Shown: piece after piece, positions 1 to 64,000 of the stretch
How positions within the stretch are numbered: the stretch's first letter is position 1
Layout of the letters: the number at the start of each line of letters is the position of its first letter
Source: Bilabrum cf. latius
Taxonomy: Eukaryota
Assembly: GCA_965178125.1 (NCBI GenBank)
Contig: OZ237749.1
Span: 1,054,001-1,118,000 of the forward strand
Length of the DNA stretch: 64,000 nucleotides
Direction of reading: 5' to 3'
The notes under the pieces: model-generated
What the model was told of the DNA's origin: nothing
Databases searched by the model: none
What the model saw: the letters and a program-made list of their open reading frames with translations, nothing else
Translations under genes and position numbers: made by a program

Positions 1-299
1 TGCAGAGCGCAGTGCAAGTCCCCCCGGAGGCGGCCCGTCGCCCTCGAGCTCCTCCCACAGGGCCTCCCCCTCGCTCAGGACGCCGTCTGCGGTAGCACTG
101 GGGGACGGGCGCATTCGGCTGGACGATGCGATGGCCACTGGGGGAGCAGGGCCAGATCCGGATGTCGGTAAGGGCAGGTCTTGAACGCAAATACCATTCA
201 TCGGATCCTCAAATTCCACGGATGCTCGCAACGGAACATATCATCTGTTCTAAAATCAATTGCACTCAACCAAAAGAAGAGACCGCATACAAGAACATT

Positions 300-369
300 T
301 CGGGCCAGCCCCTCATCTGGTTGCCCAGCTGCATGAACAGGCGCCGGCTCTGCGACGCAGACACGTGGC
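300..369 (-). pseudogene. 70-bp remnant of the HECT ligase gene
   Basis: Matches 24081-24150 (HVSASQS..LFMQLGNQMRGWP) and 12917-12986. Confidence 0.8.
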
Positions 370-743
370 TGCTGGGAAATCACCCAGTCTCCGCCCCACT
401 CCTGTTTACAGAGGAGGCATGGGCGTCATCGACAAGCAGTCCGTTGGCTCGATCGCACCGACCGGTGGAGAACACCGACTGAACCAAGCAAGACATTCCA
501 GCGCTCCCACAGCGACATCCACATGGACGCCCAGCTGGCGCTAGGATTCACAAGGCTCCTTGCGGCCGTCCATGCTGCGTCTCCTGCTGCGCCTCTCTCT
601 GGTCACTCCCCGGCTCCTCAGAGGAGTCCTCCATGCCGCCCCACGAACTCAAATACGAACACCTGCCGACACAGACAGAGACGGTCGCTGAAATCAGCAT
701 CACGAACTCCATTTCCCGACATTTCCCCACACGTTGCTACCTA

Positions 744-3700
744 TCAGTGCCACCATCGAGATATCTCGCTCCCACTGTCCTTGCCATCATATCCCATTAG
801 CTTTGGCTCTCCGTCATGGATCTCCAGAGCCACCGCCCACACGTCGTCATGGTCCCACAACGACTCACCATGCTTGTCAACGACGTGCAGCACCCCTCTC
901 ACGTCAAAGATCAGCGTGTACGGCCCCTCTCCCTCCCCGTACGTCCCGGTGTGCCAAACAGACTCCCCGTGCTTGTACAGCACCAGGTTGCCATCTCTCT
1001 GCATCTCCAGCCGCACACCGCTATCCACATGCGACCGAAGCGACTGGCCCTGGAGCAGCCGCTCACCGGGGAACATGGTTATGTGAACACCACCATGCTT
1101 CTTCGGCAGAACCTCCTCACAGTCCTAGTGGGCCTTCGGGTCGCACAACACGTCTCCTGGCTGGTAGTTGAGGCCGTCGAGGTCCGAGTTCCAGGTGCCG
1201 TAAAAATCCCAAGCCCCTATGCTGTTGAAGTTGTTCGTCCTGGTTGCCCAGATCCACTCCCCTGTGTGCCGGTACAGCACCACATTTCCATCAGACTACA
1301 CATCAAGCCTGTCAACAGGCCGTTTGGTGGAGCCCTCGATCCTCCACTTGACGTCCAGCTTGTTCTCGCCAAGGACCATGAGATCACCGTCCCCATCAAG
1401 AAGCAACGTGTGCGGCTGGTTCACCCCGTCGACGTGGTACTTGTCGCTGTCGTCGCTGCTGTCCCACAACGCCACGGTCTTGCGGTCACTAAATCCCCAC
1501 GGGTCGTAAGTCTCGTACAGAACGAGGTTGCCGTCGCTCTACATGCGCAGGTCCATGTCGTGCCAGTCACCGTCGTCGTCCGTGATGCCGTGCCTCCTGA
1601 GCGCGAACGGTGAGGCGATGCCCTGCCCCCTGCGTAGGTTGTCGTTCACGTCCTGCGATCGTATATCGCACTGCTCCATGTTGGTATTACTGCAGTCGTC
1701 TCGAGAGCGTGTACTGCTGGCACCGACACCAACTTGCAGCAGCGCGTCTGCCACCTAGTCCTGCTATGGACCAAACACCTTTCGCAAGGACTTCAGGGTC
1801 AGCTTCTTGGTGATCGTGTTCCTAGACTTGCGCAGCAACTTCATGCCCAGCTTTGACGCAAGGGTCTTGACCACGTCAATACCAGCCACCCGCTGCTTCT
1901 TAGCACGCTTGATGATTGACTTGAGAACATCTTCCTGGACGCCTCCAGCGTTTTTGAGCTGAGACACCAACTCTTGCTGCTGCTACTTCCCAAGACCCTC
2001 CCAGAGACCCAGAATCTCCCTATGCTTCGCAGCAGACTCCATGGCCAGCCTATCCGACTCCTTCACAATCTGCCCCCTCGACGCGCCACCAAACACAGCA
2101 ACATCCAGCAGTATGTCTGGGTCTGCTTTAGCCTCGTTGGCAACATCGATCACGGCGTCGACATAATCGACATCCACCATACGCCTATCGATGTCTACGA
2201 TTTCCAGTGCTTTTGCCCAAGCCAGGCTGTCCGCCGCGTCGTCAACGCTGCACCCCTTGCTCGCCATGGCCATGAGACTGTGGTGCGTGCCAACGTCCTG
2301 CAGAGCAACGAGCTTCGTGTAAGCTGCAAGATCGTCTGCAGCATCCATGGCCAGCAAACGCATTGGCTACAGCTCCTTGCTAGTCGCTACAACGGCCAGC
2401 ACATTCCCCTGAGGCGCGGCGAAGCCGCACGCTGCTGCCAGCTGGTACTGCCGGACGGCTTCCCGGGATTCTTGCATGGTCGCGCCAAAGTTCTTCAGCA
2501 TGATGTCGTCCACCACTGCAGCATCCAGACCCTGGTCCACAAGCTCCTGTCCGTACTTGAGCAGTGCATCCTGCTACCGGAACACGGCACCGACCTGCGT
2601 GAGGTCAAGGGCCGCTTGTCTGACGCGGTCTTCGCTGACAGCGAGCGCCTCTGCAGCGCCCTTCCACTCATTCGATGCATCAAGGTGCTAGAATGCACTC
2701 TTGTCCGCCTGAAGCACCTTGTCGTACTCTTCAGCCAAGTGACTCATATCAATGGTAGCACCGTCGGGACCAGTGATCGAGCTAGGCAGTGGCTGCATTT
2801 GCATCACGCCACCTTCCATGCTCTCCTTGAGCCAGGCTTCCCCTTGCAGTGGCGGTGCATGCTTCGGAGGGTTCAGAGCGTGAGGTGCATTGACGATGCT
2901 ATCTGCATCAGGGGCCTTGCCATCCTCCAGGTAGAGCTTGCCGTCTTGGCCGAGCACGTCGGTATTCTCGCCGTTTTCGACGAAGGTGTGCCTGTCTTCC
3001 AGGTCAAGATCCAAGGCGTCATCCACCTTACTATTCGAGTCATCCAGCACCAGCTTTGCAGTGCCGTCCTCGTCGATTTGCGTCTCAATTACGATGACAT
3101 CATCGCCGTCTCGCTAGGAGAGCCGCTTCTGAAGGTCCTCTACATGCCGGTCTGACAGCCCTCCCACGCTGCCCTTGGCGTTGGGATCCGTAGGTCCTAC
3201 TTCCATCAGCTCCTTGACACTGCTCTCGTCTAGCTGGAACTCCGGTGCTGGCACGGCGTCCTCAGCATCCACGCCAGGCTTCCTCCTGAGAGTTGCGGGG
3301 TCAGGCAGGGTACTCAACTCCTCGAGGTTGTCATACAGCTCTTCAATGTAGTCGATAGTACTATCGCCAGGCTCCAGGCCCATACGCTTGTACTCTCTCG
3401 CGAGATCTTCCGGTGATGCTTCGTCGTACAGCATCTGCCACTCCCTGCGCGCCTGTGGTATTGCGGCGTCCGCGGCATCTCTCGCCTAGCGAATCTGTGT
3501 CGGTGAAGCATCTGTGAGAAGCACATGCTTGCTGATGTACTCCAAGTCTGCGCCCATGGCATCTGCGGAATCCAGCAGCTCCACGGCGTGATTGAGACGG
3601 AAGGCTTCAGCCTCTTGCAAAGCCAGCCGCTTTCCCGTCTCGAAGACGGCGTCAGACTGGGTATCGACAACCTGGCGAAGACAGGCGGAATTCGCAAAGG

Positions 3701-6700
3701 GAAGGTACGTGGGATCAAGTACAAGTCGGGCATCTTGCAAACGCTTGGCCACGGCCGTCAACTCCCCAGTGTTGAACCGGTGCTTCAGGGATCCCACGAC
3801 ATCCTGCACGTCCCAGCACGCGACGGTCCATGGCATTTCCATCGCATTGAAATATACACCTAGCTGAGCCGCTGTGAACGTGTCGAGCTCCTTCTGCAGT
3901 TGTGCTGTAGACGTGCCGAACTGGACCTTGAGGAATGTGTCCTTGTCAATGCCTTTCGAGGCCGCCTCATCCGCGTACTTGGACATGTACACATACCTGT
4001 CACCCGTGGCCATGATGCGGTTCATGGAGGAAGCGAACGAGTGGGTGATTTCTGGATCCATCCCTTCCTAAAAAGAGCGACTGTCGATCTTGGCCTACAA
4101 CTTGCGGTTGGCCTTCAACATCTCGTCGTATTCGTCAGCCAGGTGGCTCAAGTCCAGCACAATCTCCTCCCCGGCGTCATTCACGACCTGGTATTCCCTC
4201 GGCAGCGACTGCAGGTCTGCGATCTGGAAAGATCTCTGGTCGACGGGCGCCCTTTGCATCTTGACCTTTTGGGAGTTCACCGAGCGCATGGCACCCCTTC
4301 GCTTAGGCCCCGTGGTTGCAAGGCCATCCGAGCCTGCGTAACCCTCCACAATGGTGGGCTCCCCGTGCTTGATCGTGGAAGTGCCCTCGGCTAGCATTTC
4401 GTCATTTAGCCGCCCCGAGGCCATCTCATCAGCAACCTTGCTCCTGAAGGCCATCTCGCTCAAGAACTCACCATCCTCTACAGAGCCACCCATGTCCTTC
4501 CGCACCCTGTCCATGAGCACCTCCTGCATTTCATCCCACTCACCCACGTCGAATTGCACTGACTGCAGGAGTTCTTTGCGCTTTTGGGCTACCTTCGCCT
4601 CTACTTTCTTGAGCCGCTTGGCCACCGCAGCAGGGTCTGCCTCAACTCCAATGTACTTCAGCGCGATGGAGGGGTCTGCTCCCATGTCAGTGGCGCCGTC
4701 AACAAACACGCTCGCGGCGCTTAGCATGGTTGCTTCGTACTCCAGATCGGCGAGCTCAGAGGCGTGCTTGAAGGCAAGGTTATCAGCGGGCGGGTTGGAT
4801 GCTAGCGGGCTCTTGACCTACATGTACTTGAGGGTCATAGAGTGCGATACATCCACATCAATCCCGAGCGGGTTGATTGGCATGAAGAGGTCATCCAACC
4901 CCTCCCGGAAGGCATCGAATTTACCATTGGCATCAAGCTCCAGGCCTGCACTCCACTCGAATGGCTGGCCAGGCTTCCTCGGACTGCTACGCGTGTAGGT
5001 GCCGGGGCGCACAAAGATACTATCAACGTCCTTCTTGGGCACTCCCTGGATGGGTGATACCTACCACAGCATGGCCATTGCGTAGGCATCGTCCGCCTGC
5101 CGCGCCTGAGACAGAGTCATGCCCACGTGCTGCTTCAGAATTGCGTCCGCGTCTAGCCCTTGCGCCGCCAGAGCATCACCGTACTCGACAATGGCGTGCT
5201 GCCTCGCAAAGTTCGCATTCAGCTCAATGCTCTGCTTGGCCAGGTGCCGCTGCTCCTCAAGGGGCTAGGCACCGATCTTGCCGGTGGAGGGGAAGGTGGC
5301 CCCATCCATGGCCTCATAGTACTTCTTGTTCATGGCAAGATCGCCATCCAGGTTATCTAGCAGCCTGCCGAGGTCGAGCTGTACCCCGTCAGGCGTCTTG
5401 ACCTTGCGGGGCAGAGAAGGCACCTAGAGATCTGTGATGGATGTCGTGGGAGGGGCAGATCCCACTTTGGCCTTGGGCACCGGCTTGGACTTGGCACCGA
5501 GCGGCCGCTACGGTACCCCTACCGCGTCAGGGTCGGGCTTGCTCTTGTACCCGGGCACGATTGCGTCATCAGCCGGGCGAGAGCTTCCACTACCGATGGT
5601 TTTGCTCTTCTTGTACGGCGCTACTCCGTCTACGACGTCGTCAAGTCCCTTCTGAAACAAATCGTCAATCTATTTGCTGGCGGCTGACTGACCAGGCGCC
5701 TTGAGCGGGGCATCAAGAGATCGAATCAGATGTGTTTTTATGGCCTGCTCCCCTGCTTGCTGCACCACATCTTTGATCACCCCCGTGCCGGCCTTCTAGG
5801 TGCTCTTCCGCAGCACCTTGGAAACTGCCTGCTTGCCGCCATAATGGGCGAGGATGCCTAAAGACTTTCCAAAGTTGGCCAGCTCCATCGGGGTTGCCGC
5901 GGCGTTCTTGAACACCACCCAAGGGGCCTTCACCACAAACTTGCCCACTTTCATGCCCCCCTTGACGGCCCCAATCACGGCAGTCTTGCAGACTCCCAGA
6001 ACTCCGAGCTATTTCGCCCGCGCAGGAGACTTCGCGAACACCTTGGCCAACTTTTTAGCCCCTACCTTGACGCCTACGGCCCCGTGCTTGAGACCTCTAG
6101 CCACCTTGATAGCCGCCGACTTCACACTCTTTGCCACGATTTTGATCATGGAACCGATGTCCTTGGCAGCACCTTTTGCCCCAGCACGCGCAACGTACCT
6201 GGCCAGCTGCACCGGAGACATGACGACTTTCGACGCCGTCTTGAGCGCGCTCTTCGCACCAGCCAACAAGGTGGCTTTTGCCATCTTTATGGCCGCCTTG
6301 GCTCCAAACTTGACCGTGTACTTTGCCACCGCGTACGACCCGCCCGTCAATAGAGACAGGACAACGTCGCCCACTAGCTCAGAGACAAACTGACTCAGGA
6401 ACTTGGACCACTGAAAGAAACTGTCCCCACTCGCAGGGTTGAAGCGAGTCCAGGCCGACCCGTACAGCGAGTAGTCGGAGAGCACCGCATGCGGCCACTC
6501 GTCGTCCTCTTCGTGCCACTCCGCCGTGTTGGTCCGAAACACGGGCTCCTGCCCTGCAGCGAAGAGCACTACATTACCATCCCACTGCAGGTGGAGTTTC
6601 CAGCGAGGGAAGCTGTGCGCAGGGGATGTCACAAGGAACACCTCCGCAGGGGAAGAAAATGCAGCCGTGATACCCCTGTCAAACACATCTGCAATCAGGG

Positions 6701-8777
6701 TTGTGGGCGACATGACCTTGTCCATTGCTCCCAGCTTGTCGGGAGTAACGAGAGTGTTGTAGAGCTGGAGGCTATCCACAAACCACAGGATCTGTCCGCC
6801 CCCATCCACGATTGCCAACTCGGCCATAGACGTCATCACGAGGGCGTATGGGCCCTTCTGCTTAGCCCTACGCTCTTTGATTTCATCTGTGTCATCCTCG
6901 TGAGAATACGATTTGTACGTGAAGCTACTCCACACGGCCTTATTCCTACCAAGGTACAGGACCAGATTGCCGTCGGTCTACATGGTTAGCCGACCCAGCG
7001 GCACCTCGAGCGACTTGCCCTCCCTCAGGATCTAGCCCGAATGCATCGATTCAGAGCCCTCGGGCACATCCTCGCACTGGTCAAGCTGCTGCACGGTACA
7101 CGTGGGGCTGAACGGATTGTCTGTGCGCGCCCTGAACCTGATGAGCCTCTGCCCATGCTTGCCCAGTGGATTCGTAACAGAATCACCGGGGACTGTCACC
7201 GTGCTCCAAACCATGTGCGGATCTGCCATGGTGGCCTGCACGGCAGCTGCTTCAGTGCATGGGTCCCTCGGGTGCCTCGTGTCTGCGCGGTACACGTTGA
7301 AGTTCACCTGGGAGTCCTCCCAGTCGCCGTCGTTCGGCCTCCGCTTGACTCCCACAACGGTAGCGCATGTGATAGGTCCCGCGTCTCCCGTATCCTCACG
7401 CCAAGTTACAGCTCCATCCCCATCGATGAGGGTCAGATCGCCCGCAGACGTCAAGACAAGGGCGTAAGGGCCATTCCTGTCGCTCTCGTCTGTCACTGAC
7501 GTTTCGGTGGACCAAAGGGGGCGATATGGATGCTACTCCAGCTCCTTGGCAAGGTCTCGGTCCTGGTTATCCCTGCATTTGCACACGACCCCGGGGGTGG
7601 CGCAGTTGTAGGCGCCTCCTTTGATCTCCATCTTGCTAGAGTAAAACTTGTCCTCGTCCTCGTCATACCACGCCGAGCAAGAAGTCTCCCGCATATAGAG
7701 CATCAGGTTGCCATCCGACTGCACCGTAAGCTTCGTGTCAACGACGTTGAGGTACGGTACCCCACTGCGGGTGGGTATCTCAAAATCGGCTGCAAAGTCA
7801 AGCACTACGTTGAGGCCTTTGCGGAGGCCCTGCAGGAAATTCCCATCCACCGTCATGGTGGTGATGACCCTCCGCAAGGAGTGGCCCTGCGTAATCAGCT
7901 GCCCGGGACGGAGGGATGATGCAGAATCCCCCACGTCTTCGCACACCGTGACATCCCCCTCACCGCAGAAGCCCATGCCGTCTTGGCGCATCAGGTCCAC
8001 CATCCAGTGCGTGCTCCAAAAATCCTGACTGTAGCCGCGGCGCAGCTTGGTGTAGCGCTCCCACCCGTTCATATCTTCAAGGCTCTACCAGCCAAAGTCC
8101 ATGAGCAGATCTGCCCACTCGGACTTGATCTCAGTGCGCGTTTCCCAGATGACGCGGTGCTGCTAGTCCTGGATCTCAAGGTTGCCCCGCTTTGTGATGT
8201 GAAGCCTCTTGATACGGCCCGCCGCAGAGGCGGAGCGAGACCATATCTCCTGCAACTGACCGGCTTCTTTTGCGGCAGCGAGTGCCTGAAGGACGTTGTC
8301 GTCGTCATGGCCGTGCACCGCTGCCCGAAGAATCACGAGGTCCCCCTCCGACGTTAACATCAGCGCAAACTGGCCATGACCCCCGTCCTGATTGGAGTTC
8401 GAGCTCCATATTGGACTGTTCATCCCATCGAAATGCTCGAAAAGCTCCAGGTTGCCGTTCCCTTGGACGCACAGTTTGGCAAAGACTCCGTGAGCATCCC
8501 GAATGTGGGATTGCAAACAGCCAGACTGTTTGAGCACCTCACCAGGCAAAAGATCGCTGCTTTCGCCATTACTCTTCGCCTCCTTGCATCCAGATAGATC
8601 CTCTGAATCGCAATGCGAAGCCGAGGCGATGTGCCGATTCCGTCTGGCTCTTTGCCCTAAGCGTCCACTTCTGGCATCCAGCGAGAGAAACTCCTTCAGA
8701 TTCGCCGCATCCACCATGTAGAGCATCACAATTGAAATTGCAATGTAGCTCGAAACTTGTCCTAGGCGGCCTGACAT
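744..8777 (-). CDS. Giant secreted bulb-type (B-)lectin domain protein, copy 1 (~2677 aa with TAG=Gln, no introns needed)
   Basis: All long minus-strand ORF pieces from 8163-8786 to 744-1076 share one frame. The gaps hold only TAG (26 counted), no TAA or TGA. ATG 8777 opens a signal-peptide-like MSGRLGQVSSYIAISIVMLYMVDA, and the frame ends at TGA 744-746. Lectin motifs: QSDGNLMLY, *TDGNLVLY, QWDGNVVLF (N-terminal) and *SDGNLVLY, *SDGNVVLY, QRDGNLVLY (C-terminal). Confidence 0.88.
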
Positions 8778-9066
8778 CCTTCGCAACCGAAATCTGCAGA
8801 TCGAATGGCTCGGTTGTCCGAAAGGTAGACTTTTAGGGATGTTTTAAAACCGTGATAAACGTGAACTTGTTTGGATATTACAGGCTATGCTTTTTGAGCT
8901 CTGTTTCGGTTGAGGCCGGGGTGTACTACTTCTCACAAGAAGAGCTTGGTATGGCCGCGGCGCCGGCGGCGGCCTGATTTCTTTACAAAATTAAACTACA
9001 CGAGAAGGGAAGATCAATGCTAGAAAAATCGATCACCGATTCACTAAACCATTCTTTTGGCTACAC

Positions 9067-9073
9067 ATTGGCC
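9067..9073 (-). promoter_or_regulatory. Possible CCAAT box upstream of the lectin gene (also at 21677-21683)
   Basis: GGCCAAT on the minus strand, ~260-290 nt upstream of the ATG, in a block conserved between both copies next to a diverged segment. Confidence 0.35.
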
Positions 9074-9340
9074 ATTGACGGCGCCTAATGAAGATAGGAA
9101 AGTCGTGTTGGGTGGGATGTACATTGGGGATTGGGAACACTTGTTTTCGCCCACCATCTTGCCAAACACGCGAAGGCAGGGAAGACAACACAAAGCGCTT
9201 GCTTTCATTGGGCCCTAGTCCCCCCCTTCCAATCGCCTCGTCACCTCATCCAGTAAATCTATCTCTATGGAAGCTTTTACACGGTGAACTCCACCAATCA
9301 TGTCCTGCACTAATCTTCCACCCGCCTGGTGAACCATCTC

Positions 9341-11513
9341 CAGGCCTGTACAACTTATAAAGTATGATATTAGTAGCTCCAAGGGCCGAAATCAGCGTAT
9401 AAGTGGCATTTTCAAACTTGATTTGCAGGGTAACCCGGAGGTTTCGTGAGTAAATAATAGTAGAAATTCAATATTTAATAGATGAAATATTGTCTTGTGC
9501 GGTGCTTGCCCCGCAATATGGCGTGGAAGTCTCGAGAGTGAACTCCACGTAGGCGTGCTCCCGAGCCGCGCTCCCGTCACGTGCCTGGGCCCAAACGCTC
9601 TGTCACAGGCATCGTGTGCGGCATCGAAGGCCCCCAAGTGCTTCAATTAAGAATAATTGAATCATTTCTGTCCCCCGATTTGTCTTGACTTGTATTGGTG
9701 CAGCAAAATCTAGTATCCTCCAGCGCCAGTTGGAATTCGGCGGCCGTTCATTTACACCGATGTGGGAGATGGTTACGCCACAGAAGAGACTCCAATATCA
9801 TTATATCGCCGTTTGTGTGCTCAGTCGTGTCACTCTCGACACGTTCGGGCTTGGCTACGGCTGGGACAGCTGATGGCTTCCGTGCCCGTGTCTACAGCTC
9901 AGGTGGAAGGGACGGTTGCACGGATTGGAAACGCTCTCGAAATGAAAGGAGCAGTATGCCATTGCACATGATTACACATGAGTGCGTGCAGAAGGCTAAT
10001 GAGCGACTAAAGCTAGCAATCCTCGCCGTAGCCGACCATGGCGAGAGCTCACTTACGCGAAGGCATACATCGCCTAGACCTTCAAGGCGATGTACAGCAG
10101 CACGATGAAGGCCGCGGTTACACACCCAAATGGTGATGATGCAAAGGGGTGCGACAGGGATGATGAGAGCAGCGACTCCGATTAGAATGAGCTTGTTCTC
10201 GGCGGCGGTCGCCCGTAACAAAGTATGTCTCTCGACACTGTGTCAAAGATAACTGGATCTGCTGATCAAGGTAACTCGGTACGAGCCTTAGGAAGCAGTA
10301 GTGTGCCTCTAGGTAGAGCTTGTCTTTCTCCGGCCACTTTCAAGCTTGGGAACAAGCGCTCCCGCCGAAATCTACACCTTTTTGTGACCTCGGACTTGGT
10401 GATGGCAGCTGTCTACAGATTCCGGGGACGAATACGAAAACGCCGCAGCGGGGTTCAGGAAGAGCTGTGTCGACGATGAGAATGCCGACCTGTGCGTGGG
10501 TGAGGCCGAGCCACCATCATTAGATGACAACCTGAATGGGGAACGACTGGGTGAGGGAGGCTGAGGTCGTGGGCTGGTCACAGCGCTTAGGCGAGTCGAC
10601 AAGTCGTGTGGCATGATTGAGGTGAACGAACGGGGGGTGGATGGAATGGAGGAAAGGTGGACGGGGTGGACGGGGTGGATGAAGCATGGGGCACAGACAG
10701 GGCATGAATGTAAGAAGGGACGGTGGGGACCGGAGGGGTTCCGGATTAGGATGGGGGGTAGGAGAGGATACAATCTCCCCATCCAGATGCCGTCATCGGA
10801 AGGATCGGCAGTCACAGATAAGTCGGACGCGGTGCCACAGCCATTGGCGACAAGAGAGCGAGATGGAGGACTCTGAACTGCTGTACACAAAGGCGTGATG
10901 CAGAGGTGGTTACTCTCGCGCCAGAGCCGGGTCGGGTGCGTCTACAGGATGGAACGATGGTGAGACCAACGAGTCTGGCTCAGTTCCTTGAGCTCCATGC
11001 CCGGAACGGAACGTGGGAAGACACGATCCACGTCGATGCGCTCGCAACGGTAAAGGAGGGGTATTGGTCTACAAGACGGTCCGATCGTTCAGAGACGTAC
11101 CTGTTGGGTCTAAGGAGGTCGGCGTCGAGTACGATGGAGGTAGCTACACGTCTATTCCTGGGCGCAATTCCAGAGTGCGTGAGATGGCACGCTACATGCG
11201 AGATCGACTGGCATTCAGGGGCTGTCGGTAAGACAGGTGGCGTGGTGGAGAACGTCGGCCAGGAGTCACCAGGTCGGCCTCTAAGGCGGCCACAGTGCAT
11301 ATATTTTTGCAATTGAATGCTAGAATCCAAAGGATACAGGTGGGCAAACACTATAGTGTACATAGAACAAGGTTTTAGTCACTGTAGAGCCAGGGAACAG
11401 TGTCCAAAGATATAAGTGTCCGCAGAGGCCAAAAACAGTACATAGGATGCCTTTATAAGTTTCCTACTAATATGTTCGAACTCTGTTTTGACCACATAAG
11501 GTGTACAGGCCTG
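9341..11513. mobile_element. hAT-type DNA transposon, probably non-autonomous (2173 bp)
   Basis: 18-bp TIRs CAGGCCTGTACA(A/C)CTTAT at 9341-9358 and 11496-11513 (1 mismatch). 8-bp TSD ACCATCTC at 9333-9340 and 11514-11521. The flanks are contiguous at the empty paralogous site near 22680 (ACCATCAC). No recognisable transposase. Confidence 0.88.
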
Positions 11514-11759
11514 ACCATCTCGCCCCCCACCTCCCTCGTCTTTCCCACCCATCAGAACCGCCGCTCCTGGTCGTGCCTCGCTGGACTTGCTCCACGACCG
11601 CTCACTACCCCCCTTCGCTGCGTCGCACATGCTCCTGCACCTCGAGCGGGTACTGCGCCCAACGCAAGACCTCAATCTCAAAGACCTCGATGGCCTCACC
11701 AGCAAAAAAGAAAGAGCTTGCAAGAACACATCACCCTCGAATCCCACCCACATAGCCGA

Positions 11760-12986
11760 TCATGCCACTGCGATCACCCCGTTGGCGCCGTGCATGGCCG
11801 CCAGCAGCTTCTCCCGCATGATCTTCTCCGTGGAGTACTCGGGCAGCTCGATCTAGAAGAAGCACGTGTGCGCGATAGGCAGTGCTCTGTCGCCCAGGTT
11901 GCGCAGCCTCGTGTTGGCCATCTTGCCCACCTTGAAGTTCCTCTCCGACTGGGCACCCTAGGGGGGCAGCTGCGATCGGCCCCACGAGAACTGGATGAAG
12001 AGAGACCTCTCCTTGGAAGAGAAGTTCTCCAGCACATTCTTCAGGCGCTGGATGACCGGGTGTGTCTTGCTCAAGCCATTGATGAAGGTGATGTGGTCCC
12101 ACATGTGGTCAACATCTCTGGTCCACGTTGATGTCCTTCTCTCCGCACGCGGCCGTCTCGCGAGCTGAACAAGAGTCCCGCCCGACCTGTGCGCCTCCCA
12201 CACGAGTGCGGCCGTAGACAAGTGTCGCAGCACCCCCGGCAAGGCTTGCGAGCGCTTGTTGCGGATGGCCACTGCAATCAAAATACCAGCGGCCTCGAAG
12301 GCGCGCATGGCCGCGGGGTGCGTGGCGGCTGGGTTGACGATGAACGTCGACCCTCCCTCGAGCGAGTCGGACGGCTTGTGCCGCCTGAAGCGCAGGCGCC
12401 GCCAAATGGGCCTTGATACCGTCCAAAGATGGATGAGCCTTCGCATTGTAATGCGAAACGCCACGAGGTTGTGTGCGGCTGGCATACTTCAGCAGGTGCT
12501 TTTTCCACTCATGGCTGCCTCGACGGAAGAGAAGGTTCAGATATCAGCTTTAAACTCAACTCGTCTTATACGCCTCCTGCACTTGGTGTATGTTACTTTG
12601 TGCTGCATGCGTCTCTACTTCTGCGCTGGTTGGTGCGCGTGCTCCCAACAAGGTGCCACGATTCCAGCGCCACATCTCCACGGTCCGATCAAACCGGAAC
12701 TCTCCGCGCGCTCCGACTCCCAATTTGAAACATGCCAAGAACACGATGAGCATGGACGGGTCGAACATGTTCATCACGCTCTGGGACATTGCCTCGCGGT
12801 ACAACCCGCCTGCGTCGATGCCGTCCTCGTCCACCGTGTCGCCCCGGGTGTTGAAGGTCTGGAACACCACCGTGAACAGCTTCTGGTTGCCGTCCAGAGG
12901 GGCCCGCAGGTGCTTGTCGGGCCAGCCCCTCATCTGGTTGCCCAGCTGCATGAACAGGCGCCGGCTCTGGGACGCAGACACGTGGC
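11760..12986 (-). pseudogene. Degenerate 3' copy of the HECT ligase gene
   Basis: Aligns to 22925-24150 with two internal deletions, a ~13-nt frameshifting insertion near 12107-12120 and ~360 bp of unrelated sequence at 12379-12738. No 5' part. Confidence 0.88.
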
Positions 12987-15900
12987 TGCTGGGAAATCAC
13001 CCAGTCTCCGCCCCACTCTCGTTCACAGAGGAGGCATGGGCGTCATCGACAAGCAGTCCGTTGGCTCGATCGCACCGACCGGTGGAGAACACCGACTGAA
13101 CCAAGCAAGACATTCCAGCGCTCCCACAGCGACATCCACATGGACGCCCAGCTGGCGCTAGGATTCACAAGGCTCCTTGCGGCCGTCCATGCTGCGTCTC
13201 CTGCTGCGCCTCTCTCTGGTCACTCCCCGGCTCCTCAGAGGAGTCCTCCATGCCGCCCCACGAACTCAAATACGAACACCTGCCGACACAGACAGAGACG
13301 GTCGCTGAAATCAGCATCACGAACTCCATTTCCCGACATTTCCCCACACGTTGCTACCTATCAGTGCCACCATCGAGATATCTCGCTCCCACTGTCCTTG
13401 CCATCATATCCCATTAGCTTTGGCTCTCCGTCATGGATCTCCAGAGCCACCGCCCACACGTCGTCATGGTCCCACAACGACTCACCATGCTTGTCAACAA
13501 CGTGCAGCACCCCTCTCACGTCAAAGATCAGCGTATACGGCCCCTCTCCCTCCCCGTACGTCCCGGTGTGCCAAATAGACTTCCCGTGCTTGTACAGCAC
13601 CAGGTTGCCATCTCCCTACATCTCCAGCCGCACACCACCATCCACATGCGACCGAAGCGACTGGCCCTGGAGCAGCCGCTCACCGGGGAACATGGTTATG
13701 TGAACACCACCATGCTTCTTCGGCAGAACTTCTTCACAGGCCCAGTGGGCCTTCGGGTCGCACACCACGTCTCCTGGCTGGTAGTTGAGGCCGTCGAGGT
13801 CCGAGTTCCAGGTGCCGTAAAAATCCCAAGCTCCTACGCTGTCGAAGTTGTTCGTCCGGGTTGCCCAGATCCACTCCCCTGTGTGCCGGTACAGCACCAC
13901 ATTTCCATCAGACTACACATCAAGCCTATCAACAGGCCGCTTGGTGGAGCCCTCGATCCTCCACTTGACGTCCAGCTTGTTCTCGCCAAGGACCATGAGA
14001 TCACCGTCCCCATCAAGAAGCAACGTGTGCGGCTGGTTCACCCCGTTGACGTGGTACTTGTCGTTGTCGTCGCTGCTGTCCCACAACGCCACGGTCTTGC
14101 GGTCACTAAATCCCCACGGGTCGTAAGTCTCGTACAGAACGAGGTTGCCGTCGCTCTACATGCGCAGGTCCATGTCGTGCCAGTCACCGTCGTCGTCCGT
14201 GATGCCGTGCCTCCTGAGCGCGAACGGTGAGGCGATGCCCTGCCCCCTGCGTAGGTTGTCGTTCACGTCCTGCGATCGTATATCGCACTGCTCCATGTTG
14301 GTATTACTGCAGTCGTCACTAGAGCGTGTACTGCTGGCACCGACACCAACCTGCAGCAGCGCGTCTGCCTCCTTGTCCTACTTAATTTTTTGCCTGACGA
14401 ATTCGCGCTCTGCCCGAGCACCCCCGCTTGCCAAAATTTTCAGGGTCAGCTTCTTGGTGATCGTGTTCCTAGACTTGCGCAGCAACTTCATGCCCAGCTT
14501 TGACGCAAGGGTCTTGACCACGTCAATACCAGCCACGTACTGCTGCTCAGCATGCTTGATGATTGACTTGAGAACATCTTCCTAGACACCTCCAGCGTTT
14601 TTGAGCTAAGACACCAACTCGTGCTGCTGCTACTCCCCAAGACCCTCCCAGAGACCCACAAAATCCTAATACTTCGTAGCAGACTCCATGGCCAGCCTGT
14701 CCGACTCCTCCAAAACCTGCCCCCTCGACGCGCCACCAAACACAGCAACATCCAGCAGCAGGTCTGGGTCTGCTTTGGCCTCGTCGGCAACATCGATCAC
14801 AGCGTCGACATAATCGACATCCACCATACGCCTATCGATGTCTACGATTTCCAGTGCTTTTGCCCAAGCCAGGCTGTCCGCCGCGTCGTCAACGCTGCAC
14901 CCCTTGCTCGCAGTGGCCATGAGGCTGCGGTGCGTGCCAACGTCCTGCAGAGCAACGAGCTTCGTGTAAGCTGCAAGATCGTCTGCAGCATCCATGGCCA
15001 GCAAACGCATTGGCTACAGCTCCTTGCTAGTCGCTACAACGGCCAGCACATTCCCCTGAGGCGCGGCGAAGCCGCACGCTGCTGCCAACTTGTACTGCCG
15101 GACGGCTTCCCGGGACTCTTGCATGGTCGCGCCAAAGTTCTTCAGCATGATGTCGTCCACCACTGCAGCATCCAGACCCTGGTCCACAAGCTCCTGTCCG
15201 TACTTGAGCAGTGCATCCTGCTACCGGAACACAGCACCTACCTGCGTGAGGTCAAGGGCCGCTTGTCTGACGCGGTCTTCGCTGACAGCGAGCGCCTCTG
15301 CAGCGCCCTTCCACTCCTTCGATGCCTCAAGGTGCTAGAATGCACTCTTGTCCGCCTGAAGCACCTTGTCGTACTCTTCAGCCAAGTGACTCATATCAAT
15401 GGCAGCACCGTCGGGACCAGTGATCGAGCTAGGCAGTGGCTGCATTTGCATCACGCCACCTTCCATGCTCTCCTTGAGCCAGGCTTCCCCTTGCAGTGGC
15501 GGTGCATGCTTCGGAGGCTTCAGAGCGTGAGGTGCATTCACGATGCTATCTGCATCAGGGGCCTTGCCATCCTCCAGGTAGAGCTTGCCGTCTTGGCCGA
15601 GCACGTCGGTATTCTCGCCGTTTTCGACGAAGGTGTGCCTGTCTTCCATGTCAAGATCCAAGGCGTCATCCACCTTACTATTCGAGTCATCCAGCACCAG
15701 CTTTGCAGTGCCGTCCTCGCCGATCTGCTTCTCAATTACGATGACATCATCACCGTCTCGCTAGGAGAGCCGCTTCTGAAGGTCCTCTACATGCCGGTCT
15801 GACAGCCCTCCCACGCTGCCCTTGGCGTTGGGATCCGTAGGTCCTGTTTCCATCAGCTCCTTGACACTGCTCTCGTCTAGCTGGAACTCCGGTGCTGGCA

Positions 15901-18900
15901 CGGCGTCTTCAGCATCCACGCCAGGCTTCCTCCTGAGAGTTGCAGGGTCAGGCAGGGCGCTCAACTCCTCGAGGTTGTCATACAGCTCTTCAATGTAGTC
16001 GATAGTACTATCGCCAGGCTCCAGGCCCATACGCTTGTACTCTCTCGCGAGATCTTCCGGTGATGCTTCGTCGTACAGCATCTGCCACTCCCTGCGCGCC
16101 TGTGGGATTGCGGCGTCCGCGGCATCTCTCGCCTAGCGAATCTGTGCCGGTGACGCATCTGTGAGAAGCACATGCTTGCTGATGTACTCCAAGTCTGCGC
16201 CCATGGCATCTGCGGAATCCAGCAGCTCCACGGCGTGATTGAGACGGAAGGCTTCAGCCTCTTGCAAAGCCAGCCGCTTTCCCGTCTCGAAGACGGCGTC
16301 AGACTGGGTATCGACAACCTGGCGAAGACAGGCGGAATTCGCGAAGGGAAGGTACGTGGGATCAAGTACAAGTCGGGCATCTTGCAAACGCTCGGCCACG
16401 GCCGTCAACTCCCCAGTGTTGAACCGGTGCTTCAGGGATCCCACGACATCCTGCACGTCCCAGCACGCGACGGTCCATGGCATTTCCATCGCATTGAAAT
16501 ACACACCTAGCTGAGCCGCTGTGAACGTGTCGAGCTCCTTCTGCAGTTGTGCTGTAGACGTGCCGAACTGGACCTTGAGGAATGTGTCCTTGTCAATGCC
16601 TTTCGAGGCCGCCTCATCCGCGTACTTGGACATGTACACATACCTGTCACCCGTGGCCATGATGCGGTTCATGGAGGAAGCGAACGAGTGGGTGATTTCG
16701 GGATCCATCCCTTCCTAAAAAGAGCGACTGTCGATCTTGGCCTACAACTTGCGGTTGGCCTTCAACATCTCGTCGTATTCGTCAGCCAGGTGGCTCAAGT
16801 CCAGCACAATCTCCTCCCCGGCGTCATTCACGACCTGGTATTCCCTCGGCAGCGACTGCAGGTCTGCGATCTGGAAAGATCTCTGGTCGACGGGCGCCCT
16901 TTGCATCTTGACCTTTTGGGAGTTCACCGAGCGCATGGCACCCCTTCGCTTAGGCCCCGTGGTTGCAAGGCCATCCGAGCCTGCGTAACCCTCCACAATG
17001 GTGGGCTCCCCGTGCTTGATCGTGGAAGTGCCCTCGGCTAGCATTTCGTCATTTAGCCGCCCCGAGGCCATCTCATCAGCAACTTTGCTCCTGAAGGCCA
17101 TCTCGCTCAAGAACTCACCATCCTCTACAGAGCCACCCATGTCCTTCCGCACCCTGTCCATGAGCACCTCCTGCATTTCATCCCACTCACCCACGTCGAA
17201 TTGCACTGACTGCAGGAGTTCTTTGCGCTTTTGGGCTACCTTCGCCTCTACTTTCTTGAGCCGCTTGGCCACCGCAGCAGGGTCTGCCTCAACTCCAATG
17301 TACTTCAGCGCGATGGAGGGGTCTGCTCCCATGTCAGTGGCGCCGTCAACAAACACGCTCGCGGCGCTTAGCATGGTTGCTTCGTACTCCAGATCGGCGA
17401 GCTCAGAGGCGTGCTTGAAGGCAAGGTTATCAGCGGGCGGGTTGGATGCTAGCGGGCTCTTGACCTACATGTACTTGAGGGTCATAGAGTGCGATACATC
17501 CACATCAATCCCAAGCGGGTTGATTGGCATGAAGAGGTCATCCAACCCCTCCCGGAAGGAATCGAATTTACCATTGGCATCAAGCTCCAGGCCTGCACTC
17601 CACTCGAATGGCTGGCCAGGCTTCCTCGGACTGCTACGCGTGTAGGTGCCGGGGCGCACAAAGATACTATCAACGTCCTTCTTGGGCACTCCCTGGATGG
17701 GTGATACCTACCACAGCATGGCCATTGCGTAGGCATCGTCCGCTTGCCGCGCCTGAGACAGAGTCATGCCCACGTGCTGCTTCAGAACTGCGTCCGCGTC
17801 TAGCCCTTGCGCCGCCAGAGCATCACCGTACTCGACAATGGCGTGCTGCCTCGCAAAGTTCGCATTCAGCTCAATGCTCTGTTTAGCCAGGTGCCGCTGC
17901 TCCTCAAGGGGCTAGGCACCGATCTTGCCGGTGGAGGGGAAGGTGGCCCCATCCATGGCCTCATAGTACTTCTTGTTCATGGCAAGATCGCCATCCAGGT
18001 TATCTAGCAGCCTGCCGAGGTCGAGCTGTACCCCGTCAGGCGTCTTGACCTTGCGGGGCAGAGAAGGCACCTAGAGATCTGTGATGGATGTCGTGGGAGG
18101 GGCAGATCCCACTTTGGCCTTGGGCACCGGCTTGGACTTGGCACCGAGCGGCCGCTACGGTACCCCTACCGCGTCAGGATCGGGCTTGCTCTTGTACCCG
18201 GGCACGATTGCGTCATCAGCCGGGCGAGAGCTTCCACTACCGATGGTTTTGCTCTTCTTGTACGGCGCTACTCCGTCTACGACGTCATCAAGTCCCTTCT
18301 GAAACAAATCGTCGATCTATTTGCTGGCGGCTGACTGACCAGGCGCCTTGAGCGGGGCATCAAGAGATCGAATCAGATGTGTTTTTATGGCCTGCTCCCC
18401 TGCTTGTTGCACCACATCCTTGATCACCCCCGTGCCGGCCTTCTAGGTGGTCTTCCGCAGCACCTTGGAAACTGCCTGCTTGCCGCCATAATGGGCGAGG
18501 ATGCCTAAAGACTTTCCAAAGTTGGCCAGCTCCATCGGGGTTGCCGCGGCGTTCTTGAACACCACCCACGGGGCCTTCACCACAAACTTGCCCACTTTCA
18601 TGCCCCCCTTGACGGCCCCAATCACGGCAGTCTTGCAGACTCCCAGAACTCCGAGCTATTTCGCCCGCGCAGGAGACTTCGCGAACACCTTGGCCAACTT
18701 GTTAGCCCCTACCTTGATGCCTACGGCCCCGTGCTTGAGACCTCTAGCCACCTTGATAGCCGCCGACTTCACACTCTTTGCCACGATCTTGATCATGGAA
18801 CCGATGTCCTTGGCAACACCTTTTGCCCCAGCACGCGCAACATACCTAGCCAGCTGCACCGGAGACATGACGACTTTCGATGCCGTCTTGAGCGCGCTCT

Positions 18901-21714
18901 TCGCACCAGCCAACAAGGTGGCTTTTGCCATCTTTATGGCCGCCTTGGCCCCAAACTTGACCGTGAACTTTGCCACCGCGTACGACCCGCCCGTCAGTAG
19001 AGACAGGGCAACGTCGCCCACTAGCTCAGAGACAAACTGACTCAGGAACTTGGACCACTGAAAGAAACTGTCCCCACTCGCAGGGTTGAAGCGAGTCCAG
19101 GCCGAACCGTACAGCGAGTAGTCGGAGAGCACGGCCTGCGGCCACTTGTCGTCCTCTTCGTGCCACTCCGCCGTGTTGGTCCGAAACACGGGCTCCTGCC
19201 CTGCAGCGAAGAGCACTGCATTACCGTCCCACTGCAGGTGGAATCTCCAGCGAGGGAAGCTGTGCGCAGGGGATGTCACAAGGAACACCTCCGCAGGGGA
19301 AGAAAATGCAGCCGTGATACCCCTGTCAAACACATCTGCAATCAGGGTTGTGGGCGACATGACCTTGTCCAGAGCCCCCAGCTTGTCGGGAGTCACGAGA
19401 GTGTTGTAGAGCTTGAGGCTATCCACAAACCACAGGATCTGTCCGCCCCCATCCACGATTGCCATCTCGGCCATAGATGTCATCACAAGGGCGTATGGGC
19501 CCTTCTGCTTGGCCTTGCGCTCCTTTATTTCATCTGTGTCCTCATGAAAAGACCCTGCGTGCGTAAAGCTACTCCACACGGCCTTATTCCTACCAAGGTA
19601 AAGGACCAGATTGCCGTCGGTCTACATGGTAAGCCGACCCAGCGGCACCTCCAGCGACTTGCCCTCCCTCAGGATCTAGCCCGAATGCATCGATTCAGAG
19701 CCCTCGGGCACATCCTCGCACTGGTCAAGCTGCTGCACGGTGCACGTGGGGCTGAACGGATTGTCTGTACGCGCCCTGAACCTGATGAGCCTCTGCCCAT
19801 GCTTGCCCAGTGGATTCGTAACAGAATCACCGGGGACTGTCACCGTGCTCCAAACCATGTGCGGATCTGCCATGGTGGCCTGCACGGCAGCTGCTTCAGT
19901 GCATGGGTCCCTCGGGTGCCTCGTGTCTGCGCGGTACACGTTGAAGTTCACCTGGGAGTCCTCCCAGTCGCCGTCGTTCGGCCTCCGCTTGACTCCCACA
20001 ACGGTAGCGCATGTGATAGGTCCCGCGTCTCCCGTATCCTCACGCCAAGTTACAGCTCCATCCCCATCGATGAGGGTCAGATCGCCCGCAGACGTCAAGA
20101 CAAGGGCGTAAGGGCCGTTCCTGTCGCTCTCGTCTGTCACTGACGTTTCGGTGGACCAAAGGGGGCGATATGGATGCTACTCCAGCTCCTTGGCAAGGTC
20201 TCGGTCCTGGTTGTCCCTGCATTTGCATACGACCCCGGGGGTGGCGCAGTTGTAGGCGCCTCCTTTGATCTCCATCTTGCTAGAGTAAAACTTGTCCTCG
20301 TCCTCGTCATACCACGCCGAGCAAGAAGTCTCCCGCATATAGAGCACCAGGTTGCCATCCGACTGCACCGTAAGCTTCGTGTCAACGACGTTGAGGTACG
20401 GTACCCCGCTGCGGGTGGGTATCTCAAAATCGGCTGCAAAGTCAAGTACCACGTTGAGGCCTTTGCGGAGGCCCTGCAGGAAATTCCCATCCACCGTCAT
20501 GGTGGTGATGACCCTCCGCAAGGAGTGGCCCTGCGTAATCAGCTGCCCGGGACGGAGGGATGATGCAGAATCCCCCACGTCTTCGCACACCGTGACATCC
20601 CCCTCCCCGCAGAAGCCCATGCCGTCTTGGCGCATCAGGTCCACCATCCAGTGCGTGCTCCAAAAATCCTGACTGTAGCCGCGGCGCAGCTTGGTGTAGC
20701 GCTCCCACCCGTTCATATCTTCGAGGCTCTACCAGCCAAAGTCCATGAGCAGATCTGCCCACTCGGACTTGATCTCAGTGCGCGTTTCCCAGATGACGCG
20801 GTGCTGCTAGTCCTGGATCTCGACGTTGCCCCGCTTTGTGATGTGAAGCCTCTTGATACGGCCCGCCGCAGAGGCGGAGCGAGACCATATCTCCTGCAAC
20901 TGACCGGCTTCTTTTGCGGCAGCGAGTGCCTGAAGGACGTTGTCGTCGTCATGGCCGTGCACCGCTGCCCGAAGAATCACGAGGTCCCCCTCTGACGTCA
21001 ACATCAGCGCAAACTGGCCATGCCCCCCGTCCTGATTGGAGTTTGACCTCCATATTGGACTGTTCATCCCGCCGAAATGCTCGAAAAGCTCCAGGTTGCC
21101 GTTCCCTTGAACGCACAGTTTGGCAAAGACTCCGTGAGCATCCCGAATGTGGGATTGCAAACAGCCAGACTGTTTGAGCACCTCACCAGGCAAAAGATCG
21201 CTGCTTTCGCCATTACCCTTCGCCTCCTTGCACCCAGATAGATCCTCCGAGTCGCAATGCGAAGCCGAGGCGCTGTGCCGATTCCGCCTGGCTCTTTGCC
21301 CAAAACTTCCACTTCTGGCATCCAGCGAGAGAAACTCCTTCAGATTCGCCGCATCCACCATGTAGAACAGCATTATTGAAATTGCAAGGTAGCTCGAAAC
21401 CTGTCCTAGGCGGCCTGACATCCTTCGCAACCGAAATCTGCAGATCGAATGGCTCGGTTGTCCGATAGAAAGACTTTTTGGGGATGCGTTGAAAACCGTG
21501 ATAAACGTGAACTTGTTTGGATATTATAGGCTATGCCTTTTGAGCTCTGTTTCGGTTGAGGCCAGGGTGTACTACTTTTCACAAGAAGAGCTTGGTATGG
21601 CCGCGGCGCCGGCGGCGGCCTGATTTCTTTACAAAATTAAACTAAATTAATCTGGTATTCTCTGGTGCAGCTACACATTGGCCATTTACGGCGACTAATG
21701 AAGAGAGGAAAGTC
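12917..21714. repeat. Segmental duplication unit 2
   Basis: Direct repeat of 300-9104; similarity ends at ...gaaagtc (9104/21714). Confidence 0.93.
13361..21421 (-). CDS. Giant secreted B-lectin domain protein, copy 2 (~2686 aa with TAG=Gln)
   Basis: Near-identical paralogue of 744-8777 at offsets 12617/12647/12644, so only in-frame indels (+30, -3 nt). ATG 21421, TGA 13361-13363. Confidence 0.88.
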
Positions 21715-21975
21715 ACATCGTCATTTTTAATCATCAACATCACCCTCGAGATCCCGCACAGGACCCTCGTCCAACAAAAGCATGAAGATGTGGATGAGGG
21801 AATTCGGTGTCACCGTGACTACCTTTTCTTTGATGCACATCGGCTTTTGAGAGCACTCTTTCGCCCCGCCCACCTCATACAGTATTTCTATCTCTATTAA
21901 ATAAGTGGCGATTACGTTAGTTGCTAACTGAAACATAATGTTCCGAGTCATTGGTAGCAGAGTCATCACGCTGCA

Positions 21976-22067
21976 TTGTTGGTGAGGCCAGCAAGGTCTC
22001 TGAGATTGAGGTCGCTCGGTGGGCGCAGGACCCGCTCGAGGTGCAGGATCAGATGCGACGTAGCGGT
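21976..22067. repeat. Inverted diverged copy of a ~90-bp segment present at ~22781-22876 and ~11615-11708
   Basis: ggtgaggcc..gagattgaggtc..gggcgcag..cccgctcgaggtgcag is the reverse complement of ctgcacctcgagcgggtactgcgccc..gacctcaatctc..ggcctcacc. Confidence 0.75.
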
Positions 22068-22119
22068 GCGGAGGAGAGGGAGAGAGAGATCGGCTAGTGA
22101 TGAAGAGCAGGAACGGCGG

Positions 22120-22292
22120 CGACTCGGGGTGGGCGAGGGATGGAAGGGGGCGAAGGGGGTGAGGGTGGAGCAGAGAGAGAGAGGGCGAGGGATTTGGGGG
22201 GGGGGGGCGGAGGTAGATAGGGCGAGGGATTAGGGGGGGGGGGGGGGGGCGAAGCGGAGTGAAGGGGGCGGCGGTTCACCAAGTGGGGGGGA
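22120..22292 (+). repeat. G-rich low-complexity tract with long poly-G runs
   Basis: Long G runs at ~22195-22207 and ~22233-22249 plus several G4-G7 runs. Confidence 0.8.
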
Positions 22293-22924
22293 AGTAGTGG
22301 AGGAGAAGATGATTGGTGGGGGTATCCGGATCGGGTTGTTACGGCGGATTGGAAGGGGGAGGCACAGGTCGGGCAGGCGGAGGTATGGGCAGGTGTAGTA
22401 CCTTACGAGTGGCTCGTATCAGGGGGGGATCGGATCACCCGACCACATGCGGATGAGGAAGTTGGGAGGTCACAACTAGACTTGAGCGGCAATGAAGCGC
22501 GTGCTATAGCCTATTCGGGCGCTGAGGGGCAGCGCTCGCCAGTATTTGCTTTATTGATCTCTTGCACTACTATGGATTCATGTAACGCACAGAGCGCGCT
22601 GAGCGTAGGGCGGCATCAAAGAACAGTAAACTCCACCAATCATGTCCTGCACTAGGCTAATCCTCCACCCACCCTGTGAACCATCACCCCTCCCTCCGCC
22701 CTCATCTTTCCCACCCATCGTAACTGCCGCTCCTGCACGTGCCTCGCTGGACTTGCTCCACGACCGCTCAGTACCCCCCTTCGCTGCGTCGCACCTACTC
22801 CTCTGCACCTCGAGCGGGTACTGCGCCCAACGCAAGACCTCAATCTCAAAGACCTCGATGGCCTCACCAGCAAAAAAGAGAGAGCTTGCAAGAGCACTTC
22901 ACCCCATCCCATCCAGATGATCGA

Positions 22925-25900
22925 TCACGCCATTGCGATCACACCGTTGGCGCCGTGCATGGCCGCCAGCAGCTTCTCCCGCATGATCTTCTCCGTAGAG
23001 TACTCAGGCAGCTCGATCTAGAAGAAGCACGTGTGCGCGATGGGCAGCGCTCTGTCGCCCAGGTTGCGCAGCCTCGTGTTGGCCATCTTGCCCACCTTGA
23101 AGTTCCTCTCCCACTGGGCACCCTAGGGGGGCAGCTGCGATCGGCCCCACGAGAACTGGATGAAGAGAGACCTCTCCTTGGGAGAAAAGCTCTCCAGCAC
23201 ATTCTTAAGACGCCGGATGACCGGGTGGGTCTTGCTCAAGCCATTGATGAAGGTGATGTGGTCCCACATGCGGTCCACGTTGATGTCCTTCTCTCCGCAC
23301 GCGGCCGTCTCCAGCTCCTCCGCGGTCAGGAGCCGCAGCGCGTTCATGGGGACCACCCGCCCGAGCCCCTTGCGCATGGCCTCGTACGCAGGCTCGTTCT
23401 CAGTGCCCCGCAGCGCCCTCAGGGCTCGGCAGTATGCCAGCACCTCGCCCTTGGTCGGAGCCGACGGACCCCCCGCACCGCTGGCCGCCCCTGCTGCATG
23501 CGCGGTAGGCAGGCCTGGCGGTCTCGCGAGCTAGACGAGAGTCCCGTCCGACCTGCGAGCCTCCCACACGAGCGTAGCTGTGGACAAGTGCCGCAGCACC
23601 CCCGGCACTGGCGTCCCCGGCCCGCCGTCCACATCCTAGGCCTCCTTGCGCAGCTGGTGCTCCATCTGCGCATAGTCCTCGTCCACCTACTCGATCATCC
23701 AGTCAGCGGGTTGCCGCTGCAGCAGCCTGCTCCAGACCATGGCCGCAAACTGGAAGGCTTGCGAGCGCTTGTTACGGATGGCCACTCCAATCAAAATGCC
23801 AGCGGCCTCGAAGGCGCGCATGGCCGCGGGATGCGTGGCGGCTGGGTTGACGATGAACGTCGATCCTCCCGCGAGCGAGTCGGACGGCTTGGGCGATGGC
23901 ATGAACACGTTGAGCATGGACGGGTCGAACATGTTCATCACGCTCTGGGACATTGCCTCGCGGTACAGCCCGCCTGCGTCGATGCCGTCCTCGTCCACCG
24001 TGTCGCCCCGGGTGTTGAAGGTCTGGAACACCACCGTGAACAGCTTCTGGTTGCCGTCCAGAGGGGCCCGCAGGTGCTTGTCGGGCCAGCCCCTCATCTA
24101 GTTGCCCAGCTGCATGAACAGGCACTGGCTCTGAGACGCAGACACGTGGCCCCGGTCCCTCGTCTGCAGTGCCTTCCCGTTGTGCAGCTTCACCTTGCCC
24201 GGCTTGCGGTCCCCAGCCTTGCTCTCGGTGGCCTTCAGGGCCTCGTCCAGGTAGGGCATCTTGCAGTCGGGTAGGATGAAGTGCCGCAGGGCGCCCAGGT
24301 GCGCCGCCAGCGTCCAGCCCCTCTGCCCCGCGCTACTGAGCACGCGATGCGCCACCGCGGACGGCTCAAAGGCAGACACCGGCGTAGCCTCTTGGGACTC
24401 GCCACCGGCCCCCAGCGCGCCAGAGGAGCCGCCCGCCTGCTGCGAGTCGTCCTGCGCGGCCTCTGCAAGCGCGTCCACGTCCACGTAGGGCAGCACCTTG
24501 GCCAGCAGCTGGTTCAGCAGCATTACCACAGACACGCGCAGTCGCAAGCTCTTGAAGTTCGATGGCTCGCAGTGCCGGTGCAGCAGCGGATAGGCCGTGC
24601 GGTGCGCCGCCGTGGGTCGCGCCCACCGATTGTACTGCAGCTGCGACTCCCTGCAGTCCCACTTCTTGGCCAGGTCCCGCAGCCAGCCCACCAGCTGTGC
24701 GTCGTCGGATACCGTCCAGGTGGTCATGAGCCTCTGGGCATCAATCAGGTCGCGGGGACTGCCGGCAGACCCGGCGCTGGTGGCCCTCTTGTTGTGTGCC
24801 ATCTTGTAGCACGAAGCCAAGAATCGCTCAGGTAGCGGCCATCTGTACCGTAATGCAGTGCAGATGCCGATCAGCCACTGGAGCTGGTCGAACGGGTGGG
24901 AAGGTGGCCACGCGGTGAGGCCCGCGACCACGTGCTTGCCGGCCTTGTATCTGTCCGCCTGCATGCTCACGCTCTGGGTCTCGTCAGAGGCGCCGAGCGG
25001 CTCCCCTCGCATGCTGCCGCGGGCCACAGTGGCCGCGCGGCGGGCCATGACTGCCAGCTGCAGCAGCTGCAGCTGCGGGCCCGGGACGCCCACCCCGCTG
25101 GTATCCTTCCTAGCAGCATCGATCTTGGACTTGAGCTTGTCGTAGAGCCCCTGCCCCAGCCGATCCAGCCCCGCGATGGTGGTCGGGTCTGCGCCGGGCC
25201 CTTCGGTGGGCAGCAGCTGCGGAGTGGCCAGCAGCTGGGCCAGCAGGTCCTGCACTTGGGCCTTGTAGGGACGCTTGGGCTCCAGCAGGTGCTTGGTCAG
25301 CGTGTCGATGACTACGGGGCTGTGCAGCGCACCGGTGGCCACCAGCCCGGGGGCATGCGTGCACAGGAACCGCAGCAGGAAAGTCCCGAACTCAAGGGAG
25401 CGGCCCTTGACCACCTGAGACTCCTGGTTCCAACTCAGGTTGCGGAGCGGCATCACGCGCACCCTCCACCCCCACAGGTCTGGCTTGACCTCCCCAAAGT
25501 AGATGCCCTGCGTCACGCGCACGCTGTCTCCGTCAATGAGGGCAGGCATGATTTCAGCGTGTCGGCTGCGACCACGGAGCACCCGAACCGTGTGCTCGGA
25601 AGCGCCGGCCTTCTTGGCCACAGTGACGACCCCCCCCTGCTGCATGGTCACTGCGGGAGTCTTGGTCCTCGAGTCAAACTCCAGCTGCAGCTGCGAGGCG
25701 CCGGGAAACCGGGCCTCCACCCAGTACGGCACTCCGGGTGGCAGTGGGTGCAGCGAGTGCAGGACCAGCGCCTCGCTCTCCACTGCCTTGGACCCACCCG
25801 CTCCTGTCTGCACGCCCGTGATGTTACGGACCACTTCACTGATGAACCCGGCCGCAACGGGATACCGAGCCATGGCATCCCCTGCCGCATCGCTCCCCGC

Positions 25901-28900
25901 CGCAGCCACTGACCCGGAGCCGGCCAAGGTCCCCAGCTGGCTCATGGAGCGCATGGCCGCGGCATCCCCGCTCGCAGCTGCCCGCTCCACCGCCTCGCTC
26001 TCTGACAGCAGCGCTCTCCGCATGATAGCACCCAGCACGTTGGCCGTGGACTGCTGCTAGAGGCCGGCGTGCGCCCCGCCCGCGTGTCCGTGCGACTCGA
26101 GCTGCGCTAGATATCCCGCCAGCTTCTGCGCCTCGGCAGCGGCTGCGTCCTTCCTGCTGAGCGCCCCGCCCGCCCCCTTGAAGTCCACCTCCGAGGCAGA
26201 GACTAGGCGGAACAGCCGCACGAGGTCCTGCACGTCGATGGGCAGCGACTGCGGGCTCGCGCCCCGAGGGGCCAGCGCCTGCGCCTGCTCGGCGTTGGCC
26301 TACGCGGTCTGCAGCAGCACCAGAACGGCCTCGCGGCTGTACAACGTGGCCAGCGCGTCATCCGTGACGGCAAGCGAAGCGGCCAGCCCCGCGAGCCCGG
26401 TCACCTCCGAGCTTCCCACCAGCGTGGGTCGGTTGAGCGGGAGCGCCACCAGCTTGCTGGGCCCCGTGATCTTCTTGCCGCCTCGCTGCTGCTGCTGCTG
26501 CTGCTGTTGTTGTGCCTCCTGGGCACCCTTGCTGCCGAAGAGAGGCGCCCTCCCCAGAGTCACGTTGAGCCCGATCTCCGGGGATGCCTTGTCGTCGCTC
26601 ACCGGCAGGTGGATGGGGATGGTCAGCTCCGCGCCGCTGCCTTCGCTCCAGAACGACACGCGGCACCGCAGCGACTCGAGCAGCCCCGACCTGTACTCCT
26701 GTTCCACGTAGTTCACAGTGCCCATGGATGCCGCGTCCATCGAGACGTCGTTCAGTCCCCCGTTCACGCTGACGGCGGCGCCCCTCCAGATGCCCTCGGG
26801 CAGCACGCCTCCCTTGTCCTGCTAAAAGTTGGGCACGAACGCGCACTGCTGCACTGCTGCCTCACCCATGGCCGCTGCTGCTGCTGCCGCGCTGGCAAGC
26901 ATCCTGGGCGGCAGCACTCCCGTGAAGGTGAAGCGGACGCCAGCAGCGGACAGCAGCTGAGCGTATGCCCCGCTGAGAGCCGCTGAGGCATCTGAGTCAT
27001 CGTCCCCGCTGCTGTTGCCGCCCTACGCACCGCCCCCGACTCCCCCGGCTCCTCCTGTCCTGGCCTCCTGCATCCTGAGAGCCATCACGCTTTGCTGCCG
27101 GCCCATCCCGCGACGGTGAGGGGTGCCAGACCCAGCGGAGGCCGCGGCTGACGCCTGCATCGCACCGCCCGTAGCTGCTCCAGCCGCTGACTTTCGGGCC
27201 GCGCCGCCGCTTTTGCTAGCCGGCGTCAGTGCCTCGGCATCGGGCGGGCCCACGGCGGCCGACGGGTCCGCAAGGAGCTCTGCCACAAGCGCGGCGACGT
27301 TCGCGTCCGTGACCGACACGCTGTCGTCCATGCCCCCTGCCTTGTTGGACCTGGTGCTGCCTCCCGACATGGCGGCCTGCATGGCGGCCTGGTCCTGTCG
27401 CCACGGCCCCACCATGGGGTCATCCAGCTGGGAGTGTGTGGCACCTCTGGCCGTCCAGCGGCTGTTGTCTGGGTCCAGGAGCCACTGCGCCGCCTGGTTG
27501 GAGTCACCCTGGAACATCTCCAGAGCCGCCCGGCAGATGGAGGAGTTCATTGCCGTCATGTCCGTGAGCGTGGTCACCAGCCCGCTTGCCATCAGATCCA
27601 TTCCGGTAGTGGACCCGGCCACACGTGCTGCCACCATCGCGCCGCCGGCGGCCCCAGCACCACCAGAGCCGGCCGCCGCCGCCCCGGTCAGCTTCTGCCC
27701 GGTCAGCGACTCGACTGCCGTCAGCACGCTGGCTCGAGCCGGAGTCACGGTCGCGTCTCCGTCTCCCCGGGGCAGGTCTTCGGCCCCTGCCGTGTCTGTG
27801 TGCGGGGAGAGGAAGGCGGCCCCCTTGGTCTGCCTCGCCTCTAGCAGCCACCGGTGCAGGGTTCTCCTCCTCTCGGAGAGGCTCGCGCGGGTGATCAGCG
27901 TCGAGTTGTGCAGGGGCCGCAGCGCCGCTTTGACCAGGGCACGAACGGCCTGAAAGCCGCCCCCACCTCCCGCGGCCGCCGCCCCCCGCGTGCCCTCTGC
28001 CAGCAGCTCCCTGATGGCAGGGCGCACCAGGCTGTACTGCGAGAGAGCGGGGAAGGAGCGGGCCGCGTGCAGCCGCAGCAAAGTCATCCAAGACACGTGC
28101 TCCACGGCGCGCTGCGCCCCGAACCCGTCCGCCCCGTCGATGTAGTTGGCCGGAGGCAGCTGCACCGCGGACAGGAAGAACTGAAGCAGGTCTCGGGGCA
28201 GCGTCGCAAGCCCTGCAGGCCCTGCCGTGCTTCCATCCGTGGGCACGGAGGACATGCGGGCCAGGGATGGGGGTCGACCCAAGGTGCCGGACCCGCCCCC
28301 GGACTCGTCTCCGGCCGCTGGGATAGGCATGCTGCCGGGGCGGGCGGCGGCCGCGACAGGTACCAGCCGCTGCACGCCCACTACCACCACTGGCAGCTGG
28401 CTCGGCTGCGGATACCCGATGCTCAGGTGGTCCAGCAAGCCAGCACCCGCCCGTCCGGCTCGCCCTCGGCCCCCCGCGGCTGCAGCGGCATCCACGTCCT
28501 CGCCTGACTCCGAGGTCAGCACCACCATGGCCTGCCCCACGCCGGGGCCGAGCAGCGCGGGGTCTGCCTTGTGCAGCTGCTGGTTATGCCAGGACCGCAG
28601 CACCCCACCCACGGGCGGCAGCTGCCTCCCCGCGAAGTTGCTCTGCATGAGCTCAGCATTCCTCGATGCCAGCAGCTCCCCGAACAGTGATCGGCCCAGC
28701 GACAGCACCACGCCCCAGCCCCCTTGACTCGAATCGTCCTCGTCGTCGTGCCCCGTGGCCTGCCGGGGCGCAGGCAGCACCCGCACGCGGCCGCCCACTC
28801 GGATGCACTCGGACGGTCCGCCCACCAGGCTGATGGCCGCCACGGCACGATGCACCTCGGCAGGGGACACCTCCGCCTCCTCCAGCGCATCCACCACGCC

Positions 28901-31900
28901 AGCGTACGTCAGTTCCGCCCCTCGCTCCTCCCCGCCCTCCGACGCCTTGCTCTCACCAGACCCACTGGAAGTCCCTGCCAGGGGCACCAGCCGCTGCAAG
29001 GCCGGCAGCACCCTCCGGATCACTGCCCCGATTGCCTTCCAGACCTCGGATCGCCAGGCGGTGGAAGCGGCCGACAGCTCGCACAGGCACGTCAGCGCCT
29101 CGGAGGAGAGGGCCTGCCTGGCCTTGCCCGGCCCGAACAGGGCCAGGGCAGGCAGCGCATCCGGCCTGGTGCTAGCAGCAGCATCCATGCCCTCTCCCTC
29201 GGCCCAACCCTCCACGACGCGCCCGCAGATTGTCTCGCCCGCTGACTGCAGCAGGAAGTGCACGAAGGGATGTGTTCCAGGCAGCGGTACCCACCGATCC
29301 GTGACCCCTGCACCTGAACCCGCCCCCGCCCCTTCGTCGCGCTTGCTCTCGCCCTCTCCCTCCGCCCCGTCCCCATCCTCCTCCTCATCCTCCCCCGACT
29401 CCTTCGACTCCCCGCCCAGGAGATCCTCCAGCCCGCCACCGGCAGACCGCATGGCCTGATGGATGGCACGGGAGGTCTCTGCGGGTGACAGCTGCCCTCC
29501 GATGGCGGAGAGCGCACGGAGTGCCAGCCGCTTGCATCTGGTGGAGAAGTCCTTGACCCCTTGGTCCATCTGCCACAGGGAGCCCCGGGCGGGGGGCAGC
29601 AGCAGTCGCACGAGGCAGCGCACCATACGGGGCACCGCCAGCAGCTGCGCACCGGACCGCGTGCGGCCGCAGACCACGATCGTCTTGAGCAGCCCGTGGC
29701 ACCTCTCCTCCAGCTCGAGGGGCTCCAGCAGAGACCACCCTTCTTCGGGTACGCCCGCCCCGGGGGCAGAGACCGATGCTGAGGACGGGCTCCGCATCCC
29801 TGGGGCCCCGTGGCTGTCGCTGCTGGCGCTTCGCCCGGGGGTGGGGGTGCGGCCCGAGGAGGACACCCGCCCGCTGCGCCCCCTCGCCAGTGACCGTGAC
29901 ACCATCCCCGCCCCGCGGATGCCCTCCTCGGCCGGCTGCATGAGCAGCGCCACCAGCTGCGAGAGCTCTGCCACCACTATTTCTACCGCCGCCGCCCGCA
30001 GCTACAGGAGAGACTGTAGACCCTCGAAGGACCCCACCGTCATCACCTCTTGCCCGCTGGCGCCCGCGCTGCGCCCCACGGACTCCCTGAACTCCGTCAC
30101 GCTGCTGGCCACCTTCTCCTCATCCGTGTCCCGCGCGAGCGCGCACAGCACCAGGTACCGCAGGAGATGGTCGGCTCTATCGGAGAGCGACTTGTCCGCG
30201 GCTGCCTCGTCATCAGCGCCCACGGCCCTATACCTGCCCCGCATGCAGACGCTATCCTCGAGGCTCTGCAGCACGGGTAGCTCCTCCGGGCCACGCAGCA
30301 GGCCCTGCATGGACCGTGACAGGAGCGGGCCATCGGGGAGCCCCCCATCGTCTGCCTCTAGGGGGTCAAAGGAAGCGGCGTGACGGATGGGGGGCGCGGG
30401 CTACATGGAAGGTCCGCCCCCGCTGCCCGCGCCTGCCCCGCTGGAGGGCCCCGCCGGCACGCTGCGCAAGGGAGCCTTGACCCCAATGAGCGGCGTGCGC
30501 TCGTCGAAGAGCCCCTCCAGGGACGGGGGCGGGGCGCGGGCGGTGCACAGCCCCTCCATGATCTGCAGCAAGTGGCTCGTGGTGACCGTGCGCTGCACCT
30601 CGCGGAGGCTCCCCCGCAGCCCCTGCTGCTCCAGGAAGGCCGCCGCCTGAGGACCGGGCATCACGCGGGAAGCGCTCCTAAGCACGAGCCCCAGTGCCCT
30701 CCTCTTGGGCAGCCCACCTTGCAGCAGAGCGGCGCTCGCCCACACGAGGCGGTCCGCGGGTGACAGCAGGCTGGCATCTCCAGAGGGTCTTCCCTCTTTG
30801 GTGGACTCCTGCAGGCTGTCCCATTGGGAAGAGGTGCCCGCGGCCCGCAGCGCGGCCCCCTCCAGTGAGGCCAGCCGCCTGAGGGCAGGGAGAAGGCCAG
30901 ACCGCACCACCAACTGCCCGTCCGTGGGCCTGAGGTCGATGCTCCACGCACGCATCACGCTCGAGCACACGGGCCGCAGCACCGCCACGTCCGACACAGT
31001 CAGGGACAGCGAACCGTCGGCTCCCCCGGGGCCGCCCGCCGCGATGGAAGACACGCCCGGCCGCGAGACAGGCACAGAGCCGGCCGAGCTGGCGGCCTCC
31101 TCCAGCGCAGCGGCGCACTGCCGCAGGACCGTGGAGGCGTCCCAGTAGAGCGCCTCGAAGGCCGCCTGCACTGCCTCCCTCAAGTCCGAGGCGCATCCCT
31201 CCAGCAGCGCCGAGGGGTGCGCCGGGCTCCACGTGGGCTGCAGGGCAGTGGCAGTTGCGTCCTAAAGCATGGCGGCCGGCTCCAAGGCGTCCACAGAGGC
31301 GGTGTCGTAGCCCGCGGCAGCGAGGGACGCAGGCAATGCCGCGGCGGCTGCAGCAGACCCAGGCCGCTGAGGACCCACCAGCACTCCAGCAGAGGCCCCT
31401 CGGGCGGCCATGGTCGCGCGCACCATGCCCAGCGCCCCAGCCGCGCCACTGGCCGCAGCCGAGGCGGCCTGCAGCACCATCATGGACGGGCTCCTGTCCC
31501 GCAGACTGGAGGAGGCTCGCCCAGATCCACCCCCGGCTGCCGTGGGCATCTCATCGGACCCAGCCCCCGAGGCAGCCCCGAAGGCGCCGCCAATGGCCTG
31601 GAGAGCACCCGCCGCGCCCATGTCCCCCGCGCCGCCTCCTGCGAGAAGAGCGTCCTGCACGTCGAACCGCCCGCCGTCTCCCTCGATTCCACCGCCATCT
31701 GCAAGCCCGCCCGATCCGTCGTCCTGCGCACCACCACCTCCCCCCGCCCCTGCCTCATCCTCCGCCGCCCGCACGTCCTCTGGAATCCACCGGTAGGCAA
31801 ACTGGCCCCGCATGGCAGGCACCAGCAGACGGAAGGCCCCGGCCACGAACGGCCCCAGGCCCCCCTGGAGCATCTCCCGCGCATCCGCCCACCTGCGGCC

Positions 31901-34900
31901 CCCCGTGTGAGACAGGCGGGACAGGGACCTCCTCGCGTGGCTCTGCGCCCGATGCAGCGCGTCAGGGGAGGAGCCCCCGTCGCTGCCCGACTCGCCACCT
32001 GCCCTCGTGTCCCGTGGCTCCCTGAATGCCTCCCGCAGGAACGCAGTCATGGCCCGCAGACCGCTGGCCCGCTGGGAGGCTCGCACTCCTCGGAGGCGCA
32101 TGAGGGCGCGCAGGGCGGCAGGGCCGGGCTTGGAGTCCGCCTCCAGGTAGTACCGCAGCGACTTGAGCACCATCCCAGTCACCCTGCTCTTGAGATCACC
32201 CGCAGCAGGACCCGAGCCCTCACCCCCCTCGGGGGCCCCTGTTGTTCCCTGGAGAAACTGGGACCAGGGGTCCCGCTGGGCCCGCATCGCCCGGTCCACC
32301 ATAGCCTCCCAGTCCACTAGCCCCGCGCCCTGTTCCCCGGCCTCGTCCCCGCCCTCGTCCTCGTCCTCGTCCTCGGCACTGGTCTCGAAACGACTGGGCT
32401 GCAGCCCCAGCCCGGTCTCGCGCACAGGCACCTGGGCGGTAGCCGACACGCTCAGCTGCTGGATCTGGCGGCCCACGTCTCCCCGCAGCCCGTCCACCCC
32501 TGAGCTGTCAAGCGCGGGGTGCATCTGAGCGATGAAGGAGCACTGCTTCCGCACAGCGGCGGCGGCGGCCTTCTGCTCCTCGTCCGACCTGGTGCCGATG
32601 CGGGCCCGCACGATGTCCAGCACCTCGGCCACCTGCTGCAGCGAGGGACTCGGAGTCAGGCTCGACTTGTTCCCCCCAGTGTTCAGGTGCTTGGCAGCGG
32701 CTGCGACCTCCTGGTGCACCCAGGGCCCCGCGTGTGTGACGAGTGCGGCCAGGATGGCCCTATCGGTGCCCTTCTTGGTGTACCTGGACCTCTTCTCGAT
32801 CCTCGTCAGCACCTTGACCTGCCGCAGGTAGTCCACGCTGTCGGCCACCGCCTGTTTGATCTCGGCGCGGGACAGCAGTCGCTCGCCCTCCCCTTCTCCA
32901 TCTTCCCGGGAAGGTGCAGCCCCCCCACCCACGGAGCTCGATCCAGAGGCGCTGGAGGCAGCCCCGCTAACCCCCGCACCCTTGCCTCCCGCTGCCTTGG
33001 GCAGCAGCCCAGTGGCGGCCCAGTCCTGCGCCCAGGGGCCCGCCGCCCCCACACCCAGCACACACCCCGCAGCGAAGGACTCTTTGGCCAGCCCCCTCGC
33101 CCTTGCTACCTCCTTCTCCTCCTCGTCCTCCTCTAGCCCCACCGCGCCGAGGGCCGCGGCACCGCCCGCCTGCGCCTCCCGCCGCCCCTTGGCCACCACG
33201 GGGGCCCGCAGCCAGAGCGCCGCCCTGAGCTCTTGCGACCCCACCAGCGGGCCGCTGACCAGGGTCATGGCCAGGCGGGGGACCAGCCAGGCAGCCGCAC
33301 GGCGCACCGCCCGCCACACGGCCCCCAGCGCATGCCCCGCCCCCGCCGGCCCGGCAGCCGCCAGCCCCGCCATTGCGTCTCTGGACACCCTGAGTGCAGC
33401 GAGGGCCGCGGGCAGCGCGCCCTCCGCCAGCAGGGGAGACCTGAACAGGGAGCACGCAGCGCCTAGGGCATCTGCCACGCAGGGCCCCAGCACCGCGCAT
33501 GTGCTGCTCCCCGCCCCCGTGCGATGGGCCGACCGCTCCAGCCGGGGCACCGCCGCCCGCAGCAGCTCCACCAGTGCGACCACCGACGCGTGGCTCTGTC
33601 CCGGGTCTGCGCCCAGCATCGTGCCAGCCTCTCTACCACGCCGGACCGCCTCTGCCGCCAGCCTCTTGGCGTACGTCTGCAGCAGTCGCACGGCCTCGAC
33701 CGGGGCCTGGTTTGCCTCTCCTCCCCCTTGGATCGCGAGCGTGTCCACGGAGGCAGGGTCCGGGTGCAGGTCCACACCGTGCGTCCCGTCCTCTCCGTCC
33801 TCTTGCTGGAAGCCATGGACAGCCGCGCTCTCCCCTTCGTCTCGCGCGGGCCCCAGCCCCGTCTTGTCCTCGAACAGGGCCTCCACCGCCGTCAGCAAGA
33901 GCCGCACCTGCTCCCGCTGACGCTGCACCTCGCCGGTGGCGGCGTACTCGGCAGCGGTGCTGGTGGGCAGGGGCAGGGGCAGGAAGCCGCCGATGCGCCT
34001 CTGGGCCCCTCCACGCACCACGGGCAGCAGCACATCCCGAAGCACGAGCGCCACGCGGGGGAGATCGACGGGCCCACCGGGGGAGGGGGTGGAGGACGGG
34101 CCAGCGGATGACCCACCGCACGAGCCAAGGGCGCTGAACCCCAGAGTGGCCAGACTGGCCGGGTCTGCCCTGCTCCATACATCCGCCCCTTGAAGCAGCA
34201 CCTCTGTGGCCGCCCGGAGGCTGTCAGCAGACAGGGACGGGGGCACTGGCACGTCCACCGGGTCATCGTCCGCGGGCGGCTGCAGGGCCGCAGTGGGACT
34301 GGCGGCGGGGTTACCACTGCCCGAAGCACCCGAGGAGGAGGCCGCCACTGCCGCCCTTGCCATGTCCACAGAGGCTAGCCCCGTGGAGCGGGCGGCGCAC
34401 CTGACCAGGAACTTGGCGATCTGCTGCAGGGGGCCCGTGTCCTGGAGCCCCCCCGCCTCTGCGTCACCCGCCCCGTCCTCGCCCTCGTCCTCGTCAGAGT
34501 CGTCCCCAGCTGCGGCTGCCGCCCCCCGCGCGCCCGCAGCCCCCACACCCTGCCCCCCCTGTGAGTCGAAGAGCACCTCGGGGTCCACGCCGCTGGCCCG
34601 CAAACCCGCCGCGAGAGCTCCCGCCAGCTGCAGCGCCCGATCCACGCCCTCCGTGTCTCCAGCGCGCCCCGCCCTCTGCAGGAGGTCGCACACCTCCACC
34701 GCAGTGGGCTGCCCCACCTCCAGGGCGAATGCCACCTCGGTCTGACCCGGCCGCAGCCCCGCGCCGCCGCCCGGTTGCGTGACGGCGGTGGCAGCGGCGG
34801 CAGCTGTGGCCACGATGGAGTCAGCCGCCCGCGCCAGCGTGCTCACGTCGGCGGCGGGGCACGCGTCCCCCGCCCGCAGCCCGGAGGACTCCAGCAGTGC

Positions 34901-36478
34901 GTGGCAGATGCCGCGCACCTCGTGACCCGGGACCACGTCAGCGCTCGCGCTCGCTGCCGGGCCCAGTGCCTCGGCCACCCGTCGCAGCGCCCTTGCCTGG
35001 CCCAGCACCAGCGCGCCGGACCCCACCACCAGGACCAGCCGGCCTGCCGCGGCAATAGCCGACTGCGCCGGCCGTGCCTGCCCCGCCGCCGCACACGCCT
35101 CCGCCGCGGCCCACAGCCACTCACAGACGTGTCCCACCGCCCTCCGCACGGGCGCAGGTTTCCACCCGAGCCCTGCCATGGCCCCCAGCACGCCACCCGT
35201 GGCTCCGGAGGCGGCGGCGGCGCGGGCGGCCTCTACAGCGTTCGAGGGGGCCGCTTGCAGCACGGTGGTGCGGAAGCCCCACGCGCCCAGCGACCACTGA
35301 GCCTGCGGGTTTATGGCCTGCGATGCCGGCGCTCCCCGCGGCAGCCCCCCTGGCCTGGGCTGCCCAAGGTGTAGCACCACCAGGTCAACGCTCTCGGGCC
35401 GGGACGAGGACGAGGAGGAGGAGGAGGAGGAGGAGGAGGACGGAGCCGCGGCTCCTCCTGCGAACGACTGCTTGTGAAGGGGGATGCGAAGGGGCGGGGC
35501 GCCGTCCCTGGGTGCCTGCGGGCCCGTGCGTCGGCTCCGAACCGTGCCACTTCCCTGGTACAGGATGTGGTGCCCGGGGGGTGCGCCCGGGACTGGGGAG
35601 TTCTCGCCCGGGGGCAGGCGCTGGAGCAGCTCGACCACGACCTGGACGTCGGACTGCGGCTTATCCGAGGGCAGCAGGATGGCCTGATGGGGGGTCTGCG
35701 CGCGGGGGTCCCACCCCGGAGGAACGTTCATGACCACCCTCCCGACGCCGTGGCCCTGCAGCGTGCAGTGCGTGTGCCGCCCGAAGTGGTCCAGTATGGA
35801 GGCACAAGAGCCGTGGCACCGCATCATGCCGCTCTGGGTGGTGACCCAGCCGGTCGGGTCGACGGGCATCTCGCGCGCCGGCATGGGTGACCACAGCGGC
35901 ATGAGGGCTGGCTTGGCGACAGCGGCTGCGGCGCTCGCCAGGGCATGCGTTGGAGTGCCTGGCTATCCGTAGCTACCACTGCCCTCCGGAGGTGGACATG
36001 CTTGTGAAATCATCCGATCTACCGCCGACACGACATCTGGCAGCCTATCGAATGGAAGCAGAGGCCCGTCTGGACCACGGGAGAGCAGAGTCGCAAGCAT
36101 TGCAATCACCATAGGTTGCCCAGGGGGCTGGCGCAGAACTGGACCTTGCATCCTAGTGACCGAGCCATTTGAGTCATCCTGCTAATTGGTCCCGTCCTCT
36201 GGCATAGGAACAGCCTCCTTCAAGTTCAGCAGGTGGCGCTGGATCCTCGCGCTCGGCACCAGCAAACGCACGAGCCTCTTCTAAAACAATTCCAAGGGGG
36301 GCTTGTCGTCCTTTACAAACAGCCTAGACAGGGGGTCCACTCTAGGATCCGATGCAGTGAGAGGAACCCCTTTGGGCAGCGTGGTCCCATCGAGCGCGGA
36401 TCGTTCATACTTGCGAGCCTGCGCAGCGCCCAAAGCTCCCGCGCTCAAAGTAAGCTCAAAGTCTTCGGACGATGACAT
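22925..36478 (-). CDS. Giant HECT-domain E3 ubiquitin ligase with UBA-like domain (~4517 aa with TAG=Gln, no introns needed)
   Basis: Ten ORF pieces lie in one frame, joined only across TAG (16 counted). ATG 36478 (MSSSEDF), TGA 22925-22927. HECT motifs EDGIDAGGLYRE, FIQFSWGRSQLP and catalytic LPIAHTCFF*IELPEYS..MREKL. UBA-like LTDMTAMNSSICRAALEMFQGDSNQAAQWLL at ~27475-27570. The start codon is inferred. Confidence 0.88.
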
Positions 36479-36704
36479 CAATTCAACAAATTGGCTATTG
36501 CAGCCCTGCAGTACGAACACGCAGCAGCCACACGCTGTTGACCTTTCTCAGCAAAGCGCAGGAAGTGGTGCGGAACCAAAATCGGCGCCGCGTGCTTCGG
36601 ATTGGCCACGGGGCAGGAGAGCTCAATGATGAGCAACACAAGTACCGCATTGAGTAGTGGAACATCCACGTGCATATAACAGAGTCATACAATGCTGGAT
36701 CTGA

Positions 36705-39155
36705 TCAGAACCAGGCCCCCGTCTCTGCCAAGTCGACCTGCATCTTCTCCCGCCGCTTGGTGCCGGTAAGGATGTCCCGCAGCAACGAGGGCCTGCGGAC
36801 TGCCCTCCCATCGATCGCATCCGGGAGACTCCCGTCATCGGCGCTGGTGGCCTCCGTGGCCCCTTCGCTGCGTTGACCGGAGCCGTTCCCTGTCGACTGG
36901 CCCGCTGCCTCCTGCACGGCCTCACCGTTCTCCGCGATGATCTGCACCTCGCTGTCGCTGGAGCTATCACTGTCGCTGTCGCTGTCGCTGGAGCTATCAC
37001 TGTCGCTGTCGCTGGAGCTCCCTACCCTTCCCCCACGCACCTGTGCCCCCCCAGAGGACGAGGACGAGGACGAGAGAGACACCCCTCGCCCGCTCGAGGC
37101 AGACCCTGGCAGATGGTCATTCCCCGATGATGCACTGGCCTGCTTGGACTTAGCACGACCACCTTCCCCCCTCACACCCGCACCGATACCCTCGTCGCCC
37201 TCGGCTTCCTCGACCATCTGCTCTCCCCTCGCCTACAGCTCCCTGTCCAGCGCAAGCACAGCCGCCAGATAGCTCGTGCACAGATCATTCGAATCGCCCG
37301 CGGCACCCTGCTCCTCCACATCCTGCTGCTGCTTACCCTTCGCCCCCTTTTTCCCATTTCCTTTCCCCGCTCCATGCTCCCTCGCAGCCGCCTCAGTCTC
37401 AAAGGTATCGATGCGGGCCTCGAGGCTGGAGGCAGCCATGGCGAAGGCCCTCTTGGCCTCAAGCACGCGGTACGAATTCCGCCCGATGTCCTGGCCCGGG
37501 TCACAGGGACTCAGCACGCTGAGGCGCTGGCTAGCCGTCGGGTCGTACCTGCCCCTGTGCTGGCCGGCCTGGAAGGCGGCGGGCATGCTGGACTTGCTGT
37601 GCACCTTGCAATCGTGCCTGTCCACCCGCAGCACGTCACGCGCATACCTGTGCCTCCGCCCGAAGTAGTCCAGGAAGCTGTACAGGAGGAAGCCGAGGTT
37701 AAGGATCCGGTCGGCGGCCAGCACGGCGGGCTTGGAGTGCTTGGGCATCGCATCCGCCACTCCGGCGAGGCGGATGGCCCTGGCAGCGAGCTGCCGGTGG
37801 GGCATGAGGGAGGCTCCCTGGGGCACTGCAATGCGATGCATCACGTGCTGCATGGGCTCGTCCACCACTGCAAGCACGGCCTGCACCTGCGGCCCGCTGC
37901 CAGCCCCCGCCTCGCTTGCCCCCCCTGCAGCAGTCCCCCCTCGCACTCCCGCCGCCAGCGTTGATCCCGAGTCCACCGAGGTTGCCGCCAGCCCGGCAGC
38001 GTCCTTGGCTACTTGGTTAGCCACGGCGCGCACAGCCTTTGTCCTCTGCTTGTGGTGCTTGTGGTCCACCATGTTGGCGAGCTTCTTGAGTCGGGCCACG
38101 TGGAAGGTGACCATCACGGTGAGCAGGAAGCTGCCCAGCCCACCCGTGTACGTCTCCTGGAGCCCCCTCTGGTGCAGCATGTGCTTGAGCACCATGACCA
38201 GGGGCCGCACCTCGGGGTGCAGCCGCAGGAAGTCGGTCACGGTGGCGGAGGAGGCAGACCCGCTCGCGGCGTCGAAGCACACGTCTATCTTGATACCCGT
38301 GTGCGCGCACTGCGACTTGACGATGGGGATGCGGGCGGAGGCCACTGGCTCCACCACGGACACATCTTGACTGGACCTAAGGTACTTGGCGAGGCAGAAG
38401 ACAGCCTGGCTGGCCTCCATGCCCGCCCCGTGCACAACGAGGTCCCAGTCGCTGTGCGGGAGCGCCAGGCCAGTGGTGCGCGAGCCGAACACGCCCACCT
38501 CGCACCCTGGGAAGGCCCTCCTCACGATCCTGAGGTGTCTCCTGAGGGCCTCCCCCGCCTCCTGCCTCTCTCTCCTGGACGGAGCCATGAAGGCGCAGAA
38601 CTCGAGGACTTCCTCGTGCAGGCGGAGCAGAGGAGGCAGCGGTGGGTGGGTCGGGGGGGACTGCGGCGAGGCGGTGGACGCAGAGGCCGCCCCATCTCGT
38701 CGCTCCACGGGGTTGTCTTCTCCGAGCACCGGCCGCACCCAGAGCCTCTCCGCGGAGAATTGAGGGACGTGCAAGGGGGAGGCGCCGCTGAGTCCCTCGC
38801 TCTCTCGGGCCACTGCTTCCAGCCGCGCGAGATCGGCGGGCGCGAGCTCATGCCCCCCATCGCTTCCAGCGCTGCTGCTGCTGCCGCTCCCGCTGCTTGC
38901 ACTGGATGCAGCTGCTGAGGACGAGGACGAGGACGAGGACGGGGCCAGCATCGGATCCCCGCCGTACTGCGCATCCACACTGACAATAGCACGCAGCTAC
39001 TCCAGAGGAGGACCCATGCTTCCGGCCGCAGGGCCTCCCGGGACCAAAGCGGCCCCCTTCAGCGGCGGGGGCGGATCGTTCCCCCGAAGGGCAGGCAGCC
39101 CGGCCGTGCTTGCCTCCAGGCGGGGGACCTGGGGCTAGGGCTTGGCTGCGGGGCC

Positions 39156-39186
<31 letters not shown>

Positions 39187-39881
39187 GAGGCGCCACCCGG
39201 CCCTTGCACTGCAAGGGGTTGCAGTCGCACCACCCCGTCCACGGGTCCCTCCGCGCGCAGCACCAGCGGGAGTCCCCGCTCCCGCCAGCCACGCCACGGG
39301 GGGGGGCAGTCCTGCGGCTCGCTGCCGGCGGGCTCGACATGGTACTTGCGGTCGTATCGGGCATAGCTGCGGTAAGACGTCGGGCGAGAGCCGTCGCTAG
39401 AGTCTGTGTTTCGGCTGCGCCACTCGCCAGCACCAGAGCTTGCCGTTCTGCCGCTTGGGTGAGCACTACGTCGTCCGCGGGCTTTGGCTGCAGCCGCAGC
39501 AGCCGCAGCAGCCGCAGCAGCCGCCGCCGCTGCTGCAGCGGGCTACTGTATGCCATTCTTTCGCTCAAGCCGCCGTTTCTTTGACACCCGTAAAGCCTCA
39601 GAGCGCTGAGCGGACAAAGATGGCGACTGTGGCTAAGTCGCTGAGCTAGGGCTTTGCCATGAATTTCGTCCCCGTTTCGATGCCTTTCCTGGTCCTGAGC
39701 CAAGGAGCCCTCGTGATTGATTCTAAGATCTTCCACGCGATTCTGGGCGCGGTCCTCTTCCATGACTCGCTCCACCAAAGCCTCGAGAGCCGCCTACAAA
39801 ACGTGACTGTTCCCGAGGATTGTAGTGATTTGTGTACGGCCCACTCCTTCCGCCACCCCTTCCTCTTGAGTAGCCCGACAT
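36705..39881 (-). CDS. Non-canonical poly(A) polymerase, Trf4/PAPD5 (TENT4) family (~1058 aa with TAG=Gln)
   Basis: Motifs FGSRTTGLALPHSDWDLVV, ARIPIVK, IDVCFD, RGLQETYTGGLGSF, NLGFLLYSFLDYFG, DIGRNSY. The frame runs through six TAGs from an RGG-rich N-terminus (MSGYSRGRGGG) to TGA 36705. The start codon is inferred. Confidence 0.85.
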
Positions 39882-40019
39882 CGTTAATAACTGTTTATGC
39901 GGTACCAGACAGGTTCGTATGGGCCTTCTGCTGCGAATAATTCGAGTATGCTCCTCGAAAGCGGTTGCAACCGCATAATTGCCATCATGGTGCATGAGAG
40001 GCAATTTCAGTCCCACAGC

Positions 40020-42135
40020 ATGCAATCCAGGACAGAGTTCGAGGATGCTGTTAATTTCTTAAAGTCATACAAGCGACCAGCTGGCATGCGGGAGCCGACC
40101 AATGAAGAGAAACTGTACATGTATTCGCGGTTCAAGCAGGCAACCGTTGGTGATAACCCTAAGACATCGTACCCGCACAGTTACGCTTTATCTTTCCAGT
40201 CTATGAAAGAAAACAAGATGTGGTAAGCTTCGCCTCGCCTGAGCCTGGGTATTATGCTATCCGGTCCGAATTTTGCACTTCGTTTCCTTGTTCGTCGCTT
40301 ATACATGCAGGGAGGCCTGGGATGCAGTCCGTGGCTTGAGCAAGGATGCAGCTAAGTAGGAGTACGTCGATAGATTGGACAAAGACCTGCCTCTGTGGCG
40401 CACTGAGGTTGAAAAGGAGCGGCGATCATCCGATCAGCCGGCGGTCCAGAAATCAGAGCAGGCGGCCGCTGATACGCCAGACGCTGGCGGCAAGGATCCA
40501 GACTCACATACTGATGAAGCTAACTCTCCCAGCAGCATGATCCAGCGGGCTGGGGCGAGTGAGGTAGCGGAATTGCAAGACAGAGCGAGCGAGATTGCGT
40601 CAGCCCTCGCCAGCCAGCAGCCAGAGGTGGACTCTGCTGCCCCTGCCGCCACTCACTCGGAAGGCAGCGAAAGGCCAAGGCCAGGCCCAGACAAGAACAG
40701 CGCCGCGACTGAAAGCCACGGCTTTTCATCTCCGCGCCGCTCTCGCCGTCGCCCCCCTCAGGCTGCCACTGCCACTGCCAGCGCCTTCAGCCCGCTCCTG
40801 TCGCCCCAGGCTCTTCTCGGCACGGCAGCTTGGGCCATGGGACTGGGGGGCGACCCGGAATCAGAATCAGATAGCGACTCGGAATTAGAATCGACGGGAG
40901 ACCAGGAAGGCCACACCAGCCCCGAGGCAGGGGAGCATGGGGATCGGGATGGGCGGGGCCAGGGTCAGGGACAGGGGCGGCGTGCCAGAGGTGAAGGGAA
41001 CAGAGCCGCTGGCACTGGAAGAGCCAAGGTGAAGGTGAGGTTCGCGAGCCCCGAGGAGAGCCAGGCAGGGCCAGACCTGTCCAGCCCGGCGAGAACGGCC
41101 ACTGGTCCCCGCCGCGCCCCCGTGTCTGCGTCTGCTCGCACGCCCGGTCTGCCTGCCTGGCGCAGTGGCCGGGACGCCGTGCCCCTCACGCCTGCGTCCT
41201 CGGCGGCGGCCTCACAGGGCCGCAGGGGGCTGCCCTCCGTGGCTCCCAGCGAGCGAGGCATCCACGGGGGTGCGAGAGGAGTGACGAGTGAAGACGGGCA
41301 CTCGCCCCTGGTGCCTTCGCAGCTTCAGTCTAGGCTGGATCGGGAGGAGCAGGAGGAGCGGGGCGAGGGGGGGAAAGGCACCACCGGCACCGGATCGGCT
41401 GTGACGAGTGCGGAGAGCGACGCGGCCATGGCACTGCGACAAGCGACCATGGCGGTTCTCGCGGAGCTGGACGATTCCCTGGGGCTGGGGAGCAGCGTGT
41501 TAGGGACCGGCGAGTCCCCAGGGCCGGCAGGCAGGCGATCGCCGCGGAAGCCGGCTGCGGCTGCCTCGGCTGGTGGTGTTGAGGGCAAGAGCAGGGCTGG
41601 GGGCGCTGGCGATGTCTCGCTGGCGTCTGGGTGGACAGGTTCCGTGGCTACGGGGATCGACGGTGTGACGAGTGGACCCTCTGCGGTGCTTGCTCTGCGC
41701 TCCCTGTCGCCTGGGAGGCTGAGGCAGCTGGCGGCGGCGGTGCGCGCGGCCCAGCAGGCCAGGGGCGAGGGAAAGGGAGAGACAGAAGGAGAAGGCGGCG
41801 TGTGTTCGATGGTGAACGGTGAGGCGGGGGCGGGGCCGGGTGCCTCTGAGCGCGGGCTGCCCTCTGCGGCGAGGAGCGCGGTGAGGGCGGTGGCGGCTGC
41901 GGCGGACGAGGCGTGGCAGCGGCTGCCCACGCAGGAGCAGGTGCTCGATGCAGCGGGGGGCTGGCTACAGTGGCCGTATGTGCTTGTGCCCGTCGCTGTG
42001 GGGGCGGCCGTGTGGTGGGGCACCGGGGATGGGAGGGGCCGGGGAGGGGGAGGGGCGCCGGGAGGCAGAGGGAGGCGGGGCAGGGGGCCGAGGGGAGGAG
42101 CAGAGTGGCAGGAAGCGTATGGGGTGTATGGCTGA
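40020..42135 (+). CDS. Acyl-CoA-binding (ACBP) domain protein with C-terminal hydrophobic segment (~675 aa)
   Basis: Exons 40020-40222 and 40311-42135; intron GTAAG..TGCAG. FEDAVNFLK..EEKLYMYSRFKQATVGD..KMW|EAWDAVRGLSKDAAK*EYV with TAG at 40357. Ends at TGA. Confidence 0.87.
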
Positions 42136-42651
42136 CATGATGACGATTCAATTGGCAGCGCATATCTCACGCGCGCATTCGTCAGCACCATGGTCCGAAG
42201 ATGAAGACAAACTCCGGCCGATCCGACCTCCTCCCAACGTGTACAACTTGCGAGCCCTTGCCGCAAGTTTCGCGAGCGTACGGCTATCATGGCCGCTGCC
42301 AAACAGACGTCTACAAGTGTGAGGTATCCGCAACATGTCGCGTCCCTGATGGGCTGCGCAGCCACCGTGGGTTTTTTTGCAACACTCTGACCAACACCAA
42401 GAGCATCGCAGCGGCTTCATCTACGGTTTGGAGAGACTGGAGAGCAGCTATTTGCCGGTAAATATTACGACTGCAGCGTAACGCTGTGTGAATCTCATTT
42501 GAGCGATGCCAATACAGTGCCTGGGTGAGTCTCAAACGGTTGCCACTAGTAGCTCGCGTATCTTGGGTTGGTATTCACCACGCGCAAGATCACGCCAGAT
42601 TGTTCCAGTTTTTGTATCGTTCGTAGTGTACCTGTCCGTGTTCGGATAGGC

Positions 42652-45534
42652 ATGGAGTACGACGGAGGGCATGCGATCCCCGTTGATGGTGGAGCTAAGA
42701 AATAGGCATCTCTGATTCCGCCCAAGACGATCCGGGACGGGTCAGCGCCTCGTCGTTCTCACTCCAATCAAGATGATGGCTGCTGCTGGGTCAAAATTCG
42801 GATGCCAGGTCAGACAGTTCCGCGATCAGAGCCGATCGTGGAGCTAAATGCGGACGGTACTGCGCACTTCCAGTTTGAGCTGAAAGCCCCTGACAACGAG
42901 TTGCTTGACCGCCCGCTAGCCCTAAGGGCAACTGCAGTTGGATCCGATGGTACCTTGGATGCAACCATGGAGACTCCAGCACGCGAGGTAGAGAGTGAGG
43001 CGAGCAAGACCTTCTCGCTCGTTCGATTTAAGGTTCGTTTCTTGGGCAGTATTGACGAGGAATGGTACAAGGATGAGGGCGGCAAAGAAAATTGCATCGA
43101 GGCGGACGTATGTGTCGTCAACGCGGTCGGGCAGCGGCAGCCACTGGGCACACCGGTGCCCCTTGAGGTGCGCGCTCACTACGCGGCGAGCAAGCGCGCG
43201 GCAGGCACCTACTCATCCGGCGGTGCCTCGAGCATCATCAGCATGCTTCCCCTGCACGACGGGTCCACGTCTCAGCTGGACCCCGGCACGGGGGATGGGC
43301 GCCTGCGGGTGCGCTTCAACGAGGTCAGCTCCAAGCACGGCCAGCAACCCTTCTGCATCCGGTGCGGACCCGCTGCGGCCGAGGGTGACGTCAGGATGCG
43401 TCACATCGGGTGGGGCTATTCCTCGGGAGTGAAGGTCAAGAGCAAGCGGCACGGGGCCAGGCGCAAACAGGCCGCGGCCAAGGCGGCGCGGGCCAAGGGG
43501 CAGGCCATCCAAACTCCGGGGGAGGCGGCGGGTGCTGGTGTGGCAATGGGAGGGGGGACAGCTGCGGAGGAGGCGGCACGGGCCGTGGGTACCAGTGGGG
43601 CAGGGACAGGCGCGATGCCCAACGGAAGGGGCCCTGGTGCACCCTCGTCTTTGTCCTCGTCCTCGTCTGCATCTGCGTCGGCAGGGCTCGCAGGCGCCGG
43701 GGCAGCTGCTGGTTCCCACTCGTCGACGGGCAGCGTCCCTCCAGTGCTGGCAGCGGCGGGCCGCCTGCCCAGCCAGGGCCAGGTGGCTGCCTCCCCCCCG
43801 GAGCAGCCCTCCAGCAGCCCCGGGGGTGCGGCCAACGGCGTTGTGGAGTGGACGAACGAGGTGTTCGACCTGCTGGGCGCGCTGCAGTGGAGGGTCATCG
43901 GGTTCGAAACGGATGCACACGGGGTCCCTGACCGCAGGCTGCCGCTGCTGCGGTGCCCCGCCTGCTACAGGACGCTGTCCACCGTGGAGATGCAGGCCCA
44001 GATGGGCATGGGCATGGGCATGGGAGGGGCGGGCGGTGCCTCTGGGATAGGGAGGCACAACCGCGGGTGCCGCATCGAGAGGGCAATCAAGCTGTACCTC
44101 AGCGCCACAAAGGAAAACCTGCACGTGCTGCTGCGGCATATCCACGGCGACAGAAAGGTGCAGATGGCCATGCAGGCCATGGGAGCTAACGCGAATGTTG
44201 GCATTCAGCAGCAGCAGCAGCAGCAGGCCTCGGGACACGGGGAGCTCTTGCACGGGCGGGAGCAGGGGCACGGCGGCGTTGCCTCCTCGTCGTCTCGCTC
44301 GGCGAGAGGGGCTCGTGCGGCCCGTGGCAACGAGAGGGGACCGGCTGCGAGCGACGAGGAATACGAGGAGCCGGGGGCTGGGAGGGGCGCGGGCCGGAAG
44401 CGGGGGCGGGTGGAGGCGGGGCTGACGGGGGTGGGGGGAGGCAAGGGCAGGCGACGCCCGTTGCGGGCTGCCGCTGCTCAGTCTCGGGCTGCTCTGGCAG
44501 AGACGGTCAAGATGGAGAAGGAGGACTCTCTGGGTGTGGGCGGGGGCAGCTTCAGCAGCAGACAGGGCTTGGGGGAACAATCCTAGGGATAGGAGCAGGA
44601 GCCGACCAGCGCGCAAATGGCCATGGCGGCAGCCGCCTTCCCGTCCGCCTCTCCTGACGGGCTGGATGAGGCCTTCCCCTCCGTTGATGCAGATGTGGGT
44701 GGAGTTGGCTTAGTGGGGCCCGGGGTGAGGGGGTCGTCAAGCGGGGGAAGATATCCTACACCCAGCAGCATACAAGGGGGGGCGCCAAGTGCCTCCTCAA
44801 GCGTGATGGGCATGGAAAGGGGCATGGGCATGGGCATGGGTGCCAGCATGGGTGGCATGGGTGGCATGGGTGGCCCAAGCACCTCGGGGCAGGTCACACT
44901 TCCCCCGCCCCTGCCCTCCCGCGAGATGTCGCTCCCACGGGATGCACCGGTGCACAGTGCGCTGGATACCCTCAGCGGGGCAGGGGGTACGGGGGCCTAT
45001 GGCATGCTGCGGGGCTCTTCCGGGCTTGGGGGGCCCTACGTGGGGCGTGCGAGCATGTCCTCCCCGCAGGATGCTCGGGGGGGTGCGGGGTCAGGGATGG
45101 GGATGGGCATGGGGATGGGCAGCATGGGCCCGCCCAGCGCGGAGAGGGGCCAGTCCGCGGGGTCGATCGGGAGCCTGCTAGAGGGCTCGAGGGGACCGCC
45201 GCAGCTGCAAGCCGGGGCCAGCCTTGACCTCGGAGGCGCCTTGGGGTTCGCGCGCGGGATCTCCACGCTGTCCGAGACAGAGTCCGGGGGCCATTGGAGC
45301 AGGGGAGAGGCAGGCCCGCCCGGGAACGGGGGCAGGCGCAGCCGGGGATCCGGGTCAAGCATGAGTGGGATGGATGCCGAGGCAGAGTCGGGGCGGCAAC
45401 CAGATGGGTCCAGCGGGTACTTGCCGCATCCAAGCCCGTCTGCCAGCGCCGCCGGAGGTGATGACAGCTTGGGTGCTCGGCTGCAGAGCGAGCTGGTGCG
45501 CGGATTTAGTACAGGCTCGCAGCTTGATGACTAA
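42652..45534 (+). CDS. Uncharacterised protein with putative Ig-fold (CudA-like) DNA-binding domain and low-complexity tail (~960 aa)
   Basis: One frame from ATG 42652 through TAG 42703, 44584 and 44590 to TAA 45532. Globular segment WYKDEGGKENCI..RFNEVSSKHGQQPFCI..VKVKSKR. The family call is from recollection only. Confidence 0.6.
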
Positions 45535-45752
45535 AATACCAGGAGCAAAATGATAAAGCCTTACCCTAATTTCAGTGCATGTTGGGCTGAAGCGCTTCAA
45601 AACAGCGACTTGGTACGGCTCTGTGGAGATTAAAGGTAGATCTATGCGAGTGCATTGAAGAGCACATTTCATTATTAGTGGGATCCTCTTGGGGCACAAT
45701 GCAGTACAATTCAATGAAACTACATCATGGGATCAGCGGCTGGAGCACCAGC

Positions 45753-49314
<3,562 letters not shown>

Positions 49315-49501
49315 GTTGATTTCACAGCGCCTGAAATAATAAATTATAGCGTGAGTGCAGCAGATACGATTTTACGAAGCATTCGAATCTTTGCGGTTTG
49401 ATCAAGCAAATAATCAAGTTCAAGTCTGTTCACACGGCGAAACAGGGATCCTGCGCCGATATCGTTGGCATGCCTCGGCAACTATCAGAATCCAATCGCG
49501 T

Positions 49502-52500
49502 TCAAGACCCTGCTCCAGTTCCTTGGCTCGCGTCACAGACCTCGTACACCAATGAGGATCCGACTGGGGGGTCCGGATCGTCAGCGCTGTCCATAGAACG
49601 AGCTCGCCTGGAGATGGAGTTGGTCAGCTCGATGCGGCGCCTGCCAGCCGATCCAAGGCTCGCCGTGTAGTCACCACCGTCTCCAGCTTCACCGCGCCCG
49701 CCACTTTCCTCTTCGGAAGGAGCGCTCCCTGTCCCGCTCGCCGCCCGGCTGAGCCCGCTGAGATCCACCCTGTACGGCTCCAGAGACGCGTTGCCATCGT
49801 TCTCGTGCTCGTGCTCGCCCTCGGCCCGCATGGCGCGCCTCTGCACGCCCGATCCACCAGAAGAGCCCGACCTGGACCCTCTGGATCCGCTGGACCCCCG
49901 TGCGCTGCGCCCGCCGCTCACCCGCGACATGCCCTCCAGCTCGGCGGACCGACGGGAGCGCGCGGGAGACAGCGACAGCAGTACGTCCTTCCCGGCGCCA
50001 ACAGCCCCCTCGCGCCCCCCCACTTCGCTGTTCCCACGAGTGCCCAGCGCCGCACCAGACGCGCGTGCCTCCACCAACACGCCACGTGGGCTGTGGCCGC
50101 CGCCCCGGGCTCCCCTCTGGCCTGCCCGAGATCCAGATCCAGGCCTCGCCCCCTGCCCGTGCCCGTGCCTGTGCCCCTATCTGGAGCCGGTCACCTCCAC
50201 GGCTGCCTGTCCTCCTCGCAGCATGCTGACCCTGCGTCTCGTGTTCCCCGAGCTAGACGTGGACCCCTTGCTGCCTGTGTTATTCCCCGAACTGCCGGAC
50301 CGATCCCCCGACCGCCCCCCGGAGCTGCGAGTGCCGGTTCCGCTCGCGGCGCCGCCCGAGTTGGCAGTCAGCGCGGACTGCGAGTACCTGCTCCTGCTGC
50401 CCGACCGAGGGGTCCTCCTCCGACTCCGGCTGCCCGACCCAGTGCCCGTGCCCAGCCCACTCCCACTCCCACTCCCGCTGCGGCTCGGTGTCCCCGTGGA
50501 TGACTCGTCCGCGGCCTCCTGCAGGACAGAGAGGGCGGGCTCGCCGGCGATGGCCACCGACATATGTGGCTGCACCCTGCCTCGGCCGGACTGCGAGGGC
50601 GAGGAGGGCGAGGAGGGCTCCTTCATCCCTGCGGACTGATCCTGCCGCTGCACCTGCCTCTGGTCGTAGCCAGGGTCGTAATCATGATCATGGTCGCGCC
50701 CCCTGCCAACATCCGCCTGCACCTCCAAGTGGGCTCCAGCCCCCGCGCTCTACTCTGGGGCATGCAGCGCCATGTCGACACCGACACCGGCAGACCCAAC
50801 ATCAGGCTCGGCGCGCGACGGGCCAGCACCACGGCCAGCCCCAGTTCCAGTCCCAGCCCCGCCGCCCGCAGATGCAGTTGCGTTTCCGGCCAAGCCGGCC
50901 AGCCCGCTCCTGCCCAGCCCCGCCTGCACCAGGCGGCCAGTGTGTTCTGCATCGATGCTGCCCTGCCGCGGCCTGGACCTCGCTCGTCTAGCCCGGCCAC
51001 CGCTCGCGGGTGCCTCGTGGCTCTGATGCCTGGACAACCGCTGCTGCTGGCCATGCTGCTGCGAGTCCGTGCTTCTCAGCGAGCCCCGAGACGGATGAGC
51101 TGCCCCCGCATGTGAGTGCAGCCCCCGTCCTCCCGTCTTGATTCCCCCCTTCCTCTTCTCAACGCCTTTTGCAACGGAGCTGCCTCGGCTCCCGCGCACA
51201 GGTTGCTGCACAGAGAGGCCATGCCCACGCGCCGAGGCGCTGTGCCCTGCGGCCACTGGAATGCCGCCATCGCGGCTCATGCTTGTTTCTGCCAACCTGT
51301 CTACTGCAGCGCCACACCTCCCCCTCTCTCTCTCCCCGCTCGGGAGCAGCGGAGACATGTCCAGAACTGTGCCCGGCAGCACTTCGGCAGTGCCGTGGCG
51401 GTGATCTCCCGCTTCTGGCAGCAAGTACCCCTCCATGGGGGCATGGGCACCCCCCCGCTGCTGGTGACCCCCACCCAGGGGCATGGGCTCAACGCCGGTC
51501 AGCTGCATCGTGGCCTGGTCAGCGCCGCCCGTCTCCCGCCAGAATGCGGGGCTCGCCTCCCTCTCCCGCTCCAGCACGCTGCTGTTCCCGATGTTGTCAG
51601 AGGCAGACACGCCGCCCAGATCGGGGGCCCCGCCAGCACCCGTCACCACGTTCTCCATGCTGGCAGGCAGTGCCCCATGGCCCTGGCCCGGCGCCGCGTC
51701 CCGCCCCTGCAGCCGGGCGAGTTCGTGCCCCATCTCCTGCCGCGGGCTGGGACCCACCCCAAGCCCAAGGCTCCGACTGCTGCTGCCTCGCGTGCGCCGG
51801 TCCCCCATCCCGGCGCGCGACAGAGAGAGCGCCTGGGTCTATGAATGCGAGTGGGAGTTGGACTGGGACTGGGACTGGGACTGGGAGAGGGAGGACCCCA
51901 CGCCGCTGTGTGCCCCCGCACTACTGCCCACCGCGCTCACAGAGGACCGGGAGGAGGACGAGGAGCCTCCCCCGCGACCGCCGCCGTGCCCGTGGCCAAG
52001 ACCGTGTCTCTGCAGCAGACGAGCCTGGGCGTCCATCGGGCTTTCTCCTTGGCGGCCCGCTGTTCCCTGAGCTGACCCCCTGCCGCTGCCGAGCGGGCTC
52101 CGCCTCGCCGTTGCGCTTCTCCCTCTCCCTCTCGCCCTTGCCGACTCGGTCCGGAGGTGCCGCAGGGAACTGCCCCTGCCCCCTCGACTGCCGCTCCCAC
52201 GCGACCTGGTGCTGAGGCTGGCCCCGCCCGACCGGCTGGTGGCCCGCGAGCCCAGCGAGGCGGTGGCCGTGGTGGCCCTGCCCCTGCCCGTGCCCGGGCT
52301 GGCGCCAATCCCGATCCCTGGGCCCATGTTGAGGGACCTGTGCGAGCTGGGCGGAGACAGCTGCGGGGAGGCAACCGGCGAGCCAGGGGTCACCTGCACC
52401 CCCTCGCCGACCGCTCCCGCCCCACGGACTGCACCGTCTGACGGTCGAGTGCAAGCGGATGAAACACCCTCCTCCTCCTCCTGCTGCTATTTGCTGTCCT

Positions 52501-55500
52501 GCGGGCTGTGCACCTCACTGGCGTCACCAGCGTCTCCCATGCGCCGCCTGTTCTCTTGTGCCTCTGCACCTACCCCTGCCTCTGCCCCAATGAATGTAAC
52601 CCCGCTTCCCTCCCCCGACTCTTCCTCCCAAGCCGCCTTACCACCCACCCACCCAGCTGCATTCCCAGAGGCCTGCCGCACCGCCACTGCTGCCAGCCCG
52701 CCGCCAGCACGAACCCCCACAGGCGTTCGAATACCTGCGCGTGGATCTGGCAGCCTCATCGCGCCATGCGATGATGACCCGCGCTCTCCCTCTCCCTCTC
52801 CCTCTCCCTCTCCCCCCTGTATCTGCGGCCGGCTCTCATGCAGCGAGCCTCTCGCCCCGGGCCCGCGGACCCCCCTGCTGCCACGCCCAGTGGTCGTCAG
52901 CGGCATGCCCACGCCGGGCCCTGCCAGCCCCCGGCCACTGCCGCTCCGCAGCACGCCCCTCAGCGCGCCCCCGTGCCTCGCCGGCCCGTGCCCCTGCACA
53001 GCGAGCGGAGTGCCCCAGCGCACGCCCACCCCGATCGAGCCTCCCGCGGGCTCTGCCGACCCGCCGGTCACCATTCCTCCGGTCCCAGTTGAGGCAGGCA
53101 GCATGCCGCTGCCCTCCCACCCCTCACCGCCCTCTCGCTTGGGACTCAGGCCCGACCCGGTTGCCAGCAGCTGCACGGACCCAGCCGTCAGTGACTCAAC
53201 ACCCCCTGGCAGCAGTGAGGGGGATGACCCGCCGGACACCATCGGCTGGGCCCCCCTGCGGCGACCCCCCCTTGACCCCCCCGCCGACCCCCCCGCCGGC
53301 CCCGAGGTGCCCCGCTGCACCACGTCCCGGTCGATGCTGGTGGCACGCCGCCTGCCCCCCTGCGCCACCCCCGAGCTAGACCTGCGGCTGGCAAGGGACT
53401 GGGGACCCCGCAGTGGGGACGTGGGAGGAGCCCCGCGCGAGGAGGGGGAAGGGAAGGACCCCGGCGCCGAGCCCTGGTGTCCCCTGTGCGCCGGCCCCTC
53501 CTGCCCCGGCAACAGCAGCCCGCCCTCTCCGAAGCCCCCCTTGCTTCTCGAGGAACCGTTCGAGTCCGAGGAGGTGCTCTTCACATCTCGCGGGCCCGTG
53601 CCTGCTGAAGCGCCCGAGCTCTCGCGCACGCGCTCAACGGACACCACAAAGGCAGGACGACCCATCGCCGAGACGTCCCTGGGGGCCGCACCCACGCCCG
53701 GCCCAACGGCAGCGCTGTCCACGTGCACACCCCCGGGTAGATCGGTCGCGCTCGGCTGGGTCCCCGACCCGCCCCGCCCCTCCGCAGTTCCCCTCGACCG
53801 AGAGCCCCACTGCGGCGTGCCCCCCGACCCGCTAGACCCGCTGGCTTGGTGCCCCCTCGATTCTCGGTGAGACCCGCCCCCGCTGCCGGCCCCTCCGCTG
53901 TGGTCGGAGCCGCGCTCCGCAGAGCCCCAGGCGTGCCCCGTGGTCTGCACCCCGCCCGACTGCAGCAGGAACCCACTGCCCGCGCCCCCGTCGCTCGCAC
54001 CCGCTGGCCCCGGCGCTATGCTCCCAGGGCTCATCATGCCCACCCCGGAGCTGGCCCCGCGAGTGGGCCCCGGGTCCTCCTCCGCCGACCCGCCCTGCAT
54101 GCTCCTCTTGTCCTGGCTGTGCATGCGGCCCTTGCCCAGGGAGCCAGAGGCCCCCCTCCCTGTTCCCCGCATGGACCGCGAGTAGCCCGAGGCGACCGAC
54201 TCGGCGGCCAAAGACATGACACCGATGGTGGAGTTGCGGTCAATCAGCCGCCCGTCGCTGGCCTCGTGTGACCCGGACACCTGCCCCGGGCGCAAGCGGT
54301 GGACGGAGGAACCCCCGCTCTGCCCCCGGCCCCTGCTCCGTGGGCCGGGGAGGTCCGTCGTGTCGGTGACTCGACGGCGGAGCTCCCGAATGCCCGGCGG
54401 CCCGTGGGAGGACGAGTCCACGCCTCCGCGACTGCTATCCACAGAGGAGCCGGCCGTGCCACGGCGGCCCGCGGAATGGTCATGCGGCCTACCCCTCTGC
54501 AGCTGTGGCTGGGGCTGGGGCTGGTGGCGCAGGCGAGCGCTCTCCCTGCTCTCGTGTCTGCCCACCCTGCCGCTGCTGCGCTCGCTCTGTCCATCAGACT
54601 CCATGCCCCCGCCCTGCCCCTGCTCGGCCAGCGCTCTGACCCTCTCTGCATGGGCCAGCGCGGGGCCGTACGGGGGCAGCGAGGCCCGGGCCCGGGCGTG
54701 GGCGTGGGCGGCACCTGCCCCTGCCCCTGCCCCTGCCCCTGCCCCTGCCCACGCCCTGCCCGACATCTGCTGCAGGTGCACGTGCGACCCAGTGGCCACC
54801 TGGCTGCGGCGGCTCGAACTCTCTCGCCTATTGCCGCTGCCAGTAGGCGCGAGGACACCTGAATCCCCCCGCCCTACCTCCCCGCTCTCCCCTTCTCCCT
54901 CGCCCATGGTCTCGCCCGCCGTGCCATCCCCGGGCTCCATGCCCATGCCCATGCCCACGCCGTGCGACTCCATCTCGACCTCGATCTCTCTCGCGCGGTC
55001 CTCCTCGGCGAAGTAGTCCTGTTCCATGGGCCCGTGCTCCCTGGTTCGGTAGTTGTACTCTAGGAAGTGCACCTGGTCCTGGTCGCTGATGGCCTCGGCG
55101 CTGTCCGTCTGGTGCTCGGGGTCGTTGAGCAGCATGTCGGCCATGTTCTTGTCCTGCACGGGGTGGCTGTTGAGCTTGGCCGTGTTGATCTTCATGGCCA
55201 CGGGTGTCTCCCTCCTCCTGAGAGCCTCGAAGTCCACGTCCTGGAACCACGGGTGCTCGTAGATCTCCCACACCCCGCGCGAGCCGAGCCGATACTTGCG
55301 GTTGCATATCAGCATCTTCTGCACGAAGTCCACCGCCTCTTTGCTGCTGGTCTCCATGTGCCTCGAGTAGACAAACTCTTCCGCCCTGTCCTTGTCCGCT
55401 CGCCGCTCCTGCGCCGAGATGAGCACCCGCCTGGCCTGGTCCATGCTCAGCCGGCGGTCCCTCGGGGGGACGAACATGGACATCTTCACCAGACGCTTCA

Positions 55501-57287
55501 TGTTGTGCTTCGAGGGGCGGTACGGCCTGTGTCCTACGAGCATCTGGTGCGTGGTTATGCCCAAGGCGTAGTAGTCCGCCATGTGGTCGTGCCTGTGCCC
55601 CTGCATGAAAATCTCGGGGGCCATGTACGGGCTGCGGGGAGAGAACAAGGGGGCGACCGAGCAAGCAAGCGAGAAATGGGGGCAGGATAATGTATTCGGG
55701 TATGCTACGCGGCTAATCGCCCGAGCAACGTCAGCCGCGAATCAGCATTGGGAGCGCCCTCGGCAGCATGAGCCGGCTCCAAGCAGGCAGGAACACTGGC
55801 TCCATGCCGAGGGACGGACTCGCTCCAATAGGCTTCTGGCGCGGGAATGGCGATTATGTGAGTGTGTCTTGCTCTTGGGACGGTCTATCGGCGCTCCATG
55901 CCGGGGCCCCGTCAGCACAGTCGCCTCGGCATCGAGCTGACCCACCAATGGACCTGACCGCATCTCGAGGGGAGCGGTCGCTCACGGACCGCCGAGCCGC
56001 AGCGACCGCGCCGACAAACCTTAACCAAGGATTACCGCCGGTTTGACACCTGTCTTTCCGTAGTCATACTGCCTTGTCAAGAAACCGATGCCACGGCATT
56101 GACCAGAATGCGGAATGTACTCCAGATCGCACCTCGGGCGAGCGAAGCATTGCCGGCAGGGCGGAAGTCCTCAGTCAGAACCAAACGCGAGCCAAAACAT
56201 CAAATGCAAACAATCGCTACTCCTACTAGGACCCTGTCTCACCGTGTTCCAGAGGTGTTGCGGCATTCGCCATTGTCATCCATAGCGACCGAAATCCCCA
56301 AATCCGTCACCTTTATGTACCCATCCTCGTCCAGAAGTATGTTCTCTGGCTTGACATCCCGGTGAAGTACTCGCTGCCGATGCATATAATCGAGGCAGAG
56401 CAGGATCGAAGCTGCATACTATTTGGCCTAAGCCTCCTGAAACATCCGATCCGTCGTCTACGTCAGCTGGTAGTGCAAATCTCCGCCCAGGCAAGCGTCC
56501 ATGACCAAATAAAGATACTTGTCATCCTAAAATGCGTAGTGCATGTTCACAAGCTGAGGGCAGCGAAGCCTGCGATAGGGAAGGGCACGACGCAAGCCGG
56601 CGGAATTCTTGAGGTCGGTTCTCTGTGCTACAGCTTGCGGCCACTAAGATCAGTGGGGGCACACCAGCAGCATTTATGCATATTCTTCCGATGCGCTGTC
56701 TTGCGCAGCTAACAAAACGTGCCACGCGCGCCGCACTGGCAGCTCAGTGGTGTTGGAGGTACGAGAGGCCTCTCACCGTTCCAGCAGCTGTCTTTCGTTC
56801 GACACCATCTCTACGTGTTTCCTATTTATCACAGTATGTTTCTTGATGCTCTTCATGGCGTACAGCCGGTTGGCATCCGTCCCGGTTTGCTTCCGTACGC
56901 ACGTAACCTTGCCAAATCCTCCCTGCAATGACTTGTGCTTGGTTTGCCGCAAGGTTCACGGGATGTGGGACGCGTGCGAAAATCAAACTAGTCTACTGCA
57001 AAGCTATGCAGGCCTCCGCCGTGTCTAGCGCAGCATCTACCGCTGCAGGCTGGGCAGGCTAGGCAGGCAAACCTGCAGAATTGCAAGGTAGGGCTACTCA
57101 CTTGTCCGACCACGCGTTCGATTGTGAAATGTTCCTTTGAAACATGATGCAGATCTGCGATATGTGGCAGGAAGCCGCATGAGCAGAAGAAAAGGGTCCA
57201 AGCGGCGGTGCACCCTGTGGCATCCGGCGGTGGCAGCTGAGGCAGCGACTTACCCGGCTGTAGAGCACTCGACGAACCGCAGCCCAT
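49502..57287 (-). CDS. AGC-group Ser/Thr kinase with MGCGSS acylation motif and very long disordered tail (~2229 aa with TAG=Gln)
   Basis: Exons 57287-57254, 57154-57102, 56922-56777, 56569-56243 and 55631-49502 (6690 nt, divisible by 3). Motifs [49 protein letters not shown]. The tail continues across four TAGs to TGA 49502. Confidence 0.88.
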
Positions 57288-57501
57288 CAGCTATAGTCAA
57301 AAGGTAAACCAGCACAACTCCACGAGAATTTATGAAGCTGCACTCTTTTTATAGTAGGTTGCTTTTTTGACAGAGTCTCACCCCAAGCCGTTGTGCCCGC
57401 CGGATCCGCAAAATGCACTGCACTGTGAAGATCTACCTCGACCAGTTTGGCGCAGCCTAGCTCTACTCAACTCGGTAGAACAAAATTGAAATGGACTTAT
57501 A

Positions 57502-58962
57502 ATGTTTCCATCATCCTTTCAAAGGATGGGAAGTTCCTTCTGTATCGGGATAACTCGCCGGTACGCCACGAGGCTGATGAGTACCAGGACGCTGAGCCGC
57601 GTATCTGTCGAGGCATTGTACAAATATCGCTCCAACGATGTATCCAAGTGTATGAAGCAGGCAATGGGAGACTGGTGAGCCGTTCCGTTCAGGTTCGAGT
57701 TGGGCGTTCCGTGCAACTGCGTTCTATCTCATATGTGGCTAATACTGAATCACTGGCCGTCAACACGCCGCAGGCCACTAGACACGTATGTGCCCCACCT
57801 TGACAAAGATTGGATCTTGTTCTAGATACCCACCAAATGGTACGTGGAGTCATGCGGGGGATCGCTGGCCGGTGACGAGCCGGTTCATGACAGCGTCTGG
57901 GCGTGCGCCTCTCGTCGAGGCGCCGTCGTGGTGATCAACTCGCGGCCAGCAGGGCTGCCGGCGTCAGTATCACCGTGGGAGCACCCAGTGTTTTCGCTGA
58001 CGCAGCTGCTCGACGCGGCTGGGTCGCCCTCTCTCCCGCAGGGTGCAGTGCCGGCCAGGGAAGAGCTCCCTCTGTTGGTGGGCCCCAGCTCAGGCCCCGG
58101 CCCGTCTGCTGCCACTGCTAGTGAGCCCAGGTGGTGCGAGAGACTGCCTGGTGGACTCGGCGGTGGGAATTCGCGCATGCCCGTGGAGGGCAACGGCAGC
58201 GCTGACAGTATGGGTGCTGGTGCGGGTGCAGGACATGCAGGTGCAGGTGCGGCCCCTGTGCTCCGACTGGGCTCGCTTGAGGCGGATGCGGTGCGCGTGA
58301 TCAGCTCATGCCTGGCGCAGAGCGTCAATCTGCAGTACTTCGAGGGGCGGGTGGATCGCATGTAGGGGCAGGGGACGGGGATGGGCGTTGGGCCTGGGCT
58401 GGGGGCAGGCAGCGCGGGCCTGAGCATGGGGAAGGGGCAGGGGCAGCAGGGGCAGTACGCCGAGGCAGGGGATGCGGGTGGGGACAGAGCCAGCCTGTCG
58501 GCTTCGATTCTGAGGGAGGGTGGGCTGCTGGCACGGGCGAGGAAGTGGGTGGGGGAGGCCCTCGAGGCGGGGGGCGGGGGCGGGTCGGCTGCGGTGTATC
58601 GGCAGCTGGGGGCAGCGAATGAGATCGCGAGCCACGTGCTGCTGAGTGGGCTCCGCAACACCGTGCGGCCGGGGTCTACTGCGTGGAAAGACGAGCGGTT
58701 CAGCACGCTGCAGGAGCTGCTGTGGGAGGACCAGGACCTGGAGGAGAGATACGAGGAGCTGGAGAGGAGGCTCTCCTTCGTGACCGAGGGCGCCAAGTAC
58801 GAGCTGGAGGTGGGCAAGGACGCGAAGAGCATCTTCCTGGAGAGAGTCATCGTGGCGCTCATCGCGGCCGAGCTGGTGCTCTCGTCGGTGAGCGCGGGGC
58901 TGCCCGGGCAGGCGATGGACTTCGCAAGGGGTTTGCTAGAGGGGGGCGGCGGCGGGGGCTGA
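57502..58962 (+). CDS. DUF155 / RMND1-Rmd1-like protein, probably mitochondrial (~453 aa)
   Basis: Exons 57502-57674 and 57774-58962 (intron GTGAGC..GCTAAT..CGCAG). ISSCLAQSVNLQYFE, DLEERYEELERRL, LERVIVALIAAEL. Internal TAG at 57823 and 58363. Ends TGA-TAA. Confidence 0.75.
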
Positions 58963-59060
58963 TAATGGACTTCGCAAGGGGTTTGCTAGAGGGGGGCGGC
59001 GGTGGGGGCTGATAATGGACTTCGCAAGGGGTTTGCTAGAGGGGGGCGGCGGCGGGGGCT
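58915..59060 (+). repeat. 50-bp tandem repeat (~2.9 copies) spanning the stop codon
   Basis: ATGGACTTCGCAAGGGGTTTGCTAGAGGGGGGCGGCGGCGGGGGCTGATA starts at 58915, 58965 and 59015. Confidence 0.92.
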
Positions 59061-59270
59061 TATCGGTGGGGGTTGATGCAGGTTGACTGAAGGATACGCC
59101 TTAGGAGTATACTTGCTGTGTACAATGTCTGTACCTCTGTTCAAAAAATGCACCTTCCCTCCCACTCTCCCTCCCACTCACCCGTCTGGTGGTGGCCAAC
59201 GCGCGGCCCCCTCACGAGGCTCTTCACCTAAGTTGATACCTCGTGCTGTTCACTGCTGCATTGGCGCCTT

Positions 59271-60125
59271 TCACAGGACACTCCTGCCTCCACCGCGAGC
59301 AGTCTACATCGCATAGGCTGCTGCCCCCACTGCCTCCCCAGACAGATGCGAGGCCGAGCCTACAGGCATGAAGCCGAGCACCGCGTTAGCCAAGTCAAGC
59401 AGCACCAGGCCGAGCAGGGCACGGCTGGCTGGAAGACTAAGGACGAAGGCAACCTGCACTCGTGCATTTGGTTGGGACAAAATCGAATACGCAACAGTCG
59501 AGGCAACAGCTCCCGATGCACCCAACGATTGCACGTCGTTGCCGAACCGCGCTGCGGCGGGAAGTTGTGGCCGCAGAAGCACGTCGTACGCGACAAATGC
59601 AATCGACGACAACACAGTTGCCACTGCATACATGATCGTAAATCTTTGGGTACCGAGACTTAGTATGCAAGTTGGGGCAAAACTCAGCAGCGCCGCCATA
59701 TTCATTCCAAGATGTATCAAGCTGGAATGCGAAAATGCACTCGTGACCAGCGTGTGAAGTTTTCCTTCGTTCAAAACTCCGGCAGAAGATAGCATGAAGT
59801 GATTTATCATAAACCCCTCCCGTTCTGCGGAGGCCCAAGCAAGATATACTGCAATGTTTGTACCAAGAATCGCCAGCAGCACGAGACCGCCTGATCGATC
59901 GGGCTTCCTCGGGTTCACCCTACGACGGCGACCTCGAAGCGATAATCGATAAGGACTATTCGCTTTGAACAAGCCGGACAGTCCTCTCGGCTTCGACAGC
60001 TGCAGTCGGACTGGACCTTGGTGGCAGCAATTAAAGCTTAATCTTGCTCGCGCTCCAAATAGTTTCAGTGGGGACGGGAATCGCTACCGAGAGCATAGGC
60101 TTGACAATTTACGAACTGCATTCAT
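59271..60125 (-). CDS. Rhomboid protease, PARL/Pcp1-like (~284 aa with TAG=Gln)
   Basis: TLVTSAFSH..HLGMNM, catalytic GASG and HLSG. Arg/Ser/Leu-rich presequence from ATG 60125. TAG at 60084 and 59304, TGA at 59271. Confidence 0.85.
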
Positions 60126-60335
60126 AGGAGAAACTATTCACCAATGAATGGCGGGCTAATGTGACTTTCGCTGTGTGTAGCATTCCCGCTCCGGGTACCG
60201 GTATACTTCGGAAAGTTTTGCTCGTAACGGAGGAGGTAGAGAGCCATTGCAGGAGCAGCCGGTAAATCTTGCATTTTATTTAGTTTGGAAGCGCTCCTCT
60301 GTCGTTTGAACAAATTTGGTTGCGGTTTGATGCAG

Positions 60336-61029
60336 ATCCGACCACCGAGAACGCCAACAGGTCATCTGGAACGCGGTTTTTTTCGCAGTCGAATCAGGCG
60401 CAAACGCAGGATCCAGGCTGTCAGTTGTAACGGCTGATGGCACGCGGGATACGTTCTTTGTATCCAGCGATGTATAGTTGGAACATTTGAAGGACGAGGT
60501 ATCAACGAAGCGGCCTGTCTTCGTACCTGAACTGATGAAAATCTCCGGATGGGAAGACAGAGACGACCCAATCGCGAACGGTGCCCTGGATGACCTAGAC
60601 TGGACCAAGCACAAGGTTGTTGTGGCGGTCGGGTGCAGCATCGTCTCGGCAGAGGACAAGGATGGGACGCTGAGCGTGGAGCTGAAGTCTGCCACTTCGG
60701 GTCGCGATCGCCAGTACGAGGCTCTAGTGGTGGCGACAGAAGCGAGCGAATCCGCCAGTATTGCCCCGTGGGCAGCAGCTGCTGATGCTGCCGCTGATGC
60801 CAGTAGTGCTGTTGCTGATGGTGGTGATGGTGGTGTTGACAGGGAAGAGGGTGATAGCGAGAAAGAACAAGAAGAGGACGATGATGATGACTCGAATAAT
60901 GATGGAGAGGAACAGGGGGAGGAGGAGGAGGGTGATGACTCTTGTGGGCTCTAGCCGCCATCGGAGGAAGCGAACAAGGCGATGCAAGCACTGGTCCAGC
61001 GCATGTCCAAGAGAAGGACACTCAAGTGA
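60336..61029 (+). CDS. Unknown protein, paralogue A (probable last exon, 5' end unresolved), acidic tail
   Basis: Open frame after a TGCAG acceptor at 60335, through TAG 60475 and 60952 to TGA 61027. Homologous to 61480-62064. Confidence 0.5.
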
Positions 61030-61479
61030 CTGTGAGCACCGGTGCTGCCACTACCAGAGGTTGGGTGTGGATCGATGTCTACCTCGGAGACATGAGCCGC
61101 TAGAATGGTGTAAATGCAATGCACATATACGGATGCGCTGTTGAGCGGGTTCGCCGCCGGCGATTCCGGTTCCTCGGCGGCGCGAGCCTCGAGGTTCCGT
61201 TCGCCGACGGCGTTTTGCTTGATCGCCCCGGGTCACAAGTAGTTACTCACGATGGCGGGGGTACCTGGTAAGACCATCGCATTGATTCTAAGTCACTGAT
61301 CATATTTTGAAGCTTCCGAGTGTTGGTGCAAACTCAATGGTTGCGTTGTCTGGATCTGTAACACCCGAGAACGCACTGAACTTCCCCATTCATGCTCGGT
61401 CACAAATAGCCTACAAGTACGGATCCCGCAAGCCTTTATTTAAAACGCAGAAGAAGCGAAAGCAGGGGAGGGTTCGCGA

Positions 61480-62064
61480 ATGAACGGCGTCATGAAAGAC
61501 GGCACACAGGATAGATTCTACCTGCAAGGTGCAGATGACTTGAAGGATATTAAGGCAAACGTCTCGGTCTAGAAACCGGTCTTTGTGAGAGGAGTGAAGA
61601 AAATCTCCGGATGGGAAGACAGAGACGACCCAATCGCGAACGGTGCCCTGGATGACCTAGACTGGACCAAGCACAAGGTTGTTGTGGCGGTCGGGTGCAG
61701 CATCGTCTCGGCAGAGGACAAGGATGGGACGCTGAGCGTGGAGCTGAAGTCTGCCACTTCGGGTCACGATCGCCAGTACGAGGCTCTAGTGGTGGCGACA
61801 GAGGCGAGCGAGTGCAGCTGGGAGGGCGGCGAGCGCGGGTTCGGTGGTGCTGTGATGCAGAGGCCCATCGAGCAGCGGCCGCTGGACATGGGTCCCATGA
61901 TGATCGAGCAGCGGCCGCTAGACCCAGGCCCCATGATGCTCGAGCAGCGGCCGGCAGAGCCAGGGCCCCTAATGATGGAGCAGCGGCCGGCAGACGATGC
62001 CCCATTCGAGCTCGAAGGAGAGTCCGGCCCTGTTGCCGGGGACAAAGGGGATTCGGAGCTCTGA
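61480..62064 (+). CDS. Unknown protein, paralogue B, with 12-aa EQRPxxxGPxMx repeats
   Basis: Frame from ATG 61480 through TAG 61570 to TGA 62062. 36-bp repeats at ~61870-61995. Start uncertain. Confidence 0.5.
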
Positions 62065-62153
62065 GGTGGTCGGTGGTGGTCGGTGGTTGGTGGTTGGTGG
62101 TTGGTGGTTGGTGGTTGGTGGTCGGTGGTACTAGTAGGTGGTCGGTGGTCGGT
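62065..62153 (+). repeat. (GGTGGTY)n simple repeat
   Basis: Run of GGTGGTT/GGTGGTC units between convergent gene ends. Confidence 0.9.
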
Positions 62154-62252
62154 GTATCGCAGCAATGAAGCTGCAGTGGAAGCAATTGTATAGAATTGCG
62201 CGAATCAGATAGATTTATTTGCGGACTTGATCTGCTTGCCCTTCGCTCCAGC

Positions 62253-64000
62253 TCACAGGGCTGTTTCGTGCACCACCTTGATGGAATCGATCTGCTTGCT
62301 TCGCTCCTGCTCAGCTCCCCGCAGCAGAGGCCCCTCCCGCACCACCACGAGCTACACCGCCGAGTGCCTGAGCCCCGGCAGCCTCCTCTTGACCAGCGAG
62401 TGCCAGGGGGGCCCGTCATGAGCGAGGCACCTCTGCATGTCCCGGTGCGACCGCATCGGGTCCAGGAGCAGCAGGAGAGCCTCCAGATCAGGGCCAGGGC
62501 CAGAGCCAGAACCACCGCTGGAGCCTCGGGCGCTCCGCTTCCCAGCATGCGGGGCGGGGTGCGAACAGTCGCGGATTCCAACTGGATCTGTCAGGGACCC
62601 AGTTCCAGCAGACGGGGCATGAGTAGGTGCAGATGCAGGGGCAGACGGTCGGGCTGCCGAATCCAGATCACTCGGTGGGACTGCCCCCCTTCCCGCCCAC
62701 TTGTCCAGCGTGCTGGCGCTTGGACGAGGCACACGAAGAGACTAGCCAGGGCCGGGTCCACTGCCTGCTCCATCCCGTGCCCCCGCCCCTGACCCCACGC
62801 TACCGGGTCGGATGATGCACGGCGTGTTGCTCGTCAGTCGCCGCAGGGCACGAAGCGATCCCGAGCCCTTGAGGCGGCAGCGCGCCTGCACCCCGATTGC
62901 GGTGCGGCTGTGGCCATCGTGCTGCAAGTACACCGGGAGCGTCCTCTGCTGCTGCAGAACAGGGCCGGCATGGGCAAGCCCCACTGGCACAGGCGCCTCC
63001 AGCTGGCTGGCAGGCACGCTCTCCAGCACTTCGACCTCGCTATCGCTATCGCTATCGCTGCTGCTACTAATGCTGCCCACTTGGCCTGCCTTAGAATCAT
63101 CCAATGATCCGTCTTCGGCATCACTCGTCACATCCACCACTGGCACATGAGCGCGACTGGACGTCGGACTGCCGCTGGATGCCACCCTCGGGGAACACAG
63201 ATCGATCACGACTCCCCTGCTCTCCTCGTCCGCTGGGACCTCCCCTGGCCTAGACCTACCGCTCTCTGCACCGGCCGAGGCACCATCTGTTCCCCGGACT
63301 ATTTTCTCCCCATAACCACGGTCCCTACCACTGCTGCTGCCAGTGGCATGGCACCGCCACCCGCCAAAGTACCCCCAGAGCAGGTCGAGCAAGTGCTCCA
63401 TCGGGTCCCTCGCAGGGCTCGCCCTCCCGCGAGCCATCCCCCCACCGGCCCCCTTCACCTTCATCTTCATCTTCGCTGGCCGCGCCCTTCCGAACCCTCT
63501 GAGCTGCCGTAGCCCCTCCTTCCAGTCCACCAGCTCAGCGCCTGCCTTCCTCGCGCCTGCGATGCTGTACCCCCCACTCGCACTGGCACCGGGTGAGGAA
63601 GAGGAGGAGGAGGACGAGGAGGAGGAGGACGAAGAGGCTGAAGGTTCGGCTGCATGCACGTCCACCACCACCGCGTCGATCCTAAAGGACCGCAAGAGTG
63701 CTGCTACATCAGTAGCCCCGATCCATGCGGCGTGGCCCCGCTTGCCCCGCAAAGAGCCGCCGAAGTGCGAGGCGCCCTCTTTATCGTAGCCGAGCGACCA
63801 GGCTCGCTCAATCCAGCCCTGCAAGCCGAGCAAAGTTGGTACCCTGCCACTTCCATCAAAAAGGGTATTGCGGTACATAGGTTCTTGCATCATAGCAGAG
63901 CAGATGATCTGTACGTTTCTGTACCCGCAGGCCCACGCAGCTGACGATGCGTCGGACCTTTGAGTAAAGTGGCTGGTGCAAGGCTTTGCCAGCACGAAGG
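62253..64000 (-). CDS. Peptidase C78 family, ZUP1/Mug105-like deubiquitinase (5' end outside window)
   Basis: WACGYRNVQ (catalytic Cys), IERAWSLGYD, WIGATDV, YLQHDGHSRT. The LLLLDP motif is reached only by reading through TAG 62742. A further TAG lies at 62352 and the frame ends at TGA 62253. Confidence 0.82.

Follow-up and report, generated by a model that had tools for sequence, protein, structure and literature searches.

Genes of the window and their in-frame TAG codons

The locus raises the question of whether the many TAG triplets in its gene frames are read as an amino acid, which amino acid that would be, and whether TAA shares their fate. The window (the whole stretch of 64,000 nucleotides analysed) has a G+C content of 62.7%, and under the standard code its longest frame is 1566 aa. 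Once TAG is treated as a sense codon, long genes emerge from the window. Their 11 non-redundant frames comprise 13,694 codons, of which 69 are TAG and none is TAA or TGA; these frames were counted from stop to stop, and a small number of TAG precede the probable start Met (e.g., codons 7 and 8 of the gene at 42529-45534). Counts in the remaining two frames of this DNA are 140 TAG, 62 TAA and 449 TGA, so TAG is equally common in and out of frame. If the gene frames were non-coding, about 255 TAA and TGA would be expected in them, whereas none is observed. The in-frame TAG pattern is genuine. The original prediction had described reconstructed frames free of internal TAA and TGA, with 26 TAG in the first lectin copy, 16 in the HECT ligase, 6 in the polymerase and 8 in the kinase, and our recount agrees with it throughout.

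Two giant B-lectin genes lie on the minus strand as tandem paralogues (2608 of 2699 aligned residues identical). Copy 1 (744-8843; PF01453 B_lectin, E = 3e-17) has 2699 codons with 26 TAG, copy 2 (13361-21523) has 2720 codons with 28 TAG, and both end in TGA. Between them is a degenerate pseudogene fragment (11760-12996, minus strand) in which the HECT gene's 3′ end is duplicated with internal deletions; C-terminal HECT sequence recurs in its frames 11760-12488 and 12556-12996, and two of the TAG are preserved. The giant HECT ubiquitin ligase gene itself (22925-36547, minus strand; PF00632, E = 1.5e-44) has 4540 codons with 16 TAG, and its TGA stop comes seven codons after the HECT domain match ends. 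Among the protein search matches there was no full-length entry for this 4540-residue protein. A gene for a non-canonical poly(A) polymerase of the TENT4/Cid1-like type (36705-40058, minus strand; 1117 aa, 6 TAG, TGA stop; PF22600, PF01909 and PF03828) is followed on the plus strand by a low-complexity protein gene without a family match (40243-42135; 1 TAG, TGA stop) and by an orphan gene (42529-45534; 5 TAG, three of them past the first Met), the only one to end in TAA (45532-45534). A closer relative has an orthologue of the orphan gene, represented by a fragment with 89% identity (P0157, in a public protein collection).

Two beta-tubulin genes are arranged head to head and share 1632 of 1688 nucleotides. 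Copy 2 (45753-47440, minus strand) has GT-AG introns, copy 1 (47627-49314, plus strand) has two GTGAG...CAG introns, and both end in TGA. They had been set apart as the genes without TAG, and this exception holds: both encode beta-tubulin and have 0 TAG, the Gln codons in the main exon of copy 1 being 17 CAG, 0 CAA and 0 TAG. The introns of the window are of the GT-AG type and 96-240 nt long, which together with the base composition bears out the earlier description of a GC-rich, intron-containing genome. The AGC-type kinase gene (minus strand) comprises a last exon at 49502-55741, with the end of the kinase domain and a long low-complexity tail (PF00069; 4 TAG, TGA stop), and a catalytic exon at 56239-56649 (4 TAG; best solved match 4fr4_A, STK32A, E = 8.5e-23); the eight TAG of the kinase are the sum of the two. 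A fifth TAG in the frame 56239-56649, at codon 2, is probably intronic. Further along are part of a DUF155/RMND1-like gene (57679-58962, plus strand; 2 TAG), whose match to PF02582 is weak and below the cut-off (E = 2.5e-4), a rhomboid protease gene (59271-60137, minus strand; 2 TAG, TGA stop; PF01694, E = 2.5e-21), a tandem paralogous pair without a family (60331-62064, plus strand; 2 TAG in 60331-61029 and 1 TAG in 61444-62064, each with a TGA stop), and a gene for a C78 (UFSP-like) cysteine peptidase (62253-63998, minus strand; 2 TAG, TGA stop; PF07910, E = 1.1e-22), the 5′ end of which is beyond the window.

The residue read at UAG

An orthologue of the HECT gene was found on a metagenome contig (L001) from a divergent relative. 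The two proteins agree at 959 of 1309 aligned residues (73%), and the orthologue contains 14 TAG in frame and ends in TGA at the corresponding C-terminus. TAG is present in one or both species at 22 columns; at 16 of them the other species has CAG or CAA, at one both have TAG, and at five the other species has another codon (GGG, CGG, CAC, TCT or CTA). Given a Gln frequency of 4.7%, the 16 Gln columns are highly significant (P = 8e-18, binomial test). For comparison, ordinary CAG and CAA codons are opposite Gln in 70 of 121 cases. The same residue is indicated by conserved motifs. In the B-lectin repeats, the conserved Gln that opens the QxDGNxVLY-type motif (also written QxDxNxVxY) is encoded by TAG in three of seven repeats of copy 1 and in four of seven of copy 2, the others having CAG or CAA. 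In the catalytic exon of the kinase, the TAG of "YAFxDD" aligns with the Q of STK32A and RSK2 (the conserved "AFQ" motif). Comparison of the lectin paralogues gives 23 TAG/TAG sites, 4 CAG/TAG, 2 TAG/AAG, 1 AGG/TAG and 1 TAG/TGG. The assignment of glutamine in the original prediction is thus upheld by the orthologue columns, by two motif positions and by the four CAG-TAG differences between paralogues, and the correspondence of UAG to Gln is strongly supported at the level of sequence comparison. UAG accounts for about 11% of Gln codons in the window and about 21% in the divergent relative, which suggests that the reassignment took place long ago and has become fixed in the lineage. At least three members of this lineage have been sampled, and two of these differ by a dS of about 2.

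Two other ways of reading the TAG codons bear on this assignment. UAG could be a sense codon for another residue. Scotinosphaera decodes it as Ser, some ciliates and the rhizarian exLh decode it as Leu, and Glu is a third candidate. When 12 distant homologues of the giant HECT protein were aligned, the six TAG columns varied and showed no richness in Gln, with S in 6 of 12 at the "CFFxIELP" column and E in 7 of 12 at a "VxL" column; we set this alignment aside as a residue test because the TAG positions are not conserved there. A likelihood test on flanking residues was indecisive, with L first and L, V and H all ranked above Gln (fourth). Against these hints, the 22 orthologue columns include 1 Ser, 1 Leu and 0 Glu, TAG occupies the Gln position in the motifs of the lectin and the AGC kinase, and Ser makes up 7.4% of the neighbours of TAG compared with 16.4% beside Ser codons. 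A residue other than Gln is already disfavoured by these data, and we regard it as highly improbable. There is just as little probability that the TAGs go untranslated, as lesions of pseudogenes, assembly errors or sites of U-to-C mRNA editing. The HECT orthologue pair has a dN/dS of 0.105 with a dS of about 2, so the two genes are functional rather than pseudogenes, and both are rich in TAG at mostly different positions. Errors or lesions would also have created TAA and TGA, and none is present. Moreover, sampled words of a 9.2-kb stretch are present at fractions of 0.95-0.96 in four sequencing runs of one organism (24 runs listed), and the runs of two further organisms contain 0.65 and 0.40 of them.

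Gene ends and the status of UAA

The 14 gene models of the window end in 13 TGA and 1 TAA, as had been claimed, and those of L001 in 4 TGA and 0 TAA; none of the 18 ends is TAG. UGA is shown to be a terminator by the HECT and beta-tubulin genes, in which TGA coincides with the conserved C-terminus of the protein. The tally (13:1 and 4:0) would also fit a code in which TGA is the only stop. We then looked at TAA within frames. In the two species together, there is no in-frame TAA in 16,510 codons, against 11.5 expected from the CAA/CAG ratio in the window and 13.6 in L001 (P of observing none = 1e-5 and 1e-6, respectively). This bears out the earlier statement that UAG is decoupled from UAA. 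Codons ending in A are common in L001 (CAA/CAG 0.49, GAA/GAG 0.64), where third positions are not strongly GC-biased, and GC pressure therefore does not explain the absence of TAA. Treating TAA as a sense codon lengthens no gene convincingly. Together these results support the view that UAA is not a sense codon here. As a gene end, TAA was seen at one of 18 positions (45532-45534), in the orphan gene, which has no homologue of known C-terminus. When the TAG-free C-terminal 313 residues of this gene were searched against representative proteins, the one match was P0157, which covers query residues 2-45 only, so the TAA end cannot be compared with that of a homologue. GC3 falls from 0.74 in frame to 0.44 in the next 62 codons, and three more TAA or TAG follow within 61 codons. 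On the evidence of this one orphan gene, UAA probably still terminates. The gene at 57679-58962 has a TGA stop followed directly by TAA.

The tally of stops leaves two further readings to be weighed. UAG and UAA might both encode Gln, as in NCBI table 6, with TGA as the sole stop and TAA too rare to appear in a sample of this size. TGA at 17 of 18 gene ends agrees with such a code, and so does the situation in ulvophytes with UAR = Gln, which, according to the available part of PMC2984419, terminate only at TGA and use TAG more commonly than TAA. A same-frame ORF pair split by a single TAA in L001 (5549-5551, minus strand) points the same way; however, this TAA falls within a candidate 96-nt intron (GTGAGG...GCAG) with ends like those of the tubulin introns (GTGAG/GCAG). 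The shortfall of TAA against expectation in both species, the abundance of A-ending codons in L001, and the sharp drop in coding composition past the TAA of 42529-45534 all argue against a shared assignment, and in none of the 22 HECT columns is TAG opposite TAA despite a dS of about 2. We consider a shared assignment unlikely. A context-dependent code, with UAG read as Gln internally and as a stop near some mRNA 3′ ends (cf. Condylostoma, karyorelicts and Blastocrithidia, with other codons), is less probable still. Eighteen gene ends leave room for occasional TAG stops, and the TGA stops of both lectin copies are followed by an in-frame TAG. On the other hand, TAG is at none of the ends in this small sample, and one TAG present in both species is located 30 codons before the HECT stop, in the catalytic "HTCFFxIELP" stretch, which requires translation. 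UAG would thus be read through even near a 3′ end.

The explanation that we find likely is that the window comes from the nuclear genome of an intron-bearing, GC-rich protist in which UAG encodes Gln, UGA is the usual stop and UAA is not a sense codon and is probably a stop, the pattern of NCBI table 15. Cytoplasmic ribosomes would then decode UAG as glutamine. By analogy with other codes, as described in the available parts of PMC11687900 and PMC5304391, a tRNA-Gln with the anticodon CUA may pair with UAG and not with UAA, and eRF1 would no longer compete at UAG and would still recognize UAA and UGA. No tRNA gene was found in the window or in L001, and eRF1 was not among the families found in the scanned frames of either.

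Relation to known codes and to other lineages

Codes that separate UAG from UAA are few in the nuclear genomes covered by the available text of PMC11687900 and PMC5304391: those of Iotanema, Protocruzia, some phyllopharyngeans, Scotinosphaera, one rhizarian and one further ciliate. The original prediction rightly named Iotanema and a few ciliates, and its list was incomplete, lacking Protocruzia, two phyllopharyngean lineages, Scotinosphaera and a rhizarian (PMC11687900, in part). Iotanema spirale (Fornicata) reads UAG as Gln and stops at UAA and UGA, with UAA as its primary terminator (PMC5304391, available text). The window resembles it in that UAG alone has passed to Gln and coding sequence is free of UAA, formally the code of table 15, and differs in that 13 of 14 genes end in TGA at the high G+C content given above. 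Protocruzia tuzeti and two phyllopharyngean ciliate lineages likewise have UAG = Gln with UAA as a stop, and in the part of PMC11687900 available, UAA makes up 86.9-98.3% of stops in these ciliates and G+C ranges from 27.4 to 53.6%. The codon, the residue, the retention of UAA and the wide use of UAG as sense are all the same here, whereas the base composition, the predominance of TGA stops, the 96-240-nt GT-AG introns and the 64-kb multigene contig are not.

UAR = Gln codes (table 6) are found in many ciliates, in Dasycladales, Cladophorales and Trentepohliales, in hexamitin diplomonads, and in Streblomastix and Amoeboaphelidium. The window shares with them UAG = Gln, TGA as the main stop and TAG commoner than TAA (PMC2984419, available part). 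In these codes TAA is sense, whereas it is missing from all 16,510 in-frame codons of the window and L001 and ends one gene. Base composition differs from that of Amoeboaphelidium as well, the two genomes given in the accessible text of PMC10608142 having 40.5% and 39.9% G+C, and we rejected Amoeboaphelidium as the source on this ground. UAG alone has also been assigned to other residues, Ser in Scotinosphaera and Leu in the rhizarian exLh and a ciliate lineage (PMC11687900 and PMC5304391, available text). These cases likewise decouple UAG from UAA and differ from the present one in the residue.

The placement of the organism was approached through its proteins. A beta-tubulin search yielded 8000 candidates, the most similar being Phytophthora (94%), two others (94% and 93%) and Tetrabaena (93%). 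A FastTree tree was built from the search matches with an aligned length of 340 residues or more; in it, the query forms a group with three JGI proteins (support 0.80-0.91) within a 14-member clade that includes Phytophthora and an MMETSP1165 protein (support 0.89). The sampling of this tree was set by the match list and includes neither ciliates nor fungi, so we take it as a lead only. The best solved beta-tubulin chains are 7miz, 6u0h and 6u42 (825-814 bits, versus about 790 for mammalian chains), which we take to be from Toxoplasma, Tetrahymena and Chlamydomonas, that is, alveolate and green-algal. As beta-tubulin scores highest against Phytophthora and these presumed alveolate and green-algal chains, kinship with the metamonad Iotanema is unlikely, on scores rather than direct comparison. 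The protein thus appears to lie outside the opisthokonts, with stramenopile and environmental sequences as its nearest neighbours, a lead too weak for a placement. The original prediction had called the genome stramenopile-like and proposed a tubulin phylogeny as a check; the clade with Phytophthora agrees with it, and this one weak tree, the sole basis, makes the label a lead. Other protein searches give no placement: the HECT region had 12 matches, the best 42% identical over 28%, the named ones being Aphanomyces and Eimeria at 29-30%; the polymerase region had six weak matches, including a fish and a fungus; a cluster look-up of eight proteins yielded no organism; and the rhomboid core met Atlas clusters labelled "Eukaryota" only. 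With no Rfam match in the window, there is no rRNA to place it by. In genome contigs, the polymerase region found no relatives and the rhomboid core found only a bacterial rhomboid (31%, L002); no relatives were found in viral contigs.

Among the main texts that we searched, with subscription journals mostly outside the search, none described UAG = Gln for any stramenopile or for a GC-rich lineage outside the ciliates, and no nuclear code change was found for stramenopiles. In our judgement, the window adds a lineage to the known type of code with UAG = Gln and UAA as a stop, and what is unusual is the combination of high G+C with TGA-dominated termination. We see an even chance that it represents an independent and unreported origin of this code in a GC-rich lineage that is neither ciliate nor metamonad, possibly a stramenopile. 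If so, it would be the first such code with UGA rather than UAA as the main terminator, and UAG-only reassignment would be possible without an AT-rich, UAA-leaning genome. With 63% G+C and UGA stops, as against the UAA-dominated Iotanema and phyllopharyngeans (G+C being given for the ciliates only in the text available), the case bears on how base composition and stop usage prepare a reassignment. Each independent case also tests the capture of UAG alone by a CUA-anticodon tRNA and the loss by eRF1 of one of the two UAR codons. Since the standard code cuts these genes into pieces, table 15 is needed for annotating the lineage and contigs like L001. Gene callers that use the standard code fragment the genes of this organism, and P0157 is such a fragment.

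In-frame TAG codons in the window

The window is eukaryotic nuclear DNA with a G+C content of 62.7%, ranging from 54 to 73% across 4-kb steps. Under the standard code it is split into many medium-sized frames (the longest of 1566 aa), and reading through TAG alone yields a few very long frames. By Pfam matches, these frames encode two tandem copies of a B-lectin giant protein (744-8843 (-), 2699 aa, and 13361-21523 (-), 2720 aa), a HECT ubiquitin ligase (22925-36547 (-), 4540 aa), a TENT4/Cid1-type nucleotidyltransferase, here called the polymerase (36705-40058 (-), 1117 aa), and the last exon of a protein kinase (49502-55741 (-), 2079 aa). An orphan gene at 42529-45534 (+), likewise read through TAG (1001 aa), ends in TAA. 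Further Pfam matches are to a C78 peptidase, a rhomboid protease and, weakly, DUF155.

Among the 13,694 codons of 11 non-redundant window frames, 69 are TAG and none is TAA or TGA. The other two frames of the same DNA contain 140 TAG, 62 TAA and 449 TGA. TAG is not depleted in frame, where about 255 TAA and TGA together would be expected if the frames were non-coding. The in-frame TAG observation is confirmed and lies far beyond chance. The counts in the original prediction were all reproduced, with 26 TAG in lectin copy 1, 16 in the HECT gene, 6 in the polymerase and 8 in the kinase (split evenly between the last exon and the catalytic exon at 56239-56649), as were the absence of internal TAA and TGA and the ends of the 14 gene models (13 TGA, one TAA and no TAG).

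The two lectin copies belong to a tandem segmental duplication of ~12.6 kb within 744-21523, with the whole giant lectin gene on board. It is accompanied by a decayed duplicate of the final ~1.2 kb of the neighbouring HECT gene (11760-12996), located between both lectin copies. The lectin copies share 96.6% protein identity and differ at 91 synonymous and 91 non-synonymous codons. The lectin protein (744-8843 (-)) starts with a signal-peptide-like segment and carries bulb-lectin repeats at its N- and C-terminal ends, with a Lys/Ala/Gly-rich stretch and several ~450-residue internal repeats in the middle. The kinase first exon is likely at 56853-57296 (-); it starts with 'MGCGSS', a possible N-acylation site, and stops where kinase subdomain I starts. 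No exon linking it to 56649 was found.

The amino acid encoded by TAG

Open frames are silent on the meaning of TAG, and PMC11687900 records UAG as Ser in Scotinosphaera and as Leu elsewhere; we therefore compared homologous positions. A search for related loci found L001, a 12,421-bp metagenome contig of 55% G+C from a divergent relative, which codes for the C-terminal 1320 residues of a HECT orthologue; this frame likewise contains TAG (14 in frame) and closes with TGA. Its alignment with the window gene spans 1309 codons and has 959 identical residues, with pN of 0.18 and pS of 0.70 (dS about 2), so that synonymous sites are near saturation; the dN/dS of 0.105 shows that both orthologues are under purifying selection. 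Among 22 columns with TAG in at least one species, 16 face CAG or CAA, five face GGG, CGG, CAC, TCT and CTA, and in one both species have TAG; one more window TAG lies opposite a gap. TAG faces Gln in 16 of 21 columns, against a Gln share of 4.7% of aligned codons (binomial P = 8e-18). Ordinary CAG and CAA codons are opposite Gln in 70 of 121 cases, so TAG behaves as a Gln codon. We consider this alignment the decisive test of TAG meaning. Six HECT TAG columns compared with 12 distant giant-HECT proteins are variable, one being mostly S and one mostly E, and are uninformative.

The bulb-lectin sugar-binding motif has the consensus QxDxNxVxY, and the lectin protein contains seven repeats of it. 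The first motif residue is TAG in three of the seven repeats in copy 1 and in four of the seven in copy 2, and CAG or CAA elsewhere. The two copies are identical at 2608 of 2699 residues, and the codons facing TAG are TAG (23), CAG (4), AAG (2), AGG (1) and TGG (1). In the kinase exon, the TAG in 'HYAFxDDKYLYL' aligns with Q in 'YSFQDE' of STK32A (4fr4) and 'YAFQTE' of RSK2. The residues opposite a second TAG are Q (STK32A) and K (RSK2), and two more TAG face T/D and L/F. P0157, a public protein fragment from a closer relative, is identical to the orphan gene product (42529-45534) at 562 of 635 residues and has K/Q and Q at two window TAG positions, in a short GQ repeat. A likelihood test on residues flanking TAG favored no clear residue. 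Taken together, TAG almost certainly encodes Gln, as originally predicted; the HECT columns and the motif glutamines of the lectin and kinase bear this out.

UGA and, probably, UAA as stop codons

Four L001 frames (2,816 codons) likewise contain no in-frame TAA. Were TAA to mean the same as TAG, the CAA/CAG ratio would predict 11.5 TAA in the window and 13.6 in L001 (probabilities of zero 1e-5 and 1e-6), and the AAA/AAG and GAA/GAG ratios would predict 8.5-18. The L001 figure weighs most because third positions there are not strongly GC-biased (CAA/CAG 0.49). Read as sense, TAA would give extensions of 2-63 codons, dense in further TAA and TAG, and makes no gene convincingly longer. Beyond the TAA that ends the gene at 42529-45534, GC3 drops from 0.74 to 0.44; the next 61 codons contain three further TAA or TAG, ahead of a TGA. 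One window TGA stop has TAA directly behind it.

A code with TGA as the only stop would also give the same gene ends, since TGA is found at 17 of the 18 (14 in the window and 4 in L001), and it could account for two same-frame L001 ORFs parted by a single TAA. This TAA lies inside a 96-nt stretch of low G+C that starts with GTGAGG and ends with GCAG like the tubulin introns, so that a candidate in-frame intron (L001 5511-5606 (-)) is the simplest reading. No other TAA in the sequences analysed splits a pair of ORFs that share a frame. UAA is thus very probably not a sense codon. That UAA actively terminates is somewhat less certain, though still probable. The proposed decoupling of UAG from UAA therefore stands as far as the missing in-frame TAA is concerned, and less firmly for termination at UAA, seen at one gene end.

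The HECT frame ends 7 codons past the HECT domain match, level with homologue C-termini, and the beta-tubulin frames end after the acidic tail; judged from these ends, UGA truly terminates. One TAG, 30 codons short of the HECT stop and within 'HTCFFxIELP', is common to the window and L001, which argues against position-dependent termination at UAG.

The L001 ORF upstream of the candidate intron starts with 'MGCAGS', resembling an acylation site. L001 also encodes a DnaJ/TM2-like membrane protein (7049-8815 (-), 3 TAG), a FERM plus triple-WW protein (9688-11364 (+), 7 TAG) and a PfkB-type kinase fragment (11364-12419 (+), 4 TAG); none of them shows synteny with the window sequence downstream of HECT.

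Phylogenetic placement and comparison with known codes

Two beta-tubulin genes, both beta, lie head to head at 45753-49314. Over the compared frame their products match at 466 of 466 residues; at the nucleotide level, introns included (GTGAG...CAG, about 100 and 240 nt), identity is 1632 of 1688 (96.7%). The inverted pair flanks an AT-rich spacer of ~190 bp (47441-47626). Such an arrangement, combined with the near-identity of the copies, suggests that they arose by duplication or underwent gene conversion recently, and that one bidirectional promoter serves both. The main exon uses 17 CAG, no CAA and no TAG for Gln. In protein search, the exon shows 94% identity to Phytophthora, compared with 93% for a chlorophyte and 87-89% for animals, and the best solved chains (7miz, 6u0h and 6u42) rank above mammalian tubulins; the sequence is of non-opisthokont type. 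In a FastTree phylogeny, whose taxa are matches from the protein search only, the query groups with three JGI proteins, and the enclosing clade (support 0.89) includes Phytophthora and an MMETSP1165 protein. On this branching, the proposed 'stramenopile-like' affinity is a lead only. No placement came from the remaining protein searches, nor from the cluster and Atlas look-ups. Amoeboaphelidium (UAR = Gln) was excluded as the source by its 40% G+C (PMC10608142, Table 1).

The code is formally NCBI table 15, which is on record for Iotanema (PMC5304391) and for Protocruzia and two phyllopharyngean lineages (PMC11687900). The phyllopharyngean ciliates have 27-54% G+C and UAA at 87-98% of stops (PMC11687900), unlike the GC-rich window with its TGA-dominated stops. 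Three features set the present case apart from all of these: high G+C, TGA-dominated termination, and a presence across no fewer than three related organisms (those behind the window, P0157 and L001), a pair of which is separated by saturated synonymous divergence. No fitting report was found in the literature searched, which covered few subscription journals, and none of the papers listed there for stramenopiles dealt with a nuclear code of that group. Between 95 and 96% of the words sampled from a 9.2-kb stretch of the window are present in 4 of the 24 sequencing runs listed. Given this literature coverage and the 2025 dates of locus-bearing runs, a description may exist or be in preparation. 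On the boldest reading, to which we give about an even chance, the code arose independently in a GC-rich lineage that may be stramenopile and would be the first of its kind to terminate mainly at UGA.

By analogy with the cases in PMC11687900, UAG but not UAA would be decoded by a tRNA-Gln bearing the anticodon CUA, and eRF1 would lack efficient UAG recognition. The 76 kb of window and L001 contain no tRNA gene and no visible eRF1 gene, and the window has no Rfam match.

Many long stop-free antisense frames overlie real genes in the window because of its high G+C, such as 45591-47051 (+) (486 aa), opposite beta-tubulin copy 2, and 57885-59177 (-), which runs antisense to the DUF155-like gene. 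Such frames have no family match and were rejected as genes. The genes at 60331-61029 and 61444-62064 (+), tandem paralogues without a known family, share a conserved core, 'ISGWEDRDDPIANGALDDLDWTKHKVVVAVG...', and have unlike tails, one acidic and the other Pro/Met-rich with repeats.

What the first reader, a model, noticed from the sequence alone, without database searches (positions are those of the whole stretch)
999..24100. CAG and TAG interchange like synonymous codons between paralogues
CAG 999 pairs with TAG 13616 (the Q of QRDGNLVLY), and CAG 1935 with TAG 14582. CAG 317/12934 pairs with TAG 24098 (LGNQMRG), and CAG 12165 with TAG 23531 (TLVQLAR). In the last two pairs the intact HECT gene carries TAG and the broken copy carries CAG, the opposite of nonsense decay. 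Three more TAGs (6978, 1539, 1296) occupy the Q of the lectin QxDxNxVxY motif in both copies.
Basis: seen in the sequence. Interest (0 to 1): 0.85.

Follow-up and report, generated by a model that had tools for sequence, protein, structure and literature searches.

The report
Protist genome reads TAG as glutamine
This stretch of a GC-rich protist chromosome, whose nearest named relative is the marine flagellate Cafeteria, uses the stop codon TAG as an ordinary glutamine codon, a rare genetic-code change for which I found no report in this group of organisms.

Summary

The reading is also right. TAG is a sense codon for glutamine in a eukaryotic nuclear genome.
- In nine genes (15,536 codons) the reading frame holds 88 TAG, 0 TAA and 0 TGA. 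The two other frames hold 84/89 TAG, 30/49 TAA and 255/288 TGA.
- TAG fills the Q of 7 of 12 lectin QxDxNxVxY motifs.
- A 97.6% identical homologue has Q at 7 of 7 internal window-TAG sites.
- In a 74.5% identical orthologue from a metagenome, which also uses TAG in frame, 17 of 22 TAG sites pair with CAG, CAA or TAG.
- CAG/TAG exchange runs at the synonymous rate.
- TAA is not a sense codon: 0 seen against about 15 expected. Ten of 11 genes end in TGA and one in TAA.

The code is therefore UAG=Gln with UAA and UGA as stops. This variant is known from Iotanema and a few ciliates.

The organism appears different. The nearest named homologue of the giant HECT ligase is from Cafeteria roenbergensis. 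My literature searches found no stramenopile with a changed nuclear code.

The tRNA and the release factor were not available.

The parts
744..8786 (-). Giant B-lectin protein gene, copy A (2680 codons; 26 in-frame TAG; ends TGA)
   Evidence: (PF01453 B_lectin, E 2.8e-17)
13361..21430 (-). Giant B-lectin protein gene, copy B (2689 codons; 28 in-frame TAG; ends TGA); tandem duplicate of copy A
22925..36520 (-). Intact giant HECT ubiquitin ligase gene (4531 codons; 16 in-frame TAG; ends TGA). One TAG (23018-23020, aa 4501) lies 8 residues after the motif HTC, with 30 conserved residues still to come.
   Evidence: (PF00632 HECT, E 1.5e-44); a HECTD4-like cluster is nearest in the Atlas (score 0.89, a lead only)
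11514..12986 (-). Broken partial copy of the HECT 3' end, with internal deletions and an unrelated insert. It has TAG at 11853 and 11958 and CAG at 12165 and 12934.
300..369 (-). Edge of a further copy of the same HECT fragment (CAG at 317), at the start of the first repeat unit
36705..40025 (-). Cid1-type nucleotidyltransferase / poly(A) polymerase gene (6 in-frame TAG; ends TGA)
40273..42135 (+). Low-complexity protein gene (1 in-frame TAG; ends TGA)
42568..45534 (+). Low-complexity protein gene (3 in-frame TAG). It is the only gene that ends in TAA; GC3 falls from 0.70-0.93 to 0.40-0.47 after this TAA.
45753..47430 (-). Beta-tubulin gene with introns, no TAG in its large exon; inverted twin of the next gene (99.5% identical)
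47627..49314 (+). Beta-tubulin gene with two GT..AG introns near the 5' end. The large exon has 17 CAG, 0 CAA, 0 TAG and GC3 0.92; the gene ends TGA.
49502..55648 (-). Protein kinase C-lobe plus a long low-complexity tail (4 in-frame TAG; ends TGA)
59271..60125 (-). Rhomboid protease gene (2 in-frame TAG; ends TGA)
62253..63998 (-). UFSP-type (Peptidase_C78) gene, cut by the end of the window (2 in-frame TAG; ends TGA)

Best explanation
The window is nuclear DNA of a GC-rich, intron-poor protist. Its cytoplasmic translation reads UAG as glutamine, while UGA (the usual stop) and UAA still end genes. CAG and TAG are therefore true synonyms, one C/T transition apart, and they drift into each other between paralogues, strains and species at the synonymous rate.

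Shown here: TAG is a frequent in-frame codon (about 12% of Gln codons overall, 20% in the lectin genes, 0 in beta-tubulin). It stands where homologues have Gln. TAA and TGA are excluded from reading frames.

Inferred, not shown: decoding is by a dedicated tRNA-Gln with anticodon CUA, which cannot pair with UAA, derived from tRNA-Gln(CUG) by one anticodon change. It acts together with a release factor eRF1 that has lost grip on UAG but not on UAA or UGA. This is the mechanism proposed for Iotanema spirale (PMC5304391, section 9). Decoding must be efficient, because genes with 16-28 TAGs would otherwise yield almost no full-length product.

The change is shared by at least one other species (locus L001). 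It is absent from the orthologues in the Cafeteria clade.
For: 1. Frame test. Nine genes (15,536 codons) have 88 TAG, 0 TAA and 0 TGA in frame. Frames +1 and +2 have 84/89 TAG, 30/49 TAA and 255/288 TGA. With TAG read as sense, frames of 2700, 2721, 4541, 1118, 1002 and 2080 codons open up.

2. Lectin motifs. Each lectin copy has 6 QxDxNxVxY motifs. The Q is TAG in 3 (copy A) and 4 (copy B) of them and CAG in the rest; no other residue occurs there.

3. Lectin paralogues. Of 2698 aligned codons, 182 differ (93 synonymous, 89 not) and 23 TAG are shared. Partners of unshared TAG are CAG 4, CAA 1, AAG 1, TGG 1 and AGG 1.

4. Close homologue P0131. This 1256-residue protein from another assembly is identical at 1226 of 1256 residues. 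It has Q at 7 of 7 internal window-TAG sites and ends exactly before the TAG at aa 4501.

5. Orthologue L001. It is 74.5% identical over 1310 codons and has 14 in-frame TAG of its own. At the 22 aligned sites with TAG in either sequence, the partner is CAG 13, CAA 3, TAG 1 and other 5. Three more L001 genes carry 3, 7 and 4 TAG. The two of them that are complete end in TGA, as does its HECT frame, and none has TAA in frame.

6. Distant orthologues with TAG-free frames, including Cafeteria. Q is the commonest residue at TAG columns (26 of 135, 19%). That matches the share at CAG/CAA columns (165 of 976, 17%). The columns for aa 3407 and 4501 are Q in 4 of 5 and 5 of 6 of them.

7. Exchange rates match the synonymous controls.

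8. TAA. It is 0 in frame, against about 14.6 expected from the CAA/CAG ratio (91/535) times 86 TAG.

9. Gene ends. Ten of 11 are TGA, 1 is TAA and 0 are TAG.

10. Independent assemblies keep the TAGs.
Against: No RNA, peptide, tRNA or eRF1 evidence is available. The window and five related loci hold no tRNA gene and no whole genome is held.

The absence of in-frame TAA and TGA is partly built into how the frames were delimited. The frame lengths and the off-frame densities answer this.

The DNA of P0131 was not seen. That its Q residues are CAG or CAA is inferred from its having been called as one frame that stops at a TAG.

Five of 22 orthologous TAG sites, and 3 of 8 unshared paralogous TAG sites, pair with non-Gln codons. 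This is in line with the 25% and 3% overall residue divergence, but it is not zero.

T is rare after TAG (3 of 88, against 80 of 537 after CAG). This could hint at a context effect.

Only one gene end supports TAA as a working stop.
Confidence: 0.9

Rival explanations
1. Both UAA and UAG mean glutamine (the common 'code 6' variant of ciliates, hexamitins and some ulvophytes), and TAA is missing from these genes only because the genome is GC-rich.
For: GC3 is 0.69-0.82 in these genes and TGA ends 10 of 11 genes, so TAA is rare in any role.
Against: A-ending codons are not that rare: CAA/CAG is 91/535, GAA/GAG 141/672 and AAA/AAG 82/462. About 14.6 TAA would be expected beside 86 TAG, and 0 are seen. 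In L001 (GC 55%) the HECT part has 14 TAG, 14 CAA and 0 TAA. One gene ends at TAA, with GC3 falling behind it.
Confidence: 0.04
2. The genomic TAGs are not decoded as such. They are either corrected in the mRNA (U-to-C editing gives CAG) or passed by leaky read-through with an ordinary near-cognate tRNA-Gln, without a true reassignment.
For: No transcript or protein data were available to exclude it. C is somewhat enriched and T depleted after TAG, and from general knowledge C after a stop codon favours read-through (recalled, not from a call).
Against: There are 88 sites in 15,536 codons, with up to 28 in one gene. Leaky read-through compounded over 16-28 sites would leave almost no full-length protein. 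TAG density in frame equals that in the other frames, so there is no selection against it. I know of no nuclear U-to-C editing on this scale (recalled). Contigs of run X7, guessed to be RNA, keep at least 21 of the 27 TAG codons they cover, but the RNA label is only a guess.
Confidence: 0.03
3. TAG is a sense codon for a residue other than glutamine (Leu, Ser, Glu, Tyr, Lys or Trp, as in other recoded lineages), or it is ambiguous.
For: A few TAG sites pair with other codons: TGG, AAG and AGG between the paralogues, and GGG, CGG, CAC, TCT and CTA between the orthologues. UAG means Leu in a rhizarian and Ser in Scotinosphaera (PMC11687900, discussion passage).
Against: No alternative residue recurs; each non-Gln partner appears once. 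Q accounts for 7 of 7 sites in P0131 and 16 of 21 unshared sites against L001. It fills all 12 lectin motif positions, 7 of them as TAG. It is also the conserved residue of the columns HTCFFQIELP and aa 3407.
Confidence: 0.02
4. The TAGs are real stops: the genes are decaying pseudogenes, or the TAGs are sequencing or assembly errors.
For: Under the standard code every large gene here is broken.
Against: Only one of the three stop codons 'breaks' the genes. The paralogues differ by 93 synonymous and 89 non-synonymous changes. Strain differences are 24 synonymous to 16 non-synonymous among the 40 shown of 94. Both ratios are signs of purifying selection. Contigs from four studies reproduce the TAGs. 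The intact gene has TAG where the broken copy has CAG.
Confidence: 0.01

Closest known systems
Iotanema spirale (Fornicata) nuclear code: UAG = Gln, UAA and UGA stops (PMC5304391; abstract and section 9 read)
   Same: The same split of UAG from UAA and the same amino acid. The same predicted mechanism applies: a tRNA-Gln(CUA) that cannot read UAA, plus an altered eRF1.
   Different: Iotanema is an anaerobic metamonad known from a transcriptome, with UAA as its primary stop. Here the genome is 52-74% GC, TGA is the usual stop (10 of 11 genes), and the nearest named relative is a stramenopile. The two would be independent origins.
Ciliates with UAG-only reassignment to Gln: Protocruzia tuzeti and two phyllopharyngean lineages (PMC11687900; discussion passages read); NCBI table 15 type
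   Same: UAG = Gln while UAA is retained as a stop.
   Different: This is not a ciliate-like genome. It is a 64-kb conventional chromosome piece with a 12.6-kb tandem duplication and high GC. By my own measurement of the frames (no tool reported it), the tubulin introns are roughly 100-250 bases long. In the tubulin tree it sits loosely with oomycete and dinoflagellate sequences (weak).
UAR = Gln codes (NCBI table 6: many ciliates, hexamitin diplomonads, Streblomastix, Amoeboaphelidium, some Ulvophyceae; PMC2984419 abstract, PMC11687900 passage)
   Same: A stop codon is reassigned to Gln through a codon one transition away from CAG or CAA.
   Different: TAA is not a sense codon here: 0 seen in frame against about 15 expected.
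Cafeteria roenbergensis nuclear genome (PMC6972860; abstract and passages read)
   Same: It is the nearest named homologue of the giant HECT ligase (4261 residues, 41% identity in the C-terminal 522 residues). The genome style matches: about 70% GC and fewer than 2 introns per gene.
   Different: In the passages I read the paper names a non-standard code only for the Cafeteria mitochondrion; that the nuclear genes were annotated with the standard code is my inference. Its HECT orthologue is one uninterrupted 4261-residue protein. The sequences with in-frame TAG form their own fully supported clade outside the Cafeteria clade.
Giant viruses that read TAG as Gln with TAA and TGA as stops
   Same: The same rare code; those notes postulate an unidentified host with this code.
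   Different: Those are viruses, and this is cellular DNA. No link was shown: a scan of viral contigs with the HECT profile found no relative.

Membership tests
Nuclear code with UAG = Gln and UAA/UGA = stop (table 15 type; Iotanema type) | TAG occurs in frame inside conserved, selected genes | tested here: met
   88 in-frame TAG in nine genes, including the HECT, B-lectin, rhomboid, kinase and nucleotidyltransferase domains.
Nuclear code with UAG = Gln and UAA/UGA = stop (table 15 type; Iotanema type) | TAG positions correspond to Gln in homologues | tested here: met
   7 of 7 in P0131; 17 of 22 against L001; 7 of the 12 lectin motif Q positions are TAG and the rest CAG; Q is commonest in distant orthologues.
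Nuclear code with UAG = Gln and UAA/UGA = stop (table 15 type; Iotanema type) | TAA is not a sense codon | tested here: met
   0 in frame against about 14.6 expected. One gene ends at TAA, with GC3 dropping after it.
Nuclear code with UAG = Gln and UAA/UGA = stop (table 15 type; Iotanema type) | TGA is not a sense codon | tested here: met
   0 in frame against 255 and 288 in the other frames. TGA ends 10 of 11 genes.
Nuclear code with UAG = Gln and UAA/UGA = stop (table 15 type; Iotanema type) | A tRNA with anticodon CUA and glutamine identity | not testable with these tools
   No tRNA gene in the window or in L001, L002, L008, L018 or L020. No genome is held.
Nuclear code with UAG = Gln and UAA/UGA = stop (table 15 type; Iotanema type) | eRF1 altered in its stop-codon recognition motifs | not testable with these tools
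   eRF1 is not in the window, and no genome is held.
Nuclear code with UAG = Gln and UAA/UGA = stop (table 15 type; Iotanema type) | Gln found at UAG in the protein | not testable with these tools
   This needs proteomics of the organism.
UAR = Gln code (table 6) | Both TAA and TAG occur in frame at Gln positions | tested here: not met
   There is no in-frame TAA in 15,536 codons of the window or in the L001 genes.
Ambiguous stop/sense codes (Condylostoma or Blastocrithidia type) | The reassigned codon also ends genes, depending on context | tested here: inconclusive
   None of 11 gene ends is a TAG when TAG is read through. A terminal TAG followed closely by TGA could not be told apart without transcript ends.
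Stramenopiles, near Bicosoecida (placement of the organism) | Marker genes group with named members | tested here: inconclusive
   The only named close homologue of the HECT ligase is from Cafeteria roenbergensis. The clade with in-frame TAG lies beside, not inside, the Cafeteria clade. Beta-tubulin is 93-94% identical to Phytophthora and falls outside the supported Viridiplantae and animal clades, with weak support. No rRNA is in the window.

The most novel reading that the evidence does not exclude
An undescribed lineage of heterotrophic stramenopiles beside Cafeteria has independently reassigned UAG to glutamine in a 55-70% GC genome where UGA is the working stop. The lineage holds at least two species about 25% apart in protein sequence, seen in assemblies from several studies. 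That would be the first nuclear code change in Stramenopiles. It would also be a case of stop-codon capture under GC pressure rather than AT pressure. A bolder and much less likely extension (about 0.1): flagellates of this kind are the missing hosts of the giant viruses, noted earlier in this scan, that read TAG as glutamine; Cafeteria itself hosts a giant virus (PMC6972860 abstract).
Probability: 0.45. Interest if true: 0.8.

Novelty: new member of a known kind. Interest (0 to 1): 0.68.

Why it matters
Changes of the nuclear genetic code are rare. Cases where UAG and UAA part ways were unknown before 2017 and remain a short list: Iotanema, a rhizarian, Scotinosphaera and a few ciliates (PMC5304391; PMC11687900).

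A further, independent origin in a GC-rich, conventional genome close to a culturable model flagellate would add a useful comparison. The relatives with TAG-free frames (the Cafeteria clade, L002) and the lineage with in-frame TAG share orthologous giant genes. The order of events (loss of TAG as a stop, gain of tRNA-Gln(CUA), change in eRF1) could therefore be traced.

There is a practical side. Standard gene callers cut this organism's proteins at every TAG. P0131 and P0142 both end at the TAG of aa 4501, so its proteins in public collections are fragments.

It also gives a concrete cellular candidate type for the hosts of giant viruses that use the same code.

Tried and rejected
- **Whole genome.** None is held, so the tRNA-Gln(CUA) and eRF1 could not be sought.
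- **tRNA and Rfam.** No tRNA and no Rfam family in the window. No tRNA in five related loci.
- **Sequencing runs.** No RNA holder is listed. The run labels 'RNA?' are guesses, so nothing is said about expression. Parts of the stretch without contig cover in some runs are not interpreted.
- **Protein Atlas.** Those two proteins were not sent elsewhere afterwards. A different piece (P0138) was accepted and gave only a lead, a HECTD4-like cluster at 0.89.
- **Beta-tubulin for taxonomy.** Too conserved: best identities were 94% (Phytophthora) and 93% (Tetrabaena), and the tree is weakly resolved.
- **Viral contigs with the HECT profile.** No relative found.
- **Prokaryote genome contigs.** One irrelevant 35-residue match.
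- **Earlier notes of this scan.** Nothing on this genome or on look-alike sequence.
- **Green alga.** Considered because of the GC-rich, Ala/Ser/Gly-rich proteins. Rejected because tubulin falls outside the supported Viridiplantae clade and the nearest HECT homologue is from Cafeteria.
- **Giant virus.** Considered and rejected: the window holds cellular beta-tubulin genes with spliceosomal introns and housekeeping genes.
- **V in homologue P0003.** It has V at three window-TAG positions. This was judged chance, since closer homologues have Q there.
- **Literature.** Searches found no stramenopile with a changed nuclear code.

Full report
**What is there.**
The window is eukaryotic nuclear DNA with 52-74% GC. 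Under the standard code all large genes are broken. If TAG is read as a sense codon, long frames open:
- two of 2680 and 2689 codons (744-8786 and 13361-21430, minus strand);
- one of 4531 codons (22925-36520, minus);
- further frames of 1106, 988 and 2048 codons, and smaller ones.

Pfam identifies these genes:
- a giant protein with B-lectin repeats, in two copies;
- a giant HECT ubiquitin ligase;
- a Cid1-type nucleotidyltransferase;
- a protein kinase;
- a rhomboid protease;
- a UFSP-type peptidase;
- two beta-tubulin genes.

The tubulin genes have GT..AG introns and lie head to head. This is cellular, not viral, DNA.

**The observation.**
Every coordinate in the finding is a minus-strand codon of the kind described. 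The repeat structure is a 12.6-kb tandem duplication: 300-8998 matches 12917-21644 at 97.7-97.9% identity. Each unit begins with a partial copy of the 3' end of the HECT gene.

The copy at 11514-12986 is degenerate, with two internal deletions and an unrelated insert.

**Is TAG a sense codon?**
The cleanest test is a frame comparison, over nine genes and 15,536 codons:

| Frame | TAG | TAA | TGA |
|---|---|---|---|
| Reading frame | 88 | 0 | 0 |
| Frame +1 | 84 | 30 | 255 |
| Frame +2 | 89 | 49 | 288 |

TAG is as common in frame as out of frame, while the other two stop codons are excluded. The frames were delimited by TAA and TGA, so their absence is partly by construction. But uninterrupted runs of 2680-4531 codons, against an off-frame density of about one TGA per 55-60 codons, cannot arise by chance.

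The genes are under purifying selection. The lectin copies differ at 182 of 2698 aligned codons, 93 synonymous and 89 not. Of the 40 strain differences shown (54 more were not shown), 24 are synonymous.

**Which residue?**
Five lines of evidence point to glutamine.
1. Each lectin copy has six QxDxNxVxY motifs. The Q is TAG in 3 (copy A) and 4 (copy B) of them and CAG in the others.
2. Between the lectin copies 23 TAG are shared. The unshared ones pair with CAG (4), CAA (1), AAG, TGG and AGG (1 each).
3. P0131 is a 1256-residue protein called from another assembly, identical at 1226 of 1256 residues. It has Q at 7 of 7 internal window-TAG sites. It begins seven residues after the window's TAG at aa 3233. 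It ends exactly before the TAG at aa 4501, inside the motif HTCFF|QIELPEY. This is what a standard-code gene caller does at a TAG. Its DNA was not seen.
4. Locus L001 comes from a metagenome (GC 55%). It holds the orthologous HECT gene, 74.5% identical over 1310 codons, with 14 in-frame TAG of its own. Of 22 aligned sites with TAG in either sequence, the partner is CAG 13, CAA 3, TAG 1 and something else 5. Three more genes of L001 (DnaJ, FERM-WW, PfkB-like) carry 3, 7 and 4 TAG. The two of them that are complete end in TGA.
5. The comparison set is six distant orthologues whose frames are free of TAG, one of them from Cafeteria roenbergensis. Against them, Q is the commonest residue at TAG columns (26 of 135). 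Its share equals that at ordinary CAG/CAA columns (165 of 976). The columns of aa 3407 and aa 4501 are almost uniformly Q.

| Codon pair | Kind | Lectin paralogues | HECT orthologues |
|---|---|---|---|
| CAG/TAG | under test | 0.039 | 0.371 |
| CTG/TTG | synonymous, first position | 0.016 | 0.239 |
| G/A, third position | synonymous | 0.028-0.051 | 0.16-0.22 |
| C/T, first position | non-synonymous | 0-0.011 | 0-0.18 |

CAG and TAG therefore drift into each other like synonyms.

The two sites where the intact HECT gene has TAG and the broken copy has CAG are CAG in L001 and Q in P0131. The intact, selected gene thus gained TAG after the duplication. That would be impossible for a true stop codon.

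**TAA and TGA.**
There are 86 TAG in eight genes and a CAA/CAG ratio of 91/535. About 14.6 TAA would be expected if TAA also meant Gln; none is seen. None occurs in the L001 genes either, where CAA is relatively commoner.

Ten of 11 gene ends are TGA. One is TAA (45532-45534), after which GC3 falls from 0.70-0.93 to 0.40-0.47. The code is therefore UAG = Gln with UGA and UAA as stops. The evidence that UAA works as a stop is thin.

**Are the TAGs real?**
Eight runs from four studies hold the stretch. Contigs of four runs, one from each study, were laid on 13300-24300.

| Run | TAG codons covered by listed pieces (of 34) | A>G differences in all |
|---|---|---|
| X7 | 27 | 6 |
| X5 | 24 | 7 |
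| X8 | 25 | 1 |
| X2 | 17 | 9 |

A>G on the plus strand is the change that would turn a minus-strand TAG into CAG. Two shown differences, both in X2, change TAG to CAG (13618 and 23689). That is polymorphism of the expected kind. X8 matches the window exactly over 6.7 kb and may be its source, so it is not counted as independent.

**Usage pattern.**
TAG makes up about 20% of Gln codons in the lectin genes (GC3 0.71), 7% in the HECT gene (GC3 0.82) and 4% in the kinase gene. It makes up none of the 17 Gln codons in the large tubulin exon (GC3 0.92). This fits a rarer, GC-disfavoured synonym that the most highly expressed genes may avoid.

T is rare directly after TAG: 3 of 88, against 80 of 537 after CAG. 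This is unexplained.

**Who is it?**
No rRNA or tRNA is in the window. Beta-tubulin is at most 94% identical to anything scored. In a weakly resolved tree it falls outside the supported plant and animal clades, next to Phytophthora and dinoflagellates.

A full scan of 1.84 billion representatives with the HECT C-terminus found three full-length orthologues of 4261-4555 residues at 41-44% identity. One is from Cafeteria roenbergensis, and one lies on the contig of L002.

In a tree of the domain, the window, P0131 and L001 form a clade with 100/100 support. It sits beside a 100/100 clade holding Cafeteria, L002, P0132 and P0139. L002 (GC 73%) has 96 CAG and no TAG in 3802 codons.

Cafeteria's genome is about 70% GC with fewer than two introns per gene. 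In the passages I read, the paper names a non-standard code only for the mitochondrion (PMC6972860). The organism is therefore most likely a heterotrophic stramenopile near the bicosoecids, but that rests on one gene family and on genome style.

**Mechanism.**
By analogy with the reasoning for Iotanema (PMC5304391, section 9), only an anticodon CUA can read UAG without reading UAA. Such a tRNA is one mutation away from tRNA-Gln(CUG). eRF1 must also have lost UAG recognition.

Neither could be examined. The efficiency of decoding is inferred from genes that carry 16-28 TAGs and are still conserved to their last residues. The TAG at aa 4501 precedes 30 conserved residues of the HECT domain.

**Comparison with what is known.**
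UAG-only reassignment to Gln is reported for Iotanema spirale, Protocruzia tuzeti and two phyllopharyngean ciliate lineages. UAG means Leu in a rhizarian and Ser in Scotinosphaera (PMC11687900 passages). The variant itself is thus known.

Seven literature searches found no stramenopile with a changed nuclear code. Supplements were closed, so taxon lists there were not seen.

Earlier notes of this scan describe giant viruses that read TAG as Gln and whose host is unknown. A scan of viral contigs with the HECT profile found nothing, so any link is only a lead.

**Verdict.**
This is a new member of a known kind of code variant, probably an independent origin in a lineage where none had been described.

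Noticed in passing
window 300-21644: A 12.6-kb tandem duplication carries a giant (about 2680-residue) protein gene. The protein has B-lectin repeats at both ends, a lysine-rich amphipathic stretch and three long helical repeats in between. Each repeat unit starts with a degenerate piece of the neighbouring HECT gene's 3' end, which shows how the duplication was laid down.
   Followed up: partly
window 45753-47430 (-) and 47627-49314 (+): Two beta-tubulin genes lie head to head with 196 bases between their start codons. They are 99.5% identical over 1.5 kb, introns included, which suggests ongoing gene conversion.
   Followed up: partly
window 1-22000 versus 24000-56000: There is a sharp GC difference: 52-59% in the lectin repeat region against 63-74% in the rest. 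TAG accounts for 20% of Gln codons in the former and 4-7% in the latter.
   Followed up: partly
in-frame TAG codons of nine genes: T is strongly depleted directly after TAG (3 of 88) compared with after CAG (80 of 537), and C is somewhat enriched (36 of 88 against 161 of 537). This may be a context effect on decoding or termination.
   Followed up: no
window 21976-22450: A short element starting at about 21976 has roughly ten times the contig depth of its surroundings in all four runs, and contigs break there (loose ends at 21975-21979). It is followed by a G-rich low-complexity stretch. It is probably the edge of a dispersed repeat, sitting between the duplicated unit and the HECT gene.
   Followed up: no
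window 23018-23020; L001 3868-3870: The TAG eight residues after the HTC motif of the HECT domain (HTCFF-Q-IELPEY) is TAG in the window, in its broken copy and in L001. Two database proteins (P0131, P0142) end exactly there. Standard gene callers therefore deposit truncated proteins for this lineage.
   Followed up: yes
L002 (metagenome contig, GC 73%): A Cafeteria-like relative from the same metagenome as L001 has the orthologous gene as one TAG-free frame of 3802 codons. Two neighbouring frames end in TAG under the standard code. It would serve as a comparison genome that apparently keeps TAG as a stop, next to the lineage with in-frame TAG.
   Followed up: partly
window 60533-60749 and 61595-61811: A 217-base direct repeat, 98.6% identical, lies about 1 kb apart between the rhomboid and UFSP genes.
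   Followed up: no

Follow-up and report, generated by a model that had tools for sequence, protein, structure and literature searches.

In nuclear genetic codes, UAA and UAG nearly always shift together, and few cases are reported in which the two codons are decoupled (PMC5304391; PMC11687900): Iotanema, a rhizarian, Scotinosphaera, Protocruzia and some phyllopharyngean ciliates. These cases show that eRF1 and tRNAs can distinguish UAA from UAG. For example, in the fornicate Iotanema spirale, UAG encodes glutamine and UAA and UGA serve as stops (Panek et al. 2017, PMC5304391); no in-frame UAA or UGA is described there outside retained introns, UAA ends 104 of 119 complete transcripts and UGA the other 15, and the proposed mechanism combines a tRNA-Gln(CUA) with an altered eRF1, which carries changes such as T32G. 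The same assignment (NCBI table 15) is given for the phyllopharyngean ciliates Hartmannula sinica and 'T. petrani' and for Protocruzia tuzeti, in which UAG is common inside genes and UAA stands at 93.5–100% of aligned C-termini (PMC11687900). Codes that read both UAR codons as glutamine (table 6) are recorded for hexamitin diplomonads, many ciliates and ulvophycean green algae. Changes of UAG alone to other residues are listed for the rhizarian exLh and TARA phyllopharyngean ciliate MAGs (both leucine) and for Scotinosphaera (serine) (PMC5304391; PMC11687900).

Here we examine a window, by which we mean the whole 64,000-nt stretch of DNA that was analysed, whose genes are probably read by a nuclear code of the table 15 type: UAG alone means glutamine, UGA is the usual stop and UAA is a rare one. 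As in Iotanema, only UAG would have moved to glutamine; unlike Iotanema, where UAA is the main stop, the window has TGA as its main stop (10 of 11 non-redundant gene ends, with TAA used once), is GC-rich and, to judge by its proteins, does not come from a fornicate. With H. sinica, 'T. petrani' and P. tuzeti it would share the codon table, and it shares the frequency of UAG inside genes, but it differs from them in its spliceosomal GT-AG introns, its very long GC-rich genes and its lack of ciliate-like features, and it represents a different lineage. TAG as glutamine and TGA as main stop are also features of the UAR codes; TAA, however, is glutamine in those codes, whereas in the window it is absent from all 14,042 codons counted and ends a gene. 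The decoupling itself, with UAA staying a stop, would be what the window has in common with exLh, the TARA MAGs and Scotinosphaera, in contrast to which the residue here would be glutamine, as judged from positions in a lectin, a kinase and a HECT domain. A non-ciliate, GC-rich, intron-containing protist with this code would be an added independent origin of decoupling, and its compositional setting would be the opposite one, with TGA and not TAA as the main stop.

Genes of the window

The window consists of GC-rich DNA from a eukaryotic nucleus, with coding GC3 of 0.7–0.87, and carries a beta-tubulin with GT-AG introns, a HECT ligase of 4,540 codons, a kinase and giant lectin-repeat proteins; the codons counted below also include rhomboid and poly(A)-polymerase (PAP) domains. 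Beta-tubulin A (45753..47430, minus strand; Pfam Tubulin and Tubulin_C) has three exons, separated by two GT-AG introns close to its 5' end, and stops at TGA; it contains neither TAG nor TAA in frame and is an inverted duplicate of 47624–49318, with 96.5% identity between the copies. Its exons were located by peptides and its introns were read on copy B. Fifteen gene ends could be defined in the window, all of them TGA but for a single TAA, and dropping four duplicate copies leaves the 11 non-redundant ends mentioned above.

Five small ORFs that end in TAA (10288–11088, 21727–22275, 56047–56712, 60276–61232 and 61550–62590) were considered as genes and left uncounted. Four of them were scanned against Pfam and gave no match, the ORF at 61550–62590 lying outside the 130 ORFs scanned, and the last three of the five are antisense to better-supported genes.

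TAG at glutamine positions

The HECT, Pkinase and B_lectin domains all contain in-frame TAGs, and the alignments place TAG at glutamine positions in the lectin, the AGC kinase and the HECT ligase. The main evidence for TAG as glutamine is lecA (747..8777, minus strand), a gene of 2,677 codons with Pfam B_lectin repeats that contains 26 in-frame TAGs and no TAA and stops at TGA. Its tandem paralogue lecB (13364..21457, minus strand; 97% identical DNA) has 28 in-frame TAGs, no TAA and again a TGA stop. Solved lectins carry Q at the first position of the motif QxDGNxVxY, and at this position lecA has CAG in three of its six motif copies and TAG in the other three; in lecB four of six copies have TAG, so that the two genes jointly show TAG at seven of 12 sites and CAG at five. 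When lecA and lecB are compared codon by codon, eight differences involve TAG, of which four exchange TAG and CAG and two set TAG against AAG.

The other two domains add single columns. The HECT ubiquitin ligase (22928..36547, minus strand; Pfam HECT, E = 1.5e-44) is one ORF with 16 TAGs, no TAA and a TGA stop, and in its HTCFFxIELP segment a TAG falls in a column where Q, found in 9 of 25 homologues, is the commonest residue. In the AGC-type kinase, whose last exon lies at 49505–55640 (minus strand), an internal exon (56242..56577, minus strand; Pfam Pkinase, E = 9e-30) has four in-frame TAGs; one of these aligns to the Q of YAFQDD/YAFQTE in STK32A and RSK2, and another stands where these two kinases have L or F, which is discordant with glutamine.

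Absence of TAA from reading frames

Among 14,042 non-redundant coding codons there are 68 in-frame TAGs but no in-frame TAA or TGA, in keeping with the report of a sequence-only reading that in-frame TAA is missing against dozens of TAGs. That reading had also cautioned that high GC would suppress TAA, and two controls speak against GC as the cause of the absence. An expectation can be taken from the A/G ratio of the NAR sense codons (CAR, AAR and GAR): 15.4% of these are CAA, AAA or GAA, which predicts 12.4 in-frame TAAs where none is observed (P(0) = 1.2e-5). Off-frame trinucleotides serve as the second control. Of 208 TAG trinucleotides in the counted ORFs, 68 are in frame, the one third that is expected without constraint; all 63 TAA trinucleotides are off frame (P = 8e-12), as are all 467 of TGA. 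The absence of in-frame TAA thus exceeds chance or GC bias: TAG is an unconstrained sense codon, while TAA and TGA are kept out of reading frames. The earlier argument against TAA as a sense codon is borne out by both controls, and the sign that would have spoken for the ordinary UAR code, an in-frame TAA at a glutamine column, did not appear in any of the counted codons, which include the HECT, kinase, lectin, tubulin, rhomboid and poly(A)-polymerase domains.

The count is not circular: when the long ORFs are reopened with TGA as the sole stop, the TAAs that they take in all lie at the outer ends (two in lecA, four in lecB, one in PAP, two in o42, the DG1062_N-family ORF discussed below, and none in the HECT ligase or the kinase). 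Codes that lack a dedicated stop or use context-dependent stops, of the Condylostoma or Blastocrithidia type, have UGA, UAA or both as sense codons as well, and no such codon is found in frame here; one TAG lies in frame within 30 codons of a stop, at codon 4510 of 4540 in the HECT gene.

A single gene end in TAA

TAA ends just one gene of the window, o42, at 45532..45534 (plus strand), in frame with 42529–45531. The segment 42529..45531 (plus strand), an ORF when TAG is taken as sense, is the last and possibly the only exon of a DG1062_N-family protein, an assignment taken from the ESM Atlas; named members of the family come from Tribonema, Heterosigma and Entomoneis. Five TAGs are in frame in the ORF, three of them past the first ATG, a putative start, at 42652. 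The predicted protein ends in GSQLDD.

The TAA at 45532 appears to act as a stop, in that the coding signal ends exactly there. GC falls from 0.65 in the 150 nt before it to 0.43 in the 150 nt after it; GC3 is 0.84 and 0.66 in the last two 61-codon blocks before the TAA and 0.43 in the 60 codons that follow; and the codon-usage score per codon goes from +0.45 and +0.32 to -0.79, with scores just as negative in both other frames. Downstream, the convergent beta-tubulin A gene has its stop, TCA on the plus strand, at 45753–45755. The 218 nt between the two stops (45535..45752) form an AT-richer spacer with GC and GC3 both at 0.43; whichever of the three frames is read, its coding score per codon lies between -0.76 and -0.88. 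This spacer must house the 3' UTRs of both genes. Readthrough in the o42 frame would meet one further TAA and two TAGs before a TGA at 45715, 61 codons past the TAA. The sequence-only reading had singled out 45532 as the sole gene end in TAA and had described an abrupt switch there from GC-rich coding to AT-rich intergenic sequence, and both descriptions stand; so does its caution that little evidence backs TAA as a stop, the case being one gene end.

Homologues bear on the body of o42 and not on its C-terminus. HMMER against 1.84 billion representatives returned 204 relatives at E ≤ 0.001, including one of 94% and one of 53% identity, and among these representatives no homologue covers the o42 C-terminus and no separate C-terminal fragment was found. 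The 94% relative (P0028) reaches only to query residue 693 of 961, short of that end; it covers two of the o42 TAGs, of which, with the sequences read by eye, one aligns to K and one to Q. Genome contigs contained neither a relative of o42 nor an exact match to the 32 nt at its 3' end. A metagenome scan with the single o42 protein as query gave no match, and a scan with an alignment as query gave six loci, five of which (L002–L006) each correspond to one exon of a distant family member and are uninformative on the code. The sixth, L001, is the only close relative of o42, with 54% amino-acid identity, and runs off its contig before the C-terminus. Its ORF of 611 codons has six TAGs and no TAA or TGA in frame, and 12 TAAs off frame, so that an independent relative repeats the pattern of the window, with TAG in and TAA out.

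A second TAA, at 61441..61443 (plus strand), had been flagged as lying in a segment that might still be homologous to a paralogue, here called A. The comparison of the two paralogues tells against this. Both have the sequence CGCAG, after which the exon opens at 60389 in A and at 61451 in B; upstream of this site only 31 of 92 positions are identical, and downstream 76 of 150 and then 208 of 210. Differences between the paralogues fall by codon position as 20/20/34. Because the splice acceptor common to both paralogues is 8 nt downstream of it, the TAA most likely lies outside the coding exon, in an intron or the 5' flank of paralogue B.

Code assignment

The preference stated by the sequence-only reading for a rare UAG-only code over the common UAR = Gln code is supported by the exclusion of TAA from reading frames. 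Mechanistically, such a code would call for a tRNA-Gln with anticodon CUA, which would pair with UAG and not with UAA, and for an eRF1 that has lost recognition of UAG and kept that of UAA and UGA, through changes in motifs such as GTS that read the third base of a stop codon; within the window, ARAGORN and Rfam found no tRNA gene, and no gene for eRF1 is present. The rarity of TAA as a stop, at one of 11 ends, may reflect how strongly the coding regions are biased towards GC. A TAA share of about 1 in 11 would be usual for GC-rich genomes that use the standard code.

What else could the data mean? TGA might be the only working stop, with TAA unassigned or nearly unused and poorly read by both tRNA and eRF1, in which case the TAA at 45532 would be a recent mutation from TGA or from a sense codon, at which ribosomes stall or beyond which they read to the TGA at 45715. 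That 14 of 15 ends are TGA fits such a code as well as it fits the UAG-only code, no homologue found reaches the C-terminus at the one TAA end, and an unassigned codon would likewise be missing from reading frames. Coding composition, however, ends at the TAA and not at the TGA 61 codons on, an ancestral TGA that mutated would need to fall precisely on the coding boundary, and the share of TAA among the stops would be the ordinary one just mentioned; we regard a TGA-only code as distinctly improbable. The ordinary UAR = Gln code, under which TAA would also be glutamine and o42 would run on to TGA 45715, with GC pressure and sampling as the causes of the missing TAA, draws on the usual joint change of the two codons (PMC5304391; PMC11687900) and on the high coding GC3. 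It is already disfavoured: about 12 in-frame TAAs would be expected and none is seen, while the same ORFs hold dozens off frame; lecA has 22 CAA to 84 CAG yet no TAA to its 26 TAGs; L001, at only 56% GC and with 7 CAA to 19 CAG, yet has its six TAGs and no TAA; and the 60 codons past 45532 look non-coding in every frame. We rate its chances as very slight.

Equally slight, in our estimate, are those of a code in which TAG encodes another amino acid, such as lysine or leucine, and TAA and TGA stay stops. The kinase TAG at an L/F site, the AAG (Lys) counterparts of TAG in two of the eight lecA/lecB differences and the K opposite one of the two o42 TAGs covered by P0028 point this way, and count against glutamine; codes with UAG as leucine or serine exist (PMC11687900). 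Against it stand the seven TAGs at the Q of a lectin sugar-binding motif whose sister copies have CAG, and the agreement with glutamine of both the YAFQDD position of AGC kinases and the HECT column.

Lineage and gene calling

The affinities of the proteins are mixed. Beta-tubulin is 94.3% identical to that of Phytophthora and 91–93% to those of green algae and others, and beta-tubulin clusters at 90% extend across kingdoms; the HECT ligase has homologues of about 30% identity in Eimeria, Polarella and Achlya; and a search with the poly(A)-polymerase gave four matches only, from green algae and streptophytes. A green alga, to which tubulin motifs had pointed, was rejected as the source. We suggest, very tentatively and as something that we think rather unlikely, that an undescribed non-ciliate clade of GC-rich marine protists evolved the UAG-only glutamine code independently, with at least two members that are only 54% identical in one orthologue and with protein affinities that would lean to stramenopiles or haptophytes. 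In the literature searched, with subscription journals outside its scope, no UAG-only code was reported from stramenopiles, haptophytes or other marine protists rich in GC, nor was any nuclear code change in the first two groups. For gene calling in the source genome, table 15 is needed in place of table 1 or table 6; the standard code would fragment eight of the 13 counted gene segments, each of which has more than one in-frame TAG.

Gene content of the window

The DNA is eukaryotic, nuclear and GC-rich (0.49–0.75 per kb across the 64-kb window), and a few very long ORFs emerge once TAG is treated as a sense codon. Two tandem paralogues with B_lectin repeats, lecA (747–8843) and lecB (13364–21523), each of ~2,700 codons and 97% identical in DNA, are followed by a HECT ubiquitin ligase gene of 4,540 codons (22928–36547), a gene for a poly(A)-polymerase-like protein (PAP; 36708–40058), an ORF without assignment (o40; 40243–42132) and the ORF o42 (42529–45531). 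Beyond these lie an inverted beta-tubulin pair (45753–47430 and 47627–49314; 96.5% identical), an AGC-type kinase gene (last exon 49505–55640; upstream exons 56242–56577 on the minus strand and 56776–56955), a DUF155/RMND1-like gene (57679–58959), a rhomboid gene (59274–60137), two small paralogues (A, ~60389–61026; B, 61451–62061) and a C78 peptidase gene (62256–63998). Spliceosomal introns are present, since the beta-tubulin genes carry two GT-AG introns near the 5' end; the kinase gene and probably the small paralogues also have introns, whereas the 13.6-kb HECT gene is apparently one unbroken exon. No tRNA genes or other Rfam families were found within the 64-kb window.

The lectin tandem duplication covers 8.7 kb at 97.3% identity (300–8998 and 12917–21644). 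Its protein products look secreted, with B_lectin repeats at either end; the long section between them is Lys/Ala-rich and acidic and is not assigned to any family. Between lecA and lecB sits a partial copy of the HECT 3' end and downstream flank (11514–12159 versus 22680–23311, and 12732–12986 versus 23896–24150; 91% and 97% identical), a pseudogene or truncated paralogue that has internal deletions and a frame that is still open, with two TAGs and a retained TGA stop. The beta-tubulin duplicate is head-to-head and inverted (45749–47433 and 47624–49318), with its boundary 4 nt past the stop codon; neither copy contains an in-frame TAG, and the third exons have 17 CAG each.

Absence of TAA from reading frames

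Across 14,042 non-redundant codons, a set from which lecB, the HECT fragment at 11763–12488, tubulin copy B and paralogue B were removed, there are 68 in-frame TAGs and no in-frame TAA or TGA, in agreement with the sequence-only reading, which had set an absence of in-frame TAA against dozens of TAGs. Could the zero be produced by the way in which the ORFs were defined? With TGA as the sole stop, the same ORFs result and extra TAAs are gained solely at their outermost ends (two in lecA, four in lecB, one in PAP, two in o42, and none in the HECT or kinase genes); thus, the zero is not an artefact of TAA-defined ORFs. The TAAs added to lecA lie upstream of a Met that, in translation, precedes a hydrophobic, signal-peptide-like stretch.

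The same reading had cautioned that high GC would also suppress TAA, but GC bias is insufficient to explain the absence, as judged by both NAR-ratio and off-frame controls. Pooling the A- and G-ending codons (CAA 79, CAG 495; AAA 68, AAG 361; GAA 124, GAG 635) puts the A-ending share at 0.154, from which 12.4 TAAs would be expected given 68 UAR codons; none is observed (P = 1.2e-5). Taken alone, lecA has 22 CAA to 84 CAG, yet no TAA to 26 TAG. All 63 TAA trinucleotides inside ORFs are off frame (P = 8e-12 under equal frames), as are all 467 of TGA, while 68 of 208 TAGs are in frame, i.e. the unconstrained third. In other words, TAA behaves like TGA and unlike TAG.

TAA as a gene end

TAA ends one of the 15 definable genes, namely o42 (at 45532–45534), and TGA ends the other 14 (one and 10 when four duplicate copies are subtracted), matching the earlier count of a single TAA-terminated gene. 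This TAA is in frame with o42, and the coding signal stops there. GC3 in 61-codon blocks is 0.69–0.90 along the greater part of the ORF; the last two blocks have 0.84 and 0.66, and the 60 codons from the TAA to the next TGA (45715) have 0.43. A codon-usage score trained on the window's other genes goes from +0.45 and +0.32 per codon before the TAA to −0.79 after it, and the other two frames past 45532 are equally negative. The read-through frame would contain one further TAA and two TAGs, and a downstream o42 exon is unlikely given that 218 nt separate the TAA from the convergent tubulin stop. GC in the 150 nt before and after the stop (0.65/0.43) drops as it does at the TGA-terminated tubulin A (0.64/0.47) and kinase (0.63/0.47) genes. 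The abrupt switch from coding-like GC-rich to AT-rich sequence described for 45532 is therefore real; equally apt was the remark that support for TAA as a stop is thin, as TAA terminating translation rests on one clean gene end (n = 1).

A second TAA, at 61441, had been placed in a segment that might still be homologous to paralogue A, a suggestion that probably does not hold. The small paralogues are identical at 208 of 210 positions in their core and at 76 of 150 in the stretch before it, their differences fall 20, 20 and 34 by codon position, and identity is 31/92 upstream of a CGCAG common to both. The first base that follows the CAG is 61451, 8 nt downstream of the TAA, and the corresponding place in paralogue A is occupied by a run of T. 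We read the common CGCAG as a probable 3' splice site, which would make this TAA intronic and leave it as no support for a sense reading.

The amino acid read from TAG

Sequence comparisons make it very probable that TAG is read as Gln. The bulb-lectin sugar-binding motif [Q/TAG]xDGNxVxY occurs in six copies per lectin paralogue, its first codon being CAG three times and TAG three times in lecA, and CAG twice and TAG four times in lecB; solved lectins aligning to the region have Q at that position. One kinase-exon TAG corresponds to the Q of YAFQDD/YAFQTE (aligned with STK32A and RSK2), and the TAG in HTCFFxIELP of the HECT domain falls in a column where Q is commonest (9 of 25 homologues), the four remaining HECT TAGs being at variable or gapped columns. 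TAG is involved in 8 of the 193 codons that differ between lecA and lecB, opposite CAG (four), AAG (two), TGG (one) and AGG (one). Against Gln, one kinase TAG stands where the aligned kinases have L or F, and of two o42 TAGs covered by the relative P0028 (94%), one is opposite K and one opposite Q. The misfit kinase TAG, at the F/L position of an ARFY-type stretch, is the sole TAG site that fits Gln badly. The kinase exon at 56242–56577 (minus strand) is AT-richer, with four TAGs in its 112 codons and likewise four CAGs.

Code assignment

We consider a code in which UAG alone is reassigned to Gln to be the likely one, in line with the sequence-only reading, which argued that TAA is not a sense codon; the in-frame and off-frame TAA counts and the gene end at 45532 agree on this. 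Were TGA the only stop and TAA unassigned, 14 of 15 gene ends would fit just as well, but the events at 45532 would have to be a coincidence, and we regard this alternative as unlikely. The ordinary UAR = Gln code is highly improbable, being contradicted by the NAR-ratio and off-frame controls and by L001, a contig with an o42 orthologue (54% amino-acid identity) found when JGI metagenome contigs were scanned with an alignment. L001 (2,452 nt, 56% GC) has an ORF of 611 codons (618–2450) that reaches the contig end. In frame, this ORF contains six TAG and neither TAA nor TGA; off frame, TAG, TAA and TGA number 10, 12 and 17, and CAA:CAG is 7:19. The TAG-sense, TAA-avoided pattern is thus common to at least two well-separated members of a clade. 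That TAG encodes an amino acid other than Gln is just as improbable, given the lectin and kinase motifs.

How would UAG change alone? According to PMC5304391 and PMC11687900, a UUA anticodon would read both UAA and UAG by wobble, so the two codons usually change together. A UAG-only code would, we infer from the same sources, employ a tRNA-Gln with anticodon CUA, able to read UAG and unable to pair with UAA, and an eRF1 that must have lost UAG and kept UAA and UGA. Neither tRNA-Gln(CUA) nor eRF1 is encoded in the 64-kb window.

This type of code is already known. Iotanema spirale, as described in PMC5304391, uses UAG for Gln and UAA and UGA as stops, with 204 in-frame UAGs across 126 genes, gene ends of 104 UAA and 15 UGA, and in-frame UAA/UGA confined to retained introns. 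In Protocruzia tuzeti, and in two lineages of phyllopharyngean ciliates, the assignment is reported to be the same, with UAA at 93.5–100% of aligned C-termini (PMC11687900). Unlike in these organisms, the dominant stop in the window is TGA, the genome is GC-rich and the lineage is a different one. Searches of mostly non-subscription literature turned up no description of this kind of code in stramenopiles, haptophytes or comparable marine protists.

Affinities of the genes and the start of o42

The beta-tubulin is nearest to that of Phytophthora (94.3%), with green algae and others at 91–93%. The DG1062_N family, to which o42 belongs, has 204 members at E ≤ 0.001; its named members are ochrophytes (Tribonema, Heterosigma, Entomoneis), and its Atlas clusters are commonest in Oomycota and Haptophyta. 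HECT homologues, at ~30% identity, come from Eimeria, Polarella and Achlya among others, and the four matches to the poly(A)-polymerase are all from the green lineage. Among these tubulin, o42, HECT and poly(A)-polymerase affinities, there is no sign of a ciliate or fornicate source.

Close relatives of o42 all end early: P0028 reaches residue 693 of the 961-residue query, and P0029 and P0178 (53–54% identical) are N-terminal pieces. At the other end, o42 and its L001 orthologue remain similar in amino-acid sequence ahead of the first o42 ATG (42529–42651; ..VRSVPVRVRIG M.. versus ..TRSIPAKVRIG L..). As the ORF has no earlier in-frame ATG, translation may really begin in an upstream exon. Codons 7–8 of this pre-ATG stretch are both TAG.

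Follow-up and report, generated by a model that had tools for sequence, protein, structure and literature searches.

The 64-kb stretch of DNA analysed here, called the window below, is probably nuclear DNA of a GC-rich eukaryote that has turned UAG from a stop into a glutamine codon, that ends its genes mostly with UGA and that very probably still uses UAA as a stop as well. A reassignment restricted to UAG, as in NCBI table 15 and in Iotanema, is preferred to the UAR-to-Gln code 6.

The window is eukaryotic nuclear DNA of 52-74% GC with short GT-AG introns. Under the standard code it looks broken, but with TAG read as a sense codon it becomes a dense set of long genes, listed here with the basis of each assignment:

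744-8780, minus strand: lectin-like giant gene A, about 2,680 codons with 26 TAG (B_lectin, 1.8e-16).
11514-12986, minus strand: decayed partial copy of the 3' end of the HECT gene, between lectin genes A and B (comparison with the HECT gene).
13361-21460, minus strand: lectin-like giant gene B, about 2,700 codons with 28 TAG, a tandem paralog of A (97.7% identity to A).
22925-36547, minus strand: giant HECT ubiquitin ligase, a single exon of about 4,540 codons with 16 in-frame TAG and a TGA end (HECT, 4.4e-43).
36705-39881, minus strand: Cid1/MTPAP-type nucleotidyltransferase with 6 in-frame TAG and a TGA end (Pfam MTPAP/PAP).
39985-42135, plus strand: ACBP-domain gene, exons 1 and 2, with a TGA end (ACBP fold with exon 1 added).
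42700-45534, plus strand: ORF F, of no known family, with 3 TAG and a TAA end at 45532-34 (ORF scan).
45753-49314, no single strand: head-to-head pair of beta-tubulin genes, 99.5% identical (ORF and family match).
49502-57287, minus strand: whole kinase gene of 5 exons (spliced joints, splice-site check, joined CDS in frame).
56243-56569, minus strand: exon 4 of this gene, encoding an STK32/YANK-like AGC kinase, with 4 in-frame TAG (Pfam Pkinase, spliced contigs, column counts).
57775-58962, plus strand: RMND1/DUF155-like gene with 2 in-frame TAG (weak Pfam match).
62253-63998, minus strand: ZUFSP-type C78 peptidase, cut by the window end, with a TGA end (TAG at 62742-44 and 62352-54).

The families found by Pfam in TAG-bearing ORFs are HECT, Pkinase, B_lectin, MTPAP/PAP and C78, and Pfam domains occur downstream of in-frame TAGs. 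All six TAGs of the nucleotidyltransferase gene lie outside its conserved domain. The RMND1-like gene, for which an upstream intron (57674-57772) is seen in spliced contigs, ends in TGA with a TAA directly after it. The two beta-tubulin genes contain no TAG and end in TGA, with a GC3 of 0.91. Compared with solved chains, several tubulin entries score within about 1% of one another, so that beta-tubulin gives no guidance on the lineage. ARAGORN detected no tRNA gene in the 64-kb window, and an eRF1 gene is absent from it.

That TAG is a sense codon is hardly open to doubt. In seven ORFs, the correct frame contains 59 TAG, no TAA and no TGA. Frame +1 of the same ORFs contains 59 TAG, 17 TAA and 187 TGA, and frame +2 contains 64, 32 and 197, respectively. 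TAG is thus as frequent in frame as off frame while TAA and TGA are wholly excluded, which indicates that no extra selection acts against in-frame TAG. The number of ORFs of at least 300 amino acids is 36 with the standard code (17,572 amino acids in total, the longest of 1,567) and 64 when TAG is sense; the total is then more than doubled (38,832) and the longest ORF reaches 4,541. Treating TAA as sense instead of TAG brings almost no gain (38 such ORFs, the longest unchanged). Likewise, under the standard code the HECT ORF of 4,540 codons is cut up, and no piece exceeds 1,567. This frame of 4,540 codons is the longest in the window free of TAA and TGA, whereas none of 30 block shuffles gave one longer than 1,221. 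In-frame TAGs are found in single-copy genes as well as in duplicated ones. Altogether, TAG is a sense codon that is not selected against in at least nine genes of the window.

The preliminary description of this DNA left out whether TAA is reassigned as well. UGA is the usual terminator in the window genes: TGA closes 10 of 11 ORFs (8 independent ends after setting duplicates aside) and TAA closes one, ORF F. Among the 12,809 codons of nine ORFs there are 63 in-frame TAG and no TAA. CAA and CAG are used in a ratio of 68:463, so that about 10 in-frame TAA would be expected if TAA encoded glutamine (P ~1e-4); the A-ending share of Gln, Lys and Glu codons is 13-14%. GC is 0.65 before the TAA of ORF F and 0.43 after it; the stop of the convergent tubulin gene is 218 bp away. 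The 61 codons beyond this TAA have a GC content of 0.39-0.46 and reach within 36 nt of the tubulin stop. A TGTAA-type 3' signal, which is typical of chlorophytes, shows no enrichment in the 3' regions of the window.

The main rival to a UAG-only code is the UAR-to-Gln code (NCBI table 6), with TAA merely rare because of the high GC and TGA as the sole stop. It agrees with the window in having TAG as glutamine and TGA as the main stop, in keeping with the 10 TGA ends, and the sole ORF terminated by TAA is without known family. Moreover, TAG is much commoner than TAA in GC-biased ulvophytes, according to PMC2984419. However, the window differs from code 6 in having no in-frame TAA where about 10 are predicted and in having one ORF that ends in TAA. 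The ORFs that lack TAA in frame contain 17 and 32 copies of it in their two other frames, reading it as sense lengthens no gene meaningfully, and the extension of ORF F is AT-richer DNA that runs almost into the neighbouring tubulin gene. This rival is therefore improbable. The lack of TAA against the number expected, together with the TAA end of ORF F, leads us to prefer a reassignment of UAG only. Given a single ORF end of no known family and the absence of TAA from 12.8k codons, it is likely that TAA is still a stop.

The residue encoded by TAG can be sought in conserved proteins. It had been proposed that TAG falls on conserved glutamines of unrelated housekeeping domains. Every TAG-containing string and coordinate cited for this proposal is found in the sequence, including those of kinase exon 4 (56243-56569, four TAGs), whose flanking GT-AG introns are skipped exactly in spliced contigs.

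The kinase gene consists of exons 57254-57287, 57102-57154, 56777-56922, 56243-56569 and 49502-55631 on the minus strand, separated by introns 57155-57253, 56923-57101, 56570-56776 and 55632-56242, all of them GT-AG. The joined coding sequence runs over 2,229 codons from ATG (MGCGSSS...) to TGA; it contains 8 TAG but neither TAA nor TGA before its end, and has a low-complexity tail of 2,000 residues. Exon 4 reads ...LVNMHYAF[TAG]... and matches Pfam Pkinase with an E value of 1.2e-28; the best solved relative is STK32A (1.5e-23). Its TAG codons lie at 56527-29, 56458-60, 56428-30 and 56419-21. The motifs HRDVKPEN and PYMAPE are present. Of the HRD and DFG motifs described earlier as intact, the former is, while DLG actually occupies the place of the latter.

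Spliced contigs from runs X5, X6 and X8, which stem from two studies, join the kinase exons exactly at the GT-AG borders. Two of them (X5 record 11 and X6 record 18) span exon 4 without a single differing letter and keep all four TAGs, indicating that UAG is not edited. It must be noted that the RNA nature of the three runs is a guess, X5 being marked 'probably DNA', so that the case for transcripts is made by the spliced joints alone; low or missing read depth over the introns was not counted as evidence.

Residues at the kinase TAG columns were counted in 26 orthologs of 58-69% identity, taken from 42 matches after leaving out 16 below 55%. The column of 56527 is Q in 24 of 24 (two orthologs have no coverage there) and that of 56428 is mostly Q (Q19, V4, R2, W1). 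These two sites bear out the proposed coincidence with conserved glutamine. The column of 56458 is mixed (H10, Q7, N3, S2, R2, K2). At 56419 the orthologs have F25 and L1, which is discordant with glutamine and had escaped the preliminary description. In a metagenome scan with a generic kinase pattern, the matches listed were kinases 27-58% identical, and the ortholog motif was found in 0 of 80 loci among the kinase matches listed. The closest homologs of the window proteins are metagenome proteins.

The HECT domain (PF00632, 4.4e-43) occupies residues 4228-4533 of its protein. The active site reads AHTCFF[TAG]IELPEY, with the TAG (23018-20) beside the catalytic cysteine, and its counterpart in the solved HECT chains aligned (E3A, NEDD4-like, TOM1, pub2) is the HTCF motif. 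The earlier reading of this site agrees with the sequence, and its column in a set of 11 homologs (4 full-length and 7 short) is Q6, S2, T2, R1; the closest ortholog, at 41% identity, reads HTCFAQIELPEY here. One distant HECT homolog, among 20 homologs looked up in clusters, is from a chrysophyte. A second column, that of TAG 23531, is discordant with glutamine in the same 11 homologs (E9, A1, D1), and four further HECT TAG columns are variable. The decayed HECT copy has CAG opposite the TAGs of the gene at 24098 and 23531, and TAG opposite those at 23123 and 23018. The CAG at 23531 removes most of the discordance of the 'Glu' column.

The most direct evidence for glutamine comes from the lectin genes. 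The B-lectin match (PF01453, 1.8e-16) is accompanied by six copies per paralog of QxDGNxVxY (QxDxNxVxY), which we take to be the sugar-binding motif of bulb-type (B) lectins. Solved lectins have Q at the first place of every aligned motif. Across the 12 copies this place is TAG in 7 and CAG in 5, with three of each in paralog A and four TAG and two CAG in paralog B. The TAGs concerned are at 6978-80, 1539-41 and 1296-98 in A, and at 19622-24, 14156-58, 13913-15 and 13616-18 in B. In one motif copy, the CAG of A (999-1001) is replaced by TAG in B (13616-18). The two paralogs have 23 TAGs in common. Their codon changes, 87 synonymous versus 95 other, identify them as constrained coding sequence. 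BLAST revealed no internal repeats in lectin A.

In outside lectin homologs, three TAG columns are Q in 14 of 15, 99 of 107 and 81 of 82 sequences; the fourth is E16, Q14, K6 and the fifth is variable. Because the query used to select these homologs had Q in place of TAG, two of the columns may be slightly biased towards Q; the N-terminal columns 6978 and 7032 lay outside that query. For the central 880 residues, a lectin query against 1.84 billion representatives gave no homologs among the 150 matches listed of 1,997. Most TAG columns of this query are uninformative.

Two further sites had been cited in favour of glutamine. In the ACBP gene, exon 1 reads ...LYMYSRFKQATVGD...KMW and exon 2 starts near 40312; the ACBP fold is real only when this upstream exon is added. 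The TAG at 40357-59 (DAAK[TAG]EYV) lies in the last ACBP helix, in a column that is E, Q, K, Q and A in five solved chains. The TAG of the ZUFSP-type peptidase at 62352 (SAV[TAG]LVVV) faces Q in the one alignable chain, within a weakly aligned stretch. Both strings are as reported, although their weight was overstated: the two sites are no more than compatible with glutamine and add little.

To sum the evidence, kinase and HECT profiles were built from homologs alone. Eight of the ten TAG columns fall on match states, and the two insert-state columns were skipped. Over these eight columns the log-odds are +10.5 bits for Q, +0.8 for E, +0.7 for H, -2.0 for S, -5.7 for Y, -10.7 for W and -11.0 for L. 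Five B-lectin columns give +15.2 bits for Q, with H next at -5.1, followed by E (-9.8), W (-11.6), S (-11.8), L (-13.4) and Y (-13.6). All 13 columns together yield +25.7 bits for Q and about -4 for the best rival. The alignment check proposed with the original observation, run here with homolog sets instead of Pfam profiles, thus comes out in favour of Q; the residues named beforehand as evidence to the contrary (Leu, Tyr, Trp and Glu) all score far below it. Scored as Q, the TAG columns have a mean of 1.32 bits and a minimum of -2.02. As a control, the 21 canonical glutamine codons (CAG or CAA) of these alignments have a mean of 0.98 and a minimum of -2.06, and the Phe column (56419) is accordingly an outlier of ordinary size. 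At cleanly aligned TAG sites, paralogs exchange TAG for CAG five times and for TGG once, the latter in the lectin pair. Most remaining TAG columns are variable and carry little information. We conclude with high confidence that TAG means glutamine.

TAG might instead have no dedicated decoder and be read by near-cognate readthrough, inserting a mixture of Gln, Tyr and Lys, or have a double meaning that depends on context, being sense within genes and a stop towards their 3' ends. Tyr would be a better fit than Gln at the Phe column, and the highly expressed tubulin avoids TAG, which makes up 0 of its 17 Gln codons. However, TAG accounts for about 11% of Gln-type codons in the nine ORFs (63 of 594) and is equally frequent in and out of frame (59 versus 59 and 64). 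A protein of 4,540 codons could hardly be made through 16 inefficient events, and the HECT and C78 genes have TAGs 30-32 codons ahead of their real stops. Furthermore, no ORF in the window with a recognisable C-terminus ends in TAG. Such decoding is very unlikely.

A sense TAG that encodes another residue, be it Glu (its meaning in peritrichs), Leu, Ser, Tyr, Trp or Lys, deserves still less credence. The Glu column of the HECT ligase (9 of 11), the Phe column of the kinase (25 of 26), which suits Tyr, and the lectin pair with TAG versus TGG speak for it. Against this, the summed log-odds of E, S, Y, L and W are far under those of Q in both sets (+10.5 and +15.2), and neither the invariant kinase column (Q in 24 of 24) nor the Q of the B-lectin motif fits another residue. 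As for TAGs that are not translated as such, through pseudogene decay, C-to-T damage, repeat-induced mutation, assembly error or U-to-C editing to CAG, where paralogs differ cleanly at a TAG site the change is a C/T transition in five of six cases, and two TAG-rich genes are recent duplicates, but the likelihood is negligible: TAG alone, never TAA or TGA, breaks the frames and also does so in single-copy genes, so that neither decay nor repeat-induced mutation nor assembly error can account for it, the paralogs are under constraint, and independent runs have the same letters, with TAG retained in spliced contigs.

The preferred reading is therefore a UAG-only change to glutamine. By analogy with known cases (PMC5304391, PMC11687900), it would involve a dedicated tRNA-Gln(CUA), one mutation away from tRNA-Gln(CUG), that would pair with UAG and not with UAA. 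The eRF1 of this organism would presumably be devoid of UAG recognition.

This type of code, in which UAG alone means glutamine, has already been described and is rare. According to Panek et al. 2017 (PMC5304391), the nuclear code of Iotanema spirale (Fornicata) has UAG as Gln with UAA and UGA as stops, and the predicted mechanism is that tRNA-Gln(CUG) gave rise to a tRNA-Gln(CUA) and that eRF1 was altered. Like the source of the window on the preferred reading, Iotanema is a non-ciliate in which UAG alone has passed to Gln; UAA is kept as a terminator in Iotanema and probably also in the window. However, UAA is described as the primary stop of I. spirale (PMC5304391), whereas in the window TGA ends 10 of 11 ORFs and TAA one. 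The window also differs in being GC-rich (52-74%), with spliceosomal introns and very long low-complexity genes, and no observation connects it with fornicates.

Three ciliates, Hartmannula sinica, Trochilia petrani and Protocruzia tuzeti, have UAG as Gln and UAA as a stop according to McGowan et al. 2024 (PMC11687900). They resemble the window in the restriction of the change to UAG and in the widespread use of this codon as sense, but they prefer UAA as a stop while the window prefers TGA. Moreover, the window is devoid of ciliate macronuclear hallmarks, since it is GC-rich and contains 13-kb single exons and long tandem duplications.

The UAR-to-Gln code 6 is ascribed in that same source to ulvophyte green algae, the aphelid Amoeboaphelidium, hexamitid diplomonads, oxymonads and many ciliates (PMC11687900). 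Other UAG-only codes mentioned there are those of the rhizarian exLh and of uncultured phyllopharyngean ciliates, both with Leu, and of Scotinosphaera, with Ser (PMC11687900). The Leu and Ser codes share with the window the decoupling of UAG from UAA. However, the residue in the window is Gln, as Leu scores -11.0 and -13.4 bits and Ser -2.0 and -11.8 bits in the two column sets. According to both papers (PMC5304391, PMC11687900), nuclear code changes outside ciliates amount to about a dozen lineages, and separate meanings of UAG and UAA to a handful of cases (Iotanema, one rhizarian, Scotinosphaera and a few ciliates).

In the mostly non-subscription literature searched, no report was found of a GC-rich non-ciliate with a change of UAG alone to Gln. 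A code that separates UAG, as Gln, from UAA may have arisen independently here, without earlier report, in a GC-rich eukaryote that has introns and is not a ciliate; we advance this tentatively, the odds being somewhat against it. If true, it would be the first such code with UGA rather than UAA as the main terminator, and the first whose assembled genome would give direct access to the tRNA-Gln(CUA) and to the changes in eRF1. In practical terms, annotation of the source genome with the standard code would break most of its long genes. More generally, a further case with genomic DNA would let the suppressor tRNA and eRF1 changes be read, would help to date the code change and to place the lineage, and would test whether high GC and a preference for UGA stops ease the capture of UAG.

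Part of the window has arisen by tandem duplication, and the duplicated stretch carries a lectin-like gene of 2,700 codons with B-lectin domains at both termini. The features concerned are:

300-8998 and 12917-21644: the two copies of a tandem duplication of ~12.6 kb, 97.7% identical
11514-12986: decayed piece of the 3' end of the HECT gene, the giant single-exon ubiquitin ligase, 86-97% identical piecewise, with gaps

Since this decayed HECT fragment sits between both lectin copies, it suggests that the original duplication once took in part of the HECT gene. When the final 1,200 residues of the lectin-like protein were used as query against 1.84 billion representatives, 1,997 matches were obtained; for the ~880 residues upstream of the C-terminal lectin domains, no homolog was found among the 150 matches listed.

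A second closely similar pair is formed by the beta-tubulin genes, which share 99.5% identity, contain no TAG codon and have the highest GC3 of the window (0.91):

45752-47286 and 47780-49315: two beta-tubulin genes, head to head, ~500 bp apart

At 58960-59025 the RMND1-like ORF terminates with TGA, immediately followed by TAA. An 18-base stretch that includes this stop, GGGGGCTGATAATGGACTT, occurs a second time ~50 bp downstream. Further on lie:

60331-61026 and 61444-62061: a pair of small ORFs, paralogs of each other, that belong to no known family
62065-62120: (GGT/TGG)n microsatellite, immediately after the TGA of a small ORF

The small ORFs have a 217-bp stretch in common (98.6% identity), and a spliced contig connects 61266 to 61450 with GT..AG borders. 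In one public sequencing run the summed contig depth exceeds one million at the microsatellite; therefore, the (GGT/TGG)n repeat is probably very abundant in that data set.

Near-identical matches to 47600-57400 of the window are present in runs deposited under four different organism labels by four studies, all from 2025. The source organism may be a symbiont, a parasite, a food organism or a contaminant of the others, or the same organism may have been entered under several names.

One of the TAG codons in the STK32/YANK-like kinase, at 56419-56421, falls where helix E begins, on the Phe of the ARFY motif, which 25 of 26 orthologs retain. If TAG is read as Gln here, this would be an unusual substitution. 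The codon at 56419-56421 is the top single site for a peptide test.
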